A stretch of DNA of 54,848 bases from an uncultured virus (IMG/VR IMGVR_UViG_3300027847_001048) (lineage: Duplodnaviria; Heunggongvirae; Uroviricota; Caudoviricetes). The notes beneath the pieces are model-generated. The model did no database searches. It saw nothing but the letters and a program-made list of their open reading frames with translations, and was not told the DNA's origin. Positions 1 through 54,848 of the stretch are shown here, piece by piece; within the stretch, counting starts at the first letter, position 1, and the number at the start of each line of letters is the position of its first letter. Location: IMG/VR virus record IMGVR_UViG_3300027847_001048; one strand, given 5' to 3'. Both the position numbers and the translations under genes were made by a program.

Positions 1-11
1 GGACACGAAGC

Positions 12-347
12 GTGTCCCACCAAGAGTCAGAAGCCACCTCCGCTGGGGGATCAAAACCGGATTCAGTACCGGAAGGGCCAACCGAAGAATCTCTGCCAGA
101 GATCCCCTTTCAGGCTGAACCCACGATCCGAGTAGCAAATGAGGTCTACACCTACCGAGTCACCAAGCTCTCATTGGACACGATGCTGACGCTTGCCGAG
201 GTGATTGTGAAAAGCCGTCACCGAGGAACGACCAAGTTGATTTTAGTTGATTCCAATGGCGACCCACTCGATTGGCACTCCGAGACGGTATTCATAAATG
301 AGACGGTATTCCACGTCCTCGCAAAAGAATACGGGTTGGGGCTATGA
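12..347 (+). CDS. hypothetical protein (may begin before the window)
   Basis: First of a run of overlapping ORFs (ATGA junction with the next ORF). Confidence 0.6.
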   Translation: MSHQESEATSAGGSKPDSVPEGPTEESLPEIPFQAEPTIRVANEVYTYRVTKLSLDTMLTLAEVIVKSRHRGTTKLILVDSNGDPLDWHSETVFINETVFHVLAKEYGLGL

Positions 348-610
348 CGAAAGCAGCACAAAACTTCATCGACCAGTACACCCGAAAGCTCTTGATTGAT
401 TGGGCACACCATCAAATCACAAGCTCTTTGGACGACACGATTCCACCACCTCCCGATTTGGAGGTTTGCGGCGCTCACCAATGCGCCTATGGCTACGCTC
501 CTTATGTGGAACATGCCATCTCCAAGGGCTGGCTTTCCAAAGACGGGAAGCGTCTTTTGGCAAAAGGTCTTGCAGTGGCTACTTCCGCTTTGAAGCGAGG
601 TAGTGGATGA
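344..610 (+). CDS. hypothetical protein
   Basis: ATGA overlaps on both sides. Confidence 0.7.
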   Translation: MTKAAQNFIDQYTRKLLIDWAHHQITSSLDDTIPPPPDLEVCGAHQCAYGYAPYVEHAISKGWLSKDGKRLLAKGLAVATSALKRGSG

Positions 611-1374
611 GTGAAAAGAAGGATCTTCTGGGGTACTGCAACGAACACGGGGTGCCACCCCGCCAGTTCATGCAGACGTTCTGCTACCGCTGCCGGAACC
701 ATGAGTGTTCCAATGCGTCGTGGGGAGGGTCTATCTGGCAGTCACGGATGAGGATTCAACAAGACAAGCTCTTGGACAATCCGCATTTTGCTCACCCAGA
801 CAATCCGCAGTTCGACCATATCCGAGAGAGGGACTTCCCTTCTCTGCTTGAAAAAGCCATCCAACTGGAGATTGCTGACAAGCGGGGAGACTGGGAGATT
901 CCCGAGGTAGCTATCACTGACAACAAGGTCATTAGAGCCAAAGGTGCTACCACGGATGCTGTTGACGAGGCAGTAAAAGCACTCGCCAAAGCTCAAGGGA
1001 AGATAGGGCCGAGTCTGCCCGACCGTCAACAAGCCGAGAAGGATGAGTTTCTGGAGCAGACTGTGGAGATGATGGGAGAGGATCTTCCAACCCCACCTGG
1101 GTTCCGCCCAGAATCCGAGGGTGCCGAAGTTGATGATCCAGATGTCGTGAAAACACCCGAAGAAACAAGACCCCCGTCGCCGGTTCGCTCTCTCAAGTTT
1201 TCCAACACGGCTATTCCCGACGAAGGTTTTGTGGTTGGAGGGGGAGAGACCCCTAAAAGGGAGCCGGAATCTGACCCGTGGGCTGTCCCAGAGAACCCGG
1301 GTCCGGTTGTAGACGTGGGAGCCAAAGTTCGCATGGGCCTGGAGGGCATGAAAGATGACAACAAAGATAAATAG
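607..1374 (+). CDS. hypothetical protein, N-terminal Cys cluster and Pro/Glu-rich C-terminus
   Basis: 255-aa ORF coupled to the upstream ORF; C..CxxC..C near the N-terminus. Confidence 0.75.
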   Translation: MSEKKDLLGYCNEHGVPPRQFMQTFCYRCRNHECSNASWGGSIWQSRMRIQQDKLLDNPHFAHPDNPQFDHIRERDFPSLLEKAIQLEIADKRGDWEIPEVAITDNKVIRAKGATTDAVDEAVKALAKAQGKIGPSLPDRQQAEKDEFLEQTVEMMGEDLPTPPGFRPESEGAEVDDPDVVKTPEETRPPSPVRSLKFSNTAIPDEGFVVGGGETPKREPESDPWAVPENPGPVVDVGAKVRMGLEGMKDDNKDK

Positions 1375-2440
1375 TGCTCTGAAATCAATGCTCGATGGCC
1401 TGGGGAAGATGTCCCCAGAGATTCTGGAGATCTTGGACCGTGCAAAAGCGGGGACAATCACCGAAGAAGCTGCGATGGAAGAGATGCTGGCGTTCATGTT
1501 TGCCAATCCCGAACTGGCAAAAGACTTCGAGGCGCTGGCTAATACGGTCACAGCACCCTTGAGGGATGCCCCCATAGCGACCATAGAGCCGCAGTGGTTT
1601 GACAAGATCGAGGAAGCCTTCACAGGCGGGGTTCCTATCTGGGAAGACCGCTCTGCTGAAGGGAAGCTCGCACGCTTCAACCCCTTGTATGAGGCGGCTG
1701 TTACTGAACGGTTGCAGTTTGACGGGGACATCCCTGAACTCCGAACTGGCCCCCTCCCCGAAGGGGCCGATCCTGCGGTGCCTATTGACACCCAGGCACG
1801 TAATCCGACAGCGATTGGCTTGATGTTGGAACAAGCAAGCACCGAGGTGGCTGAAGAGATCCAGGCTCTTTTGCCCGAACACCTCCAACAGACAGAACAG
1901 TTCCTTGAGGCCAAGAGCAAGTGTCTGGACCTGACCGAGCAGCACGTTGCCCTACCACCTGTTCCGCAACCCAAAGGGTACGAACCGGGAGAGCTTCCAG
2001 CTTTGCGCTCTGTGGACGAACCCAGTGGCTCCCAGTTGGCAAAAATCTCCCAAGAACGCCGCCAAGAACTTGTGTGGAAGGCATTGACCACCACACAGGG
2101 GAGAAGGTCTATCCTTCCCATGCTCAAAGCAGTGGTTGAAGAGAAGCTACTGGAGGCAGGTCAACCTATGGTAGCCACAGACGAACGGGTGTTCAAAGGG
2201 GATGTTGTAGCTCACCATGAATGGTCGATGGATATCAGCGGCCCCAAGGCAGGGCAGCCAGATTTCTCTTTCGTGGACGTGGCGATTCAAGCCTTTTCTA
2301 CCTCTTTGCTTCAACAGTTGGGAGAACCCGATTGGGGGCATATGGAACTTGTCCTCGACATCATCCCAATCAACACTGTGAATGTTCGCAGGGTAGGGTG
2401 GGGTGCAAGAGTAAAAACAGCACCCGAGAGTGATGAATGA
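1355..2440 (+). CDS. hypothetical protein
   Basis: 361-aa ORF in the operon. Confidence 0.8.
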   Translation: MTTKINSALKSMLDGLGKMSPEILEILDRAKAGTITEEAAMEEMLAFMFANPELAKDFEALANTVTAPLRDAPIATIEPQWFDKIEEAFTGGVPIWEDRSAEGKLARFNPLYEAAVTERLQFDGDIPELRTGPLPEGADPAVPIDTQARNPTAIGLMLEQASTEVAEEIQALLPEHLQQTEQFLEAKSKCLDLTEQHVALPPVPQPKGYEPGELPALRSVDEPSGSQLAKISQERRQELVWKALTTTQGRRSILPMLKAVVEEKLLEAGQPMVATDERVFKGDVVAHHEWSMDISGPKAGQPDFSFVDVAIQAFSTSLLQQLGEPDWGHMELVLDIIPINTVNVRRVGWGARVKTAPESDE

Positions 2441-2802
2441 GCCGCAACTCCCCGGTTAGTTTGATTACCGAGTTGAGCAACGCAGTCCAATATGCCATGA
2501 CCCATAATCAATGGGTCATCTTGGTCTGCCCGAAGAACTCGAAGGCACTCAATATGTGCAAGGAGATCTTGATTGGGATCGTCCCGAAAGACGTGCCTCA
2601 TTCGGGACGCACCTTCTTGCTCGGGGGTGGGGCTACAATCTCTCTGGCGGTGTCGAGCGATGACGTGTTTGCACCCCCAGGGGAGTACGATGTGCTGTTC
2701 GTAGCCTGGGAGGAAGTCACCGAAAATGAGGTCTTCCTTCACATGGAACGCTGGCGTAAAGACGCTCGAAAGGTTCTAAACTCTTCTTGGGGGTATCGGT
2801 GA
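2437..2802 (+). CDS. hypothetical protein
   Basis: ATGA overlap. Confidence 0.7.
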   Translation: MSRNSPVSLITELSNAVQYAMTHNQWVILVCPKNSKALNMCKEILIGIVPKDVPHSGRTFLLGGGATISLAVSSDDVFAPPGEYDVLFVAWEEVTENEVFLHMERWRKDARKVLNSSWGYR

Positions 2803-2966
2803 ACGACAGGGTGAACACAATCAAGTGGTGGTTCGGTAACATTCTTCATAACTGTATCGCCCATCCATTGATGCCGTTCTTGCCAGAACGCTGGGGAAAT
2901 GCTTTCCATGATTGGACTATCACTCGATTCTGGTCCCCCAACGAGCCCCATGAAGAGACCAAATAG
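2799..2966 (+). CDS. small hypothetical protein (55 aa, HNxIAHP...FHDxT), not in the ORF track
   Basis: GTGA overlap with the upstream stop; fills the operon gap; translated by hand. Confidence 0.6.
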   Translation: MNDRVNTIKWWFGNILHNCIAHPLMPFLPERWGNAFHDWTITRFWSPNEPHEETK

Positions 2967-3366
2967 ACCTGTTTGGACTTTCGTGGTCCGTGGTGGATCT
3001 CTTTTTGCCCTTCAGATGCCCAACCATCCGATTCTGGACCACGACGGAGACCAGACGATCTGGAAGGGGTACGTGACTTCAGATGAGTCTGACTCAATCG
3101 TACAAGCGGTCGAGGAAGCCGGTGCCTCTGTCATTCGGTACATCGAACAGGAAAGCACCGACCAGCATTACGAGCGGCAAGTGATGATGGGAAAGTACCG
3201 TGACCAAACGGTCTTCCAAACTGTCCGGTGCCCCGCCTGCTTCTGGTTTGATCCAATGCTCCCCAGTCAGTGTGGTCTTGACGACTGGGAACCCGTGGTC
3301 ATCAAAGCAGCTTTGACGAATCCCACGGCACCTTCAGATCGAGAGAAGTGCCCTCTCAATAAGTAA
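2950..3366 (+). CDS. hypothetical protein with C-terminal Cys cluster
   Basis: Start moved to ATG 2950 (MKRPNRP) because of the upstream small ORF; CPAC..C..C. Confidence 0.65.
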   Translation: MKRPNRPVWTFVVRGGSLFALQMPNHPILDHDGDQTIWKGYVTSDESDSIVQAVEEAGASVIRYIEQESTDQHYERQVMMGKYRDQTVFQTVRCPACFWFDPMLPSQCGLDDWEPVVIKAALTNPTAPSDREKCPLNK

Positions 3367-3374
3367 GCTGTCGT

Positions 3375-3403
3375 TATCTGATTTATAGCCCTCGTCAGGT
3401 AGA
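3375..3403 (+). promoter_or_regulatory. class II promoter-like motif
   Basis: TA-tctgatt-TAT-agccctcgtcag-GTAGA upstream of ORF 3421. Confidence 0.6.
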
Positions 3404-3420
3404 CATGGGAGAGGTGAGCT

Positions 3421-3792
3421 ATGCGAGCGATCACAAGTCTTGAAGAGCTATCAAAAGCGAGCCTTGCCGAGCGCAAAGAGGCTCACGCTGCTGCGGCTCA
3501 ATCCAAGATTCTTCAGCGGGTAGGCAAGCAAGCCTGGGCCAAGCTCTGTGATGAGTTCGGTGAGCCCGAGATCGCCGTCAAGGTAGGTGCTGTGGTTGCG
3601 ACCCTCAAAGCAGGGGCCGACCAAAAGTTCGGCACCGAAGACGATGAGGTCGTAATCTCCAAGCCTGCCACCCTTCCTTATGCGAAGATGCTCAAGTCCC
3701 AACTGATGGAAATGTGTGAAGCCCGTAGCCTCCCCGTGGTGGGGAACGCTTCGGCATTGATTGAAAGGTTGGAGAAATCCGACCGTGACTAA
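3421..3792 (+). CDS. protein with C-terminal SAP-like DNA-binding motif
   Basis: MLKSQLMEMCEARSLPVVGNASALIERL fits the SAP pattern; GAGGTG RBS. Confidence 0.65.
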   Translation: MRAITSLEELSKASLAERKEAHAAAAQSKILQRVGKQAWAKLCDEFGEPEIAVKVGAVVATLKAGADQKFGTEDDEVVISKPATLPYAKMLKSQLMEMCEARSLPVVGNASALIERLEKSDRD

Positions 3793-3829
3793 CCTTTAGG
3801 TTTATTGAAACACCGAGGGAGAGAAGATA

Positions 3830-4771
3830 ATGAATGTCCTACTGACCAAAATGGTGCGTTTGGCGCACACAACACCGAGCCCTAAAGTTCGCCATAGCAT
3901 CCTTGCGGAGTTGCGTGAGCTTGGGGTTCTTCCCAAGCTGGCAGTTTCCGACAAGGAAGCCATCGCCCAATCGACCCAGGACTTCTACGACTGGGTTTTC
4001 TCGTCCCGACAGGGTTCGCCTCTGTCCCCGGGCGAGGTCGTCAAGATCGCCAAGTCGGTAGGCGTGCCAGAGCTTCCCCCGATGGTCCGTCGCAAAGGCG
4101 ACCGTTACTCATCGGGCGACCAAGTGGCACTCGTTACCCTCCGTGGTAACTCCCGATTCAACGCCAGTGATCCAAAGTGGTCAGGTGAAGAGGGTGGCCC
4201 TGGTGGTCCCGTGATTCAGTTGGAGCCTTTCTTCGGTCAGACCGGACAGGTCGTCAAGACCGATTCCAAGGGCTGCACCGTGAAGTGGGGAAGTCAGATG
4301 GCTTACCTTCCTTGGGGCCAGAAGTCTCGGGGTATCCCCCTCTACAAGCACATGCCCAAGTTCAACTTCGTGAACAAGGGACCGCAGCTTGAGATGATCT
4401 ATATTCGAGGGCAGAAGGGTCTGTCCGAAGAGCAGAAGGTTGTTGCGACCAACTATGTCGGTCGTGCCAAGGGCAGTGAGCCCCGTGCCGAAATGCTCCA
4501 GTATTACACCGGGTACGGCCATGCTCTTCGGCAGGGCAAGAACGGATACTATTTGCAGATGACGCCGCAGCAGCGATACAACGTAGACCCGATGCAAGTA
4601 GACCCGCAGACGAACGGCCCGAATGGAGAAATCCTGGTCAAAGGCGTGCAGTGGCGGAGTTTCAACCCCGCCTCTGGCGAGTGCCTCTACATTGGACGGC
4701 TCGGCTCTCGACCAAGTGGTTGGGAAAAGCAGTTTGCGGCAATCAAAGCACAGGCGCTTCAACAGCCCTAA
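3830..4771 (+). CDS. hypothetical protein with degenerate tag B at the N-terminus
   Basis: KMVRLAHTTPSPKVRHSILAELR...KLA; GGAG RBS. Confidence 0.8.
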   Translation: MNVLLTKMVRLAHTTPSPKVRHSILAELRELGVLPKLAVSDKEAIAQSTQDFYDWVFSSRQGSPLSPGEVVKIAKSVGVPELPPMVRRKGDRYSSGDQVALVTLRGNSRFNASDPKWSGEEGGPGGPVIQLEPFFGQTGQVVKTDSKGCTVKWGSQMAYLPWGQKSRGIPLYKHMPKFNFVNKGPQLEMIYIRGQKGLSEEQKVVATNYVGRAKGSEPRAEMLQYYTGYGHALRQGKNGYYLQMTPQQRYNVDPMQVDPQTNGPNGEILVKGVQWRSFNPASGECLYIGRLGSRPSGWEKQFAAIKAQALQQP

Positions 4772-4821
4772 CCGCTAACGTCAGCCGCCGTGTAGGCATA
4801 GGTTTCGCTACCTGCTGACCA

Positions 4822-4866
4822 GGGGGTCGGGATAGTTTGATGTAACGTCAAACTATCCCGCCCCCC
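4822..4866. terminator. probable bidirectional terminator hairpin
   Basis: CGGGATAGTTTGATG-taa-CGTCAAACTATCCCG stem between convergent genes. Confidence 0.75.
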
Positions 4867-4869
4867 GCT

Positions 4870-5010
4870 TTATTCAGATGCAGGTTCGTAGCCCTTGGGG
4901 TCAGTTGGCTTGTTGGCCTTCTTGACCGGAGCCTTGACCATCGTCTTCTTCTGGGCGGCTTTCACCACTTTCTTTGCTCGCCGCTTCCGCTTCTCTCGGC
5001 CTTTGCCCAT
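4870..5010 (-). CDS. small basic Lys-rich protein (46 aa)
   Basis: MGKGREKRKRRAKK...; start overlaps the exonuclease stop (TAATG). Confidence 0.55.
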   Translation of the reverse strand: MGKGREKRKRRAKKVVKAAQKKTMVKAPVKKANKPTDPKGYEPASE

Positions 5011-5825
5011 TAGTTGTGCCGTCCTCGTAATGCAGTGTTGTTGCGCTCGTTGCCAATGCGCTCGGCGCACACGTTGTAAAGCTCCCTTGGGTTGTAATCC
5101 AAGCGAGGGTTCTCGTCACGGATCTGGTTCTGACAGTCCATGATATCGCTGATGAAGCGGTCGTTGGGTTGCACGTAGAGATAATACCAACCTACGGAGC
5201 ACCCAACAAAGAGCGTAAGGGCAGTGAGGGGTCCGATGATTCGGTCCCAGGCTATGCCACGTTGACGGAGCTTGTATTGCATCTTCCACACCCACCGCTT
5301 CAACGGGGTCGCCCGAATGAGCTTGTGATAAACATACCGAGTGTCCCTGACATCTTGCATCGCCGTGTGGGCGTTCTCGGCTGACATCCCGAAAAACTCT
5401 CGGATGGTGTCGAGCTTGCGGTTTTTGATGCCGCAGGGGGTCAGGTGTTCATGCGCCAGCGTCACCGTGTCAACGACATGGTGCGAGAGGCGGGGCTCGA
5501 TGCCAGCCTCTTTGAGCATGGCTTCGATGAAGCGAATGTCGAACTTCGGGTTATGCCCGATGATGGTGCCGCTGCGTAGCTTCTCGGCCACGATGGGGGC
5601 GACCTCATCGAGATCTGGTGCATCGTCCCAGGCTTCGGGGTTGGCAGCGTAGCCGTTGATCTCCAACGCCTTGGGGTGCGCTTCCTCGATGCGACGGGGC
5701 TTGACCTTCGTGGACCATTCCTCGATCTCCCCCGAGGGGGTCTCGGTGAGGATGGCGATCTCGATCACCTCATGGGTGCCCGCTTTGAGGCCAGTCGTTT
5801 CGGTGTCAATGATAAGCAGATTCAT
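5010..5825 (-). CDS. DEDDh 3'-5' exonuclease (DnaQ/RNase T family) with C-terminal transmembrane segment
   Basis: IIDTETTGL, GHNPKFD, VVDT and HTAMQD motifs; hydrophobic stretch near the C-terminus. Confidence 0.9.
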   Translation of the reverse strand: MNLLIIDTETTGLKAGTHEVIEIAILTETPSGEIEEWSTKVKPRRIEEAHPKALEINGYAANPEAWDDAPDLDEVAPIVAEKLRSGTIIGHNPKFDIRFIEAMLKEAGIEPRLSHHVVDTVTLAHEHLTPCGIKNRKLDTIREFFGMSAENAHTAMQDVRDTRYVYHKLIRATPLKRWVWKMQYKLRQRGIAWDRIIGPLTALTLFVGCSVGWYYLYVQPNDRFISDIMDCQNQIRDENPRLDYNPRELYNVCAERIGNERNNTALRGRHN

Positions 5826-5844
5826 ACTTCCCTCCCTTCACAAT

Positions 5845-5871
5845 GCTTACCCCCGACAATCGGAAAGTAAC
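5845..5871 (-). promoter_or_regulatory. class I promoter-like motif
   Basis: GTTACTTT..GGTAAGC upstream of the exonuclease RBS. Confidence 0.75.
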
Positions 5872-5893
5872 CGCCTTTACTTGCTACTTGAGA

Positions 5894-6397
5894 CTACCCC
5901 CAGGATATCTCAAAGCTGTTTTCCTGGGCGTAGACCGCCAACTCATTCAGGGCTTCCAGGCGGCGAAGGGTCTGGGCGTCGGTGTTGCCGCCCTCGATGA
6001 CACCGCAGCCACGGCGCTCGATGGTCGAGATACCATCACGCTCGACCACGGCAGTACCGAGGTGACCACCGGGAAGCTCATAGCCGTCCCGAAGGGCGCT
6101 GCTACGGTCGCTATTGCGAGCCACGAAGAGACGCTGACGCATCGTAGCGGCATCACAGGAACCACAGAGGTACTCCGCATCCATGCCAAGCAGTTGAAGG
6201 ACTGCACGGGCGTTGGTGTTGGCGAAGTTGGGGTCGGGAGACTCCGACTCCATGCGAGTGCCGTCGCAGAAAGGGGTACAACAACCACCAAGCTCGTTCT
6301 CACGGGCTTCCTCGCCGACCTCATCACGCTCCTGCACACAGTACGGGCAGGACACTTTGTTTTGAGGGGCATCGGGGCACCAGAAACTCACGCTCAT
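5894..6397 (-). CDS. hypothetical protein
   Basis: AAGGAG RBS; downstream of a class I motif. Confidence 0.75.
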   Translation of the reverse strand: MSVSFWCPDAPQNKVSCPYCVQERDEVGEEARENELGGCCTPFCDGTRMESESPDPNFANTNARAVLQLLGMDAEYLCGSCDAATMRQRLFVARNSDRSSALRDGYELPGGHLGTAVVERDGISTIERRGCGVIEGGNTDAQTLRRLEALNELAVYAQENSFEISWG

Positions 6398-6490
6398 CGG
6401 TCTCTCCTTGATATGACGTAGCTGTTAGATCGAACGCAGCTACTTCGCCCTGCGGGACAGTCTCCTGGGAGCACTTCCCGCCCTCACAAC

Positions 6491-6517
6491 GCCTACCTTG
6501 ACGGATCGAAAGGTAAC
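6491..6517 (-). promoter_or_regulatory. class I promoter-like motif
   Basis: GTTACCTT..GGTAGGC; identical to the copy at 53498-53524. Confidence 0.75.
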
Positions 6518-6553
6518 GAGAAAAGTTTACGCAGTAAGAAAGTATCATTCCCC

Positions 6554-6580
6554 GTTACTTTCCGTCAGCCGGGGGTAGAC
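6554..6580 (+). promoter_or_regulatory. class I promoter-like motif
   Basis: GTTACTTT..GGTAGAC. Confidence 0.75.
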
Positions 6581-6622
6581 GTTGTGTAAGACGAGAGAAC
6601 ACAGACTGAAAGAGAGGACGTG

Positions 6623-6781
6623 ATGGACGAGGACGAGTGGGCACGGAGAGTCTGTTTGGGCACCGAGGGTGCAGAGGTCGCCACTTGGGGCGGCATGGAC
6701 GAGGACGAGGCCGACGAGGGCTTTGACTTCGGAGAGGCCGATACCTGCACGGGGTTCCTGGGCGACGTAGACGATATGTAG
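6623..6781 (+). CDS. small acidic protein (52 aa), not in the ORF track
   Basis: MDEDEWARRVC...; GAGGA RBS; lies between two class I motifs. Confidence 0.55.
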   Translation: MDEDEWARRVCLGTEGAEVATWGGMDEDEADEGFDFGEADTCTGFLGDVDDM

Positions 6782-6795
6782 CCCCACGTTTTTCA

Positions 6796-6822
6796 GTTAC
6801 TTTTTGACCCGTGAGGGTAGGC
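6796..6822 (+). promoter_or_regulatory. class I promoter-like motif (leaderless gene follows)
   Basis: GTTACTTT..GGTAGGC, with ATG 5 nt downstream. Confidence 0.7.
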
Positions 6823-6827
6823 AGTAC

Positions 6828-6989
6828 ATGAGCAAGGACGCACACAAACGACACATCGAGGGCTTTCGAGGCCAGGGGCATGTCTGCTCCTGCTGCCGGG
6901 AGGCCACCAAGAAGGTTGCGACCCGCCTTGCTCGACACCGCCTCAAGGCTGCTGACCGCAAGGCTTTCGCCAATCTGGAGACCACATGA
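6828..6989 (+). CDS. small basic CxCC protein
   Basis: MSKDAHKRH..VCSCCR; ATGA overlap with the next ORF. Confidence 0.6.
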   Translation: MSKDAHKRHIEGFRGQGHVCSCCREATKKVATRLARHRLKAADRKAFANLETT

Positions 6990-7255
6990 GATTCACGAAG
7001 ACCCCAGGTGCCACGATGCTACAAAGCGTCGAAGACGAGTGCATGGGGCTCGTCACGGATCAGCGTATGGTCCCTGATGACGTAACGCTCCCGCCAGAAC
7101 TTGGTGGAGGCATCGTGCGTGTGCTGGAAGGCTTTACGGCCCCGTGCCCCGTGTGTCAGACCTCTGCTTGGCACTTGTCCTTGGAAGATTCACTTGGCGT
7201 AGCCGAGTGTGCTTGCCAGGGCTTTCTCTGGTATCGACGGAGAGAGGCTGGATAA
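6986..7255 (+). CDS. hypothetical Zn-ribbon-like protein
   Basis: CPVC..CAC; GGAG RBS. Confidence 0.65.
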   Translation: MRFTKTPGATMLQSVEDECMGLVTDQRMVPDDVTLPPELGGGIVRVLEGFTAPCPVCQTSAWHLSLEDSLGVAECACQGFLWYRRREAG

Positions 7256-7271
7256 AAGATCAAGACACCCG

Positions 7272-7298
7272 GTTACTTTCCAAAGTCGCAGGGTAAGC
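7272..7298 (+). promoter_or_regulatory. class I promoter-like motif upstream of the large ncRNA
   Basis: GTTACTTT..GGTAAGC. Confidence 0.75.
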
Positions 7299-7303
7299 AT
7301 TGT

Positions 7304-8010
7304 GGAACGAGAGGCTGCAACCCAGTTGTTGTCTCTACTGCTCTCTGAAAATCAGGTTTTGCAACTCTTGGTGCTTGCACCAAGATAAGCGAATGACCCT
7401 TGCTGTCGGGTCACAAAACCTTCGTACCCTTGCCGGGTCGTTGGCTCCTACGGGAGATAGTCAGAACCCTGTCCGAGAAGGGGGTGTTCACGCACCCTGC
7501 CGCTTGGCTGTGAAGGGGGATGAGTTATGGGGCGTGGAAACCCCGAGAATCATCCAGTGACCGGAGGCATGAGCCGACATTCCACTGTCGGAATACTGCC
7601 GAAGGTATCCTCGGACTTGCTGGTTCATCGGGGAAACGGTTGGAGGGCAATAACCAAAACGAAAGTCTTGGGCAGGGGTCGTACCCCAGAATCGGACTGC
7701 TGAATGCAGAAGCCTCTCTTGTCGCTGGAGCAATCTGGTGGCAGTCCCGAAAGGGGGTAGCTGGCGATTTTCCCAAGAGATCAAAAGTTATCGTGTCGAG
7801 GGCTGGGGAAGGTACACCCTACGTCCTGAAGCACAGAATGTAGGCAGCAGTAATACGTGCTGTTCCGTGGTAGGAGACTGCCGAGAACAGGGAGGAACGC
7901 CGTGAACCGCTTTACTGGCGGGTGTTCACACTCCTAACCCGAGAGGGGACAGGGCCAAAAGCCTTGGAGGTCACGGTTGGAGACAGGCGCATGTGTGCTT
8001 GTTTGTCTCT
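7304..8010 (+). ncRNA. large ornate ncRNA, ROOL-like (GOLLD/ROOL class)
   Basis: No credible ORF; bounded by promoter and terminator; long-range helix 7309-7319/7705-7718; CUUG, UACG, GAAA, GCAA and GAGA tetraloop hairpins; blocks resemble ROOL as I recall it (not searched). Confidence 0.75.
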
Positions 8011-8013
8011 TTT

Positions 8014-8052
8014 GGGCGGGTCATCCCTAAAGGGTGGCCCGCCCTCTTTTTT
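8014..8052 (+). terminator. Rho-independent terminator
   Basis: GGGCGGGTCATCC-ctaaa-GGGTGGCCCGCCC followed by TCTTTTTT. Confidence 0.85.
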
Positions 8053-8208
8053 GCCTGCGACTAAACTTCCCCCCATATTCGGCAGTCCGAAGAAAGCCGG
8101 TGAGTATCCAGCCTATTGAATCCGTATATATAATAGGACGATGGTACACCGATAGACTTATTTCGGATGTGTTCGATGGTACTCCACCCTGACAGGAGGC
8201 CCAGCATC

Positions 8209-8397
8209 ATGTGTCCTTACGCCCAAGTACCAATCACTCTTATCATTGAAGAGGAACGCCGTAAGCAACGGGAACGCCAAGAGCGTCCGTCTCTTCAACT
8301 ACCGATCCCTTCAAGAGCACCCTGCTACGGAGAACCTCCCCAGGAAGAACCCGAAGAGCCTCGACGGGGGGTGATCATCATCGATCTCTCTATCTAA
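8209..8397 (+). CDS. small protein of a type common in Myxococcota (..IIEEERR..RPSLQLP..RGVIIIDL)
   Basis: AGGAGG RBS before ATG 8209; pattern recognised from memory. Confidence 0.65.
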   Translation: MCPYAQVPITLIIEEERRKQRERQERPSLQLPIPSRAPCYGEPPQEEPEEPRRGVIIIDLSI

Positions 8398-8512
8398 TAT
8401 CAGAGAGGTGCCAAAAGCTGTCCGTTAGTGTCAGATTTAGGGGACACTAACTGTCAGGAGATTTTTCGGATCATCGCTGACGCTCACGACGCTTCGATCC
8501 AAAAATAAACTG

Positions 8513-8842
8513 TCATAAGTTTCTTCTGACATGCTCTACATCAAGATGGGGTGCCCGTATCGGAACAACTGGTGGGGGAAAGACCCAACCCTTGTTCGTG
8601 ACCTCGGTTACCGTGATGTAGTAGTTCGACTCTGCCCCTGGATACTCCGCATTGACGATAATGCGTCTCACCCGTTCCGCATCAGAACGATGTAGGTATC
8701 CGTACTGGATACTCCGCTCTCCTGCGAACAAGCAGTAACTATCACCAAGGCGTTTACCCTGGTGTTGTTCTGCCACGTCATCGGCCCACTGATCCAAGGT
8801 CGGGTTTCGGTCCCCGACATAACCAACCATGAAGTGATACAT
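8513..8842 (-). CDS. hypothetical protein
   Basis: 109-aa ORF downstream of the amidase. Confidence 0.65.
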   Translation of the reverse strand: MYHFMVGYVGDRNPTLDQWADDVAEQHQGKRLGDSYCLFAGERSIQYGYLHRSDAERVRRIIVNAEYPGAESNYYITVTEVTNKGWVFPPPVVPIRAPHLDVEHVRRNL

Positions 8843-8852
8843 TGTTCTCTGG

Positions 8853-9926
8853 TTAGGTCACGTTTTTGCCATTGTTCAACCGGCTGAACACTTCTCGGCA
8901 AGTGAAGGTTGTCCACTCACCGTTCTCAACCATACCCGTATCGATCTGTAACTTACGCAAAGCTGCGTCTGACATACGACCCCAATCGCCATCCACGCCA
9001 TCGCCGTTCGGTCCAGACGTACCGAGCGAGTAGCCAAGATCCACCAGGGCTTGCTGGCGAGCCTTCTGGAAGTGGAAGGGAGTCCAGATGTCTTCGATGC
9101 TGTCGTCTTCATACACAGCACGCAGGTATTCGGCGAAGGGGAACCCCATCACGTCCTGCTTGTAGCCAGGGCATAGATCGTGGTGCCCATGCCAATGCTC
9201 TGGGAGGATGTGTGGGTGCGTCTCGATGACGTGTTGGCCGAGCTTGACGAGCATTGTCATCTGCTCATCGGGCCAAGGCTGAATCATCATACGCTGTCTG
9301 CCGTTGGTGGCATCCACAGGAATCCAATCCTTTGGATCAGAGCCATCAAACCCAACTTGAAGGTTCTTTCGAGCGTAGCCGATGTCTACGATCTCAATGC
9401 CGAGGGTCGTTCGGGCACCACTCCAACTGCTGTTTTTACGCTTTCCACCCAGGTAGTCGAGGGTCTGTCCCGCCCCGGCGTGCCAGGAACGGTTCTTCAT
9501 CGTCACGTATTGATCGATGCCTTCCTCGAACGACCGACCTACCGCCCAATGGCAGCTTGCGGCACCCTTTCGTAGAGCGTTGGCCCCACCCAGGATCTTG
9601 GTACAGAGAGCCAAGTCCTTGGTTGCGGTCCAATGCAACGTGACGCCTGCGGGCTTCTTATCCGTAACGGAAGTCCAACCTCGGCTCACCGCTTGTCCCT
9701 TCGCTAAAGGGATTAGATGATCTTCCCAGTCCAGTTCCCATTCCTTTATCTCAATCGGCTTTGAGGGAATGGTAGGGGGGTCTTCCTCAACGCCGGGTCC
9801 AGGCATTTGCCAATAGGTGTCCGATGCCTTCTGTTGAGGGGTATCGTTGATAGCATCTTCGACCGCTTTGCGTGCTTCCGCAGGCAGGAAGAGCTTGAGC
9901 AACCACATGATGAGCTTCTGAAACAT
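8853..9926 (-). CDS. N-acetylmuramoyl-L-alanine amidase (Amidase_2) with C-terminal peptidoglycan-binding domain; probable endolysin
   Basis: VTLHWTA, CHWAV, SWHAG, GIEI, GHHDL..KQD; C-terminal VDGDWG..S..AL..LQ; AAGGAG RBS before ATG 9926. Confidence 0.85.
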   Translation of the reverse strand: MFQKLIMWLLKLFLPAEARKAVEDAINDTPQQKASDTYWQMPGPGVEEDPPTIPSKPIEIKEWELDWEDHLIPLAKGQAVSRGWTSVTDKKPAGVTLHWTATKDLALCTKILGGANALRKGAASCHWAVGRSFEEGIDQYVTMKNRSWHAGAGQTLDYLGGKRKNSSWSGARTTLGIEIVDIGYARKNLQVGFDGSDPKDWIPVDATNGRQRMMIQPWPDEQMTMLVKLGQHVIETHPHILPEHWHGHHDLCPGYKQDVMGFPFAEYLRAVYEDDSIEDIWTPFHFQKARQQALVDLGYSLGTSGPNGDGVDGDWGRMSDAALRKLQIDTGMVENGEWTTFTCREVFSRLNNGKNVT

Positions 9927-9960
9927 ACTGGTCTCCTTCATTTGACCAAACTACCAGGAC

Positions 9961-9990
9961 TCTACCCATGATTTGCCTATAAGCGGCCCA
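9961..9990 (-). promoter_or_regulatory. class II promoter-like motif (variant)
   Basis: TG-N7-TAT-N13-GTAGA upstream of the amidase. Confidence 0.45.
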
Positions 9991-10038
9991 TGCCGAGCGA
10001 GAGACGCTCTGATACTTCAATGTGACCAAGGAGACTTC

Positions 10039-10245
10039 ATGTCATTCAAGACCCTTTGTGCAACGATCCTTTCAGTTTTCTTCCTGGCCTTCGCTGCCGG
10101 ATGTAGTGGTGACAAAGCCGATGATACGGGCGACACCGCATCGGTCGAGGACACCGCTGAAGCGGGTGACACCAGTGACACCAGCGATTCGGGTGACACG
10201 GGTGACACCAGCGAGCCTGGGGATGCCCCCGACTCTGGCGAATAG
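10039..10245 (+). CDS. small lipoprotein with DT(G/S) acidic repeats
   Basis: Signal peptide with lipobox FAAG-C; AAGGAG RBS. Confidence 0.75.
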   Translation: MSFKTLCATILSVFFLAFAAGCSGDKADDTGDTASVEDTAEAGDTSDTSDSGDTGDTSEPGDAPDSGE

Positions 10246-10276
10246 CTCCGAGCTTCTGCTCACGATGCTAACTCTG

Positions 10277-10310
10277 GAAGCCACCCCCATCTACGGGGTG
10301 GCTTCTTTCG
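10277..10310 (+). terminator. Rho-independent terminator
   Basis: GAAGCCACCCC-catctac-GGGGTGGCTTC-TTT. Confidence 0.75.
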
Positions 10311-10311
10311 T

Positions 10312-10340
10312 TAGTGCTTCAATAACTCTGCTTTGGGTGA
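10312..10340 (+). promoter_or_regulatory. class II promoter-like motif (variant)
   Basis: TA-N7-AAT-N12-GGTGA directly after the terminator. Confidence 0.4.
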
Positions 10341-10371
10341 GGACTGCCCACTCCCCTTGAAGGATGACGAT

Positions 10372-13300
10372 ATGAGCCTACGAGCCCAAACGATTCGACT
10401 TGCTTATGAAAACCCCGATCTTCGAGCGACCTTGCTCCCACTCTTGAAGAGAAAGGCGGGTCTGGAAGTAATGATGGCCGAGCTTCTTGCGGAGTCCAAA
10501 GTACCGAAGACTCCCAAAGGTATGCCTTCTGGAAAAGAGCTTGAGAAGGCTCTGGGTGATTTCGCAGAACACGTAGATAAGAAGGATGGGGGCAAGGAAG
10601 AGAAGAAGGCACGTCGGCTGGCGTTCCTCCGTCGTCTCGCTATGGAGCATCCCAGCGAAAAGGCGATGAAGGAGTACCTCAAAGAGCATCCTGGGGCCGA
10701 TGCGAAGAAGCACACCGTTTCCGAAAGCGGTGGCGGTGCTGGTGCTGGTCCCGACTACACAGATGCAAAGGCCGTGGCGGCTCACGCAGAGAAACTTACG
10801 GCAGACGCATCAAAGAAGTTCGAGGCAGGGACAGCTACGGCTCAAGACATCTTCGATATGTCGGTCTTCGCTGCAATCTCCCAGTTCGAGCAGATGAGCA
10901 AGATGGAGAAGGAGAAGGCTTCGGGCACCTATCGCCAACGGCTCGTCAACTTCACCCAGCAGGTTGGTCTCAATACTTTCGCAGAGATCGCAGAAGTGCT
11001 GGACTCCGTGAAGGGTATGGGCATGGAAGAACTGGAGAAGAGCGGGATGGACCTGGAGGGGATGGGGGTCATCTCTCAAGCCATGTCGGTCATGGTTGCT
11101 CACTACGGCACAGACGAGTTGCAGGTTCCTTCTGGATACTCCGTAGAGTCACCCGGTTCTCGCATGAAGGGTGGCAAACCCGCCGAGAAGAAAGAAGAGA
11201 AGTCCGAGAAGAAGGAAAAGAAAGAGAAGCCGAAGGCCAAGCCCTCTGGGAAGGCCAAGGGCCAAGCGGCTGGCGACATCCTCGCTACTCTCATCGGCCA
11301 TGAGAAGTTCGATGACATCGACGAGGCTGACGTGAAAGCTCTCGTTGAGAGCGGCCAATCAATCGATGACTGGCTTGGAGATATTGCGAAGGGGATCATC
11401 GAAAAGAACCCCCATATGGAGAAAAAGGTAGCGGACAACTTTGGAGAGATACGGGAGGCTATGGGCCTTCCCAAGACTCCCGAGAAAGAAGAGAAGTCCG
11501 AGAAGAAGCAGAAGGGCGGTCCCAAGAAGGAGAAGTCCAAGGCTGAACTCATCAAGGACTACAAGGAAGCCATCCAGAAGTCGGATATGGCCCCCGAGGA
11601 CAAGAAGAAGGCTCTGGAACAGGCCAAGAAGCCGAACTTCGATCCAGAAGCCGCACTCGGCGCTATGGGCGATGACGACGAAGAGGGGGGCAAGCAGGCT
11701 TCCCTGCGTGGCCGAGCCATCAAGCTCGCCCACCGACATCCCGAGCTACGGGCTGATCTACTGCGGTTGCTGACAGCCGCCGACATCGACGTGGGGAGTC
11801 CCCGCCATCTGGACGCTCTTCAGAATGGAATCAAGGATGTCAAAAGCCAGATCAAGCGGCAAGACCAGATGGTCAAAGTCCTGTCGGACATCGCCTCCCC
11901 CTTGGGGCCGAAGGCTGTCGAGATCTATGTCAGGAAGGAAAAGGCGCACTTGGATGGCAGGAAGCAACTTCTGAAGGCTCTTGAAGCGGAGTTGAAGGAC
12001 GCCAAGTCCAAGAAGAAGGCTGACTTCGATCCAGAGAACGTCGGTGCCGAATCAGATGGTCCTCTCAAGAGCGAGAGCGATGAAGCCGCCTACATGGAGC
12101 CTAACTTCTCTGCCCAGATCTTCCGTGAGCTATCCGACCGCCAAGAGGCTGGTCAGCTTTCGGACGGTAAAGGCATCACCGAACAACGTGACCCACAGCC
12201 GGGTCGCAAGGGCATTACCGCTATGAACCTCCGCACTGCCGCAATCAAGCTGGCTTATGAGAATCCCGAGCTTCGAGCCAAGATCCTCCCACTGCTGAAG
12301 ACTCTTGATAAGTCTGCGGGGCGCAACCCTTTTCCCGATCTGAAACGATACTTTCGTGGAGCAGTTCAAGCGGCCTTCCCCGGTCCTTATGACCCCAAGG
12401 CCCGGGATGTTATTGGGGGCAAGGACACCCTTTCCTATTGGACCTCCATGTTTGGGGACTCGCCTGCCGGGTGGTCCAAGTACACAGACATCGCCATCAT
12501 CGCAGGTGATGACGGTGAATCCCTCGATATGGTTTACAGGCAAAACGCCAGCCGCCCCGACGCTAAAGAGGGTTGGTACTGGGGTGCCGGAGCGCCTGGG
12601 ATTGGGCCGTGGCTTGATAGCCGAGGCAAACGGCTTGCTTCGTTCGCCAAGCTCGCCCATGAGCCTTACTTGAAGCGTGAAGGTCTTACCAAGTCCAAGG
12701 TTGGTGCTGGTGAGGCACATATGTTCTACCTCATCGACGCAGAGAAGAATAACTCCAAGTTCTACGAGGTCTTGGTGGTCGAGAACCCCCAAGGCTCTGG
12801 CTACTACGATGTCATGCGACGTTGGGGTGCCCTGACGGACCGTGGTGCTGGTGGTCGTGTTGACGGCGAGAAGTACGATACGGACCCCCGATTCTCTGGG
12901 CTGTCCTACCGTGAAGCCATCAAGAACGCTGCTGGTCACGCCAAGAAGCGGCTCGGCAAGAAGCCTCCGTACATCAGTGCCTATGGGCCGAAGCACATCA
13001 ACCCGACCACAGGTAAGAAGCTCCCGATGGGGCAGTACCCAATCGGTCTGGTCCGTGGTAACGCTGGTTTCGGTTGGGGAAGCCAAGCGGTGACTTCGTG
13101 CCTCCCTGGTCTACGACAACTCCAAGAATCGATCCAACGTGCCATCTCCGAGGCAGTGGACCGAGACACAGTTGATCTAATCAACGCTCTTCAAGAAGCA
13201 AATAGTGTCGTCGGCCATCAGATTGCACGGGCTGACAGCACAATGGCCGGGAAGATCCAGAAGCTCATCCGTGGCCCGATGATGCGAGCCAAGGGTGCTC

Positions 13301-13395
13301 CCCGATTCCTGCCTGACGCAGACGGGACCAAGATCACCAAGGAGCTTCGTACTCTGGATCGTTATCTCACGAAGCAAATGGCCTACTGTGGGTGA
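10372..13395 (+). CDS. large multi-module protein with three copies of tag B and a C-terminal WGR domain; putative virion internal polyprotein
   Basis: IRLAYENPDLR, IKLAHRHPELR, IKLAYENPELR; K/E-rich linkers; YLIDAEKNNSKFYEV..V.RRWG (WGR). Confidence 0.8.
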   Translation: MSLRAQTIRLAYENPDLRATLLPLLKRKAGLEVMMAELLAESKVPKTPKGMPSGKELEKALGDFAEHVDKKDGGKEEKKARRLAFLRRLAMEHPSEKAMKEYLKEHPGADAKKHTVSESGGGAGAGPDYTDAKAVAAHAEKLTADASKKFEAGTATAQDIFDMSVFAAISQFEQMSKMEKEKASGTYRQRLVNFTQQVGLNTFAEIAEVLDSVKGMGMEELEKSGMDLEGMGVISQAMSVMVAHYGTDELQVPSGYSVESPGSRMKGGKPAEKKEEKSEKKEKKEKPKAKPSGKAKGQAAGDILATLIGHEKFDDIDEADVKALVESGQSIDDWLGDIAKGIIEKNPHMEKKVADNFGEIREAMGLPKTPEKEEKSEKKQKGGPKKEKSKAELIKDYKEAIQKSDMAPEDKKKALEQAKKPNFDPEAALGAMGDDDEEGGKQASLRGRAIKLAHRHPELRADLLRLLTAADIDVGSPRHLDALQNGIKDVKSQIKRQDQMVKVLSDIASPLGPKAVEIYVRKEKAHLDGRKQLLKALEAELKDAKSKKKADFDPENVGAESDGPLKSESDEAAYMEPNFSAQIFRELSDRQEAGQLSDGKGITEQRDPQPGRKGITAMNLRTAAIKLAYENPELRAKILPLLKTLDKSAGRNPFPDLKRYFRGAVQAAFPGPYDPKARDVIGGKDTLSYWTSMFGDSPAGWSKYTDIAIIAGDDGESLDMVYRQNASRPDAKEGWYWGAGAPGIGPWLDSRGKRLASFAKLAHEPYLKREGLTKSKVGAGEAHMFYLIDAEKNNSKFYEVLVVENPQGSGYYDVMRRWGALTDRGAGGRVDGEKYDTDPRFSGLSYREAIKNAAGHAKKRLGKKPPYISAYGPKHINPTTGKKLPMGQYPIGLVRGNAGFGWGSQAVTSCLPGLRQLQESIQRAISEAVDRDTVDLINALQEANSVVGHQIARADSTMAGKIQKLIRGPMMRAKGAPRFLPDADGTKITKELRTLDRYLTKQMAYCG

Positions 13396-14396
13396 TGCCC
13401 AATGGAACGATCATGCCTCACACATTCCTCAAGCGATTAGCGATCCGACATGCGGAGAAGACTTCGTGCCTTGCGCTTGCCGGTGAGTTTGGTGGGGACG
13501 TTTGCCTGGGAAAGAACCGGGATCGTAACTATGTCCCACCGCTTTCAGTCAACCACCTTGAGGTAGACGGCACCGAGGTCTGTATTCTTCTTGATCACTT
13601 CACCCAATGGGTCGAAGGGATGAACGAGCATGGGGTTGGATTCGTAAACTCAACCCTCGACGGACGTGCTGACGAGAGCGAAAAGGACAGGATCGAGGAA
13701 GACAGGCACATCCCTGTCGGACCACGACTACTACGAGCACTCGCTCTAAAGACTCCCCGAGAGATGGCCGAGCAGATTGGCAACGTCATTGAGTTGGAGG
13801 GTCAATCGTTCGTAGGCAACGCCGAGGAAATCTATTGGATTGAGAAGTCCCCCTGGACTCCCGCACAGATCATTCGACTCGATCCCAAAAACTACGAAGT
13901 CCGGTCTAACAATGGCGTGATCGATCCCAATGCCGGGTACACGGATGGCCGCCCGGGTGCTGGATCAGTCGCCCGGGGTGAGTTGGCCTGGACGGCGCTC
14001 CGAGAAGTGGATGACCCCCTGGAGATCATGCCAGCGTTAGCGCACCGCCCCCACGGTCAGTACAGCGACTACAACGCCTTTAGGGACGCCCCAACGGCGA
14101 AGACGTTGCGAACCCAGTCCCAGATGGTCTGCAACCTGACCCAGAAGGAGATTCTTCTCTACCTCTGTCCCGGCAAGATTGATTGGCATGGGGTGAGAAA
14201 CCAACTCGGGCGTGAACCCAAGATCAAGGTGCGTGTCTTCGAGTACGACGAGACAGACCCGATCAACCCTTCGTCGAGCCTCGTTTCAGACAACTACCTC
14301 AAGGGGAAGACCTCCAAGGGTTTGACAGCTTCCGATGATGACATCGTTGAAGCCCTCATGGCCCATAGATTTATCTCCCGATATTCCAAGGCGTAG
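13395..14396 (+). CDS. Ntn-hydrolase (Cys nucleophile, peptidase C45/C59-like) with tagged propeptide
   Basis: KTS|CLALAG..GKNRD..EGMNEHGV..N; TGATG overlap with the upstream gene. Confidence 0.75.
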   Translation: MPNGTIMPHTFLKRLAIRHAEKTSCLALAGEFGGDVCLGKNRDRNYVPPLSVNHLEVDGTEVCILLDHFTQWVEGMNEHGVGFVNSTLDGRADESEKDRIEEDRHIPVGPRLLRALALKTPREMAEQIGNVIELEGQSFVGNAEEIYWIEKSPWTPAQIIRLDPKNYEVRSNNGVIDPNAGYTDGRPGAGSVARGELAWTALREVDDPLEIMPALAHRPHGQYSDYNAFRDAPTAKTLRTQSQMVCNLTQKEILLYLCPGKIDWHGVRNQLGREPKIKVRVFEYDETDPINPSSSLVSDNYLKGKTSKGLTASDDDIVEALMAHRFISRYSKA

Positions 14397-14398
14397 GG

Positions 14399-17300
14399 AT
14401 GATGAAGGAGCCGAGCCATGAGCTTTTGGCGGTCCGCATCGCTACCCGACACGGGGAGCGACGTGTTGCCCGAGAGATCAAAGCTAAAGATTCTTCAGTC
14501 CAGATCAAAAAGTACGTTCGTTTTTCTGATCTGTTGTCGAAGACAACCAAACATATCCTCCACATGGTCAAAGGTGGGCAGGACTACCTTGGGACAGTTG
14601 TGACGGGTTCATCCTTGAGCCTCGACATCAAACGTCGTGGTTCGTCTTCTGAAGTAGCCCGAGCCTTCAAGCTGGAGATTGCAAACACCCTAAAGGACGT
14701 TGGGCACAGGGACGGCATGTACGAGCCTGTCATGGAGGCAGACAAGCCAGATAACAAGGCCCAGCAAGCCGTAGAGGGGCTACTGCACCCGATATGGGGG
14801 ATTGGACCCGATTGGGAAGACACCGCAGAGGTCGAAGAAGACTTGGAGCAGCAAGACTTCCACAAGCTCTTGGAGAAGCAGCTTCGGAGTTGGAAGGGGT
14901 CGAGCAACGGATTGCTCGTCACCAATCACGGCTACTGGCCTACGTTTCATGCGATGGTTCGTGAGGCCGTGAAACGTAAGTACGGGGGAAGGGTCCGAGC
15001 TTACAGAGGGATTCGTGGGAAACAAGCCTTGGGTATCTTGGAAGGTGCCCCCGTAAAGGTCCGCAGGGTCAGTTCGTGGGCCATTGATAAAGAAGCTGCT
15101 ATGGCATACCGAAGTGGGGTCTCCACCACCGTGGGGTCTGACTACTGGGTTGTCGTTGAAGCCATGTTCAAGCCGAAGGACATCGCTTTGGCTCCGGTGA
15201 TCCTGCCTGACTACCAAGATCCAAACATTCTTATGGAGTTAGGTCAGGACGTACAACACTCTGGGGATGAGGTCATAGTAATGTCCTCTGGAAAGATCAA
15301 CGCCAAGATAGTCTCCAAGAGCCGCAAGAAACGAGCATGGGACAAGGCAGCCAAGGCGTTCAATCTGAACGTCGGTGATCCAGTCCTCTACGGCAAGTAC
15401 AAGAACAAACGAGGCGTCATCGTTGGCTTCGGAGAAGACGAGAAGAAGAACCCGCTCGTCTACGTTGATCCAGTCCCCAAGGGGCTGAAGCACACCAAGG
15501 CCATCCAGCTATTCCGTCTCTGGTACGACAGCAGCAAAGACGAGGAAGCCGAAGCAGCCGAGCAGGCCAAGACTTTCTCGTCTCAAAGAGTTGCTGGCCG
15601 TTATGCAGCATGGAAGCTCGGGCCTAATCAACCGCTTGGCGAGTGGGATGGCACCAAGGTCAAGTACAGAACCCAGATGGGCTCTAACAAAGCGGGTGTG
15701 GTCGTCTATTACAGTCAGAAGAAGATCGGGAAAATCTGGGCGATGACGGAATACTCCACCGAGATTGCCAAAGGGAAGCTGCACTGTCAGTCCGATGTGG
15801 ACAAGTTGACTGCGAAGCACCCCCAAGTGGTGACCCCCAACGGAGCCTACCTTGGGAAAGACGAAAACGGTGACCCCATCCGAGTAGATATCCCCCGTGT
15901 TTGGGCTGCGGTTGGGTCTGTTGTGATGGATGAGTACCACGGCCAACGTATCGGTCTGAATATGTACCAAGCAATAATGCTTGAGATCTTCAAGAAGATC
16001 GGTCCGTTCATTTTCATTTCAGATGGCTGTGGATCAACCGGATCGACCTCGGCTCAAGCCAAGAGGGTCTGGGAATCCCTCTCCAGATCGATGCCCTCCA
16101 GCGGTATTTGCCTTGCTGTGTTGAAGCCCCCCAGATTACGGGTGGATAAGACTTCACACATCGCCCCTAAAGACATACATGAGGAAGCCGATTCGGTGGG
16201 GGTGACATGGGATAATGACCCCGGCTTCATGGCGTGGACCAAGAAGCTGACGGGGAAGGAGCACCTCGACGACATGAACCAGCAACAGCTATCCACAGTG
16301 ATGAAGGCTCTGGGTCGGCGTTCGGCATCCAACTACAAGCAAGCCGAAGTAAATCAACTGAAAAAAGACAGGAAGGCCCAGGAGAAGCACGTCAAGGCCG
16401 CTGCCAGAGCGTTCAAGGCTCTGCTCAAAGAGGTCGAGCCTCTCGCCCAAGCTGCCAAGGCCGAGTTCCCGGGTCGGGATAAGCAAAGTCGCCAACGGCG
16501 TGGCCGTTCGATGATGAAGAAGATCAAGACCGATGCAAGAGTGGCCGCCTATCTGGATCAATGGGTCGGTACAACCAACCACCAAAGAGAGACATACAGT
16601 TGGCGCAACGCAGTGCTCTACCAGATTCGTGATGTGTCCGTGGGCGGCGGGTCAGTACGTGACGCTCTCATCGAGGTGGGCAAACAAGCGTTCAAGGGAT
16701 TCCAGGCGATGGCGATGGCCGAAAGCCAGGGCGCTGTTCGAGAGGCTCTGCCGGAAGAGATCCGTGCCTACCTGCCGAAGAACATTGTGGTCGAGGTAGA
16801 TGATACGGGCCTCATTACTCGCATGGCCGACCGCTTCGAGAACCAACGGAACACGTTGGAACAGAAGATCAAGGTCTCGCATGATCTGGTTCGGCGCTAC
16901 AACGTCATCGCCAAGTCCGTGAAGGCCGACCTTCGTAGCTCGAATGAGATCACCAAGCTCGCAGCGATCATCACGTCTATCGTCATGGAGACCGGCATCC
17001 GACCCGGCAAGGAGGGGAACGGTGTGGTCAAGACCATCGATGGAAACGATGTCCACATCGAGACGTTTGGTGCCGTGACGTTGGGGCCAGAGCATGTCCG
17101 ATTCGTTCGGGACAACTTTGTTGACCTGGAGTTCCCCGGCAAGAAGAACACGACCAATCTTGCGTCTGTGACCAATGGTGAAGTGATTGGGATCTTGAAG
17201 GAGTACGTGAACACCGCCATCAAGGGTAAATCCAAGTACATCTTCGTCACGTCCAAGGGAGTCCGGTTCGAGGTCAAGCACCTTCAGAAATACTTTAGAT

Positions 17301-17797
17301 CCGAGGTCTTGTCTGGCATCGCTCCGACTGACTTCCGTAAGCTCAAGGCCACACAGACTGTGTTGGATAACCTTCGAGCCGAGCAGACAGAGCTATACGC
17401 CCGTATCCGTCAGTACGTTGACGACAAGGCAGATGACCTCAAATCGAAAGTCACGGCAGAGATCGTTGAGACTCTCCAACGGGCCTACGAAAACGCACAG
17501 CAGGCCCTCTCCCATAAGAACGTGTCGGAGACCATTGAGTCTTACGTCAACCCAGAGATCATCTTCCGCTTCTTGAGTCAGGGTCGGCTTGAAGACACCT
17601 TGAAGAAATCAATCCTCCAGGGTCAGTTGGCGTTGGAGTTCAACCCGCAGATCTTCATCGACCGAGCGACCGGCAAATCGGCTGCGTCTGCCTTGGTTGG
17701 GAGAGAAGCCTTTGAGATCATGGCGAAGACTCTCCAAGACCTGCTTGATGAGCTTGAAGAGACGATGAAGGAAGAGGGACAGGCTACGCCGAGGTAG
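14399..17797 (+). CDS. polyvalent protein: ADP-ribosyltransferase-like + SH3/KOW-like + GNAT-like + type IB DNA topoisomerase
   Basis: ART: YRG..SSW..DEVIV; GNAT: EYHGQRIGLNMY..SAQAKRVW; TopIB catalytic set: GIRPG, FPGKK, DFRK, LSH, SYVNP. Confidence 0.85.
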   Translation: MMKEPSHELLAVRIATRHGERRVAREIKAKDSSVQIKKYVRFSDLLSKTTKHILHMVKGGQDYLGTVVTGSSLSLDIKRRGSSSEVARAFKLEIANTLKDVGHRDGMYEPVMEADKPDNKAQQAVEGLLHPIWGIGPDWEDTAEVEEDLEQQDFHKLLEKQLRSWKGSSNGLLVTNHGYWPTFHAMVREAVKRKYGGRVRAYRGIRGKQALGILEGAPVKVRRVSSWAIDKEAAMAYRSGVSTTVGSDYWVVVEAMFKPKDIALAPVILPDYQDPNILMELGQDVQHSGDEVIVMSSGKINAKIVSKSRKKRAWDKAAKAFNLNVGDPVLYGKYKNKRGVIVGFGEDEKKNPLVYVDPVPKGLKHTKAIQLFRLWYDSSKDEEAEAAEQAKTFSSQRVAGRYAAWKLGPNQPLGEWDGTKVKYRTQMGSNKAGVVVYYSQKKIGKIWAMTEYSTEIAKGKLHCQSDVDKLTAKHPQVVTPNGAYLGKDENGDPIRVDIPRVWAAVGSVVMDEYHGQRIGLNMYQAIMLEIFKKIGPFIFISDGCGSTGSTSAQAKRVWESLSRSMPSSGICLAVLKPPRLRVDKTSHIAPKDIHEEADSVGVTWDNDPGFMAWTKKLTGKEHLDDMNQQQLSTVMKALGRRSASNYKQAEVNQLKKDRKAQEKHVKAAARAFKALLKEVEPLAQAAKAEFPGRDKQSRQRRGRSMMKKIKTDARVAAYLDQWVGTTNHQRETYSWRNAVLYQIRDVSVGGGSVRDALIEVGKQAFKGFQAMAMAESQGAVREALPEEIRAYLPKNIVVEVDDTGLITRMADRFENQRNTLEQKIKVSHDLVRRYNVIAKSVKADLRSSNEITKLAAIITSIVMETGIRPGKEGNGVVKTIDGNDVHIETFGAVTLGPEHVRFVRDNFVDLEFPGKKNTTNLASVTNGEVIGILKEYVNTAIKGKSKYIFVTSKGVRFEVKHLQKYFRSEVLSGIAPTDFRKLKATQTVLDNLRAEQTELYARIRQYVDDKADDLKSKVTAEIVETLQRAYENAQQALSHKNVSETIESYVNPEIIFRFLSQGRLEDTLKKSILQGQLALEFNPQIFIDRATGKSAASALVGREAFEIMAKTLQDLLDELEETMKEEGQATPR

Positions 17798-18041
17798 TAC
17801 CCTTCGTTGAGTGCCCAACGTACAGCACACTACTTTGGGTGTTATCCTCGATCTCCCCGTCTATTGAAATAGCAAGTTCTTCACCGTTGGATGCCCAATC
17901 TATATCCCACTCATTAGCCATAAGATGCTCGTACAGATTTCCAGCCCCCGGCTTTTCCAACGTGGGTCGGATGTACTTTACTATCGCCTCTTTCAACTCA
18001 GGGATCGTCAGATAGATCGTCTTGAGATTTGTTGTTCTCAT
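17784..18041 (-). CDS. hypothetical protein
   Basis: 85-aa ORF in an AT-richer block. Confidence 0.6.
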   Translation of the reverse strand: MRTTNLKTIYLTIPELKEAIVKYIRPTLEKPGAGNLYEHLMANEWDIDWASNGEELAISIDGEIEDNTQSSVLYVGHSTKGTTSA

Positions 18042-18261
18042 CGTTGATCCTGTTCGATAGGCTATCGAACAGGATCTCCTGTTCGATAGCAGCTATTATG
18101 GCCGCATGTATGACATTCTGGAATCTGGAATGGCTCCAGCGTTTCAGTCCTTGAGACTTCTTGAACCATTCCTTGAACTCATCATCCACATCAAAGACAA
18201 GGTTCCACGACCCGTCTTCGTTTTGGATTTCTTCCACTAACTCAAACTTTCCCAACATCTT
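17998..18261 (-). CDS. hypothetical protein
   Basis: MLGKFELVEEI.. ORF; start uncertain. Confidence 0.55.
   Translation of the reverse strand, partial: KMLGKFELVEEIQNEDGSWNLVFDVDDEFKEWFKKSQGLKRWSHSRFQNVIHAAIIAAIEQEILFDSLSNRINDENNKSQDDLSDDP
18046..18090. repeat. inverted triplication of TCCTGTTCGATAG (A, A', A)
   Basis: Forward 18048-18060, reverse 18062-18074, forward 18077-18089. Confidence 0.9.
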
Positions 18262-18787
18262 CCTTTGCATCCCAATGCCAAAAGTTGTCTTCGTCGGGGG
18301 TGAACACCCCGTTCTCATAGAACCACTTGTTCGGGCCGTCCCGTTGCACGTCTTCGTGGGCGTGTTCCAACTCTTTCATTGAGTGGATGTGGGCCTTACA
18401 GAACGAAGACCAGTTGCCCTCTTCGTTTTGGAACAGTTCGACCAGTTCGTATTCATCGTCTTCGGAGTCAGTCTCATCTTTGAGGACGAGGATCAACCCG
18501 TATTTCCAAGTGAACAATGTGATCCTCCCGTGGGATGGGGTTTTAGGATTCTTTGTCAGATTCGATAGGGTAAACCCTTTATGCCCGCCCCAATCCTCAC
18601 AAATCTCTGTATCTTCCCACTCAAGCTCGTCACCGATCTCCCAACCGAGTTGTTCCAGTAGTTTGTCTGGTAATCGGATACAGAGTTCCCCCACACCCCT
18701 ATCAGGGTCGGTGGCATCCAGGTGTTCAACCTTTACGGTCCACGCCTGTATCCCATCATTAGGAACTTTATCTTCCGGTTTCTTCAT
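18242..18787 (-). CDS. protein with AbrB/MazE-like DNA-binding domain
   Basis: GELCIRLPDKLLEQLGWEIGDELEW. Confidence 0.65.
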   Translation of the reverse strand: MKKPEDKVPNDGIQAWTVKVEHLDATDPDRGVGELCIRLPDKLLEQLGWEIGDELEWEDTEICEDWGGHKGFTLSNLTKNPKTPSHGRITLFTWKYGLILVLKDETDSEDDEYELVELFQNEEGNWSSFCKAHIHSMKELEHAHEDVQRDGPNKWFYENGVFTPDEDNFWHWDAKEDVGKV

Positions 18788-18939
18788 TGTGTAAAGGTTG
18801 TGGTCAAGGGGTTGGGCATCCGTAGAAGCAGTCTCGTTCAGGGATTGGCACGTCTGGCGGGTGTCCGGTTAGAATCCAGAACGTCACAAGGAACATTAGC
18901 ACGAAGGCTATTAGGAAAGATAAGAGGATCTTCATTGGG

Positions 18940-19122
18940 CTACCTCAATCCGTAACGCCTCGCCCGGGACTTTACGCCCTGAACTTCCTGCTCCATCCCT
19001 TGGAGTACCCTAAAGAGCCGTTCCTTCGATTCGGGTGACAGCTTCTCCAGCAACTCCACAACCAGGGGGCCGTTCTGACCTCGTTGCCGGAAGATGACAG
19101 CTTGTAGGTGGCGGTCGATCAT
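18940..19122 (-). CDS. hypothetical protein
   Basis: ATGA overlap with the upstream ORF. Confidence 0.6.
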   Translation of the reverse strand: MIDRHLQAVIFRQRGQNGPLVVELLEKLSPESKERLFRVLQGMEQEVQGVKSRARRYGLR

Positions 19123-19550
19123 CGGTTCAGGCTCCAGTTGCCATAAGAGCCGCTGCCACCGCCCGTCCCGTAGGAGCCGTGCGCTTCTCTGGGGTTGTCA
19201 CAAGCCGCATCCTCGGTGTCGTTCAGCACCGTGAGGCTCGGGAAGTATTCAGCGAGAAAGGCATCGATCTCGGCCATCGCCTCTTCCTTGGTCGCTTCCA
19301 TCCCGCTGGTGGAGTGGCCTTGACCACCGGGGCAGCTTTTGTAGCCCCAACCATCGGAGCCGTCCGTGTTGCCGAAGCCGCCCAACCAAGAGGACACGAT
19401 TGCGACCTCTTTTCCCAGACCGTTGACTCGGACGAATCTCGGGGGATGGCTGCTGTCAGGTGCCCACGGGAGGACCACCTTGTTCAAGACTTGCTGGGCT
19501 TCACGGATGGAATCAGGGTCTTGGGTGTCGAATGATGCAACGTGTTTCAT
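19119..19550 (-). CDS. hypothetical protein
   Basis: GGAG RBS; follows a class I motif. Confidence 0.7.
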   Translation of the reverse strand: MKHVASFDTQDPDSIREAQQVLNKVVLPWAPDSSHPPRFVRVNGLGKEVAIVSSWLGGFGNTDGSDGWGYKSCPGGQGHSTSGMEATKEEAMAEIDAFLAEYFPSLTVLNDTEDAACDNPREAHGSYGTGGGSGSYGNWSLNR

Positions 19551-19579
19551 GCGATGGTCTCCGTCGTTCTGTTCAATGC

Positions 19580-19606
19580 GTCTACCTTTGACAATCGGAA
19601 AGTAAC
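19580..19606 (-). promoter_or_regulatory. class I promoter-like motif
   Basis: GTTACTTT..GGTAGAC. Confidence 0.75.
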
Positions 19607-19860
19607 ACCGGGTTCAACTCGGCAAGCTGTTGACGAGCATCGATGGAGGCACGGCGCTGTCGCATCGTATCACCACCCAGCGCACGGGCACCACGGGCAC
19701 CACAGCACTTGCAGGCTCGGCAGTGAACCGAAGCGAGACGACCGATACGACCGGGCGTCACCAAGCTACCGTCCCAGCCCCACATACTACGTGCGACCCA
19801 GGTGGCTTGCGTCTTGGCTTTACGGTCTGCCCAACGGGTATGTGCGAGTCCTCGACCCAT
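19582..19860 (-). CDS. small basic Cys-cluster protein
   Basis: GGAGG RBS; HCRACKCCG. Confidence 0.65.
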   Translation of the reverse strand: MGRGLAHTRWADRKAKTQATWVARSMWGWDGSLVTPGRIGRLASVHCRACKCCGARGARALGGDTMRQRRASIDARQQLAELNPVLLSDCQR

Positions 19861-19879
19861 GTTGCCTTCCTCCTACACC

Positions 19880-19906
19880 GTCTACCCCCGACAATCGGAA
19901 AGTAAC
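19880..19906 (-). promoter_or_regulatory. class I promoter-like motif
   Basis: GTTACTTT..GGTAGAC; near-identical to the 5845 and 19580 copies. Confidence 0.75.
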
Positions 19907-19999
19907 TGAAAAAGTGTGCGGGCTTTTCACCCCGCTTGGAACCACTGTCAGTGTCGTGAGTCCGTTGCGCCACGCCTTGTTGGGCTGTCTGATTACACC

Positions 20000-20026
20000 G
20001 TCTACCCTGACGGATCGAAAGGTAAC
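20000..20026 (-). promoter_or_regulatory. class I promoter-like motif
   Basis: GTTACCTT..GGTAGAC. Confidence 0.75.
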
Positions 20027-20081
20027 AAACTTTCGTAAGTGCTCGGAATCATTGGTCTTTTTCGATTGCTTGAGATTCCTT

Positions 20082-20108
20082 GTTACCTTTCGTCTACCGG
20101 GGGTAGAC
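20082..20108 (+). promoter_or_regulatory. class I promoter-like motif
   Basis: GTTACCTT..GGTAGAC. Confidence 0.75.
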
Positions 20109-20163
20109 GTTGTGAGAGGCGGGGGTTTGGAGCGAATCGCCCACTCCGTTTCTCAACTCTCTC

Positions 20164-20190
20164 GTTACTTTCCAGGCGACGGGGATAGAC
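20164..20190 (+). promoter_or_regulatory. class I promoter-like motif
   Basis: GTTACTTT..GATAGAC. Confidence 0.7.
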
Positions 20191-20207
20191 GGAACAGGAA
20201 GGGAACC

Positions 20208-20510
20208 ATGACTGCATATGACCACTACAAAACCGCTTCGCTGTCACGCATCGTGGCGATTGCGGACCCGGCAAGGTCGGGTCGCTCGAAGTTTCGCAAG
20301 GTCGCAGACCTGACATGGGACGCTTCCACAACGACCTTCAAGGGACGTTGCGTGGGCCAGAGGGGAACGAGCGTGTGGGAACCCCGAATCGTACTCAACC
20401 CCACGAACCGCACTTACGGGTGTACCTGCCCCGACCACAAAAAGCAGGGTGGTTGCGGACCTTGCAAGCACATCATCAGCTTGGCGAAGGCGGCACTCGA
20501 AACTTTGTAG
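20208..20510 (+). CDS. SWIM zinc-finger protein
   Basis: YGCTCPD..PCKHII; true start is ATG 20208, after the promoter and RBS. Confidence 0.8.
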   Translation: MTAYDHYKTASLSRIVAIADPARSGRSKFRKVADLTWDASTTTFKGRCVGQRGTSVWEPRIVLNPTNRTYGCTCPDHKKQGGCGPCKHIISLAKAALETL

Positions 20511-20536
20511 TTACTTTCCAGCGCATGAAGGTATGC
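20510..20536 (+). promoter_or_regulatory. class I promoter-like motif
   Basis: GTTACTTT..GGTATGC. Confidence 0.7.
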
Positions 20537-20559
20537 GCTGTGAACGGAGGGAATCGAAC

Positions 20560-21006
20560 ATGACATTTCACGTTGGACAGACAATCAGTTTCGGACGCAG
20601 GAACGGCGAACAGAGCCGTGGCGAAGTCCTCAAGATCAACGCCAAGTCGGTCAAGGTCAAGCTGCTGGAAGGGCGTGGCGTCTACAAGGCTCATCCGGTT
20701 GGAGGCATTTGGCGGGTCCATCCGTCACTCTGCTCCACGGTCGCAGAGAACGACAACGCTGCTGTGGCCGCTCCCCCGACTGTGGGTGGCATCGTCCAGC
20801 GGGGCGAGACGAAGATCCTGGGAGACATCGCTGGTATCTACGCCGCCATGTCTCCCGAGAACCTGCACTGTGACGGAGAGATCTCCCACTCTGCTGCGAT
20901 GCGGAAGTACCGCAGATTGCAACGAGAGCTTCAATCGCTCTTTACCGAGATTGGCCGGGTAGTCACCGAAGGTGAGAGCTACTCCCTCGAAAAAGAGGTC
21001 TGGTAA
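20560..21006 (+). CDS. hypothetical protein with SH3/KOW-like N-terminus
   Basis: GGAGG RBS; FHVGQTISF..GEVLKINAKSVKV. Confidence 0.7.
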   Translation: MTFHVGQTISFGRRNGEQSRGEVLKINAKSVKVKLLEGRGVYKAHPVGGIWRVHPSLCSTVAENDNAAVAAPPTVGGIVQRGETKILGDIAGIYAAMSPENLHCDGEISHSAAMRKYRRLQRELQSLFTEIGRVVTEGESYSLEKEVW

Positions 21007-21023
21007 GCCGCAACAAAAGATCC

Positions 21024-21050
21024 GTTACCTTTGGAGATCCCAAGGTAGAC
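21024..21050 (+). promoter_or_regulatory. class I promoter-like motif
   Basis: GTTACCTT..GGTAGAC. Confidence 0.75.
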
Positions 21051-21099
21051 ATTCCGACCCCCTAACCCCGAGTGGCACCAAGCCACCAAGGAGAGTGCC

Positions 21100-21375
21100 G
21101 TGGAAAATACCCTCACCCAAACCCTTACCGTGGATGGCCCCGATGGTCCCATGACCGTCACCGTGCCCGTCACCGTGTGTGAGCCGAGCAACGGCACTGG
21201 TGCCGAGCTTACCTCTGGCGAGACGGCGTTCATCCGTGACGCCGAGCGTGGCAGCTTCATCGGGGAGACCCCCCGGTGTGCAGCGTCCTGGGAGGATCAA
21301 GCCGAGAAGGCTTTGGGCCTCGACCGTCAATCGGGTGAGCCCCGTGGCGACCTCTGGCTTGGAGGTGCCGAGTGA
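21100..21375 (+). CDS. hypothetical protein
   Basis: AAGGAG RBS, GTG start. Confidence 0.65.
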   Translation: MENTLTQTLTVDGPDGPMTVTVPVTVCEPSNGTGAELTSGETAFIRDAERGSFIGETPRCAASWEDQAEKALGLDRQSGEPRGDLWLGGAE

Positions 21376-21632
21376 GGCGGGTGTTACTCACCAGTTCCCG
21401 CAAGGAACCCTCGCCCTTTGAGCGAGCCTCCCTCTTCGGATGGATGCTCGCTGTGGGCATCGGCATCGACCGTCAACGGCGATGGCGCTGCGAGGGTCAA
21501 AGGCTTCCGCAGACGACTTCGATGAGGTACGACTCCGAGTTGGGTCGGTGGGTGCTAACAACCCACATCATGCCCAAGATTCCGATGGAGATAGTCACCG
21601 AGTATTATGGCAATCTCCAGGCAGATGCCTAA
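21372..21632 (+). CDS. hypothetical protein
   Basis: GTGA overlap; GGAGG RBS. Confidence 0.6.
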   Translation: MRRVLLTSSRKEPSPFERASLFGWMLAVGIGIDRQRRWRCEGQRLPQTTSMRYDSELGRWVLTTHIMPKIPMEIVTEYYGNLQADA

Positions 21633-21735
21633 AGGGGGGATGCCGGGGATTCCCGTCACCAGCTACTTTCACGCTATCCGTGCAGAGGCATGATGGCGGT
21701 GTGGGACGGTACAGTGGGGGGCGGGAGGTACTGGA

Positions 21736-21948
21736 ATGTGGCGCACCTTGTTCGGAGTCTTTATGAAGAATGATGGTCATCCATTGACCGAAGCCTTGCC
21801 CGACTACGTGATCTCGATGCAGGAGGTCCGAGAGGCTTGGAAGAAAGGGCAGCCGGAAACCGAGCCTCCCGAGCAAAACAATCAAAACTTCCAAGTGCCC
21901 AAAGAAACGGATCTGAAAGATTCCGGTGGAAGCACAAACGACGAATGA
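21736..21948 (+). CDS. hypothetical protein
   Basis: GGAGG RBS. Confidence 0.45.
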   Translation: MWRTLFGVFMKNDGHPLTEALPDYVISMQEVREAWKKGQPETEPPEQNNQNFQVPKETDLKDSGGSTNDE

Positions 21949-22085
21949 GCCTTGGGATCAAGGATTCCGGCCATATCCAAAAGTTAGAAAAGTTGCAAAA
22001 GGGGGGAGAGAATGTTTCCGCAAGGGGTATATGAACCACAGGGAGGTTTGGTCCTCTTTGAGCGTTGCTCCACTGGAGATAAAAC

Positions 22086-22805
22086 ATGAGTCAAACTTAC
22101 GATCCGATTGAAGTCCCCAAAGAGTGGGCTGGTGATCTCTTGCGTGGTGGTCACTGCCCCACGACGGCCAAGGATTGCTGGACGCTTTTGGAAGAGGCTC
22201 TCAAGAGCTTGCAGTTCGCCGTTGCCTTGTCCAACGAACACTTGGACACCAGCACCATGACCGATTTGGTGGTGGAGAAGATGGCCCAGATGAAGAGCGC
22301 AGACCCAGAGGGGATCATCTACGTCTCGGAAGACGGGGAGATACTCTTCGGGTCGGAAGATGCACAACCGAGCAAGCCCCGAGGGATCAAGACCCGCAGG
22401 AAGCGAGCCTACCGTTCCGCTCTGCCTTCCCTTGGTGTGATGCGCCAGGAAGCCGCAAAGTTGGGTCTCGACATCACCAAGATGGGTCGAAAGCGTCGGC
22501 AGATCTGGGCGGCGATCCAAGCTGCAAAGGACGGCACGGCTGTCTCTGAACCAGAAGACGCCCCGGCCACCGAGACCGCAGATGAGAAACCGAAGCGTGC
22601 GCCTCGTCGCAAGATGATCAAGACGGCACCAGCGATTGCGGTCAACCCGAATCCAGGGATCTTCCCGCCCGAACAAGAGGTTGGAGATCTATTCGATGAT
22701 GCAGGGGCAAGGAAGGCCATGCTGGAAGCATCCTCCCAACACGCCCTGTCGCAGAAGGCGGCAGAGTTGAACATTGAGGATATCTTGAGTGAGGATTCTG
22801 AATAA
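22086..22805 (+). CDS. hypothetical protein
   Basis: 239-aa ORF, GGAG RBS. Confidence 0.75.
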   Translation: MSQTYDPIEVPKEWAGDLLRGGHCPTTAKDCWTLLEEALKSLQFAVALSNEHLDTSTMTDLVVEKMAQMKSADPEGIIYVSEDGEILFGSEDAQPSKPRGIKTRRKRAYRSALPSLGVMRQEAAKLGLDITKMGRKRRQIWAAIQAAKDGTAVSEPEDAPATETADEKPKRAPRRKMIKTAPAIAVNPNPGIFPPEQEVGDLFDDAGARKAMLEASSQHALSQKAAELNIEDILSEDSE

Positions 22806-22941
22806 CGTCTGGGTACAGATCACCGTCGTCTTCCTTTCAGCCATATTGGCTGCGTGGCTCGCTACCTACTTTGATTTAGGTTCCAAGAACAGACCGATAC
22901 TGACCCCACCGGAGAGCTTGTACGCCCCCCGTAATCGGTAG
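22789..22941 (+). CDS. small membrane protein (50 aa), not in the ORF track
   Basis: MRILNNVWVQITVVFLSAILAAWLATYF..; fills the gap. Confidence 0.45.
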   Translation: MRILNNVWVQITVVFLSAILAAWLATYFDLGSKNRPILTPPESLYAPRNR

Positions 22942-22967
22942 CTGTGCTATCGAACCTTCTTTGTGAA
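22939..22967 (+). promoter_or_regulatory. class II promoter-like motif
   Basis: TA-gctgtgc-TAT-N12-GTGAA. Confidence 0.5.
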
Positions 22968-22982
22968 CAAGGAGGTAGGGCT

Positions 22983-23321
22983 ATGGCTTCAAACTGGTGG
23001 CTTTACCCTAATGGGCTCAATGCCCTTGGGGGCCTGGATACATGGGACGCTGAAGAGTTTGTTTGGGTCAAAGACTCCAACAATCCCGCCATCCTTGACC
23101 GTGAAACCATTATCACGCTCTTACGGATGATCCCTGCGGCACGGCTGGGCTTCAACCTGCTGTACCCCACGATGACAGAGGATGAAAAAGAGCGGCTTGA
23201 TGCGATATCCGAGACGGCCAAGTTCATGGTCCGTAGCCCCAAAGAAATCGAAGATGACTTTCAGAGCAAGTGGAACAAGGCCGGGATCTATACAACCGGG
23301 CCACGGGGAGGCGGAAACTAA
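22983..23321 (+). CDS. hypothetical protein
   Basis: AAGGAGG RBS before ATG 22983. Confidence 0.7.
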   Translation: MASNWWLYPNGLNALGGLDTWDAEEFVWVKDSNNPAILDRETIITLLRMIPAARLGFNLLYPTMTEDEKERLDAISETAKFMVRSPKEIEDDFQSKWNKAGIYTTGPRGGGN

Positions 23322-23608
23322 TGGCCGCCCGAAGAAAACCCAAATCCCTTCCACATTATGAACTCAAGAGTGCTCTCCAATCCAAGAAGTTCATCGCCTA
23401 TCTGGTCGCCGACATCGGCTGGAAGATCCTCCTGGCTATGCTTATCTACTTACAGAGAGACGGACTGGAATCCTTCGCCCTAATGCTGTCCATTGTGGTC
23501 GTTGCTGGTTTTGTGCAGGTAGGGTTCATTCTGGGGCAGGCCAGCTTGGATCGTTTTGTTCGGGTGGCAGAAATCGCTTCCAGATCGGTAAAGATAGAGG
23601 ATGAGTAG
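23321..23608 (+). CDS. holin-like membrane protein
   Basis: SKKF followed by two hydrophobic helices and a charged C-terminus; TAATG overlap. Confidence 0.55.
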   Translation: MAARRKPKSLPHYELKSALQSKKFIAYLVADIGWKILLAMLIYLQRDGLESFALMLSIVVVAGFVQVGFILGQASLDRFVRVAEIASRSVKIEDE

Positions 23609-23644
23609 CCAAATGATATCACTGGCTATACGGGAGGACAGATA

Positions 23645-24034
23645 ATGCGTTGGACATCCTTGATCCTATTGATGACGCTGTTGGGCTGCGGACACACAAA
23701 GATTGTCCGTGAGGCTCGACCGTATGCCCAAGAAATGATGTTCATGCAGGCGACCGGTCTCCGGCTTGCCGAGCACACCGTCAGCTTCATTCAAGTTTCT
23801 TGTGTATGCGATGCAGGCGATTGGGTGGGAGAGAACGCCGATTTGTGCAGCCAAGCTGCAAAAGACGCTTTGACCGCCAAGGACCGACTCCCGAAGCACA
23901 CTGCCTGGGCGTTCTACAACGCAGGCATTACTGAAGAAGAACCCTCCAGGGAGATCACCCCGGTTCCCTCTTCAATCGTTTTATGTCCCCCCGAAGTAGA
24001 CGCCAGTGAGATGGAAGAAGGAGAGGGCCAATGA
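23645..24034 (+). CDS. lipoprotein
   Basis: Lipobox LLG-C; GGAGG RBS. Confidence 0.7.
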   Translation: MRWTSLILLMTLLGCGHTKIVREARPYAQEMMFMQATGLRLAEHTVSFIQVSCVCDAGDWVGENADLCSQAAKDALTAKDRLPKHTAWAFYNAGITEEEPSREITPVPSSIVLCPPEVDASEMEEGEGQ

Positions 24035-24420
24035 AAGACCTTATGGACACATTGATCCCACTGGTTGGTGAAGTCACTGCAAAGCTGGTCTCTGACGAGA
24101 TGGGGAAGCTCGCCAAGGGCGCTGAAGATCCACTCAACAAGGCCATCCTGACAATGATGACCACTGCTATGAAGGAAGAGGGAGCCGAAGGTATCACGTC
24201 AGTTATTCGTGCTGTGACAGCCCTCGCTGATGATGGGGACCAAGCAGACATCACTGCGATCATAGAAACCAGTGGACTGGAAGCGGCGAGTGATATCCTT
24301 TTCTTACTCCAGCACGGAGAAGCGGACCGGAAATCAGCCGTCAACGATGCACTAACCAAGATCGGAAAGTCTCTTGGGGTAGTCACTTCGGCGCTTGTTT
24401 CAGGGCTACTTCTCAAATAG
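24031..24420 (+). CDS. hypothetical helical protein
   Basis: ATGA overlap. Confidence 0.7.
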   Translation: MKDLMDTLIPLVGEVTAKLVSDEMGKLAKGAEDPLNKAILTMMTTAMKEEGAEGITSVIRAVTALADDGDQADITAIIETSGLEAASDILFLLQHGEADRKSAVNDALTKIGKSLGVVTSALVSGLLLK

Positions 24421-24429
24421 AGGCACGCC

Positions 24430-24888
24430 TTGACTGTTGCGCTGAATATGGAAGTCCACAAGTACATCCCGTCTCGCCTGTACGGATTCGTAAAGGGCGA
24501 GGACGGGAGAGAAGTGTTCTTTCACCTTGGCGTGTTCAAGCCCGGGGCCTTCCCTACCGACCCACCCCCACCTCCTATATTGGGGGAACCCGTACTCGTT
24601 GAGGTGGGCACTCAAGACTCACCCGACAACAGGCCGGGAAAAGCCCCCAGAGCACTATCGGTTGTACGAGTCCAAGAACCTGTCCAGTTCGTTGGGATCG
24701 TTGAGACATTCGACACACACCGAGGCTACGGTTTCATTGTGGGTGAGGATGGTATTTCTTACCATCTCCACAATAGCGAGGTTCTCGATGGTCGGACCCC
24801 GTTAGCAGGGGACCGGGTACGGTTCTATGCAGGCACTCGTCAGGGCCGTCCCCGTGCGTGCCACGTCAATGTGAGGGGTGAGAAATGA
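24430..24888 (+). CDS. tandem cold-shock domain protein
   Basis: Two CSD repeats: YGFV..EVFFH and GYGFI..YHLHNS. Confidence 0.85.
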   Translation: MTVALNMEVHKYIPSRLYGFVKGEDGREVFFHLGVFKPGAFPTDPPPPPILGEPVLVEVGTQDSPDNRPGKAPRALSVVRVQEPVQFVGIVETFDTHRGYGFIVGEDGISYHLHNSEVLDGRTPLAGDRVRFYAGTRQGRPRACHVNVRGEK

Positions 24889-25541
24889 CAAAGAAGCCGA
24901 AGACCAGCGCCACGCAGAAGAAGACCGCTCAACGAGCGATCCAAGAACTCACCGAGAACTCGGAGACCAACCCATTCGGGGGCAAGAACAAGAAAGGCTT
25001 GTACGTTCCGATGTCCGAGGTAGAGCAGGAAGCCATCTCACGGTTGGTCGAGGCCGACGATCTGGAAGTCCATATCGTCCAATGGGGCGTGCTTCATAAG
25101 CCCATGATCCAGTTCGGAGACAAGCGGGTCTCGATTGGCATCGAGATGCACTTCACGGCTCCCGTTGTCCCAATGGCTGTCTATTACTTCGACTTGGAGC
25201 TACGGACTCGTTCGGGCTTGGTCTTGTTCGGGGAAAGGCACAGCACCATATATAGCAAAGAACCCATCAAGGTTGGGGCTGGGACAGTGCTTCACATGGT
25301 CTGGGACATCGCTATCTCTCGTATGGACCCGACTCTGGTCAAGATGCTTGTCCCCGGTGCCACCGGCCTGACCTCCAGGCTCACGGACAAGGACACAGGA
25401 GAAGCGAGCCTGACAGGCAACATGAAGCTCAACGACACCCAGAAGGGGCTTGTGAACAAGCTGTACCTGGGCGAGCAGAGGTTGAGGGAGTCGGACGCTG
25501 CCAGGGTGAAGAAAGCCTCGGATGACGCCACCCACAGTTGA
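24885..25541 (+). CDS. hypothetical protein
   Basis: 218-aa ORF, ATGA overlap. Confidence 0.75.
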   Translation: MTKKPKTSATQKKTAQRAIQELTENSETNPFGGKNKKGLYVPMSEVEQEAISRLVEADDLEVHIVQWGVLHKPMIQFGDKRVSIGIEMHFTAPVVPMAVYYFDLELRTRSGLVLFGERHSTIYSKEPIKVGAGTVLHMVWDIAISRMDPTLVKMLVPGATGLTSRLTDKDTGEASLTGNMKLNDTQKGLVNKLYLGEQRLRESDAARVKKASDDATHS

Positions 25542-25570
25542 TAGCCCTTCTATACCTCTGCTCTGGTAGA
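25542..25570 (+). promoter_or_regulatory. class II promoter-like motif
   Basis: TA-gcccttc-TAT-acctctgctctg-GTAGA. Confidence 0.6.
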
Positions 25571-25598
25571 CACCTTCCGCAGCATGGGAGAGGATTAG

Positions 25599-28500
25599 AT
25601 GGCTGGTAAACGACAAACGACAATCAACCGCTTCACGGACCTGTGTGCCTTTTGGGTCGGCTACACCGATTTCTTCGATTGGGTGCTGGAACTGGATGAC
25701 GAGGGCCAACTCAAGATCAAAGCCTTCTCTCCGGCAGAACAAAAGGCGATCCACAAGCATGTTGGGACCGCACAGAAGATCCTAAAGCTCGTTGGAAACC
25801 AGCTTGACGAGGGCATGGAGCTTTACGTCGGACCCCTGTTGGAACAACGGGGCATCACCATCAACAAGGGCCGGTACACTCGGGCTATGAAGCCCGGTCC
25901 TCCGAAGGACACGGCTCTAACCAAGGCATCCTTCCTTGAGTACCTCTTCGGGAAGCTGGGGGCCAAACAACAGATCCTCAACGAAATGTTCGGCGGCAAG
26001 GCGCTAAAGCCCGCCCGTGCGATTGCGAATCTGGTCAAAGACGAGTCCCCGACATCGAGGATCAACAAGCTCGCTGCATTGGCTCCGGTCTCTGGTTGGA
26101 CTCTTGGTAAGAAGTGGCTCGCCAAGGCAGCCGAGATCTGTGGCGTTCCTATCTCCGATGTCGAGAGCGCCGTCATCGATGCCCAGTCAGCGCAGGATCT
26201 TGGGTCAGCCCTCAAGGAGCTTCAAGGTCGTTTGGACACACTTGATCCAACGGACGCTGAAGCTGTAGCTCTGGAGCAGACCAAACAAGAACTCATCTCT
26301 CGTATCGACAAGCTCGACGGCGACTCCCAACTCCCAGATGGGACGGTCAAGGGCCAAGCCGCTGCCGCTGCCGTAGCTGGTCCACGCAACTACCGGACCA
26401 AGATTGGTGCGGAACGAACGCTCTCCCCAGACCAAGAAGATGCGATGTTGGTCCGTGGGCGGTCCGTCATCGCCGCAGGAGCAGGCTCCGGTAAGACTCG
26501 GGTGCTCGCTGCCAAGGTGGTCTACCACATGCGAGAGCTTGGGCTACGTCCCGGTCAGATCGTTGCTACGTCCTTCTCCAAGAAGTCTGCTGAAGAACTC
26601 AAATCACGGATTCGGAAGTTCGGTGGAGACATCGACAAGGGTGACGATGGGATGGGTACGACCCACTCCATCTCCCTCGGACTCTTGCGAGAGTACGCTC
26701 CCGCAATCGGGAAGAAGAAGATTCTGGACAGCGCCACTCCCATCATCAAGATGGCCCGTGAACAGGTGCAGATGCGGGGACAGGCCCGATCTGGTGCGCC
26801 GGAACCCGAAGGCATGTTCGACGGTCTCTACGGGTCGGCGGGCATCTATGAGCAAGCTGACGAAGCTCCCATTGAAGGGGACGACAAGCAAGTTCAGTTC
26901 ATCAACACCTTGAAAGCCATCCTCGATATGGTCGATTGGGCAGAGCGCCAGTATGGGGCATCCAACTGGATGCGAAGCCGTCGCAAGCTGCTTGAACCGA
27001 TGATCAGCGGCAACATCAGCCTCGATGAACTCGACGCCGGTACGAAGCGGAAGATCCAAGAGTGGATGGACAAAGGAGCAACGGCCAAGAAGCTCCAACG
27101 TGACCCAGAGAAATACCTGACCAAGTTGGGAGCACAGAAGACCGCCGCTTACGGCCCGAAGACCCAGATCAACTACTACAAAGACCCTGCGAACCAGTGG
27201 TGGAACATGGGCATGGAAGTCGTTGACTCCAATGGCCGTGCCATTGGAGCAAAGCGATTCGGTACGGCAATCAGCAAGTATCGGGCAGACTTGATCACCC
27301 CAAGCCAAGCCTGGGCGCAAGACAAGAACGTATTTGCAGCCGTCTACTGTGCCTACGAGTGGATTCGGAAGAACGATGCCGCTTATGCCAACACCATCGA
27401 CTTCGATGACATGCTGGCCGAGTGCTGCAAGATGCTTGTCGCCAACCCAAAGACCCTCAAAACACTTCAGCAGAAGTTCAAGTGCATCTTGGTTGACGAA
27501 GCACAGGACTTGAACAAGGCACAGCACCTTCTGTTCGGGATGCTGGCTGGATACATTGATCCAAAAACCCAGGAACCCTACGGCGATGGCCGTATGACGG
27601 CTGACACCTACTGTTTCATCGGGGACGACAAGCAGGCCATCTACGAGTTCCGTGGGGCAGACCCCGAGCGGTTCATCGAGAAGTCCGATCTGGTCGAAGG
27701 CGGGGAAGGGTTCGAGACCAAGATCTTGAAGACCAACTACCGGTCTGGGGAAGCTATCGTTGACGCTGCTAATCGCCTCATCGCTCACAACACCAAGCAG
27801 ATCCCAATGGTCTGTGAGGCCAACCCACCACGGGGCCAGGGTGTCATCAGCAACGTGATCGTTGGGGACCACATGGAAGGTGCAAACCTCACCGCCAACG
27901 AGATCGAAGACACCATGAAAGTGGGGGGCCACACCTATGACGACTTCGGAGTAGCCGTGCGTACCAACGCAGAGGCGCTGGCCTTCGGTGTCGAGTTGAT
28001 CAAGCGTGGTATTCCGTTCCGTTCCAAGATGAACTTCTTTACGGACCACACCACCAAAGCCCTTGTCGCTTGGTTGCAGCTTGCCGAAGCCGAGATGTCC
28101 GATACCAAGGTCATCAATGCAGCGGTCTTGGCGTGTCACCGGACCCCGAAGTTTGGGCTGGACAGGACATTCAACAGTGGACTGGAAAGACTGGCGAAGG
28201 GGCAGAACTACCTCCAATACCTCATCAGCAGCAAAGGGGACTTGCGATACGAGGAAGGCCCCTACACGGGTCGTGCTGCGTGGAAGAACAAGAAGAACGT
28301 CCTACCCTACGTTGAGGTGCTGGAGTCCGTCTTCGCCCTCTCTGGGACGCCCCAAGAGGTTCTTCAAGACATCCTTCAGATCAAGGGCATCTCCTTCCAA
28401 CGTGGGAAGGCTGGCAAGTCCATCATCGAGGCCCTAATCGACAACGTAAAGGGGTCTCCAGATGCGATGGACCTCTTGTCCGAGGAAACCGAGTCAGGTG

Positions 28501-29099
28501 ACATCAGCGAGGAAGCTATCCGAGGGTTGGCACTGGCTCCGATCCAACCGTTGCTCTCCTTGTTGGGTGAGAAGGACAGCATGAAGGAGTCGATGGAGTA
28601 CATCCGAAAGCTCCAGAAGGCCAACGAGAAGAAGAGCAAGAAGGATGATCCAGGGGCCGCTGATTACGATGAGCCCGCAGTGGTCATCGATACCTGTCAT
28701 GGTTGGAAGGGCTTGGAGACCAAGCATCTCTACGTTCCCATGCCCGAGGGTGTATTCCCGCACGTCAACTCTTCATCGGAAGAGGAACTCGCTTCGGAAC
28801 GCCGCCTTGCCTACGTGGCATTGACCCGAGGCGCGGACAGCGTGACTGTGCTCAATCCAATGGAGTCCCACATCGGACGGCCTGCGGGTGTCTCCCGGTT
28901 CGTGGAAGAAGCCTGCATCAAGCCTGCCGGTAGTAACGATGAGACTTCAGAAGCCCTGGAACACGCAAAGACGGCATCCCTTTCGTCTGACCTGGGCTAT
29001 GGCCCCGGGTTCTTGGAGTCCATTCACAACGGAGCCGGGGACGAGCCGGAAGGGTTAGCCAACGGCTACGCATTGGAAGCGCAGTGGGGTGAGGCATGA
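25599..29099 (+). CDS. uvrD: UvrD/PcrA-family SF1A DNA helicase with N-terminal extension and internal insertion
   Basis: AGAGSGKT, ILVDEAQD, IGDDKQAIYEFRGA, NYRS, KGLE, ERRLAYVALTR. Confidence 0.92.
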   Translation: MAGKRQTTINRFTDLCAFWVGYTDFFDWVLELDDEGQLKIKAFSPAEQKAIHKHVGTAQKILKLVGNQLDEGMELYVGPLLEQRGITINKGRYTRAMKPGPPKDTALTKASFLEYLFGKLGAKQQILNEMFGGKALKPARAIANLVKDESPTSRINKLAALAPVSGWTLGKKWLAKAAEICGVPISDVESAVIDAQSAQDLGSALKELQGRLDTLDPTDAEAVALEQTKQELISRIDKLDGDSQLPDGTVKGQAAAAAVAGPRNYRTKIGAERTLSPDQEDAMLVRGRSVIAAGAGSGKTRVLAAKVVYHMRELGLRPGQIVATSFSKKSAEELKSRIRKFGGDIDKGDDGMGTTHSISLGLLREYAPAIGKKKILDSATPIIKMAREQVQMRGQARSGAPEPEGMFDGLYGSAGIYEQADEAPIEGDDKQVQFINTLKAILDMVDWAERQYGASNWMRSRRKLLEPMISGNISLDELDAGTKRKIQEWMDKGATAKKLQRDPEKYLTKLGAQKTAAYGPKTQINYYKDPANQWWNMGMEVVDSNGRAIGAKRFGTAISKYRADLITPSQAWAQDKNVFAAVYCAYEWIRKNDAAYANTIDFDDMLAECCKMLVANPKTLKTLQQKFKCILVDEAQDLNKAQHLLFGMLAGYIDPKTQEPYGDGRMTADTYCFIGDDKQAIYEFRGADPERFIEKSDLVEGGEGFETKILKTNYRSGEAIVDAANRLIAHNTKQIPMVCEANPPRGQGVISNVIVGDHMEGANLTANEIEDTMKVGGHTYDDFGVAVRTNAEALAFGVELIKRGIPFRSKMNFFTDHTTKALVAWLQLAEAEMSDTKVINAAVLACHRTPKFGLDRTFNSGLERLAKGQNYLQYLISSKGDLRYEEGPYTGRAAWKNKKNVLPYVEVLESVFALSGTPQEVLQDILQIKGISFQRGKAGKSIIEALIDNVKGSPDAMDLLSEETESGDISEEAIRGLALAPIQPLLSLLGEKDSMKESMEYIRKLQKANEKKSKKDDPGAADYDEPAVVIDTCHGWKGLETKHLYVPMPEGVFPHVNSSSEEELASERRLAYVALTRGADSVTVLNPMESHIGRPAGVSRFVEEACIKPAGSNDETSEALEHAKTASLSSDLGYGPGFLESIHNGAGDEPEGLANGYALEAQWGEA

Positions 29100-29857
29100 A
29101 CGCCAGGGAAGCCGCAGGCACCTACGTTCAACTCTCCCGTGAAGAGTTCCAAGACTGGCTCGATTCCAAGGGCTACCGGGGGAAGTGGAAGATCAAGCCG
29201 GGTACGTCAGGCGTCTATTTGGTGCCCTTGAGTGACACCGTTTGGCTCTACATAAACTCGACTACCGGGAAGCAAGAACAGGTCATGGGCCGGGGCCGTG
29301 CTGCGATGAGCATGATGCTCGTCAGCAGGACCACCGACAAGGTGATCCTTGGCGCACAGAAGCTCATGGGCCAAAAGCACTTCAAGCGAACCCTCAACTG
29401 GAGGGCGACCTGGGGCAAAGGCTTGGATCGAGCCAAGGCCACCTACACGAAGTCCCAGTCGTTCTACGATGCGGTCGCCGAGATTGCCGACCGGGACAAA
29501 TACAAGATCGATATGCTCCACTTGATTGAGAGCGTCGTTGGATGGGATCAAGACTCGTTTCTGCTCGACATGCACAGCAAGGTCAAGCGGGGAGGGATCA
29601 TAACCAAGGGACAGACCGAGACGATTCGGGGAAGGGAGAGCGGGGCACCGATGACGCCCGCACCCGGGCCATCCGTCTCGACCCTCAATGAGATTGAACG
29701 ACTGCGAGAGCTATATGCCGCAGCACGAAGGTCGGATGATGATTGGACAATGACCTTTTCACAATCTCTCGGTGAGCAGCTAAAGCGGGGCCGTCCCCTA
29801 TCACCCAAGCAAGAGAAAGTGCTGAAGGACAAGTACAGGCGTTACAGAATCCAGTGA
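29096..29857 (+). CDS. hypothetical protein
   Basis: ATGA overlap; duplicated F..(D/S)....KRG..(I/L)(T/S)..Q motif near the C-terminus. Confidence 0.75.
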   Translation: MNAREAAGTYVQLSREEFQDWLDSKGYRGKWKIKPGTSGVYLVPLSDTVWLYINSTTGKQEQVMGRGRAAMSMMLVSRTTDKVILGAQKLMGQKHFKRTLNWRATWGKGLDRAKATYTKSQSFYDAVAEIADRDKYKIDMLHLIESVVGWDQDSFLLDMHSKVKRGGIITKGQTETIRGRESGAPMTPAPGPSVSTLNEIERLRELYAAARRSDDDWTMTFSQSLGEQLKRGRPLSPKQEKVLKDKYRRYRIQ

Positions 29858-30105
29858 TACGAGCAGCATTTTACTCATTCTCCATCGGTTTCATTCTCAC
29901 ATTCTCCATCGGCTTCGGCTGCATCAAGACCGTAGAGCCCCCGGTAATCCGAACCTACAACCTCCCAATGCTGGAGGAAGACAGGTTCTTGGATATCGGA
30001 GGGGTCTGTGACACTACTGCCGATTGCAAGGTCGGGGAGTGGTGCAACAAGGGCAAGTGTGAGCAGCAGTGCAAGGACCAAGCATGTGCCGCTTCTGAAC
30101 GGTAG
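29854..30105 (+). CDS. Cys-rich lipoprotein
   Basis: Signal peptide with GFG-C; CDTTADCKVGEWCNKGKC. Confidence 0.65.
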   Translation: MIRAAFYSFSIGFILTFSIGFGCIKTVEPPVIRTYNLPMLEEDRFLDIGGVCDTTADCKVGEWCNKGKCEQQCKDQACAASER

Positions 30106-30144
30106 TCGGCTTATAGTTTCCTTTGAGAGAGATCTCGGAGGTAC

Positions 30145-30423
30145 ATGATGGCGACACGATCCACCACATCTGAATATCAGCCCGCTCCCCCACACAACCG
30201 CCAACAGCGGGGTGGTGGCCGGAAGGCTGGCAAGCAGACCCAGAACGTCAAAGTCCAACGACAGGTAACGGGGGCGAACCGATCTAATGTATCTGGCGCA
30301 CCCCTTCGTCAACTGGATGCGACGGCCAACTGGGTGCAGCATGACCGGGAAGGGCAGTCGGTCGGGGTATCTGCGGCCCGTAACGTAACTGTTCATCCAA
30401 GCATCAACGTCACCTCCGAATAG
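30145..30423 (+). CDS. hypothetical protein
   Basis: GGAGG RBS; preceded by a class II variant at 30103-30131. Confidence 0.65.
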   Translation: MMATRSTTSEYQPAPPHNRQQRGGGRKAGKQTQNVKVQRQVTGANRSNVSGAPLRQLDATANWVQHDREGQSVGVSAARNVTVHPSINVTSE

Positions 30424-30435
30424 AGTGCAGACCAC

Positions 30436-30464
30436 TATTCCCTCTATGCAAGGCTCAAGATAGA
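30436..30464 (+). promoter_or_regulatory. class II promoter-like motif
   Basis: TA-ttccctc-TAT-N12-ATAGA. Confidence 0.55.
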
Positions 30465-30509
30465 GCCCGAAGACCGGAAGTAAGGTCTATTGATAGGAGT
30501 GCTACTCAA

Positions 30510-31358
30510 ATGAAGCCGTCCACACAGCGAATCGCATACAGACATCTCTTGAAGTCCACCAAGACCGCAGGCCCGGGGCTGCCCCAAGAGGGTGATATTC
30601 TCCGAGCGAAGCCCCGAAGGATGCCCAACTTTGAGAAGTGGTTGAGCCAAGCAACTGATAGAGACAAAGCCTTCCCTGGCACCGGCCCAGATCTAAAGCG
30701 GATCTATGGGCATATTGCGTTTGCGATCCAAGAATACTACGAGATGGGGCAGTCGAGTAACCCAAAAGGTCTGGTCAGTGATGTGGAAGCAACCCTTTAC
30801 GACATAGACCAGATGGTTGACGTGAACGGGGACGACATCATGCCCTCGTTTCCAAGATCAAAGGTTATGAAGGAACTCTGGGACTGGCACAACGCAGCTT
30901 ATCGGAACGTCTTGCCCGAAAACGATCTGCGACTTCAGAAGAAAGCCGCAGGCGGCAAGGCCCGTGCGGAGATCCATATCCGGCGAGGCAACTTATTCTT
31001 TTTCCTGTCTTCCCATATCGAGAAGGCGAAGCCTCCGATCAACGAGTACATCCAATATCATTCCGTCGATCAGGACTACAAAGCCCTAATGAAGATGGTG
31101 GGTAAGGCGAAAAAGGCTCTTGCAGGCATGAAGCGGGTGGACCTTGGGAAGCTCCTCGATGTTGGGCCAATCGGTCCAACCGTTCAGACAAGCCCGAACG
31201 AAGTGTTTACATGGTTGGATCTCGGGGACGCTGCCGTGCTGAACCCCGGCAACGATGGCGAAGTCGGTCAACGAACCGAACTGATCGGTCTCGATGCCGC
31301 TATCCCAGACATCATCAAGGCTCTTGAAGGTATCGGCATCCCGGTACAGGTCAAATAG
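30510..31358 (+). CDS. tag A-bearing hypothetical protein
   Basis: MKPSTQRIAYRHLLKSTKTA; AGGAG RBS. Confidence 0.8.
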   Translation: MKPSTQRIAYRHLLKSTKTAGPGLPQEGDILRAKPRRMPNFEKWLSQATDRDKAFPGTGPDLKRIYGHIAFAIQEYYEMGQSSNPKGLVSDVEATLYDIDQMVDVNGDDIMPSFPRSKVMKELWDWHNAAYRNVLPENDLRLQKKAAGGKARAEIHIRRGNLFFFLSSHIEKAKPPINEYIQYHSVDQDYKALMKMVGKAKKALAGMKRVDLGKLLDVGPIGPTVQTSPNEVFTWLDLGDAAVLNPGNDGEVGQRTELIGLDAAIPDIIKALEGIGIPVQVK

Positions 31359-31367
31359 GAGTCTTTC

Positions 31368-32183
31368 ATGGCTGTTCCTTCCCATATCCGAGTTGCATAC
31401 CGCTACCTCACTGCACGTAGCCCCGGCTTGAACAAACGAGTCTTGGGCCAACTCATTGAGATGGAAGCAGAGTCGCTTTCGGGCGAAGGCTTGACCATTT
31501 ACGACATTCCACGGGATGTGCTGACCGAAGCCTCCCAGTACAGCGGGGCCGTATGGAAGGCACTCAGCAGTTGGGCGAAGGCGGTCCCCGAGACATTCGA
31601 CGGTCCAAACTGGGATATGGGAATCAGTCCCAGAGAGATTGCCGATACCTTGATGGAAGAAGAAGCGGCCTACCTGTATTTCATGGAGGCTGAAGGGCAC
31701 GGGGTTGGTACTTGGGATGGCCGATGGGACCGTCTTGTAACGTCAGACAAACACCTCAAAGCTCTTTCTAAAGACGTTGCAAAACGTACTTCTCGACAAC
31801 AGGGCAAACTGAAAGACGCTATCTTCAATGCTGCCAATGAGTTGGTTGAGTCGCACAAGACAGCCTCCAAGCAAGCCTCCGCTTACGACGAGATGATGGG
31901 GCGGTTCGACAAGGGCGAGTCAGGCATCCTCTTTACGTCCAAGAACAAGCAGCTTGAGGTCTTCCCCAAGAACGGAAAGAACTTCAACCTCGCCGAAGCC
32001 CAGAAGCATGTCGGGGGTTACGTCCAACTCGTTTACGCACGGGTCATGGGTAAGAAGGCTCTGATCCTCATGGACGAAGAGGGTCAACTGAAGGGACAGA
32101 CGCTCAATCGAGGTGCCTCCCAGTTGGCAAATATGCCGCTGGTCGGTGATGTCCTTTTCTGCCGATCCAAGATGTTCAAGTGA
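31368..32183 (+). CDS. tag A-bearing protein with C-terminal DUF3846-like domain
   Basis: MAVPSHIRVAYRYLTA; AQKHVGGYVQLV..DEEG.LK...N..AS..LVGDV. Confidence 0.75.
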   Translation: MAVPSHIRVAYRYLTARSPGLNKRVLGQLIEMEAESLSGEGLTIYDIPRDVLTEASQYSGAVWKALSSWAKAVPETFDGPNWDMGISPREIADTLMEEEAAYLYFMEAEGHGVGTWDGRWDRLVTSDKHLKALSKDVAKRTSRQQGKLKDAIFNAANELVESHKTASKQASAYDEMMGRFDKGESGILFTSKNKQLEVFPKNGKNFNLAEAQKHVGGYVQLVYARVMGKKALILMDEEGQLKGQTLNRGASQLANMPLVGDVLFCRSKMFK

Positions 32184-32226
32184 TTAGATGAGAGATAGGC
32201 GCAGTTAGCAGACGCAGGAGCGTGAG

Positions 32227-32442
32227 ATGCCTCTATGGAAGCATCCAACAACAGTAGGTGAGACTTATTGGCGGCACATGAAGTACGCCCTTGGGTTGAG
32301 TTACTTCTTCTTCAGGGCTTCACTACAAGCCTTCGTCCACGCCTTCCTTCCTGATCTCAAGCAAAACGAACGCTACGATCTAATGGGTACTGCCGAGTAC
32401 ACAATGTATGAGGCCCTGCGAAGACCCGGGGAAAAGGGATGA
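32227..32442 (+). CDS. DUF6356-like small protein
   Basis: HP..VGETY..H...A..VHA..P. Confidence 0.65.
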   Translation: MPLWKHPTTVGETYWRHMKYALGLSYFFFRASLQAFVHAFLPDLKQNERYDLMGTAEYTMYEALRRPGEKG

Positions 32443-33044
32443 CTATGCACAAGGCACTTGCTCTGTGGGCGGCTGGCATCCTCTTGGTTGCGTTCTCCGT
32501 TGCAGCCCAACCCGCTGACAACCCGCAGACCTGTGAGTGGACCGAAGCCCTCTCCGGTCGGTTCTACGTGGAACCCCGAGCGGCATGGATCGACGCTGGC
32601 CTTATCTCTGTCGTCATTGACCAAGCCCACTGGCGGCTTGAGATCGAGAGCAAGCTGGAGAACGGCAAACCTGTCAGTGCCATCTGCGATACACGACCAA
32701 ACAAACGACCCGAAGGGGCGGGCACTTGCTTGAACGACCGGGTGGGGCCGACAAACGTCCTGGGTAGCACCCGCAAGCTGGTCTTGGATGAGTTCGTGAA
32801 GGCCAACCTTTTACCGGCCAAGCGGTCTTCCAATGCTATGCCAAAAGAACTCTACGACGAAGGGGCTTGGAGGCAAATGGTAGGCCAAGCCTTGCAACGC
32901 CGCTTCGAGGGAACCCAAGAGTTCTGCCAAGTACGGCTCGTTATCCGTACAAAGCGGTTCGAGCTTGCCCTGCAAGGTGATCTAAAGTGGTGGGACGAGC
33001 AGGTCATCGTCTTCCCTGACGGCGGTGGAGAGTGCTGTCGATGA
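32439..33044 (+). CDS. secreted hypothetical protein
   Basis: N-terminal signal peptide. Confidence 0.65.
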   Translation: MTMHKALALWAAGILLVAFSVAAQPADNPQTCEWTEALSGRFYVEPRAAWIDAGLISVVIDQAHWRLEIESKLENGKPVSAICDTRPNKRPEGAGTCLNDRVGPTNVLGSTRKLVLDEFVKANLLPAKRSSNAMPKELYDEGAWRQMVGQALQRRFEGTQEFCQVRLVIRTKRFELALQGDLKWWDEQVIVFPDGGGECCR

Positions 33045-33286
33045 GAAGATGGGCTGTCCCGATGGCGTTTGTAACGTCTGTCTGGGCTGTGGTTATGGTC
33101 CACGCATTAGTCTGCCCCTCAAGTGAGGCAACCGGCATGACGAATCTCCAATACATCGGCATCGGCATCGGCGTATTTATTGCGGGTGCCAGCTTCGGAC
33201 TCTTTCTTCGGTGGGTGGTTCCGGCAACCCAAAAATACTTGAAGACCTTTAGCGAGGCTATGCGCCAAGCAGCCGGGGGTAAGTAA
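33041..33286 (+). CDS. small membrane protein
   Basis: Two hydrophobic segments; ATGA overlap. Confidence 0.55.
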   Translation: MRRWAVPMAFVTSVWAVVMVHALVCPSSEATGMTNLQYIGIGIGVFIAGASFGLFLRWVVPATQKYLKTFSEAMRQAAGGK

Positions 33287-33302
33287 TCCAATCTAATCCC
33301 GT

Positions 33303-33331
33303 TAGCCGTTCTATGGTTTCCGTTTAGTAGA
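33303..33331 (+). promoter_or_regulatory. class II promoter-like motif
   Basis: TA-gccgttc-TAT-ggtttccgttta-GTAGA. Confidence 0.6.
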
Positions 33332-33356
33332 AGCTAATAGTACGGGATGGGAGAAA

Positions 33357-34331
33357 ATGGACCGAGCGGTTAGAGTCATCTACGGACCGACCGGTGGCCG
33401 CTTCCCTTTCATGTCAGGTGTAATCGACGCTGTTGAGTCATTCTTATCAGATAACGACATAAGCATTTACGACAGGATTGGGGTTTCGGGCGGGTCGCTG
33501 ACGGCAGCAATCAAAGCCAGTGGAACGCCGTTCCCTGAATGGATGGCTTCCGCATCCTCTCTACGACACGAAGTCGAGATCGGCGGCAGCAAGAGTCGCT
33601 TACTGAAGAATCTTTGGTGGTTCGCCAGTTCCGGTGGCCTCCTAAACTCCAAGGTCGTTCTAAAACGCATGTTTCATCAGGTCGCCCCCCGACCTCCACA
33701 AGACGCCCCTTGCTATGCGGTCTCTTGGTGTTCCTCTGCTCGTAAGGGCGTTGCGTTCTCCTTGGGAGAGGACTTGGACATAGCGACGTGTCTATTAGCC
33801 TCATGTGCTCTTCCTTTTGCCTTCTCCCCCGTCAGGGTTCTGAACAAACGGCTCCCGTTGCGGGTGCAGCAGCTTCTTGGTGTTACCCACAAGCCCAACC
33901 TGCACTCGACCTTCAAGGACGGCGGCTTGGCTTCTGACTGGGTTGGAGATCTTGTACTGGGGACGCCGTTGGATCTTCCGACAGTCGTTGTATCCATCGA
34001 AGGCGACCCACCAAAATCGGGGAACCCCCTGACACGCCTCGCCCTGACAGTCATCAAGAGCAAGACTCTGGACGGCATTGAAAATGCCTCCCGCTCCCGC
34101 CCAGTTCATCTCATCGACATCTCTTGCCCCGCTCCCGTGAACGAGTTTGCAGCCCGCTTCGATATTACGAAAGAAGAAGGGCTGTGGCTCTACGGGATGG
34201 GACTTACCGAAGGACAGAAAGCCATCGTCAGAATGGGTCGAGACATTCTTGCCAGCTTCCCCCGCCTCGCTGATCCAGACCTCACAGATTCCGACAACAT
34301 GATGAGTTCTCCTATACAGGCTTCCTTGTAG
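33357..34331 (+). CDS. patatin-like phospholipase
   Basis: GVSGGS nucleophile elbow, ASCALP and DGG. Confidence 0.85.
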   Translation: MDRAVRVIYGPTGGRFPFMSGVIDAVESFLSDNDISIYDRIGVSGGSLTAAIKASGTPFPEWMASASSLRHEVEIGGSKSRLLKNLWWFASSGGLLNSKVVLKRMFHQVAPRPPQDAPCYAVSWCSSARKGVAFSLGEDLDIATCLLASCALPFAFSPVRVLNKRLPLRVQQLLGVTHKPNLHSTFKDGGLASDWVGDLVLGTPLDLPTVVVSIEGDPPKSGNPLTRLALTVIKSKTLDGIENASRSRPVHLIDISCPAPVNEFAARFDITKEEGLWLYGMGLTEGQKAIVRMGRDILASFPRLADPDLTDSDNMMSSPIQASL

Positions 34332-34395
34332 GAACAGCCTTGTAGGAACAGCCTTGTAGGAAGGGTCATCCAGGGAAAAGAAGGGTCATCCAGGG
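34324..34395 (+). repeat. short tandem/direct repeats
   Basis: CCTTGTAGGAACAG x~2.8, then GAAGGGTCATCCAGGG x2. Confidence 0.9.
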
Positions 34396-34401
34396 GAATC
34401 T

Positions 34402-35082
34402 ATGAGCAAATCGATTCAGCAGATACGTCAAGAGTTGGAAGCGTTCGCCCACGAAGAGTTCGGGGTTCAAATCGTGGCGAAAGAAGACTCCAAGTTCATG
34501 TGGTTCCTCAACTTCTTCGTGAGGCCATTCAACCCCGACTTTATGACGAGGTACATCACAACCATCAGAACGACGGTCTACGGCACACGGACTTGGATGA
34601 AGGACGACGCTGCTGTCGTGCGTGTCCTCGCCCATGAGCTTGTTCACGTATACGACTGGTATCAACTCAAGATCCTGTTCCCCATCCTGTATCTCTTCCC
34701 GCAAATCTTGGTGCTGGGGATGCTCGGGGCGTTCGGAGCCTTTTGGTCCACCACTTGGCTGTGGTGTCTTGCGTTCGGAGTGTTCCTGGCTCCGTTGCCT
34801 GCCCCCTTTAGGGCCTGGGCAGAGTTTCGAGGCTACGCCATGACGATGGCGGTCGAGGTTTGGATGGATGGGAGACGGCTGGATCAGGTTAGCCCTGACA
34901 ACCCACCTAAATGGATTGCCCAGAACTTCGTAGGACCAGACTACTACTTCATGTGGCCGTTCCCCAAGAACACCGCCAACCGGTTGACTGGCTGGCTCTG
35001 GATCATCAAGTCAGGGCAGTACCCAGATTACGTCTCTATCGCCAATCGCATCGAAGAGATCGTCTCCCAAGAGGCTACCTAA
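34402..35082 (+). CDS. membrane-associated zinc metallopeptidase-like protein
   Basis: HELVH plus downstream E (AEFRGY); hydrophobic segments. Confidence 0.65.
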   Translation: MSKSIQQIRQELEAFAHEEFGVQIVAKEDSKFMWFLNFFVRPFNPDFMTRYITTIRTTVYGTRTWMKDDAAVVRVLAHELVHVYDWYQLKILFPILYLFPQILVLGMLGAFGAFWSTTWLWCLAFGVFLAPLPAPFRAWAEFRGYAMTMAVEVWMDGRRLDQVSPDNPPKWIAQNFVGPDYYFMWPFPKNTANRLTGWLWIIKSGQYPDYVSIANRIEEIVSQEAT

Positions 35083-35240
35083 CTGGTGGCCTTGGCTTCT
35101 TCAGCCTGCTTTTTCATCTTACGCATAAGGTCCAAGTATCTCTGTCTCGCTGCATTGGGCTTGGCTTTCTTTATGTCAGCCATGACCCGTACTTTAGGGT
35201 GAGATTTACTGGTCTTGCTCTTGCGGCAGCGACAACCCAT
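35079..35240 (-). CDS. small basic protein
   Basis: MGCRCRKSK..; TAATG overlap. Confidence 0.5.
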   Translation of the reverse strand: MGCRCRKSKTSKSHPKVRVMADIKKAKPNAARQRYLDLMRKMKKQAEEAKATS

Positions 35241-35641
35241 TAGCCACCCGTGCTCGCTCGGATTCGAGCGAAGTGCTCTGTCTGTTGCTTGGACAACAAG
35301 GCAGTTTGTAGGTGGTCCAGGTTCAAAGCCATGAGGGATTTGAGGAAGCTGCATGAAGCAGCGTCTTTGGGTGTACTGATACGATGGAGGTCCAACCCTT
35401 GTTCGGTCTTGTTTATGACCAACTCAAAGGACGTGGCCGCCACCCCCGGTCCTATCACATAGCCGATGAAGAGGAACTGATTGGGTTCCTCCAGGGCAGT
35501 GATTTCCTCGACGGTGATCCGATAGGGGATTGTCACGTCGAAGGTAAACACCGAATCCGCTTGTTTGATGATGGCCGCCAAAGACGGGCGAAGGTCAGGT
35601 CTTTCATACGATAGCTTTATCAGCTTCTCTTTCAGCGTCAT
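35240..35641 (-). CDS. tag B-bearing hypothetical protein
   Basis: MTLKEKLIKLSYERPDLRPSLAAIIKQA; AGGAG RBS. Confidence 0.75.
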   Translation of the reverse strand: MTLKEKLIKLSYERPDLRPSLAAIIKQADSVFTFDVTIPYRITVEEITALEEPNQFLFIGYVIGPGVAATSFELVINKTEQGLDLHRISTPKDAASCSFLKSLMALNLDHLQTALLSKQQTEHFARIRASTGG

Positions 35642-35812
35642 GTCTACTCCTGCTCTCTCACATAGAAGAAAATATCGAAGGGATATTTTCCCACACCCTT
35701 GTTGGACCCGATCCTTGGTGGAGGCCCATGATCTGTCTGGGAAGAGTTCAATGATGGGTCAATCGTCACTTCTTATATAGAGAGGCGCTATCGCCAACAA
35801 TGAGGATGGAAC

Positions 35813-38203
35813 ATGGAGTTACAGTTACCCACCAGCATGGAGTTGCCAGTTGTTGCGATGCGGGATGACGTAGTTCTTCCCGTAATGCCGACGACATTGA
35901 GTATAGGCCGGGAGAAGTCCGTTCTTGCGCTGAATGATGCGGGTGGCAAACCCCAGCAATATCTCGCTCTTTTCATGCAGAAAGATGCAAAGGTGGAAGA
36001 CCCTGGTGCGTTGGACCTTCATCAAGTAGGGACACTGGTCCGTATCCTGAAGGTGCTCCATCACAAGGACAAGTACCACGTCGTAGTTGAAGGCGTTGCC
36101 CGCATCGTGGCCGTGAAATGGACCCAAACAGAACCCTATCTGAAGGTGTCCGCAACGGTCCACGACGAGCCCAGAGACGCTCTGATAAGGGATGCCTACC
36201 ACGACAAGACGAGTCTAATCCGCAAATCGGCATACAGGTTGTTCCGGTTGAGCCAGCATATGCCGACCGATCTGCTCAGTCTCTTGAACACGATTGTTGA
36301 TCCAGCGACGATTGCAGACTTGGTGGCGGCCATCTCGCCCTTCGATCCTTCGGACCGCCAAGCGGTCTTGGAAGCCTTTGAGATCTCTGCCCGGTTGGAT
36401 CTCGTCGCTGAACTCTTGGAGAGACATACATCTTTGGTAGAGGTCAATCAGAAGATCGAGAGCAAGACCCAAGAGGACATCGCCCGTAGCCAGAAGGAAT
36501 ACTACCTCCGAGAGAAGATCCGCACGATCCGCTCGGAACTGGGTGAGGAAGACGAGGGGGAAGATCCCGATGACGTTGAGACCCTCAAGGAACGGATGTT
36601 GTTAGCCGAGATGCCCCCAGAAGTTGAGAAGTCAGCCCTTCGTGAGCTTCGTCGCCTCAAGAAAATGACCCCCCAATCGAGTGAATACTCGGTCACCAGG
36701 ACATATATTGACTGGCTCTTGGATCTTCCGTGGTCCAAGCACAGCGAAGACACTCTTGATCTGGATCAGGCGCAGAGAATCCTGGAAGAAGACCACTACG
36801 GAATGGATAAGGCCAAGGATCGAATCTTGGAATATCTGGCCGTCTGCAAGCTCAAGAAAGACATGAAGAGCCCGATCCTCTGTTTGGTCGGACCCCCCGG
36901 TGTCGGCAAGACCTCGCTGGCGAAGAGCGTGGCCCGTGCCTTGAATCGTGAACTGGTCAGAGTGTCCCTTGGAGGTATCCGAGATGAAGCGGAGATACGG
37001 GGACACCGTAGGACGTACATTGGGGCGATGCCCGGTCAGATCATCAAGGGCTATAAGAAGGCGGGGACCAACAACCCGGTGATGATTCTTGATGAGATCG
37101 ACAAGCTCTCATCGGACCACAGGGGAGACCCTGCGGGAGCGTTGCTGGAAGTGTTGGACCCAGAACAAAACAGCACGTTCAGAGACAACTACTTGGATCT
37201 GCCCTTTGACCTGTCCAAGACCATGTTCATCACAACTGCGAACAGCCTCTCCACTATCCGCACACCCTTGTTGGACCGCTTGGAGGTGCTGCATCTGTCG
37301 GGCTACACGATGCTGGAGAAGGTTCAGATCGCCAGGAACTACATCATCAAGGAACAGCTTGAGGCGCACGGTCTCATTCCAGACCACGTTTCAATCTCGG
37401 ATGATGCCCTCATGCGTCTCATCGAGTCCTATACCCGAGAGGCCGGTGTCCGTAGCTTGAAGCGAGAGATTGGGGCTGTCTTCCGCCGTATCGCCAAAGA
37501 GGTCGCCCTCCTTCCCGAGAACACCGACTACCCGAAGCGAGAGATCACTCCAGAGTTGGTGGACGAGATCCGAGGGCCAATCAAGTTCACCAATGACGTT
37601 GCCGAGCGAACGAGCATACCGGGAGTTGTTACTGGCATGGCTTGGACCTCTGTGGGTGGAGACATCCTCTTCATCGAAGCCACGATGATGCCAGGGACCG
37701 GGAAGCTGAAGCTGTCGGGGAACCTTGGCGACGTGATGAAGGAGTCCATTGGGGTTGCCGAGAGCTACGTGAGGGCTATCGCCAAAGACCTGGGCATCCC
37801 CAAGACCGTGTTCCAAGAGAACGACATCCACATCCACATCCCCGCAGGAGCAACGCCCAAGGATGGCCCTTCAGCGGGCGTGACTATGCTCACAGCCATC
37901 GTGTCTCTGTTGACTGGGATTCCGGTTCACAATGAGCTTGCGATGACCGGAGAGGCGTCCCTGCGTGGGGCGGTTCTTCAAGTTGGTGGCATCAAAGAGA
38001 AGGTGATGGCAGCGCATCGTGCAGGCATACGCATGGTGATCCTCCCAGAGAAGAACGAGAAGGACTGGCCCGAGCTACCCGAGGATGTCCGCAACGACAT
38101 GGTGGTCCACTACTGTTCCCGAATGGTAGACGTACTGAACACGGCTCTCGACAAGGACAAGCTGGAAGCGTTCAAGGCCAAGAGCGGCGAGTCAAAAGAC
38201 TAA
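35813..38203 (+). CDS. lon: Lon (LonA) ATP-dependent protease
   Basis: N domain; GPPGVGKT; LDEIDK; HRRTYIGAMPG; KDGPSAG catalytic Ser; GGIKEK. Confidence 0.97.
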   Translation: MELQLPTSMELPVVAMRDDVVLPVMPTTLSIGREKSVLALNDAGGKPQQYLALFMQKDAKVEDPGALDLHQVGTLVRILKVLHHKDKYHVVVEGVARIVAVKWTQTEPYLKVSATVHDEPRDALIRDAYHDKTSLIRKSAYRLFRLSQHMPTDLLSLLNTIVDPATIADLVAAISPFDPSDRQAVLEAFEISARLDLVAELLERHTSLVEVNQKIESKTQEDIARSQKEYYLREKIRTIRSELGEEDEGEDPDDVETLKERMLLAEMPPEVEKSALRELRRLKKMTPQSSEYSVTRTYIDWLLDLPWSKHSEDTLDLDQAQRILEEDHYGMDKAKDRILEYLAVCKLKKDMKSPILCLVGPPGVGKTSLAKSVARALNRELVRVSLGGIRDEAEIRGHRRTYIGAMPGQIIKGYKKAGTNNPVMILDEIDKLSSDHRGDPAGALLEVLDPEQNSTFRDNYLDLPFDLSKTMFITTANSLSTIRTPLLDRLEVLHLSGYTMLEKVQIARNYIIKEQLEAHGLIPDHVSISDDALMRLIESYTREAGVRSLKREIGAVFRRIAKEVALLPENTDYPKREITPELVDEIRGPIKFTNDVAERTSIPGVVTGMAWTSVGGDILFIEATMMPGTGKLKLSGNLGDVMKESIGVAESYVRAIAKDLGIPKTVFQENDIHIHIPAGATPKDGPSAGVTMLTAIVSLLTGIPVHNELAMTGEASLRGAVLQVGGIKEKVMAAHRAGIRMVILPEKNEKDWPELPEDVRNDMVVHYCSRMVDVLNTALDKDKLEAFKAKSGESKD

Positions 38204-38379
38204 TCAGACACGGTGTCCTTCATTGACTGGATCACTGCCCGAATCACTTTTAGGGGTGCGGTGGGGAAAGCGAGCTTCGCCTCCTTTCTGGTTGGGATTG
38301 GTTGGTTGGTGTCCTTTTTCCCTTGGAACCAAACCTCGATTTCACTACGCAGCTTCCGTTGAGTCCACACTTGTCTCAT
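38200..38379 (-). CDS. small hypothetical protein (59 aa), not in the ORF track
   Basis: MRQVWTQRKLRSEIEVWF..; fills the gap on the minus strand. Confidence 0.45.
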   Translation of the reverse strand: MRQVWTQRKLRSEIEVWFQGKKDTNQPIPTRKEAKLAFPTAPLKVIRAVIQSMKDTVSD

Positions 38380-38390
38380 TCTCTCTTTTG

Positions 38391-38747
38391 TTAGTTAGCG
38401 TCATCATCAAGATCACCGAGAATCTGGTCCTCGATGTCTCCGTAAACACAAAGACCCATCCACTCGGCTATTTCTTCTTCGGTCCACAGTGACTCAACCA
38501 CAGGCTCCCCCTCTTCGTTGAGCAGGGCCAGAAAGTAACAGGGGCCAGATAGGGTCAAGGGGTCGGCTTGGAGATGCTCTCGATACACAGTGCCATCTTC
38601 CATCTCGTAAGACGCAAGTTCCCAATCCCCACCCCATGCGGTGAGATAAGTTCCACCACCAATAGGGTCAATACAGGCGGCTTCTTGGATGATCCATCCT
38701 GCACGTTGGCTTAGGCCGACGAATGTATCTAACTGCATAGCATCCAA
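38391..38747 (-). CDS. acidic hypothetical protein
   Basis: 118-aa ORF. Confidence 0.65.
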   Translation of the reverse strand: MDAMQLDTFVGLSQRAGWIIQEAACIDPIGGGTYLTAWGGDWELASYEMEDGTVYREHLQADPLTLSGPCYFLALLNEEGEPVVESLWTEEEIAEWMGLCVYGDIEDQILGDLDDDAN

Positions 38748-38775
38748 AGAGACGCTTTCATAGAGAGGCTATCGG

Positions 38776-39015
38776 TCATTGATTGGATTCAAGGACAACA
38801 GCCGATCCCTCTTTAGTGATAGCGTCCGCATGTGGAAACTCTTGGGCTACCCTTTCCAGGGAGTCCGAAACGACATAGAGGATGTCTCCATCACCTACGG
38901 AGACGTACTCAAAACGTCCGTCATGTGTAGTGGAGCAGGTCTCTCCGACAGGGTTTGTTGAAGGGATGACTACTTTCCAACACGTCATCATTGAAGTCTC
39001 CACGGTAAGGTTCAA
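38776..39015 (-). CDS. hypothetical protein
   Basis: 79-aa ORF, GAGG RBS. Confidence 0.5.
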   Translation of the reverse strand: MNLTVETSMMTCWKVVIPSTNPVGETCSTTHDGRFEYVSVGDGDILYVVSDSLERVAQEFPHADAITKEGSAVVLESNQ

Positions 39016-39074
39016 TAGTTCCTCTTGATAGTCTTACCCACCGAAGACTAAAACCTGCCCTCATTGGAGCGTTC

Positions 39075-39524
39075 ATGCCCGAGTACAAGCCAACCTGCCC
39101 CAAGTGCAAACACAGCATTTGGCTCGATGAATACTATCATCAGCAGTTTCAAGTCGGCTGTTCGATGTGTGGCTTCCGGCTCGTAGGCGAAAAAGCCATC
39201 CGTCTGTTCATCAACAACCAGAAGACGGTGTGGGACCAGCAGCAGGTGGAGAAGCTAAAGGCGGCAGAAGAAGCTGCTAAAGAGGAAGCCCGAAAGCAAC
39301 GAGAGATCAAGAGAGAAACCAAGAAGGTCGCCAAGGCACGGATCATCAAGAAGGCCCCACTAACGCCTACGTCTGCTCAACAGCGGCGCGGTGCTACAAC
39401 TCCAACAGTTTGCGCCCATTGTGGCGAGTACCTGTTCCGCCGCAAGAAAGATGTAGCGGCAGGTCACTCGTTCTGCACGGCGGACCACCAACGGGTTTGG
39501 AAGAAGACCCGAAAGGCAGCGTAA
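39075..39524 (+). CDS. zinc-finger protein
   Basis: CPKC..CSMC, coiled coil, CAHC..C...H. Confidence 0.75.
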   Translation: MPEYKPTCPKCKHSIWLDEYYHQQFQVGCSMCGFRLVGEKAIRLFINNQKTVWDQQQVEKLKAAEEAAKEEARKQREIKRETKKVAKARIIKKAPLTPTSAQQRRGATTPTVCAHCGEYLFRRKKDVAAGHSFCTADHQRVWKKTRKAA

Positions 39525-39790
39525 TGAGTGATTGTCGGACCCCAGAAGGGGTAGCAGTACAGTGTGTGGACACCATCATCAATCAAGCACGGATCTTGGT
39601 CCAGATGCTTCGATCAGAGTGGGGGGATGAAGAGGTCAGCGAAGCTCTAATGGACATGGTGCAAGACGAAGACGTGCGTGTCTTGCTGCTCTATGCCGCT
39701 CAAAGGGTAGACGCAGCGGACCAGAAGGCAGACGCAGCGGACCAGAAGGCAGACGCAGCGGAAGCCGTCAGTTCCCCTCTGACTACATAG
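39524..39790 (+). CDS. hypothetical protein with a 21-nt in-frame tandem repeat (39709-39762)
   Basis: TAATG overlap; DAADQKA x2. Confidence 0.55.
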   Translation: MSDCRTPEGVAVQCVDTIINQARILVQMLRSEWGDEEVSEALMDMVQDEDVRVLLLYAAQRVDAADQKADAADQKADAAEAVSSPLTT

Positions 39791-40850
39791 CGATTAGCTC
39801 GATGATGAGCTTGCCGAAGAACTGATGACCAGAGTTCCAAGCGGTAGTTGTTTGGATCTTCAGGTTTACCTCGCCGCCTACGATACTTGCCGTTTGAGCG
39901 TCAGTGATCTGCTGACCCCCGGCGAGAACCCTGGTCCCCTGTGCGTTGATGCTCGCACCGGTCATATCGTTGACGAACAGGTATTCACGCACCATCGAGT
40001 TCGGTGTGGGGTTGTTGTTGTCCTTGATATGAAGGGTCATTCGACCCCCCACGTAAGAATCCGTGGGATACGTGAAGACTACAATGTCTTCAACGGCCAG
40101 ACTCACCGCTTGCGTGTGTCCAAAGGAGTTGGAGACGGAGAAGGTTCCCGCTACCCCATCTTCTTGGAGATCTGGCTCGTTGCGGCCAAGCTCTACATCG
40201 AAGTCTTGAGTGAGGTCGAACAGATCGGAGGCGGTCTTCCACATATCCGAGAAGCGAAGCTCACTGCCCTCCGCTGGCTCAATCAGATTGGTGGCAACCG
40301 ACCACGTTTTGCCGGGGACGATATGACCGGCCTCGCTCTCGCCTATTCGTCGGGTGATTGCTTCCCATTCACTTATGGTCACTTGTGCCAAATCAACTAT
40401 GTTGAGCACAAGGGCAATCGCAGCCGATGTAATGAGGGCAGTTCGATCATTCGCCTGGGTGGAAACAGTTGCACTTTGATAGGCGGCAACATCGACCACA
40501 CCTCCCGAGATGGGCAAGGATGGGGTCAGGGCAGCATCCGTCTCCATGATGAAGTCATGTAGGAGATTCTGCATCCCGATAGGCTGCTGACCCTTACGCT
40601 TGCGGAACTTCATCTTCCCGCCCTCGATATCGACCTTGTGGTTGTCGCCAACCCAAAGCGAGTTGTCAGACAGGAACAGGTGGCGGATCTTGTATTCGGC
40701 TGACCCGAAATCATAGGCGGCGTTCGTGTCAGGGAGAATGTGCCCCTTCATCGTGGCAGAGTTGAAGGTAATGGCCCGCCCGTCCCCGTCGATGAGGTCT
40801 TGAAGTTCGGCAATCAGTTGCTTGAGTTGCGCTGTGTTGCTGTGACTCAT
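39783..40850 (-). CDS. putative virion structural / fibre-like protein
   Basis: GHILPDTNAAYDFGSAEYKIRHLFLSDNSLWVG, a motif I associate with phage fibre proteins; beta-rich C-terminus. Confidence 0.55.
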   Translation of the reverse strand: MSHSNTAQLKQLIAELQDLIDGDGRAITFNSATMKGHILPDTNAAYDFGSAEYKIRHLFLSDNSLWVGDNHKVDIEGGKMKFRKRKGQQPIGMQNLLHDFIMETDAALTPSLPISGGVVDVAAYQSATVSTQANDRTALITSAAIALVLNIVDLAQVTISEWEAITRRIGESEAGHIVPGKTWSVATNLIEPAEGSELRFSDMWKTASDLFDLTQDFDVELGRNEPDLQEDGVAGTFSVSNSFGHTQAVSLAVEDIVVFTYPTDSYVGGRMTLHIKDNNNPTPNSMVREYLFVNDMTGASINAQGTRVLAGGQQITDAQTASIVGGEVNLKIQTTTAWNSGHQFFGKLIIELIAM

Positions 40851-41833
40851 TTGTTAGCTCCAACAGCCAGATGGCGTAAGGCGACACGTCGCTTCATTCG
40901 ATCTTCGTTCAAGATCTTGCCCGCCTTCACTGCGTAGTATGCGTCCTGCCTGCTGACACCTTCACTGATGAGGTGCTTCATGGCGTCACGTTCGTTGTGG
41001 TACTGAAGAACCTGGGCGGCTCGATCCATGAGCTTCTCGTCTACTGCTGCGATTCGCAGGCTCGCTTTGATGGACCGCTCGCCTTTAGACGTTAGGAACC
41101 AGATCTCAAAAGCGGGGGTCTCACGGACGGAAGCAACCTCTTTATCGACGAGCTTTTGCCGCATTAGGTCCAAGAGGATCTTCTCGATCTCCCGAGAGCC
41201 CATACGGCTATCAAAATACTTGCGGATGTCTGCTTCGATGGAGCCAATAGTGCCGCCGTCATGGAGCACTTTCAGCACCATGTCCTGCTTCTCTTCTTTG
41301 CTTTGCCCCGCTGTTCGCCCACCCCGAGATTGCAACTTTCGCAGCTTCTTGGAGAGAGGCTCTAACTCCGAAAGAGCATCCCACAGCACGCTCTGGGTCA
41401 TACTCAAAGTAGGTGCCGCCCACTTGATGTCTTTGATCTGCTCAATGGCCCAGTCTACGTCTTCCAGATACCCCGACCTAAAGATGGGATCATCCATAAA
41501 CCCTCTCGGCTTTGCCAGCCGACCAAGGAGTACCGCCAATGGCTTGTAAGCCTTTCTGGTCATGTCAACGGCGTTGGCGACCTCATGTAGATCGTCGCTA
41601 AAACTCGATAGAGATCTTTGTCCTGCTCTCTTGCCACGCTTTCGCTTCTGCCGGTTGCCGGTGTCGTCCATCCACTCATCGTTGAGCTTCTTCGTGAGGC
41701 CGCACCGCTTCACTGCGTCCAAGGACTCATCCATGCCGTTGCTTTTGAGTACCCGAAGCAGTTGGCCCAAAAGCTCTGGACCGTTCTCTTTGTTGAACGC
41801 TGTTCGACTCACGATTGCACCTCGACTTTCCAA
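40847..41833 (-). CDS. tag A-bearing hypothetical protein
   Basis: C-terminal MKRRVALRHLA; internal KRA/RTA sites; start uncertain. Confidence 0.7.
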   Translation of the reverse strand: MESRGAIVSRTAFNKENGPELLGQLLRVLKSNGMDESLDAVKRCGLTKKLNDEWMDDTGNRQKRKRGKRAGQRSLSSFSDDLHEVANAVDMTRKAYKPLAVLLGRLAKPRGFMDDPIFRSGYLEDVDWAIEQIKDIKWAAPTLSMTQSVLWDALSELEPLSKKLRKLQSRGGRTAGQSKEEKQDMVLKVLHDGGTIGSIEADIRKYFDSRMGSREIEKILLDLMRQKLVDKEVASVRETPAFEIWFLTSKGERSIKASLRIAAVDEKLMDRAAQVLQYHNERDAMKHLISEGVSRQDAYYAVKAGKILNEDRMKRRVALRHLAVGANK

Positions 41834-42234
41834 CCCCGACTCTTTAGATCGTCAATGAGGTCGTGGACTGTGGTGTTCAACTCGACGTAGGTAGAGCTTT
41901 CAAAGCCCAGCTTGCCACCATCGACAGTTATTGTGGTTGAGTAGGGGTCGCCCAGTTTTCTGCCGGTCGTCGGACCCGTTGGCTCGTACCCCTTGAGAGC
42001 GGCGATGAGGTCTTTCCCAAAACGACTCAAATACAGCTTACGGTGGCCCCCTGACAGGACATCCTTTCCAGAAGCCACCTCAAATATGAGGAACACAGGA
42101 AGGTCTGACAGGCTTGGGCTACCGAGGTTTGCACCATTGATCGTCACCCGTTGGCTCTTCCAAAGCCCTGCGGTGACGTAGCGGCTGGAGACCCTCGCTG
42201 CGTCTGGCCTTTTCTGTGTTTTAGGCTGGGTCAT
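41809..42234 (-). CDS. tag A-bearing hypothetical protein
   Basis: ATG 42234 after AGGAG; PDAARVSSRYVTA. Confidence 0.7.
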   Translation of the reverse strand: MTQPKTQKRPDAARVSSRYVTAGLWKSQRVTINGANLGSPSLSDLPVFLIFEVASGKDVLSGGHRKLYLSRFGKDLIAALKGYEPTGPTTGRKLGDPYSTTITVDGGKLGFESSTYVELNTTVHDLIDDLKSRGWKVEVQS

Positions 42235-42256
42235 GTTTGCTCCTACCAACGGTTGT

Positions 42257-42286
42257 CCTACCAACGGTCGGCTTATAGAAGGACTA
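42257..42286 (-). promoter_or_regulatory. class II promoter-like motif
   Basis: TA-gtccttc-TAT-N13-GTAGG, with a duplicated downstream 13-mer. Confidence 0.55.
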
Positions 42287-43942
42287 CCTCTTGAAGATAC
42301 GGGCGAGGGCTTCCTTGTGTTCTTTGGCAAGCTGGTTCAACGCCCGAAAGCCTACCGCTTCGCAGAAGTGCTCTTCGGCGTTCGTGGAAGCATAGCTGGA
42401 GGGGAAGGGTGCGAGCTTGGAGTGCCTGCGAAGCATGTCCTTGTACCAAGACACTTTGGCCCTCCGCCCCTCTGGTATCCCTGGAATGTCGATGCCGATG
42501 ACATCGGCAGGACGATCTGGTGGACGGTTGTTCTTCAAGTCGTACCGGATGCTCGCTTGCCCCGGCTTGGTGGTGACGTACTTGCGCTTCCCAATCTGCC
42601 ACTTGACTCCGAAGGGCACAGGGTCGCCAACTTTGACGGGCCACCACTCGGAGATGTCGGCTCGCTTGTTGGACATCTCAAGATGGCGCAGTCCCCACTC
42701 CTTCTTGGCTGCGGGATCAGCGAACTTCTGCCAGTAGCGATGAGATAGTTCGTGGATCAAGCTGTGAACGGGGTCTTCTTTCATCCGCTTGTCTGTTCGG
42801 AGATAAACCCGATCCTCTGAAGAGTTGTACCAAGCCAGGGTACGGGCACCCCGTAACGATCCAACCAAGTAGATGTCCCCATAGAGAGCTTTACGGAAGC
42901 CAGGGATCTTGGACCCCGGGCCTACCTTGGAGGCTTTGTTGATGATGTCCTTGAAGGAGTCCAGCCGCTTACCCTCGACTCCTTCTGTGTTGTGTACGGT
43001 GAACTTCCCAACCTTGAAGGTCTGGTCAGTGTCGGCACCCTCACCGGTTAGCTTACGCCACGTCTTCCCGTCCTCAACGATCTCCCGCCCGTAACGTAGA
43101 CTCTTTTCGTGGCGTTGGGACCAAGTGAAGATCTGCCGGGGGAACCGCTTGGCGGTCATAAAGATGCGAGCGAATGACGTGAACTTCCTCGCTTCCGCTT
43201 TGGGAACCTCATGCTGGTGCATGGCGATGTCAGCGAGCGTGAGGCCAGCGTTCATCATCTCAACCCAAGGGTTGTTCACCACCCGTTTGATTAGGTTGGT
43301 CGTAGATCTGGTGAACTTCATCTCGTAGAGGCCGTCAATGGGCAGACCGGCCCTTTCGGTCATCCGATGGACCTCGTTTATGGCCCGGTCAAAGCTATCT
43401 AAAGCGTTGTCATATTCATCCTGCGCCTCAAAGAGAGTGGTCTCGGTGGCGGTCCTGCTCTTGAACTCTTGCCGGAGCGCATAGAGGTCCACTTCGACGG
43501 GTGTCATGTATCGGTCGGCAACTCGGGTAGCACTGGCGGTGTGGATTCTGACACTGGAAATGTCAGATTTGATACCTGGAGCTATAGAGGCGCGGTGCTT
43601 TTGGATCATCCCGACCTTCGAGACGCCATCATCTGCGATGTCCCCGTAGACGTATTCATCAATGATTTCAGCAGCATAAGACTGGACGGTCCTCCAAGCC
43701 TTCTCGTCGGTGTGGTACTGGAAGCCTCCCTGGTGGAAGAAATCATGCCCATGATCCACCAGATCTTCTGCCATACCGAGCGGCACATCCTTGAGTTCCC
43801 AGAGAACGAAGGTGTCCCGACCGTAGAGATTCCAATGGTCCAACTGACGCCCCATGAGCGTGTCGTCCGTACACCCGTAGAGTTCGTCTCCGTCAGGCCC
43901 GTACACGCAGGCGATCATGTCTATGGTCGCAATATCGGCCAC
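42284..43942 (-). CDS. tag A-bearing protein with C-terminal zincin metallopeptidase (lethal-factor-like)
   Basis: SATRVADRYM; LIHELSHRYW..PSSYASTNAEEHFCE. Confidence 0.75.
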   Translation of the reverse strand: MADIATIDMIACVYGPDGDELYGCTDDTLMGRQLDHWNLYGRDTFVLWELKDVPLGMAEDLVDHGHDFFHQGGFQYHTDEKAWRTVQSYAAEIIDEYVYGDIADDGVSKVGMIQKHRASIAPGIKSDISSVRIHTASATRVADRYMTPVEVDLYALRQEFKSRTATETTLFEAQDEYDNALDSFDRAINEVHRMTERAGLPIDGLYEMKFTRSTTNLIKRVVNNPWVEMMNAGLTLADIAMHQHEVPKAEARKFTSFARIFMTAKRFPRQIFTWSQRHEKSLRYGREIVEDGKTWRKLTGEGADTDQTFKVGKFTVHNTEGVEGKRLDSFKDIINKASKVGPGSKIPGFRKALYGDIYLVGSLRGARTLAWYNSSEDRVYLRTDKRMKEDPVHSLIHELSHRYWQKFADPAAKKEWGLRHLEMSNKRADISEWWPVKVGDPVPFGVKWQIGKRKYVTTKPGQASIRYDLKNNRPPDRPADVIGIDIPGIPEGRRAKVSWYKDMLRRHSKLAPFPSSYASTNAEEHFCEAVGFRALNQLAKEHKEALARIFKR

Positions 43943-43945
43943 CCG

Positions 43946-46405
43946 TTATCTCCCGCAGACGTGGTGTTGTTTGGCTGTGTAAACGTCAGCCACGAACGAA
44001 GCAGCCCGAAGGTCGAAGCTCTCGGTGATGTAGATCTTGCGGATCTGCCGTAGCTCTTGAGCGATACCCCTCTCGGGTTCCCCGTCAAGCCAACGCTGTT
44101 GGAGGTGACGGCAAAACGACGGGAGGCCCAGCAAGTCTTCGTGTTCACCCTCGGCATCCAAGGACACAGCCTCTTCAACCAAGGCTTCGATGGTCAGGAA
44201 GTGCTTGGAGATGCAATCGGAGCAACGCTTCTCTGGGTGGTTGAGGTGGTCTTCCAGCAGAACGATCTGCTTACAGACTTCCCGCATGTTGTAGAGCGGG
44301 GACATTAGAGGGAGAGCAGCGGTCTTCATGGGGGGTCTCCGAGCGGCTTTCATGCCGAATAGATCGGTGTTGAGGCTGGCCCTTGAGGATGCGATTCGTT
44401 GGGCGGCCCTTACGCTGACAGAGCCAGACTTCTGACGGTGGATGATCTGTCCCCGTACCTTTGGGCCGTCATAAAACCACTCGCCTGGGTTGTAGGCTTC
44501 ATAAACATCGGCAGTAGAGACCTTCGCTTTCAACACGACCGTCTCTTCTTCCTCTACTGCGGCGATATGTTCTGCGTGCCCAAGGGCAAACTTCTTCGTT
44601 CTGGTCACGTAATCCATTGGCTGGAAATGAGTGACCTCTGCAAGCACGCCCCGGTAGACCGTAACCTTGGAGAGCGGCCACGTACCTAACTCTGCAAGGC
44701 TCTTTCCCTTCTGTCGGGCGGCAGAACGCTTTGAACTGTGGTCCTTCAAGATCTGGCTGCGGAGAAGCTCTTTGAGCTTACGCCCCTTGTTGACCAAGGA
44801 CGGATCAGCGAGCAAAGCATGGCGACCGTACTCTGTGAGCCAACCACCGAGTTGACCGAGCCCCTTCTTGTCCAACTGGAGGGCCACCATCATCTCACCA
44901 AAGAACTTCTTGTCCTTGTATACGTTGCCAGGATTCTTCAGCCCACCAAGGAAGACGGTCGCCTCGTCCTGGGACAAGCCAATGGAGATCTCACGGAAGC
45001 GCAATCTCTCTTTAGGCTTGAGGAAGGATATTGTGCCGCCAACAGCGAGACCAACGTCCATGAGGTCGAACATATAGACGAAGCCCTTTTCACGGGCATG
45101 GTTGACCATGAACGATCCAAAGGTCTTCGGATGCTCCTGCATCATCTCCTTGAGGACATCGAGAACACCCAGGTCAGCCATGACATCGAGTGCCTTCTTG
45201 TACTGGGGGTTGTCCAAGATGACAGTCTTCAGGACGGTCTCTGTCTTGGAGGGGATACGTTTGAGTCCCTTGGCCTGACGCCTCGCAGCGGCAGCCGTAT
45301 CCTTGGGGAGCTTGAAGCCATACTTGAAGGCGAACTTGATCGTTCGGATGATACGGGTCGGGTCTTCCTTGAAAGTCTCATCGGGCTCCCTCGGACAACG
45401 CATCTCCCGGTTCTCAAGGTCTTTGAGCCCACACCCGGTCAGATCGATGATCTCTGCTTTGTCTGGACCGTTAGCCAAGTCCGTCAGCCGCCACATCAGA
45501 GTATTGAACGTAAACTCCCTACGGGTGGCATCATCTTCAAGAGTAGTAGGTTCGACACGGATGGGTTTGTGCCCGACGTAATCTCCCGTCGTAGGGTCTA
45601 CCTCGTATTCTTCCTTGCGAGCATTGACGATCTCAATGACCTCGCCTTCCATCTCGTAGCCATCGAGTTCCCACTGACCCTCGATGAAGATCTTGGATAC
45701 CATCAAGTTGTCAGTGACAACCTTGGTCCGAGTAGGCACAGCACGACTAATCCCGTCAGCAACCCATTCAGCGTCCTTCCCACGCATAGAGAGGGAGTCC
45801 ACCACCATGTCGATGTCCTTGATAGGCTCATCAAGTACGAAGTTGCGAACCGCCCCACCTACTACATAGACGTGACGAGCTACACCGAGCTTCTTGGTGA
45901 CTTTAGAGAGCCACTTCATCAACACCAGAGATTCAGCGTCCGTCGAAGCAACCCTGGTTTCCTCGTTTATCACTCGAACAACCTCCAAAGCATTTGGGTT
46001 GTATGTCTGGTTACCCACAGTGCTCTGCCAACCCTCCATCCAGAACCCGGCAGCACCCTTGTCGATAGCTTCCTGCCCCCAACGGTTGACGGCATCAATG
46101 AGGGATTCCCCACGGTGCATCATACGAGCCGTTCTCTTCAGATACTTGAAGCCCGGTTTCACACGAACCTCAAGTAAGGCACCACTTGGATGATATATCT
46201 GGGCATCCCCAGGTTTGTCTGTGGTCGAGATACTGGACAAGTCATGTACGAAGGTAGACTTATCCTGTTTACCACGGGGTAGCTGAAGCCCTTTACGAAG
46301 GATGTACGGCACCCTGTCCCAAGACGTTGCGTGGTACTGGACACGGGGCATCCTTCCGACCTTCAAGTAACGGTCAGCAACCTTATGGGGAGAGCCTTCG
46401 TTCAT
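43946..46405 (-). CDS. polyvalent protein: ART-like + class II tRNA nucleotidyltransferase (CCA/poly(A) polymerase family) + ART-like + Cys/His domain
   Basis: VVGGAVRN..DIDMV, RREFTFN, EDPTRIIR; YHATS..IL.KGL; VYRG..DYVT..GEWFY; start reassigned to ATG 46405 (GAGG RBS, MNEGSPHKVADRYL). Confidence 0.85.
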   Translation of the reverse strand: MNEGSPHKVADRYLKVGRMPRVQYHATSWDRVPYILRKGLQLPRGKQDKSTFVHDLSSISTTDKPGDAQIYHPSGALLEVRVKPGFKYLKRTARMMHRGESLIDAVNRWGQEAIDKGAAGFWMEGWQSTVGNQTYNPNALEVVRVINEETRVASTDAESLVLMKWLSKVTKKLGVARHVYVVGGAVRNFVLDEPIKDIDMVVDSLSMRGKDAEWVADGISRAVPTRTKVVTDNLMVSKIFIEGQWELDGYEMEGEVIEIVNARKEEYEVDPTTGDYVGHKPIRVEPTTLEDDATRREFTFNTLMWRLTDLANGPDKAEIIDLTGCGLKDLENREMRCPREPDETFKEDPTRIIRTIKFAFKYGFKLPKDTAAAARRQAKGLKRIPSKTETVLKTVILDNPQYKKALDVMADLGVLDVLKEMMQEHPKTFGSFMVNHAREKGFVYMFDLMDVGLAVGGTISFLKPKERLRFREISIGLSQDEATVFLGGLKNPGNVYKDKKFFGEMMVALQLDKKGLGQLGGWLTEYGRHALLADPSLVNKGRKLKELLRSQILKDHSSKRSAARQKGKSLAELGTWPLSKVTVYRGVLAEVTHFQPMDYVTRTKKFALGHAEHIAAVEEEETVVLKAKVSTADVYEAYNPGEWFYDGPKVRGQIIHRQKSGSVSVRAAQRIASSRASLNTDLFGMKAARRPPMKTAALPLMSPLYNMREVCKQIVLLEDHLNHPEKRCSDCISKHFLTIEALVEEAVSLDAEGEHEDLLGLPSFCRHLQQRWLDGEPERGIAQELRQIRKIYITESFDLRAASFVADVYTAKQHHVCGR

Positions 46406-46435
46406 CTGTTCCTCAATCCATACGCCATTCGAGCA

Positions 46436-46464
46436 TCTACCAACGACTACCCATAGCCAACCTA
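46436..46464 (-). promoter_or_regulatory. class II promoter-like motif
   Basis: TA-ggttggc-TAT-gggtagtcgttg-GTAGA. Confidence 0.6.
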
Positions 46465-46493
46465 CCGTTACCCCCTCCGTGCTTCGGAGAGTC

Positions 46494-46538
46494 ATCGTTT
46501 GCGGAAGTACCCATCGTAAAGGTACCTCCGCAAACGAT
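46494..46538. repeat. 18-bp inverted repeat
   Basis: ATCGTTTGCGGAAGTACC-N9-GGTACCTCCGCAAACGAT (one mismatch). Confidence 0.85.
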
Positions 46539-46544
46539 ACAGTC

Positions 46545-46760
46545 AGCCCCCCTATCCCTCACTACATTCTCAATGAGCAAAAAACTTGCCCAAGTACCTT
46601 TCCTTCGATAGTGAGGGGAACCCCCCTGACCCTTCTCGACCCACCTGCTCATTCCCCCCCTCCTTCCCACCTAACATTCCCCCCCTCACCTCAACTTATG
46701 AACAACATCCCCTCCCTCAATGCCCCGTTTTATCTTCCTGCCTCTCCCCCACCCCTCAAA
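46545..46760. other. C-run-rich, G-poor non-coding tract
   Basis: Many C3-C7 runs on the + strand in the divergent intergenic region. Confidence 0.75.
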
Positions 46761-47193
46761 ATGTTCGACATTAGTTTCAGGGATGTGACCCCGGCACTAA
46801 AGGGCTATGGACCCTCCATGCAGAGAGCACGGGAAAATCCTTTCAGTCGGTGCTTGCGCGTATGGAATGACCTATGGTTATATCCTCACCACGTTCAATG
46901 GGGGGGAACTATTGGTAAACAGGGGGATTACAAGCCGCTATCCAGGGGATCAGAATCGGTGGCTTTCTTACTGCCTTATTGCCCAGAGAGTGCCTACCCT
47001 CGGAACTTCGGAAGGTTTTACCCTCCAAGCCCTCGGTAGAATCAAACTCACACGGAGAATGTTTCGGGAAAGTTTCAATGATTTCCTCGGCGGACCCTGG
47101 ATTCTGTCACTGAATCAGCCATCATGGAAACTTTCACCAAACTTCGGACCCAACTTCGCAAAACTTGAAACTTGAAAGGAGGCCAGAACAAAA

Positions 47194-48261
47194 ATGAAAT
47201 CAGTCGCAGCAGCAGAACCATCCGTAGCCGTAGCAGAGTCAGTAATGATGATGTCCGGTATGGGCCATGAGCCCAACTTTTATTCACGTTACGAGCACGG
47301 GTGCCGTCCCGTATGGATCGCCGAGTCAAAGGGAACCAAGACCTACAAGGTCAAGTTCGAGGAACAGGTCGTCGAGTATCCCTCGACCCGCCAACTCCTT
47401 ATGGCCCTGGACCCTCGGGGTAAGGACAACCACCTCACGTTTGACCGCTACTTCAGGACGGGGCGTTTCCAACCCAAAGAGAAGTACGGTCTCCTTGACC
47501 TGCTCGCTCCGGTTGAGAACCCCATCATCCTTCCGACCGATCTGACGCTTGACCAGAAGATCTCTCGCCCTCGGGTGAAGAAATCTTCCAAAGAGATCTC
47601 GGTCGCTCCGGCGGTCGCTCCGGCAATCGCTCCATCCCAGATCATCGATGTCTCCACAGCAGAGCTTGGGATCGACTTGGCTAAACGGGGACACGAAGTA
47701 GCCAAACTCATGTACGCAGGCTTCGCTCGCCGCATCTTGAGGGCAGGCTACGATCCAGAAGACGTGCTCCAGGATGTCTACCGGGGCATCCTGGCACGCA
47801 ACATCGGCATCTGCCCCTTCGATGTTCGTAAGTCATCCTTCGGTCATTACGTCCACATGGTCATCGGCTGTGTGCTTTCCAACTTTCATCGGCGAGAGCA
47901 ACGACGCATGGACCGAGAGAAGGTCGGTGTGATGAGCTACACCGACGATGGCTGGAGGAATGTCGATGTCGCAGAAGCTAATATCGGCGATACCAAGATG
48001 GCTGCTCCTCGGTTCGCTGCGGAGATGGATCATGCACAGAACTCACTGCTGGACTTCCTCGAACCCGAGAACCCCAAAGCCCGGGAGTTCATCCTCGCTC
48101 GCCAAGTCCTGCCGCTGGTCCAACTCGGGATGTCCCGTAAAGAAATCGCTGCCGAGATTGGCGTCAGCCGCTCCACGGTCTCCAAGGTCTTGGCCTTCAT
48201 CAAGACGGGTGCCCGTGAGTGGGGCCTTGTCGAAGGAATCTTTCGGGGGGCCTCGGTATGA
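47194..48261 (+). CDS. sigma-70/ECF-like sigma factor with N-terminal extension
   Basis: Region 2-like DPEDVLQDVY..FD..SSFGHYV; region 4 HTH GMSRKEIAAEIGVSRSTVSK; AAGGAGG RBS. Confidence 0.8.
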   Translation: MKSVAAAEPSVAVAESVMMMSGMGHEPNFYSRYEHGCRPVWIAESKGTKTYKVKFEEQVVEYPSTRQLLMALDPRGKDNHLTFDRYFRTGRFQPKEKYGLLDLLAPVENPIILPTDLTLDQKISRPRVKKSSKEISVAPAVAPAIAPSQIIDVSTAELGIDLAKRGHEVAKLMYAGFARRILRAGYDPEDVLQDVYRGILARNIGICPFDVRKSSFGHYVHMVIGCVLSNFHRREQRRMDREKVGVMSYTDDGWRNVDVAEANIGDTKMAAPRFAAEMDHAQNSLLDFLEPENPKAREFILARQVLPLVQLGMSRKEIAAEIGVSRSTVSKVLAFIKTGAREWGLVEGIFRGASV

Positions 48262-48584
48262 ACGAACCTGTCTACGACATGCTGTTGAGCAGGGGCATCC
48301 AGGCGGAGGTGCAGTTCCCTGCTGATACTGCCATCGAGATTGCCAAGGCGATTCGAGGCAAGGGCTTCCGAGCGGATACGATGGGTGGCCGCATCGGTGT
48401 GACGAAGACCATCCCTGTACCCTTCAGCGAGAGGATAGAGCTACGGCACGCCGTAGGGTCGATGGTCGTTGATCACGACGGCATCGTGTTCTCGGGGTTC
48501 TATACAAAGAAGTCTGAAGTGATCGACAAGGTGCTCAACGCAGTGATCACCACCTTGCGTCAGAGATGCCACACCCACGCTTGA
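48258..48584 (+). CDS. hypothetical protein
   Basis: ATGA overlap with the sigma gene. Confidence 0.65.
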   Translation: MNEPVYDMLLSRGIQAEVQFPADTAIEIAKAIRGKGFRADTMGGRIGVTKTIPVPFSERIELRHAVGSMVVDHDGIVFSGFYTKKSEVIDKVLNAVITTLRQRCHTHA

Positions 48585-49374
48585 CCCCCCTGTATATGGA
48601 TACCAAGTCACGACCCGGCTGCTGATGATGATGGCCTGGGCCGGAGACCGTTTTGAGATCAAAGTGCTCTGAACGACTGGTTTGATCTCAAAACCGCCCC
48701 CGGACCAACTGCCCAATATCGGACAAACTTTCTCAACTTTCTTCGATATGCCCGTAATGACTGGGGTTTCGAGCGATGTCCCTGGCTCCTGGTCCGCCGT
48801 CCCGAGACATCCGATGATCCAAGCAAAACGGACCCATGTCCGCCCCAGAATATCCTGTCGTTCTGTATAGGTTGGGCCAAAGAGAAAACCCCCGAGAGCC
48901 GGTTGGCTTCGGGGGTCTATATCTCGAACCGTATATTCCTACGGTTGAGTTATGCGGTCTACGATATGGCTACCCATTCATGCGGATTCAACCCGCTCAT
49001 CCCAAAACAGTTCACACTCATCGTCTGGGTCGAGTGGTGCCTCAATCCATGACTGCCGCTGGCCCGCTTCAGCCGTGTAGCGATAGCAGTGGGCACGCAT
49101 TGGGCATGTTCTTTTGTCGGTCGTTTCACCGACGCATTTTGCAATATCAGTCATAGCGTAGCCTCGGGGCGGTGCCGATAGAGCACAACTGCTGTCCCAA
49201 AAGTAATCACTTACCGCCGATTGTTGACCAAATGGTCCCGGTTGAGTCCACGGTCAAACACCCTTATTTAGACAAGGCGTAGCCTTCTCGGCCATCCTCT
49301 CACGCAGTATCTTTTGAGCTTCAAGATACAGGTCACGGTGCTCAACAAGGCGGTCCAACTCCAGCCTTGCTCCC

Positions 49375-49707
49375 CTACTCGGTCTGCTCGGCCTGCTTCG
49401 TGGTGATCATGTGCTTGTAGTACCTGACGTTCCACGCTGTACCTGGAGCCGTAGCCTTGTCGTACCAGTTCATCAGGGTTCCTACGTTCATGCCCATCAT
49501 GTCGGCAGCGATGAAGCGGGTGCCGCCATTTCGTTCGATTGCAGAGAGGACACCGATGGCGGCCTCTCGCTCGCACTGCTCATAGGATATCCGCTTGGCT
49601 ACACCCTGGAAGCGGCGGGCTTTGGTGTGCATGTGGATGCAAGCATCCAGAACCTCCTGTGGGGTCATCTCCCTCTCGTCGTGATTGTTATTCTCTAACA
49701 TTGTCAT
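49375..49707 (-). CDS. hypothetical protein, possible HTH
   Basis: GGTRFIAADMMGMNVGTLMNW resembles a Fis-type HTH. Confidence 0.55.
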   Translation of the reverse strand: MTMLENNNHDEREMTPQEVLDACIHMHTKARRFQGVAKRISYEQCEREAAIGVLSAIERNGGTRFIAADMMGMNVGTLMNWYDKATAPGTAWNVRYYKHMITTKQAEQTE

Positions 49708-49756
49708 ATCAATCTGGACCTCGAATGTGGTTGTGGTTGTGGTTGATTTGCGATGA

Positions 49757-50104
49757 CTACACTTTCCAATCGGGATCGTAGTCAGCGACGGTACGTGTGA
49801 CCGCTGTAATGATGTCGTCCTTTTCCTCCTTGGATAGAACCAGGGGGGTCAGGTCATCCTCTCGGACGGCTGACAGGAACTCAATGATGTGCTGGCCGTT
49901 CACGATGTCATAATCGGTGGGGATGTGAATCTCCCAAACCGAGACAATGGTGGGGTCGCTTGCTTCACCGTCATCCCGGGACTTCCAACACTTGATGACA
50001 GTACGACCATCGGTCGTCTCGTTTCTCTCTACTCGCATTTCGTTTGCTCCTTCGCATGTGTGGGTCTCCTTGGTGACGTTCTGCCACTCGGGTTGGGGGT
50101 TCAC
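49757..50104 (-). CDS. hypothetical protein
   Basis: Follows a class I motif; start uncertain. Confidence 0.6.
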   Translation of the reverse strand: MNPQPEWQNVTKETHTCEGANEMRVERNETTDGRTVIKCWKSRDDGEASDPTIVSVWEIHIPTDYDIVNGQHIIEFLSAVREDDLTPLVLSKEEKDDIITAVTRTVADYDPDWKV

Positions 50105-50107
50105 ACC

Positions 50108-50134
50108 GTCTACCCTCGATCCACAAAGAGTAAC
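50108..50134 (-). promoter_or_regulatory. class I promoter-like motif
   Basis: GTTACTCT..GGTAGAC. Confidence 0.7.
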
Positions 50135-50393
50135 GATCTTTCTTCACCTGACTTCAGGTGAGGTAAGTTTGTCCCCTCTGATTCTGGTTGCTTCAGGTAC
50201 AGATCACAATGATCCTGATGTCACGAGTCAGAGTGAATGATCCAAAAACTACTGTCTCTGAGGGATCTCTCAGAGATGCCCAAAAAGGGGCCGAAAAAGC
50301 GCAGCGATTACAGGTACTTACAAAGGTGTCTTTTTAGCTCTAAAAGAGCTTTTAGTTTGGGGTGTAGATCAACCTGCAATAAGGCTCTTCGAG

Positions 50394-50476
50394 GGTGGCC
50401 GAACGGTGGCCGAACGGTGGCCGAACGGTGGCCGAACGAGTACGCAGAAGTACGGAAGTAAGTACGCAGAAGTACG
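50394..50476. repeat. tandem repeats
   Basis: GGTGGCCGAAC x4 (50394-50437); AGTACGCAGAAGTACG x2 (50439, 50461). Confidence 0.9.
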
Positions 50477-50477
50477 C

Positions 50478-50527
50478 AAGACAAAGAGAAGCCCCCGACC
50501 GGGAAGGGAATCTCGGTCGGGGGCTTC
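50478..50527 (-). terminator. Rho-independent terminator of the VWA gene
   Basis: GAAGCCCCCGACCGGGA/TCTCGGTCGGGGGCTTC stem with a T-rich tail on the minus strand. Confidence 0.8.
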
Positions 50528-50570
50528 AGGGGTTGACGGGGGTTCGCCGTTGAAGGCGGAAGGGTTGGCG

Positions 50571-53159
50571 TTACCCCGTCCGACGCATCTTGCGTCCTCG
50601 CTTGCCTGCTGAACGGGCATCCAGCAGATTGTTCATCTTGGCGACCAGTTGCTTGGGAAGCTCGGAGGCTTCGCCGTACACATAGTCGGGGAATAGGTCT
50701 GTGACGTAGCAGGCTCCGCTTCCGATGCCCACGCCGATGACGTGGATGCCTGCTTCCTTGGCAAGCCGGATCTGGCGGCGAATGACCGGCTCATGTCCAC
50801 CATCGGGGCAGCCGTCAGTGATGACGAACAGCACTCGGTAAGCCTCTCGGCGGGTGTTGAGAGCGTCCAGAGCGAACTGGATGCCATCGGCCATCGGGGT
50901 TGAACCCTCGGCGATGGTGTTGGCGAACCGCCACTTGACTGACTGGAACCGCTCGTCGAAGCCCTTGAACACGTCGTTCCGAACACCGTGGTAGCGATGG
51001 TACTCCTTGCCATAGCCGTCTCGGGGTCCACGGTAGCTATCGTAGTCACCGTAGTTGCCGTTTCGGAATCCGCTCACCTGCGTCTTGACTCCCAAGGAAT
51101 CCAGAGGCTCGGTGATCGCCATCAGCATACGGGTGGCGTCCTTGAGCAGCCCGCCCATCGAGCTTGACTCATCAAGGACAACCGCAGCCGCCATGCTCGT
51201 ATCGAACTGGTCGTCTCGGTCGTAGTATGCACGGTCGGGGGTCTCGCCACTTCGGAGAGCACAGTAGCTATCTACCAGCATACGCTCGGAGAGGTCACGC
51301 CCTTGCCGCACACCATGAACCGTGTGGGTCATCTCCATCGCCTTGACGATGTTACGGAGACGGGCTCGCAGGTATGAAGCCTCGTCCTTGACGCTTGTCA
51401 GGACTCGCTTGGCCTTGCGGTCGTCTTCGCCCTGACCCTTGTAGGTCGGGGAGATAAACTCAACGCTGTCGAGGTTACGGTCGTAAGGCTTGTAGCGGCG
51501 TTCGCCGTCCTCCACCGAACCCTCTCGGATCTCTTCCTTCTCGACCTCGGCATCGAACTCCTGGCCCAACGCATCGTTGTTGTCGAGCATCCCGTCAGTG
51601 CCGTCCTTGCCGTCCTTCAGTGCTTCCTGCACGAAATCTTGGTACTCGGTACGGTCGGGGTTGTCACCCACATCACAGTGGCCGCCACCCTGGTTGGAAT
51701 CGTTCTCTTGGGTCGGGTCAAATCCGCCCTCGGTCTTATCATCGATCTTGGCATCGTGGTCCTTGGCAGACTCGTCCTTGGCTGGACCTTCGTCTTCACC
51801 GGGCTCACCGTCTTCGTCGGAGTCGGAATCCTTGTCGGAATCCTTGTCGGAATCCTCGCCCTCGGCGTCCTCGCCCTCGGCGTCCTTGTCGGAATCCTCA
51901 TCGGACTCGTCACCCTCGGAGCTACCCTCGGACTCGTCACCCTCTTCGTCGGTGTCCTCACCCTTGGAGCCTTCGCCCTCGGTATCATCGTCGGACTCGT
52001 CATCGGACTCGTCGGAACCCTCTCCCTTGCCGGAACCCTCTTGGGGCTCAAGGTCGGAATCGATGTTGTCGCCTTCGCCCTGACCATCGCCTTCAACGAT
52101 CTCGACTTCCTCTTGGTGTCCACAGACCGTACAGGTCAGCAGAGCGTGGCTCTCGTCCTTGTTCCCGTAGTATCCAGCCTTGGCACGGATACGGAGCTTA
52201 TCAGCGGAGGCACCGCAAGACGGGCATACGGTCTTACCCTTGCCTTCACCCTTGCCTTCACCCTCGCCTTCACCCTCGCCTTCACCCTCGCCTTCACCCT
52301 CGCCTTCTCCATCGGAGATCTCGGCGAGCAGGATCAGTACGTCCATCGCCAGCCCGATGCAGCCCATGTCGTCTGCACGGTCCAGAGCGATGGCTTGACG
52401 CAGGTACGGGGACAGGGGACCGTCGAGAACCAATGCGGTAGCCTCGGGGCTTTCCTCGCCATACTTGGAGAGCGCAGCTTCCTGCTTTGTAGTCTTGTAG
52501 CCAAGCCCAACGTCACGGAAGACGGAGCAGACAGTCGTCATGGCGTTGCTCGTCGGCATCCCGTGGGCTCGGGCGTTCTCTCGCCCATCGGCCTCAAGGT
52601 CGAGGATGAAGTCTTGGAGATCGGCCATCTTGTTGCGGGTTCCTGGGAACTCGGCGCAGCCAAGACGCTCGATACGGATGTCTTCGATCAGGTTCGACCA
52701 CTCCATGAGCAGCTTGTAAAACTTGCTCCAGTCGTCCACCTGTGCCCATCGGGGCAGGATGATGGAGACGCACTCATCGACGCTCAACTCACGTCGAGCG
52801 GAGTAGAGCGTGTGCCATGCTTCGTGGTAGCCACCACCCACCAGAGCCATCGCCGTCCGGTCGGATAGCTTGTCGGGGGTCGATGCGATCACAATCGCCG
52901 GGGCGGGAACATGCTCGCCATTGGCGGCATAGACCCAACGCTCAACGTCAGTATGGGTTGGGATGCACTCGGGGTTTTTGTGAGCCCACTCGCACATGAG
53001 GGACAGCACCTTGCGTCCGGTCCAACGGTCCTTGTTGTAAAACCGATGTCCCTTGTCCACAACGGGTCGCCGGATGCCTACTGGCAGTACGGCATTGACC
53101 GTCTGTTCGTGCGTAGCTTTGATTGCGTTACGCTGCTGGATGTTTAGTTGACGTGTCAT
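50571..53159 (-). CDS. CobT/NorD-like VWA protein with N-terminal HExxH domain, Zn ribbon and acidic linker
   Basis: YHEAWH..IEDIRIE; (GE)n; CPSC..CTVC; MIDAS VLDESSSM, GSTP, ITDG. Confidence 0.85.
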   Translation of the reverse strand: MTRQLNIQQRNAIKATHEQTVNAVLPVGIRRPVVDKGHRFYNKDRWTGRKVLSLMCEWAHKNPECIPTHTDVERWVYAANGEHVPAPAIVIASTPDKLSDRTAMALVGGGYHEAWHTLYSARRELSVDECVSIILPRWAQVDDWSKFYKLLMEWSNLIEDIRIERLGCAEFPGTRNKMADLQDFILDLEADGRENARAHGMPTSNAMTTVCSVFRDVGLGYKTTKQEAALSKYGEESPEATALVLDGPLSPYLRQAIALDRADDMGCIGLAMDVLILLAEISDGEGEGEGEGEGEGEGEGEGKGEGKGKTVCPSCGASADKLRIRAKAGYYGNKDESHALLTCTVCGHQEEVEIVEGDGQGEGDNIDSDLEPQEGSGKGEGSDESDDESDDDTEGEGSKGEDTDEEGDESEGSSEGDESDEDSDKDAEGEDAEGEDSDKDSDKDSDSDEDGEPGEDEGPAKDESAKDHDAKIDDKTEGGFDPTQENDSNQGGGHCDVGDNPDRTEYQDFVQEALKDGKDGTDGMLDNNDALGQEFDAEVEKEEIREGSVEDGERRYKPYDRNLDSVEFISPTYKGQGEDDRKAKRVLTSVKDEASYLRARLRNIVKAMEMTHTVHGVRQGRDLSERMLVDSYCALRSGETPDRAYYDRDDQFDTSMAAAVVLDESSSMGGLLKDATRMLMAITEPLDSLGVKTQVSGFRNGNYGDYDSYRGPRDGYGKEYHRYHGVRNDVFKGFDERFQSVKWRFANTIAEGSTPMADGIQFALDALNTRREAYRVLFVITDGCPDGGHEPVIRRQIRLAKEAGIHVIGVGIGSGACYVTDLFPDYVYGEASELPKQLVAKMNNLLDARSAGKRGRKMRRTG

Positions 53160-53200
53160 TGGTTTCCCTTCCTATGAACCTTCGATGTGCCCTTCACTCT

Positions 53201-53227
53201 GTCTACCCTGATGGATCGAAAAGTAAC
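53201..53227 (-). promoter_or_regulatory. class I promoter-like motif
   Basis: GTTACTTT..GGTAGAC. Confidence 0.75.
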
Positions 53228-53229
53228 CG

Positions 53230-53408
53230 GATAAACTTGGAGACCTACCACGAACCAAAACCGACTTTCCCGAGCTTGGGAATGACCTCTGACTTACAAC
53301 CAACCTAATGGATGCAGGGTCTCTCGACTGTGCCGCCCTACTGTCAGGTGACAGCTTTGGTCCGTGCGGCGGATACTCCAAGTTTTCAAGGAACCTTTCG
53401 TCCTCCTG
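53230..53408 (-). ncRNA. candidate structured small RNA or leader between two class I motifs
   Basis: Perfect 10-bp closing helix 53233-53242/53376-53385 with internal hairpins; no credible ORF. Confidence 0.45.
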
Positions 53409-53412
53409 TAAT

Positions 53413-53439
53413 GCCTACCTCCGGGGATCGAAAAGTAAC
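53413..53439 (-). promoter_or_regulatory. class I promoter-like motif
   Basis: GTTACTTT..GGTAGGC. Confidence 0.75.
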
Positions 53440-53497
53440 AAGGAGTTCGGAGCTACGTCGATTGAGCCGAAGCGCAGCATCCTCCGTCCTTCACAAC

Positions 53498-53524
53498 GCC
53501 TACCTTGACGGATCGAAAGGTAAC
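53498..53524 (-). promoter_or_regulatory. class I promoter-like motif
   Basis: GTTACCTT..GGTAGGC. Confidence 0.75.
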
Positions 53525-53628
53525 AAAGTTTCTGGAAGTTTCACTTACGCGTGCGCGTGTATATAAGGATGCTGTACGCACGGGGGGTTTCTTCATCCCG
53601 GCCCCCACAAACTTTCATGCGAAAGTTT

Positions 53629-53655
53629 GTTACTTTCAGATACCCGGGGGTAGAC
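53629..53655 (+). promoter_or_regulatory. class I promoter-like motif
   Basis: GTTACTTT..GGTAGAC. Confidence 0.75.
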
Positions 53656-53700
53656 GTTGTGAGAGCAGGGGGAACACAGTCGAGTAGGTTGTGATTTTCA

Positions 53701-53727
53701 GTTACTTTCCTGCCCGTCAGGGTAGAC
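53701..53727 (+). promoter_or_regulatory. class I promoter-like motif
   Basis: GTTACTTT..GGTAGAC. Confidence 0.75.
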
Positions 53728-53795
53728 ATTGTGGACGGGGCAGACGCCCCTTGAATGGAGACACGAAGCACCCAAAAAAGAGTCACCGATAGGCG

Positions 53796-53822
53796 GTTAC
53801 TTTTTGATGCCCCAGGGTAGAC
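53796..53822 (+). promoter_or_regulatory. class I promoter-like motif
   Basis: GTTACTTT..GGTAGAC. Confidence 0.75.
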
Positions 53823-53887
53823 AGGGTGTAAAGACAATCTGAATCTCAACACCCCATACCGGGGCAGAAGGTCAGGAGAGGATCAAC

Positions 53888-54848
53888 ATGGCGACACGAA
53901 CCACCAAAACCAAAGGCAAGAGCAAGGCTGACCCGAACAAGGTCACCTGCGCTGTCTGCGGCTACGAGGATTACTACCTCGCAGACCATCTGTTGGAGGC
54001 CCACGGGCTCTCCGTCGAAGAGTACGTCAAGCAAAACGCTGGGGCCGAGACGGTTTCCAACGCTCTGCTCGACGCATACAACAGCGAGAAGGGCAACCCT
54101 CGACGCAGCGGGCCTCCGGTCCCTGGCGAGTTGACCGTCGAGTTCGCAGGCATCGAGTTCTCCGTGAACGTAGACGTGCCCGAGTCGGAGTGTCTCCCCT
54201 GCCCGTCTCACTACAAGATCCCCGAGCATGGCGATCTTGCCCGTGACATGAAGCACGCTGCTATCAGCATGAAGCAGCTTCGCTCCATCTACGTGCATGG
54301 TCTCCAGGGCTGTGGCAAGGACGCCTTTTTCCACTACTTGAGCGCCAGCCGTCGCATCCCCGCCAAGGTGTTCACCATCGAGCCGGGAACCGACATTCGC
54401 TCTTGGTTTTTCAGCCGCTCGTTCGACAAGGACGGAACGGCTTGGGACGAGGGCGAACTGCTCAAGGCTCTCCGTGACGGTTACAAGACCGCTACGGGCC
54501 GAGTGGTGCCTTACATGATCCTCATCAGCGACTTCGACCGTGCGGACCGAGCGCAGGCCGAGAGCCTTCGACTGATCCTCGATTCGATCCAGGGTCGAGT
54601 GAAGGGTCCAGCAGGCGTGACCTACCCGGTGCTTCAAGGCACCCAGGTTGTGATGACTGGCAACAGCGCAGGTGGTGGAGACACCCGAGGTCGCTGCATC
54701 AGTGCCAACCCCATCGATTCCAGCCTCTTCGACCGCATCGACCGGATCTTTGAGTTCCGTTGGATGGACTGGCTCGATGAGGTCGAGATCTGCAAGGCCA
54801 AGTTCCCTCTGCTCACCGAGAAGGCTCCCGATGCCCTTGGCATGGCGG
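53888..54848 (+). CDS. MoxR/CobS-like AAA+ ATPase with N-terminal C2H2 zinc finger (runs off the window; not in the ORF track)
   Basis: Hand translation: CAVC..HLLEAH; GLQGCGKD; ILISDFDRA; sensor TGN; SLFDRI; GGAGAGG RBS; divergent from the VWA gene. Confidence 0.85.
   Translation, partial: MATRTTKTKGKSKADPNKVTCAVCGYEDYYLADHLLEAHGLSVEEYVKQNAGAETVSNALLDAYNSEKGNPRRSGPPVPGELTVEFAGIEFSVNVDVPESECLPCPSHYKIPEHGDLARDMKHAAISMKQLRSIYVHGLQGCGKDAFFHYLSASRRIPAKVFTIEPGTDIRSWFFSRSFDKDGTAWDEGELLKALRDGYKTATGRVVPYMILISDFDRADRAQAESLRLILDSIQGRVKGPAGVTYPVLQGTQVVMTGNSAGGGDTRGRCISANPIDSSLFDRIDRIFEFRWMDWLDEVEICKAKFPLLTEKAPDALGMA

What the first reader, a model, noticed from the sequence alone, without database searches (positions are those of the whole stretch)
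7272..8052. ~700-nt ornate ncRNA with its own promoter and terminator (ROOL-like) in a GC-rich phage
The ORF-free unit starts right after a class I motif and ends at a strong terminator. The 5' GAGAGGCUGCA (7309-7319) can pair with UGCA-gaa-GCCUCUC (7705-7718), closing ~390 nt. Hairpins: UCUUGGUG-CUUG-CACCAAGA (7366-7385), CUCC-UACG-GGAG (7445-7456), GGAUGA/UCAUCC (7517/7550), CCGACA/UGUCGG (7574-7591), GCUGGA-GCAA-UCUGGU (7724-7739), CCC-GAAA-GGG (7746-7755), GGUAG-GAGA-CUGCC (7869-7882) and CCC-GAGA-GGG (7938-7947). Blocks such as AUAGUCAG, GCUUGGCUG, AAUCAUCCAGU and AACCAAAACGAAAGUC resemble ROOL from memory. ROOL is known mainly from low-GC Bacillota, Fusobacteria and rumen phages and is usually shorter, so this may be an extended variant in a new host range, apparently under early-type control.
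Basis: partly seen in the sequence, partly recalled or inferred. Interest (0 to 1): 0.8.

Follow-up and report, generated by a model that had tools for sequence, protein, structure and literature searches.

The report
New large folded jumbo-phage RNA
This gene-free stretch of an uncultured marine jumbo phage encodes a roughly 615-base, intricately folded RNA of an uncatalogued family; it carries a ribosomal-RNA-type transcription signal and a self-pairing loop hinting that copies join into larger RNA-only particles, but its job is unproven.

Summary
Real, but not ROOL. The region is a stand-alone non-coding RNA gene: promoter motif (7272), boxA-like element (7340), conserved core 7395-8010, terminator (8014-8052). 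I aligned 29 distinct sequences (53-85% identical to the window), mostly from large aquatic phage records, one copy per record. A 187-pair, 39-helix model with 8 pseudoknots is 94% paired, and 130 pairs show compensatory change. Three seawater metatranscriptomes hold it at contig depth 63-340 versus 0-7 for flanking genes (unstranded, a hint only). Rfam ROOL and GOLLD models miss it while positive controls score 130 and 197 bits; my models miss true ROOL and GOLLD. Two added features: an rRNA-type boxA in 28 of 28 copies with upstream sequence, and a loop palindrome switching GUAC/AGCU/GGCC (28 of 29), the signature of intermolecular kissing in OLE and GOLLD. Best reading: an abundant RNA, transcribed with Nus-factor help, that self-assembles like GOLLD/ROOL; function inferred only. 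The scan noted a similar RNA before on another genome (e1-5799341, e1-5799346).

The parts
7272..7300 (+). Promoter-like motif (GTTACTTT-N11-GGGTA), clade-specific; start site inferred near 7304
   Evidence: 9 copies vs 0 expected, 13 with a relaxed pattern. Start inferred from the copy at 6796, where an ATG follows at +32; not measured.
7309..7337 (+). Leader hairpin just before boxA; not conserved.
   Evidence: Folds locally; long-range alternative not conserved
7340..7350 (+). boxA-like element (rRNA/Nus-factor type); the window copy has 2 mismatches to the published consensus
   Evidence: Present in 28 of 28 sequences with upstream DNA vs 43 of 3355 background 80-nt windows (my pattern was tuned on these data); 0-2 mismatches to the consensus of PMC5725501, 5 perfect
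7366..7385 (+). Clade-specific 5' hairpin with CUUG loop
   Evidence: Only 6 of 29 rows have letters here; RNA contigs of two studies begin at 7365 and 7367
7395..8010 (+). Conserved core of the structured RNA, about 615 nt, 39 helices in my model
   Evidence: Alignment A4; 187 pairs, 94.2% of cells paired, 130 pairs with change on both sides, slid controls 40-46%
7403..7464 (+). Pseudoknot 1: loop 7403-07 with 7460-64
   Evidence: 3 of 5 pairs with both-side change, 94.5% paired
7488..7513 (+). Pseudoknot 2: loop 7488-91 with 7510-13
   Evidence: 2 of 4 pairs with both-side change, 92.2% paired
7499..7648 (+). Pseudoknot 3: 7499-7501 with 7646-48
   Evidence: 3 of 3 pairs with both-side change, in few sequences
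7534..7585 (+). Kissing loops 4: 7534-39 with 7580-85
   Evidence: 3 of 6 pairs with both-side change, 90.2% paired
7620..7695 (+). Pseudoknot 5: loop 7620-26 with 7689-95
   Evidence: 4 of 7 pairs with both-side change, 100% paired
7667..7777 (+). Pseudoknot 6: 7667-72 with loop 7772-77
   Evidence: 3 of 6 pairs with both-side change, 94.8% paired
7713..7895 (+).
   Evidence: 99.3% paired; one pair switches U-A 13 / C-G 12 / G-C 1; three pairs never vary
7812..7815 (+). Self-complementary loop tetramer at a hairpin tip; candidate symmetric intermolecular kissing loop
   Evidence: Palindromic in 28 of 29 (GUAC 24, AGCU 2, GGCC 2); the only site reaching 90% among 599 positions scanned (3 adjacent positions); 3 label changes on the tree, two of them to another palindrome
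7924..7998 (+). Kissing loops 8: 7924-29 with the loop of the 3' hairpin, 7993-98
   Evidence: 3 of 6 pairs with both-side change; two pairs pass E<=0.05 against a tree-based null
8014..8052 (+). Intrinsic terminator
   Evidence: 13-bp stem plus U run; kept in the close clade; in four homologues the 3' hairpin itself is followed by a U run
6986..7255 (+). Upstream 89-aa ORF, not a conserved partner
   Evidence: No Pfam or PHROG match; no neighbour family shared by more than 6 of 29 loci

Best explanation
A stand-alone gene for an abundant, stable, non-coding RNA of a new family carried by large aquatic phages, working like GOLLD and ROOL. Step 1 (shown by covariation): the ~615-nt core folds into an ornate structure with about 30 nested helices and 8 pseudoknots. 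Step 2 (hinted): it is made at high level as its own transcript or behind tRNAs. Step 3 (inferred): the boxA in its leader recruits host NusB/NusE/NusA/NusG/SuhB as on rRNA operons, protecting the long untranslated transcript from Rho and aiding co-transcriptional folding; the leader is then dispensable. Step 4 (inferred): copies pair through the palindromic loop at 7812-15, and probably some of the 8 loop-loop contacts form between chains, giving an RNA-only dimer or cage. Step 5 (guess): the particle serves the phage's translation kit (tRNAs, tmRNA), as a protected store or as a decoy for host anti-phage RNases.
For: Structure. No conserved reading frame. No conserved protein partner. One copy in 29 of 29 viral records, including complete 204-kb and 293-kb genomes, terminase in 3 of 5 tested. 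RNA contigs over the element at depth 340, 224 and 63 vs 0-7 on flanks, DNA run flat at 0-7. boxA 28 of 28; Nus role from PMC5725501 passages. Palindrome switching matches the criterion used for OLE L9.3 and GOLLD L21a in PMC12286853, where one covariation-predicted pseudoknot each in ROOL and GOLLD proved intermolecular. tRNA or tmRNA within about 5 kb in 13 of 29 loci, directly upstream in 6.
Against: No experiment shows oligomers, Nus binding or function. The palindrome rests on only two switches between palindromes, and one homologue has UGCU. Only 12 pairs pass E<=0.05 and 17 pass E<=1 against my tree null; pseudoknots 1-7 do not pass singly. The structure was derived from the same alignment it was counted on. 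Contig depth cannot rank genes or give strand, and the runs were found with this stretch. This window has no tRNA in 54.8 kb and 16 of 29 loci have none nearby. The window's boxA is among the weakest copies. The raiA RNA shows that large ornate RNAs can be monomers. No boxA-like match was found upstream of the one ROOL and one GOLLD control.
Confidence: 0.55

Rival explanations
1. A ribozyme, for example one that processes phage tRNA precursors in place of or beside host RNase P, or has an unknown chemistry.
For: 113 of 549 well-filled core columns are invariant, far more than the 10 highly conserved positions reported for ROOL (PMC5737381); dense pseudoknotted centre; tRNA-linked context. A purine-rich joint before helix 7899/7977 loosely recalls the RNase P core (recalled, not from a call).
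Against: No Rfam ribozyme, RNase P or intron family at E<=10 on the region or E<=5 on six homologous loci; no 5'-3' closing helix; the invariance is inflated because homologues were collected with exact motifs and are few.
Confidence: 0.2
2. A monomer or dimer scaffold that binds host proteins or RNA polymerase (OLE-, raiA- or 6S-like), acting as a sponge during infection.
For: High apparent abundance; no phage-coded partner kept nearby, so any partner would be a host factor; one palindromic loop needs only a dimer, as in OLE.
Against: No partner gene or binding motif identified; many loop-loop contacts and GNRA loops fit an RNA-only assembly equally well.
Confidence: 0.15
3. A highly diverged ROOL or GOLLD.
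For: Similar length (ROOL averages 581 nt), phage location and tRNA linkage.
Against: RF03087: 0 of 29 carrier records, control 130.4 bits. RF02032: 0 of 47 records at E<=0.1, control 196.7 bits. My models R1 and R2 score at most 6 bits on true ROOL and GOLLD loci with filters off. Topologies differ from the printed Rfam consensus structures. The Rfam GOLLD model covers only 416 positions, and one control sequence per family was used.
Confidence: 0.07
4. A cis-acting leader, intron remnant, guide or retron RNA, or coding sequence.
For: boxA is an antitermination signal, and some copies lie inside tRNA arrays.
Against: A terminator follows at once; downstream genes vary and no reverse transcriptase or nuclease is kept; stops in all six frames in 29 of 29; no intron family hit.
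Confidence: 0.03

Closest known systems
GOLLD RNA (Rfam RF02032)
   Same: Large ornate phage RNA, aquatic metagenomes, near tRNAs, many kissing loops; a palindrome-switching loop marks an inter-chain bridge (PMC12286853).
   Different: No model match either way; shorter (about 615 vs 700-833 nt); 5' and 3' halves are both conserved and cross-linked by pseudoknots 3, 5 and 6, with no long variable linker; upstream boxA.
ROOL RNA (Rfam RF03087)
   Same: About 600 nt, phage-borne, near tRNAs, abundant, no known protein partner.
   Different: No model match either way; no 5'-3' closing stem; 8 proposed pseudoknots vs 3 reported; no disordered linker; higher sequence invariance in this sample.
OLE RNA
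   Same: About 600 nt; symmetric kissing loop that switches among palindromes (GGCC, GAUC, AGCU in OLE; GUAC, AGCU, GGCC here).
   Different: OLE is cellular in Bacillota and has protein partners; no Rfam match here and no conserved partner gene.
rRNA-operon boxA / Nus-factor system
   Same: Upstream element matches the published boxA consensus with 0-2 mismatches in 28 of 28.
   Different: Here it precedes a phage structured RNA, not rRNA or a lambda-type early operon; Nus binding not tested.

Membership tests
ROOL (RF03087) | Score above the Rfam gathering cut-off (99.1 bits) | tested here: not met
   No hit at E<=10 on 7100-8200; 0 of 29 carrier records at E<=0.1, control plasmid 130.4 bits
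ROOL (RF03087) | 5'-3' closing stem and ROOL junction layout with an unstructured linker | tested here: not met
ROOL (RF03087) | Length near 580 nt, phage location, often near tRNAs | tested here: met
   Core 581-644 nt in full-length copies; 13 of 29 loci with tRNA or tmRNA
ROOL (RF03087) | Forms hexamer or octamer cages | not testable with these tools
   Needs mass photometry or cryo-EM
GOLLD (RF02032) | Conserved 3' domain scoring above 150 bits | tested here: not met
   0 of 47 records at E<=0.1; at E<=10 two chance hits far from the RNA; control 196.7 bits
GOLLD (RF02032) | Reciprocal similarity to a true GOLLD locus | tested here: not met
   R1 best 2.6 bits on L177; R2 none at E<=0.5 on L177, filters off
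GOLLD (RF02032) | Variable 5' domain separable from a conserved 3' domain, 700-830 nt | tested here: not met
   Both halves conserved (A5, A6) and linked by pseudoknots
Large ornate homo-oligomeric RNAs (works like) | Extensive covariation-supported structure with several pseudoknots | tested here: met
Large ornate homo-oligomeric RNAs (works like) | Symmetric kissing loop shown by palindrome switching | tested here: inconclusive
   28 of 29 palindromic, unique among 599 positions, but only two switches between palindromes
Large ornate homo-oligomeric RNAs (works like) | High abundance as a discrete transcript | tested here: inconclusive
   RNA contig depth 63-340 vs 0-7 on flanks in 3 of 3 RNA runs laid; contigs give no strand, ends or level
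RNase P RNA, group I and II introns, tmRNA, OLE, HEARO, raiA and other Rfam families | Rfam model match | tested here: not met
   0 hits at gathering in the window; only chance hits at E<=10 and E<=5 on six homologous loci; none over the RNA in six more homologous loci at gathering
RT- or nuclease-associated RNAs (retron, group II, OMEGA) | Conserved adjacent protein gene | tested here: not met
   Largest shared neighbour family 6 of 29 loci
boxA/Nus-controlled transcripts | boxA consensus in the untranslated leader | tested here: met
   28 of 28, 0-2 mismatches
boxA/Nus-controlled transcripts | NusB/NusE binding and effect on transcription or folding | not testable with these tools
   Needs binding or in vitro transcription assays

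The most novel reading that the evidence does not exclude
A third, independently evolved class of phage RNA nanocage, or a new large ribozyme, that jumbo phages transcribe through the host's rRNA antitermination and folding machinery, treating it like a ribosomal RNA and making it by far the best-covered RNA of its genomic region in the seawater samples examined.
Probability: 0.35. Interest if true: 0.9.

Novelty: new variant of a known kind. Interest (0 to 1): 0.72.

Why it matters
Bacterial and phage RNAs this large and complex are rare, and PMC12286853 leaves open whether cage formation is common among them. A new family with unrelated sequence and topology, a ready covariation model and one sharply testable inter-chain contact makes that question directly testable. 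The conserved boxA would extend Nus-factor control from rRNA and lambdoid operons to a phage structural RNA and suggests how such RNAs escape Rho and fold. Its presence in complete jumbo-phage genomes beside tRNAs and tmRNA, and in environmental RNA, points to an unexplored RNA function in infection.

Tried and rejected
No whole genome is held for the window. blastn of the window copy and of L160 against cultured phages, and of the window copy against plasmids: no match, so no cultured model system. First exact motif in viral contigs: 0 hits; in metagenome contigs 3 of 49 loci were homologous, one identical to the window. Neighbour proteins led nowhere: amidase 0 loci, exonuclease 1 locus without the RNA; 4 of 8 hits were known copies, 4 chance. 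Cellular genomes: 0 of 36 pattern hits homologous; only one exact pattern was scanned, so prophage copies are not excluded. The scans are not exhaustive: the record behind L079 was not listed. Of 39 hits, 28 were homologues and 11 not. Dropped before alignment as identical or redundant: L031, L155/L085, L157, L159 and repeat fetches of the same records. The 3' terminal stem was left out of the counted structure because A4 aligns it poorly. Folding z-scores were rejected as evidence. A shared motif with a second RNA group (L123 and others) is coincidence (nhmmer E>=0.7; no hit for the whole group with R2, or for L123 and L132 with R1). Host inference from Lon was inconclusive: nearest named relatives at 53-56% identity were labelled Myxococcota (5), Alphaproteobacteria (3), Pseudomonadota (2) among 120 listed. 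Early ROOL and GOLLD searches lacked a control and were repeated with one; two M. chimaera plasmids held no GOLLD. Skips seen in RNA contigs come from diverged homologues, not shown splicing. No structure or complex prediction was run, since no protein is implicated.

Full report
Observation. The motif occurs 9 times with fixed spacing against 0 expected, mostly before short genes; in the copy at 6796 an ATG follows 32 bases after the motif start, from which I infer a start near 7304 for this unit. A 13-bp GC-rich stem with a U run ends it at 8014-8052. Folding energy alone is not convincing: z -3.5 for the whole unit, -1.85 for the core, and -2.86 for a coding control. Rfam gives nothing at gathering in the window and only five chance hits at E<=10 on the region.

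Setting. No genome is held. The window encodes an exonuclease, amidase, topoisomerase IB, UvrD, Lon, a cold-shock protein and a tRNA nucleotidyltransferase and no tRNA. The public runs that hold the stretch are labelled marine or seawater metagenome (20 holders, 7 of them RNA). Its four closest viral relatives are fragments whose stated completeness implies genomes of about 420-450 kb (my arithmetic). More distant carriers include complete 204-kb and 293-kb genomes with terminal repeats, and 3 of 5 tested have a terminase. The host is not established.

Homologues. Stepwise motif scans confirmed by nhmmer gave 29 viral records and 2 further metagenome contigs. After removing identical copies, alignment A4 has 29 distinct sequences including the window, 53-85% identical to it, mean pairwise 65%. 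A covariance model of the 3' half finds exactly one copy in 29 of 29 viral records (the model was built from most of them). None of 36 pattern hits in cellular genomes was homologous. Flanking GC runs from 38% to 60%, and no neighbouring protein family is shared by more than 6 of 29 loci. All 29 sequences have stops in all six frames of the core. tRNA or tmRNA genes lie within the fetched flanks of 13 of 29 loci, directly upstream in 6.

Structure. RNAalifold on A4 predicts 126 pairs, 94 with a compensatory change. Adding helices found by a column scan gives 187 pairs in 39 helices, 8 of them pseudoknots or kissing loops: 94.2% of 5303 cells pair, 130 pairs change on both sides, 0 of 500 shuffles reach this, and slid controls pair at 40-46%. 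The model was derived from the same alignment, so these figures lean towards it. Against my own tree-based null on a separate MAFFT alignment (639 columns, 20 simulations), 12 pairs pass E<=0.05 and 17 pass E<=1, all at least 80% canonical, including two pairs of kissing contact 8; pseudoknots 1-7 do not pass singly. The conserved unit is 7395-8010, about 615 nt; 113 of 549 well-filled columns are invariant, a figure inflated by motif-based collection.

First, a boxA-like element precedes the core in 28 of 28 sequences with upstream DNA, against 43 of 3355 background windows (pattern tuned after seeing the data). The copies differ from the consensus in PMC5725501 by 0-2 positions, five are perfect, and the window's copy at 7340 has two mismatches. 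That paper states that Nus factors block Rho termination and chiefly promote rRNA folding; a role here is inference. No match was seen upstream of my single ROOL and GOLLD controls. Second, the hairpin-tip loop at 7812-15 is self-complementary in 28 of 29 sequences and switches among GUAC, AGCU and GGCC; it is the only site of 599 scanned to reach 90%. The tree needs three label changes, two to another palindrome and one to the non-palindromic UGCU. PMC12286853 used the same kind of switching as support for inter-chain kissing loops in OLE and GOLLD.

Expression. In 3 of 3 metatranscriptomes laid on 2001-14000 (3 of the 7 RNA holders), contigs cover the element at depth 340 (7227-7977), 224 (7365-7998) and 63 (7367-7885), while other parts of the stretch have 0-7; the one DNA run is flat at 0-7 per bin. 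Contigs of two studies start at 7365/7367 and end at 7998. Diverged relatives are present in the same RNA runs. The tool warns that contig depth cannot rank genes, that strand and ends are not shown, and that runs were chosen with this stretch, so this is a hint of a discrete abundant RNA, not a measurement.

Comparison with known families. ROOL: 0 of 29 carrier records match RF03087 while the L. salivarius plasmid copy scores 130.4 bits. GOLLD: 0 of 47 records at E<=0.1 while a mycobacterial plasmid copy scores 196.7 bits. My two half-models reach at most 6 bits on those control loci with filters off. The layout differs too: no closing 5'-3' stem and no linker as in the ROOL consensus, and no variable 5' domain as described for GOLLD. 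So it is not a member of either family, but it shares their size, phage location, tRNA linkage, abundance and loop-loop architecture, and most likely works like them.

Mechanism and rivals. I commit to an abundant RNA, transcribed with Nus help, that self-assembles into an RNA-only dimer or cage serving the phage's translation kit (0.55). The fold is shown by covariation; abundance is hinted; Nus use and assembly are inferred; the biological role is a guess. Rivals are a ribozyme (0.2), a host-protein sponge (0.15), a diverged ROOL or GOLLD (0.07), and a cis element, intron or coding sequence (0.03). My separate odds: real structured ncRNA about 0.97; new family about 0.9.

Literature seen. 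PMC12286853: parts 1-3 of 9 of the text, part 2 of supplement 1, and a motif search of 5 supplements with no match, one file unreadable. Passages only: PMC5737381 (supplement unreadable), PMC12990946, PMC5643018, PMC6582537, PMC5725501, PMC12803027, PMC12776560, bioRxiv 10.64898/2026.09.22.753630, PMC10690425 (its candidates are at most 151 nt; motif search of 6 supplements found nothing but files 1, 2 and 4 were not searched, so fragments of this RNA could be listed there). Ten searches (listings and abstract starts) showed no description of this family. Most subscription papers and bioRxiv supplements are outside the library. Earlier notes of this scan describe a 720-775-nt RNA of huge phages on another genome sharing 12 of 180 and 18 of 122 short words; this is probably the same family, I could not align to it, and it is not independent support.

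Verdict. A genuine, uncatalogued large ornate RNA family of jumbo phages, not ROOL; new variant of a known kind; interest 0.72.

Noticed in passing
L123, L132, L134, L139, L144, L146, L153, around the match at 5001-5045 (L134: 1119-1163): A separate, strongly conserved ~190-nt non-coding element with a long closing helix and several hairpins in GC-rich phage or prophage records; no Rfam hit at gathering and unrelated to this RNA.
   Followed up: partly
window 53204-53819: Cluster of five copies of the same promoter motif on both strands; the minus-strand copy at 53439 is followed by a boxA-like variant and no nearby start codon, so it may head another non-coding transcript.
   Followed up: no
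window 6796-6989: Promoter copy followed 32 bases later by an ATG with no room for a ribosome-binding site: a likely leaderless mRNA for a 53-aa protein.
   Followed up: partly
window 24430-24888, 35813-38203, 43946-46495, 14399-17797: Phage carries a cold-shock domain protein, a full Lon protease, an 849-aa tRNA nucleotidyltransferase-like protein and a topoisomerase IB; the first and third are RNA-handling proteins that could act on this RNA.
   Followed up: no
runs X10 record 5, X12 record 13, X13 record 22: Diverged members of the family are present in the same seawater RNA samples at depth 13-82.
   Followed up: partly
L133, L143, L147, L149, L152, L158, 0.6-2 kb downstream of the RNA: A shared small protein that looks like an FKBP-type peptidyl-prolyl isomerase (label recalled, not from a library search) follows the RNA in 6 of 29 loci.
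   Followed up: no
L124, L156, L160: Phage-encoded tmRNA within 5 kb of the RNA in three loci.
   Followed up: no
window 10333-13395: 1020-aa protein with internal repeats and a WGR domain match, no PHROG match.
   Followed up: no

Follow-up and report, generated by a model that had tools for sequence, protein, structure and literature searches.

Tag A, a seven-residue peptide with the lineage consensus [RK][VI]Ax[RK][YFHW]L, recurs on unrelated proteins of the window (the whole 54,848-nucleotide stretch of uncultured-virus DNA that was analyzed) and, judging from its sequence setting, is probably a helix that targets the capsid and has prohead-protease sites close by, working like the capsid-targeting sequence (CTS) of phage T4 without being one. 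In the proposed mechanism, the tag, with the pattern [RK]-[VI]-A-x-[RK]-aromatic-L, would form a short amphipathic helix by which otherwise unrelated proteins are directed to the prohead, where it would bind the scaffold core or co-assemble with it, probably at the place where the end of the scaffold helix itself, R[IL]AxxML, acts; the prohead protease would then cleave [KR]-x-A beside, and perhaps inside, the tag, yielding single enzymes from polyproteins, and the freed enzymes would remain in the head and then be injected. About half of the weight that we place on this reading goes to a receptor other than the scaffold, namely the major capsid protein, the portal, the protease or another core protein.

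The ten peptides quoted in an earlier note on this DNA were all found where it had placed them, and the motif exceeds a shuffled background. The strict pattern R[VI]AxR[YH] gave six matches in five of the 49 curated window proteins (shuffle mean 0.02, with 0/2000 shuffles equal) and a looser one, [RK][VIL][AS]xR[YHF], gave ten matches in nine of the 49 against 0.26 in shuffles, both patterns having been composed after the data were seen; a held-out matrix, trained on four other phages with the window excluded, gave six matches at 12 bits or more in six of the 49 proteins (shuffle mean 0.16, maximum 1 in 100 shuffles). An unguided word search returned the tag class as the top word of the relative G007 (16/257 proteins vs 1.7). 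An origin by chance, from biased composition or from a mobile DNA repeat that happens to be read in frame could draw on the shortness and basic character of the motif, on the three quoted peptides that scored below 7 bits, and on frame-blind DNA pattern counts, which were not clearly above controls; however, the shuffles and the held-out test speak against such an origin, as do the synonymous codons, which vary freely over ten copies, indicating that tag A is preserved as protein and not as DNA. This explanation is refuted for the six strong copies and is scarcely credible as a whole. No match of at least 7 bits was found in Lon, the amidase, sigma or the small class I genes, in agreement with the absence previously reported for them.

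The ten peptides are unequal, with six scoring 12.6-27.4 bits. The strongest, RIAYRHL (27.4 bits; core 30528-30548, + strand), stands at the N-terminus of protein 30510 and is followed by KTA-G (whole feature 30528..30572); an ESM Atlas search for this protein gave no usable match. N-terminal copies also occur in 31368 (RVAYRYL, 20.3 bits; 31389..31409, +), which has two domains linked by KTAS-KQAS (31857-31880) and a DUF3846 match, as well as in 14399 (RIATRHG, 19.1 bits; 14435..14455, +), 46405 (KVADRYL, 16.2 bits; 46364..46384, -) and 42234 (RVSSRYV, 12.6 bits; 42175..42195, -). An internal copy in 43942 (RVADRYM, 14.6 bits; core 43505-43525 within 43505..43543, -), with HTA-S before it, opens a putative HEXXH zincin module, whose homology runs from 161-162 onward and whose stand-alone homologues have the tag at their start; HELSH and a later Glu are present in this protein, and no Pfam, PHROG or NCBIfam match was obtained.

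Protein 14399, of 1132 aa and multidomain, with a topoisomerase IB at its end (Topoisom_I, E=8.8e-12), carries a second, internal copy between two modules (RVAGRYA in the quoted SSQRVAGRYA, 5.2 bits; 15587..15607, +), flanked by one homology block that stops at residue 376 and another that starts at 401. The CCA-type nucleotidyltransferase polyprotein 46405 (PolyA_pol, E=8e-16) opens its CCA module with the decayed tag RVASTDA (45935..45955, -), where relatives have the full tag; [KR]xA joints lie at its module borders (44315..44728, -; RSA-A at 44717-44728 and KTA-A at 44315-44326), and its last module is a separate gene adjoining the portal in LR745208. Lower scores were obtained for the C-terminal RVALRHL of 40847 (8.5 bits; 40868..40888, -) and for both peptides of 13395 (<7 bits), which are RLAIRHA in its leader, followed by KTS and Cys25 (13434..13469, core 13434-13454, +), and the C-terminal RFISRYS (14367..14387, +), which fits the loosest pattern only. 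The leader is a possible propeptide of an Ntn-hydrolase-like protein, with the Cys as putative nucleophile (NCBIfam C45 at E=0.022, well short of the cut-off).

Of 82 tags, 39 were no more than 30 residues from an ORF terminus, compared with 16.7 expected; these 82 comprised 22 N-terminal, 17 C-terminal (≤30 residues from the end, several within ten) and 43 internal copies, a split in which crude start calls undercount the N-terminal ones. The internal tags sat between homology blocks, outside domain cores, in line with the placement claimed earlier, at termini or between domains. The portability claimed for the tag was likewise seen in one domain family (seven homologues, including that of 31368), whose members were preceded by tag A, preceded by tag B, followed by tags, or lacking a clear tag. 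Tag B (IRLAY.NP.LR..LLPLL, then KxA), which stands in for tag A on one domain family, is present in three copies in 10372 (10375-10461, 11692-11787 and 12220-12321, +), at the N-terminus of 35641 with KQA-D at its end (35555..35638, -) and, in degenerate form, at the N-terminus of 3830 (3830..3919, +). The statement that the carriers share nothing but the tag did not hold, since [KR]xA joints and this interchangeable second tag are also common among them, and in relatives they have a common origin as head-operon polyprotein modules. One promoter pattern was considered as a mark of tagged leaders and was associated with them in G007 only (11/16 tagged vs 23/145 untagged), failing in the window (0/6 vs 5/23) and in three other genomes.

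A [KR]xA site was found 5-14 residues after the tag in 17 of 67 cases (5.5 expected), with a maximum at +7/+8, and 50 of the 67 tags had none within 14 residues. Ala occupied +9 to +11 for 48 of 86 tags vs 18.3, an excess that is partly circular because the matrix covers +9 and +10. The scaffolds contain a median of 15 [KR]xA each, and the N-termini of the protease retain such sites. The protease gene was seen only in relatives, where it matched PHROG 18299 (E=1.9e-10) and had T4 gp21 as top fold match (5JBL; Z 7.0, rmsd 3.6, 128 aligned, Foldseek E=0.022); PF04586 detected it in 0/5 records, and the protease profile run against PDB sequences returned no match. A capsid KLA-A was dropped as a cut site, since the solved phage G chain retains the aligned region (280 residues). 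Neither the [KR]xA sites nor the fact that the tag itself starts with one had been remarked in the earlier note.

Because the first three residues of the tag are themselves a [KR]xA site, the tag could be only an extended prohead-protease site (R-V-A, cut, x-R-aromatic-L), with head cargo entering by another signal, a reading that we consider unlikely. It agrees with the Ser or Ala found at position 4 in 46% of 102 tags and with the decay of a 46405 tag to RVA-S at a module joint; yet position 4 also accepts bulky residues, the tag often has a second site after it, a cut at the 17 C-terminal tags would free nothing, and phage G and Tunturi_5 use [KR]xA without such an extension. The idea that a bulky fourth residue calls for a second site was unsupported (14/42 vs 7/17, p=0.57).

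The connection with the head rests on relatives, since the window has no head genes. The window is a member of a lineage of uncultured phages of 300-500 kb that is kin to phage G; the lineage's capsid protein is encoded on 545 IMG/VR stretches and belongs to the PHROG 2522 / phage G gp27 family (6WKK, E=1e-64). The tag was present in 42 of 80 capsid-gene loci, and in 31 of the 38 loci of at least 12 kb, counts in which homologous loci are not independent of each other; 52 of 53 unique tags near the capsid gene were on its strand. Conserved head-operon genes between portal and capsid bear the tag in three genomes, and in G005 a 3098-aa polyprotein with six tags, situated between portal and protease, unites modules that the window encodes as its CCA enzyme, putative zincin and topoisomerase IB. 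Many tagged genes, those of the window included, are distant from the head operon, and the fragments G002, G004, G006 and G009 gave no match to the tag matrix at 12 bits.

Such dispersal over the genomes would also suit a tag that docks on a non-virion partner (a phage chaperone, a replication compartment or a host protein), as would the tag-like C-termini of UvrD homologues and the possible work of helicase, topoisomerase and CCA enzyme in mid infection. Against this, the tag lies on conserved genes of the portal-capsid interval, is biased in strand and locus toward the capsid gene and is linked with [KR]xA, whereas most replication genes are untagged (2/54 with a weak match in LR745208, where 2/29 tail-region proteins also had one); we regard docking outside the virion as quite improbable. 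Weak matches were also seen on four paralogues without the aromatic residue.

With regard to the receptor in the capsid-targeting reading, the tag is in the same register as the scaffold's most conserved helix, which was the best-scoring site in 40 of 73 scaffold variants, homologous and not independent, and among the top three in 65/73, using a matrix with no scaffold among its training sequences. The absolute score of this helix is low (median 4.1 bits), and it has neither the Arg5 nor the aromatic of the tag. The site closes the first of three helices in a domain modelled with confidence and for this reason may be buried, in which case the likeness would be just a resemblance between amphipathic helices; a Foldseek search with the modelled scaffold returned nothing at E≤0.001. 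More tentatively, the tag could be a copy of the scaffold assembly-helix end plus a cut site, seven terminal or interdomain residues sufficing for core entry and a Lys/Arg-x-Ala protease providing release, which would amount to a position-independent two-tag code for injecting a changeable enzyme kit (CCA-adding enzyme, topoisomerase IB, peptidases).

If capsid targeting is true, the tag would predict which unannotated proteins of a widespread lineage travel in the head, and these would act in the first minutes of infection, offering a direct route to counter-defence and RNA-repair enzymes. It would also propose, for testing, [KR]xA as the specificity of the phage G lineage's uncharacterised prohead protease, and the tag may serve at either end of its cargo, unlike that of T4.

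Scaffold-mimic or encapsulin-like loading peptides, which bind scaffold or the inner capsid face, offer one comparison for tag A. No tag-bearing cultured phage was found. The cultured relatives Bacillus phage G and Tunturiibacter phage Tunturi_5, with capsid proteins 40% and 49% identical to the lineage's, respectively, have the same head gene order and are similarly rich in [KR]xA in the scaffold, the protease and their neighbours; they have in common with the lineage this capsid family and [KR]xA, but not tag A, its matches at 12 bits (1/620 proteins in phage G, 0/303 in Tunturi_5) being unenriched over shuffles (0-2). A Tunturi_5 word, [KR][IVLM]AAx[IVLM] (15 vs 1.7), was rejected as a tag, being mostly within ordinary proteins.

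The analogy with T4 internal-protein targeting drawn in the earlier note fits the proposed type of function, whereas sequence, position, cut site and head type differ. According to excerpts of PMC9026906, the T4 CTS of IPI-III and Alt, removed by gp21, is likewise short and portable, is borne by unrelated proteins that are often basic, and has an adjoining prohead-protease site, a variable cargo set and an affinity for the scaffold core, which for tag A is proposed from sequence likeness; the prohead protease of relatives may also have a gp21-like fold. However, the CTS is an N-terminal 10-mer that gp21 cuts after Glu (PMC9026906), whereas tag A, of different sequence, goes with [KR]xA, is found at N-termini, C-termini and between modules in up to six copies per chain, is accompanied by the interchangeable tag B, and occurs with a phage G-type capsid instead of a gp23 shell and gp22 core. 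The SPN3US/phiKZ-type heads, whose proteins are cut by gp245, similarly have many internal head proteins, repeated protease motifs and a Ser favoured after the cut; they differ in cleavage after Glu, N-terminal propeptides and head lineage, and the portions of PMC10052503 drawn on describe no common helical tag.

The phage polyvalent proteins, in which disparate enzyme domains share one chain encoded beside the portal and for which packaging and injection have been predicted (Iyer et al. 2017, PMC5512222, in part), resemble 14399, 46405, 10372 and the 3098-aa G005 protein in their many enzyme domains per chain, with HEXXH zincins, putative in this lineage, and 2H-like domains in both sets. Their gene place, beside portal and terminase, is that of homologous modules in G005, G007 and LR745208, not in the window. 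No MuF match was found among 45 window proteins or 22 LR745208 proteins, and the same part of PMC5512222 deals with MuF fusion and with MPTase autoproteolysis rather than with a linker tag; unlike the polyvalent proteins described there, the modules of this lineage exist also as separate tagged genes.

All ten tag-like peptides that the earlier note had placed on window proteins were found where stated, and the sharing of this tag (tag A, seven-residue core [RK][VI]Ax[RK][YFHW]L, positions 1-7 counted from its Arg/Lys) was confirmed. In a hand-curated set of 49 window proteins (14,316 residues), the proposed comparison with a shuffled background bore the claim out: R[VI]AxR[YH] occurred six times in five proteins, against a shuffle mean of 0.02, and none of 2000 shuffles reached that count. 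The looser pattern [RK][VIL][AS]xR[YHF] gave ten matches in 9/49 proteins (shuffle mean 0.26), one of them within a copy of a second peptide, tag B (IRLAY.NP.LR..LLPLL). Because both patterns were drawn up post hoc, with the data already seen, a held-out matrix was built from four non-window phages, starting with 42 strict seeds and growing to 56 in one round; at a score of at least 12 bits it yielded six matches in 6/49 window proteins (shuffle mean 0.16, maximum 1 in 100), while three of the quoted peptides, at both ends of protein 13395 and inside 14399 (proteins are named by start coordinate), scored below 7 bits. Codons varied at synonymous positions across ten tag copies in the window, indicating that the tag is conserved as protein. 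The database gene call P0108 for 31368 (31368-32183, +) begins at a later Met and loses the tag; such calls will conceal N-terminal tags.

Two promoter-like classes were detected in the window, which have a common downstream [GA]GTAG-like element and differ only in the upstream box. Class 1 reads GTTACTTT..-N-GGTAG, with the GGTAG-type element in 13/14 pattern matches, and class 2, TA[GT]-N-YTAT-N-GGTAG, precedes some tagged genes as well as the UvrD and patatin genes. One list of promoter-like sites comprises 5871-, 6554+, 6796+, 7272+, 19606-, 19906-, 20164+, 20510+, 50134-, 53227-, 53439-, 53701+ and 53796+, and a second 3373+, 25540+, 33301+ and 42288-. Short direct repeats lie upstream of 34402 (34326-34400, +; three CTTGTAGGAACAGC-like copies and two of GAAGGGTCATCCAGGG) and of 42234 (about 42245-42275, -; two copies of CCGTTGGTAGGA).

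Matches to two window proteins were found on IMG/VR contigs, at 4 and 9 loci with identities of 33-57%, and on LR745208.1, an unannotated uncultured phage of 485 kb (46.8%). Nine related IMG/VR records (G001-G009) and three named records were analysed whole, using a simple codon-score gene caller that took the first start codon. With at least 12 bits, 20 tags were detected in 15/341 proteins of G005, 19 in 19/261 of G007, 28 in 25/552 of LR745208 and 6 in 6/116 of G003, counts that are not independent of the matrix, for which these four were the training set; tagged proteins numbered 3/228 in G008 and 2/56 in G001. Shuffles of the tag-bearing relatives' proteins gave 0-2 tags at this threshold, and G002, G004, G006 and G009, all fragments, had none at 12 bits. 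An unguided gapped-word search ranked the tag class first in G007 (16/257 proteins vs 1.7 expected) and outside the top ten in LR745208. The cultured phage G showed no enrichment (1/620 proteins at 12 bits), and Tunturi_5, also cultured, had 0/303; the capsid protein of LR745208 shares 40% identity with phage G gp27 and 49% with its Tunturi_5 counterpart. Tag variants without Arg5 occur in G008 (KVADAYL, KVAAAYM, KVAASFL), and four LR745208 paralogues of ~1200 residues (50131, 91815, 98076, 125054) bear near the C-terminus RVAxRQLAKA.RDPLLEFL, a tag-like helix without the aromatic.

Among 73 proteins of five genomes, 39 of 82 tags lay at most 30 residues from an ORF end, vs 16.7 expected, in a list that contains some likely false matches. 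The internal window tags sit between homology blocks, in line with the placement between domains described before: in 14399 the blocks stop at residue 376 and resume at 401, with the tag at 397, and in 43942 a block starts at 161, with the tag at 140. Stand-alone homologues of the 43942 module in G003 and LR745208 start with the tag. Tag B is present in five copies in three window proteins. For the first domain of 31368, three of seven homologues had tag A in front, one had tag B in front, one had tags behind and two had no clear tag, a mixture which indicates that tags A and B are interchangeable on one domain family. The N-terminus of 40847 (41700-41833, -), RTA-FNKENGPELL, matches KEA-FNKENPIELM of G007 and is perhaps a third leader type.

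Head genes are absent from the window. The gene order of the LR745208 head operon is terminase, portal, protease (PHROG 18299, E=1.9e-10), a presumed scaffold, assigned from position and composition with no family match, a presumed decoration protein, and finally the capsid gene (PHROG 2522). Between portal and protease, G005 encodes a protein of 3098 residues in which six tags lie on module borders and KTA joints also occur; its parts include the CCA-type nucleotidyltransferase and HEXXH module known from the window, and a small module of 14399. Topoisomerase IB-like modules lie at this location in G007 and LR745208 as well as in G005, and in LR745208 the module that ends 46405 stands alone as a gene adjoining the portal. 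From 545 capsid-gene loci the best 80 were scored; a tag of at least 14 bits was present in 42, among them 31 of the 38 loci of at least 12 kb, and the capsid strand held 52/53 unique tags. Tag A or B was borne by 6/46 head-region proteins of LR745208, vs 2/29 in the tail and 2/54 in the replication region. The difference is modest, and tagged genes are also numerous outside these three regions. That the tag docks on a non-virion partner seems to us quite improbable. Residues 552-613 of 10372 (12025-12210, +) resemble the middle of a core protein whose gene, in relatives, lies upstream of the protease gene. At 25599-29857 (+) a UvrD-like helicase and the adjacent protein form a conserved pair; the homologues in LR745208 and G008 end with tag-like peptides and KTA sites, endings which suggest that the helicase may be head cargo too. 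Large insertions in the G005 portal (142792-146070) and in three proteases (L210, L172, L023) are probable inteins.

A [KR]xA triplet, the candidate prohead-protease site, followed the tag by 5-14 residues in 17/67 cases (5.5 at random, reached by 0/1000; peak at +7/+8). For residue classes picked by eye, its observed/expected density reached 2.3 in B-tagged and 1.52 in A-tagged proteins, against 1.19 in those without a tag. Scaffold homologues (n = 107) had a median of 15 sites, with Ser or Ala the commonest next residue, and protease N-termini retain MAF[LM][KR][YH]A and [VI]R[TV]AS. In both phage G (gp7, gp19, gp4) and Tunturi_5, head-operon proteins ranked among those with the strongest enrichment; sites were dense in phage G gp4, gp5, gp7, gp11, gp19 and gp21 (3934-19728) and Tunturi_5 gp328, gp332, gp348 and gp350, which makes the motif open to test in two cultured phages. 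The protease model best matched T4 gp21 (Z 7.0, rmsd 3.6, 128 aligned) and also the varicella-zoster protease (Z 5.2), neither Z being decisive; herpes proteases cleave after Ala. We predict [KR]xA to be the prohead-protease cut site. The 13395 leader (13434-13469, +) ends in KTS ahead of Cys25, so its loss could bare a possible Ntn-hydrolase nucleophile; 13395 matched the C45 family weakly (E=0.022). The first residues of the tag are themselves [KR]xA, and at one joint of 46405 the tag is worn down to RVA-S, as expected if it were an extended prohead-protease site. This main rival we consider unlikely, since C-terminal tags, bulky residues at position 4 and second [KR]xA sites speak against it as a complete explanation; the tag may serve both as loading helix and as protease site.

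The most conserved scaffold stretch, KA.KC[IV]R[IL]A..[ML]LG[KR]xAS, has in common with the tag Arg1, a hydrophobic residue 2, Ala3, Leu7 and then a [KR]xA site. The strict-seed matrix placed it as the best site in 40/73 scaffold variants and in the top three in 65/73, with a median of only 4.1 bits and with variants that are mutually related. A conserved head-operon gene bears tags without Arg5 (RVASAYI, RVAAAFI), near the scaffold form, and the C-terminal end of the protease has a similar helix, [IV]R[LV][AG].LL. In the scaffold model (pLDDT 90-97, residues 81-140) the stretch closes helix 1 of a three-helix domain and so may be buried. The explanation we favour, and hold to be reasonably probable, is that the tag is an amphipathic helix which would carry cargo into the prohead core, where cuts of the prohead protease at [KR]xA would next trim and split it. 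To the scaffold as receptor we give about half of this confidence. Of the cargo-label interpretation offered earlier, part is supported, and its outline is probably correct.

No description of tag A or of the [KR]xA protease motif was found in the literature searched, a collection with few subscription papers; further related work comprises PMC10052503, PMC7824862, PMC13282480, PMC8570332, PMC11924767 and PMC12484599. According to sections of PMC9026906, ten N-terminal residues, the capsid targeting sequence, target T4 IPIII, which is processed at residues 8 and 10 and has affinity for the core. Judged from those sections, the proposed function of tag A is like that of the T4 sequence, whereas position, Glu site and head type are not shared. 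The tag carriers fit the phage polyvalent proteins as outlined in parts of PMC5512222.
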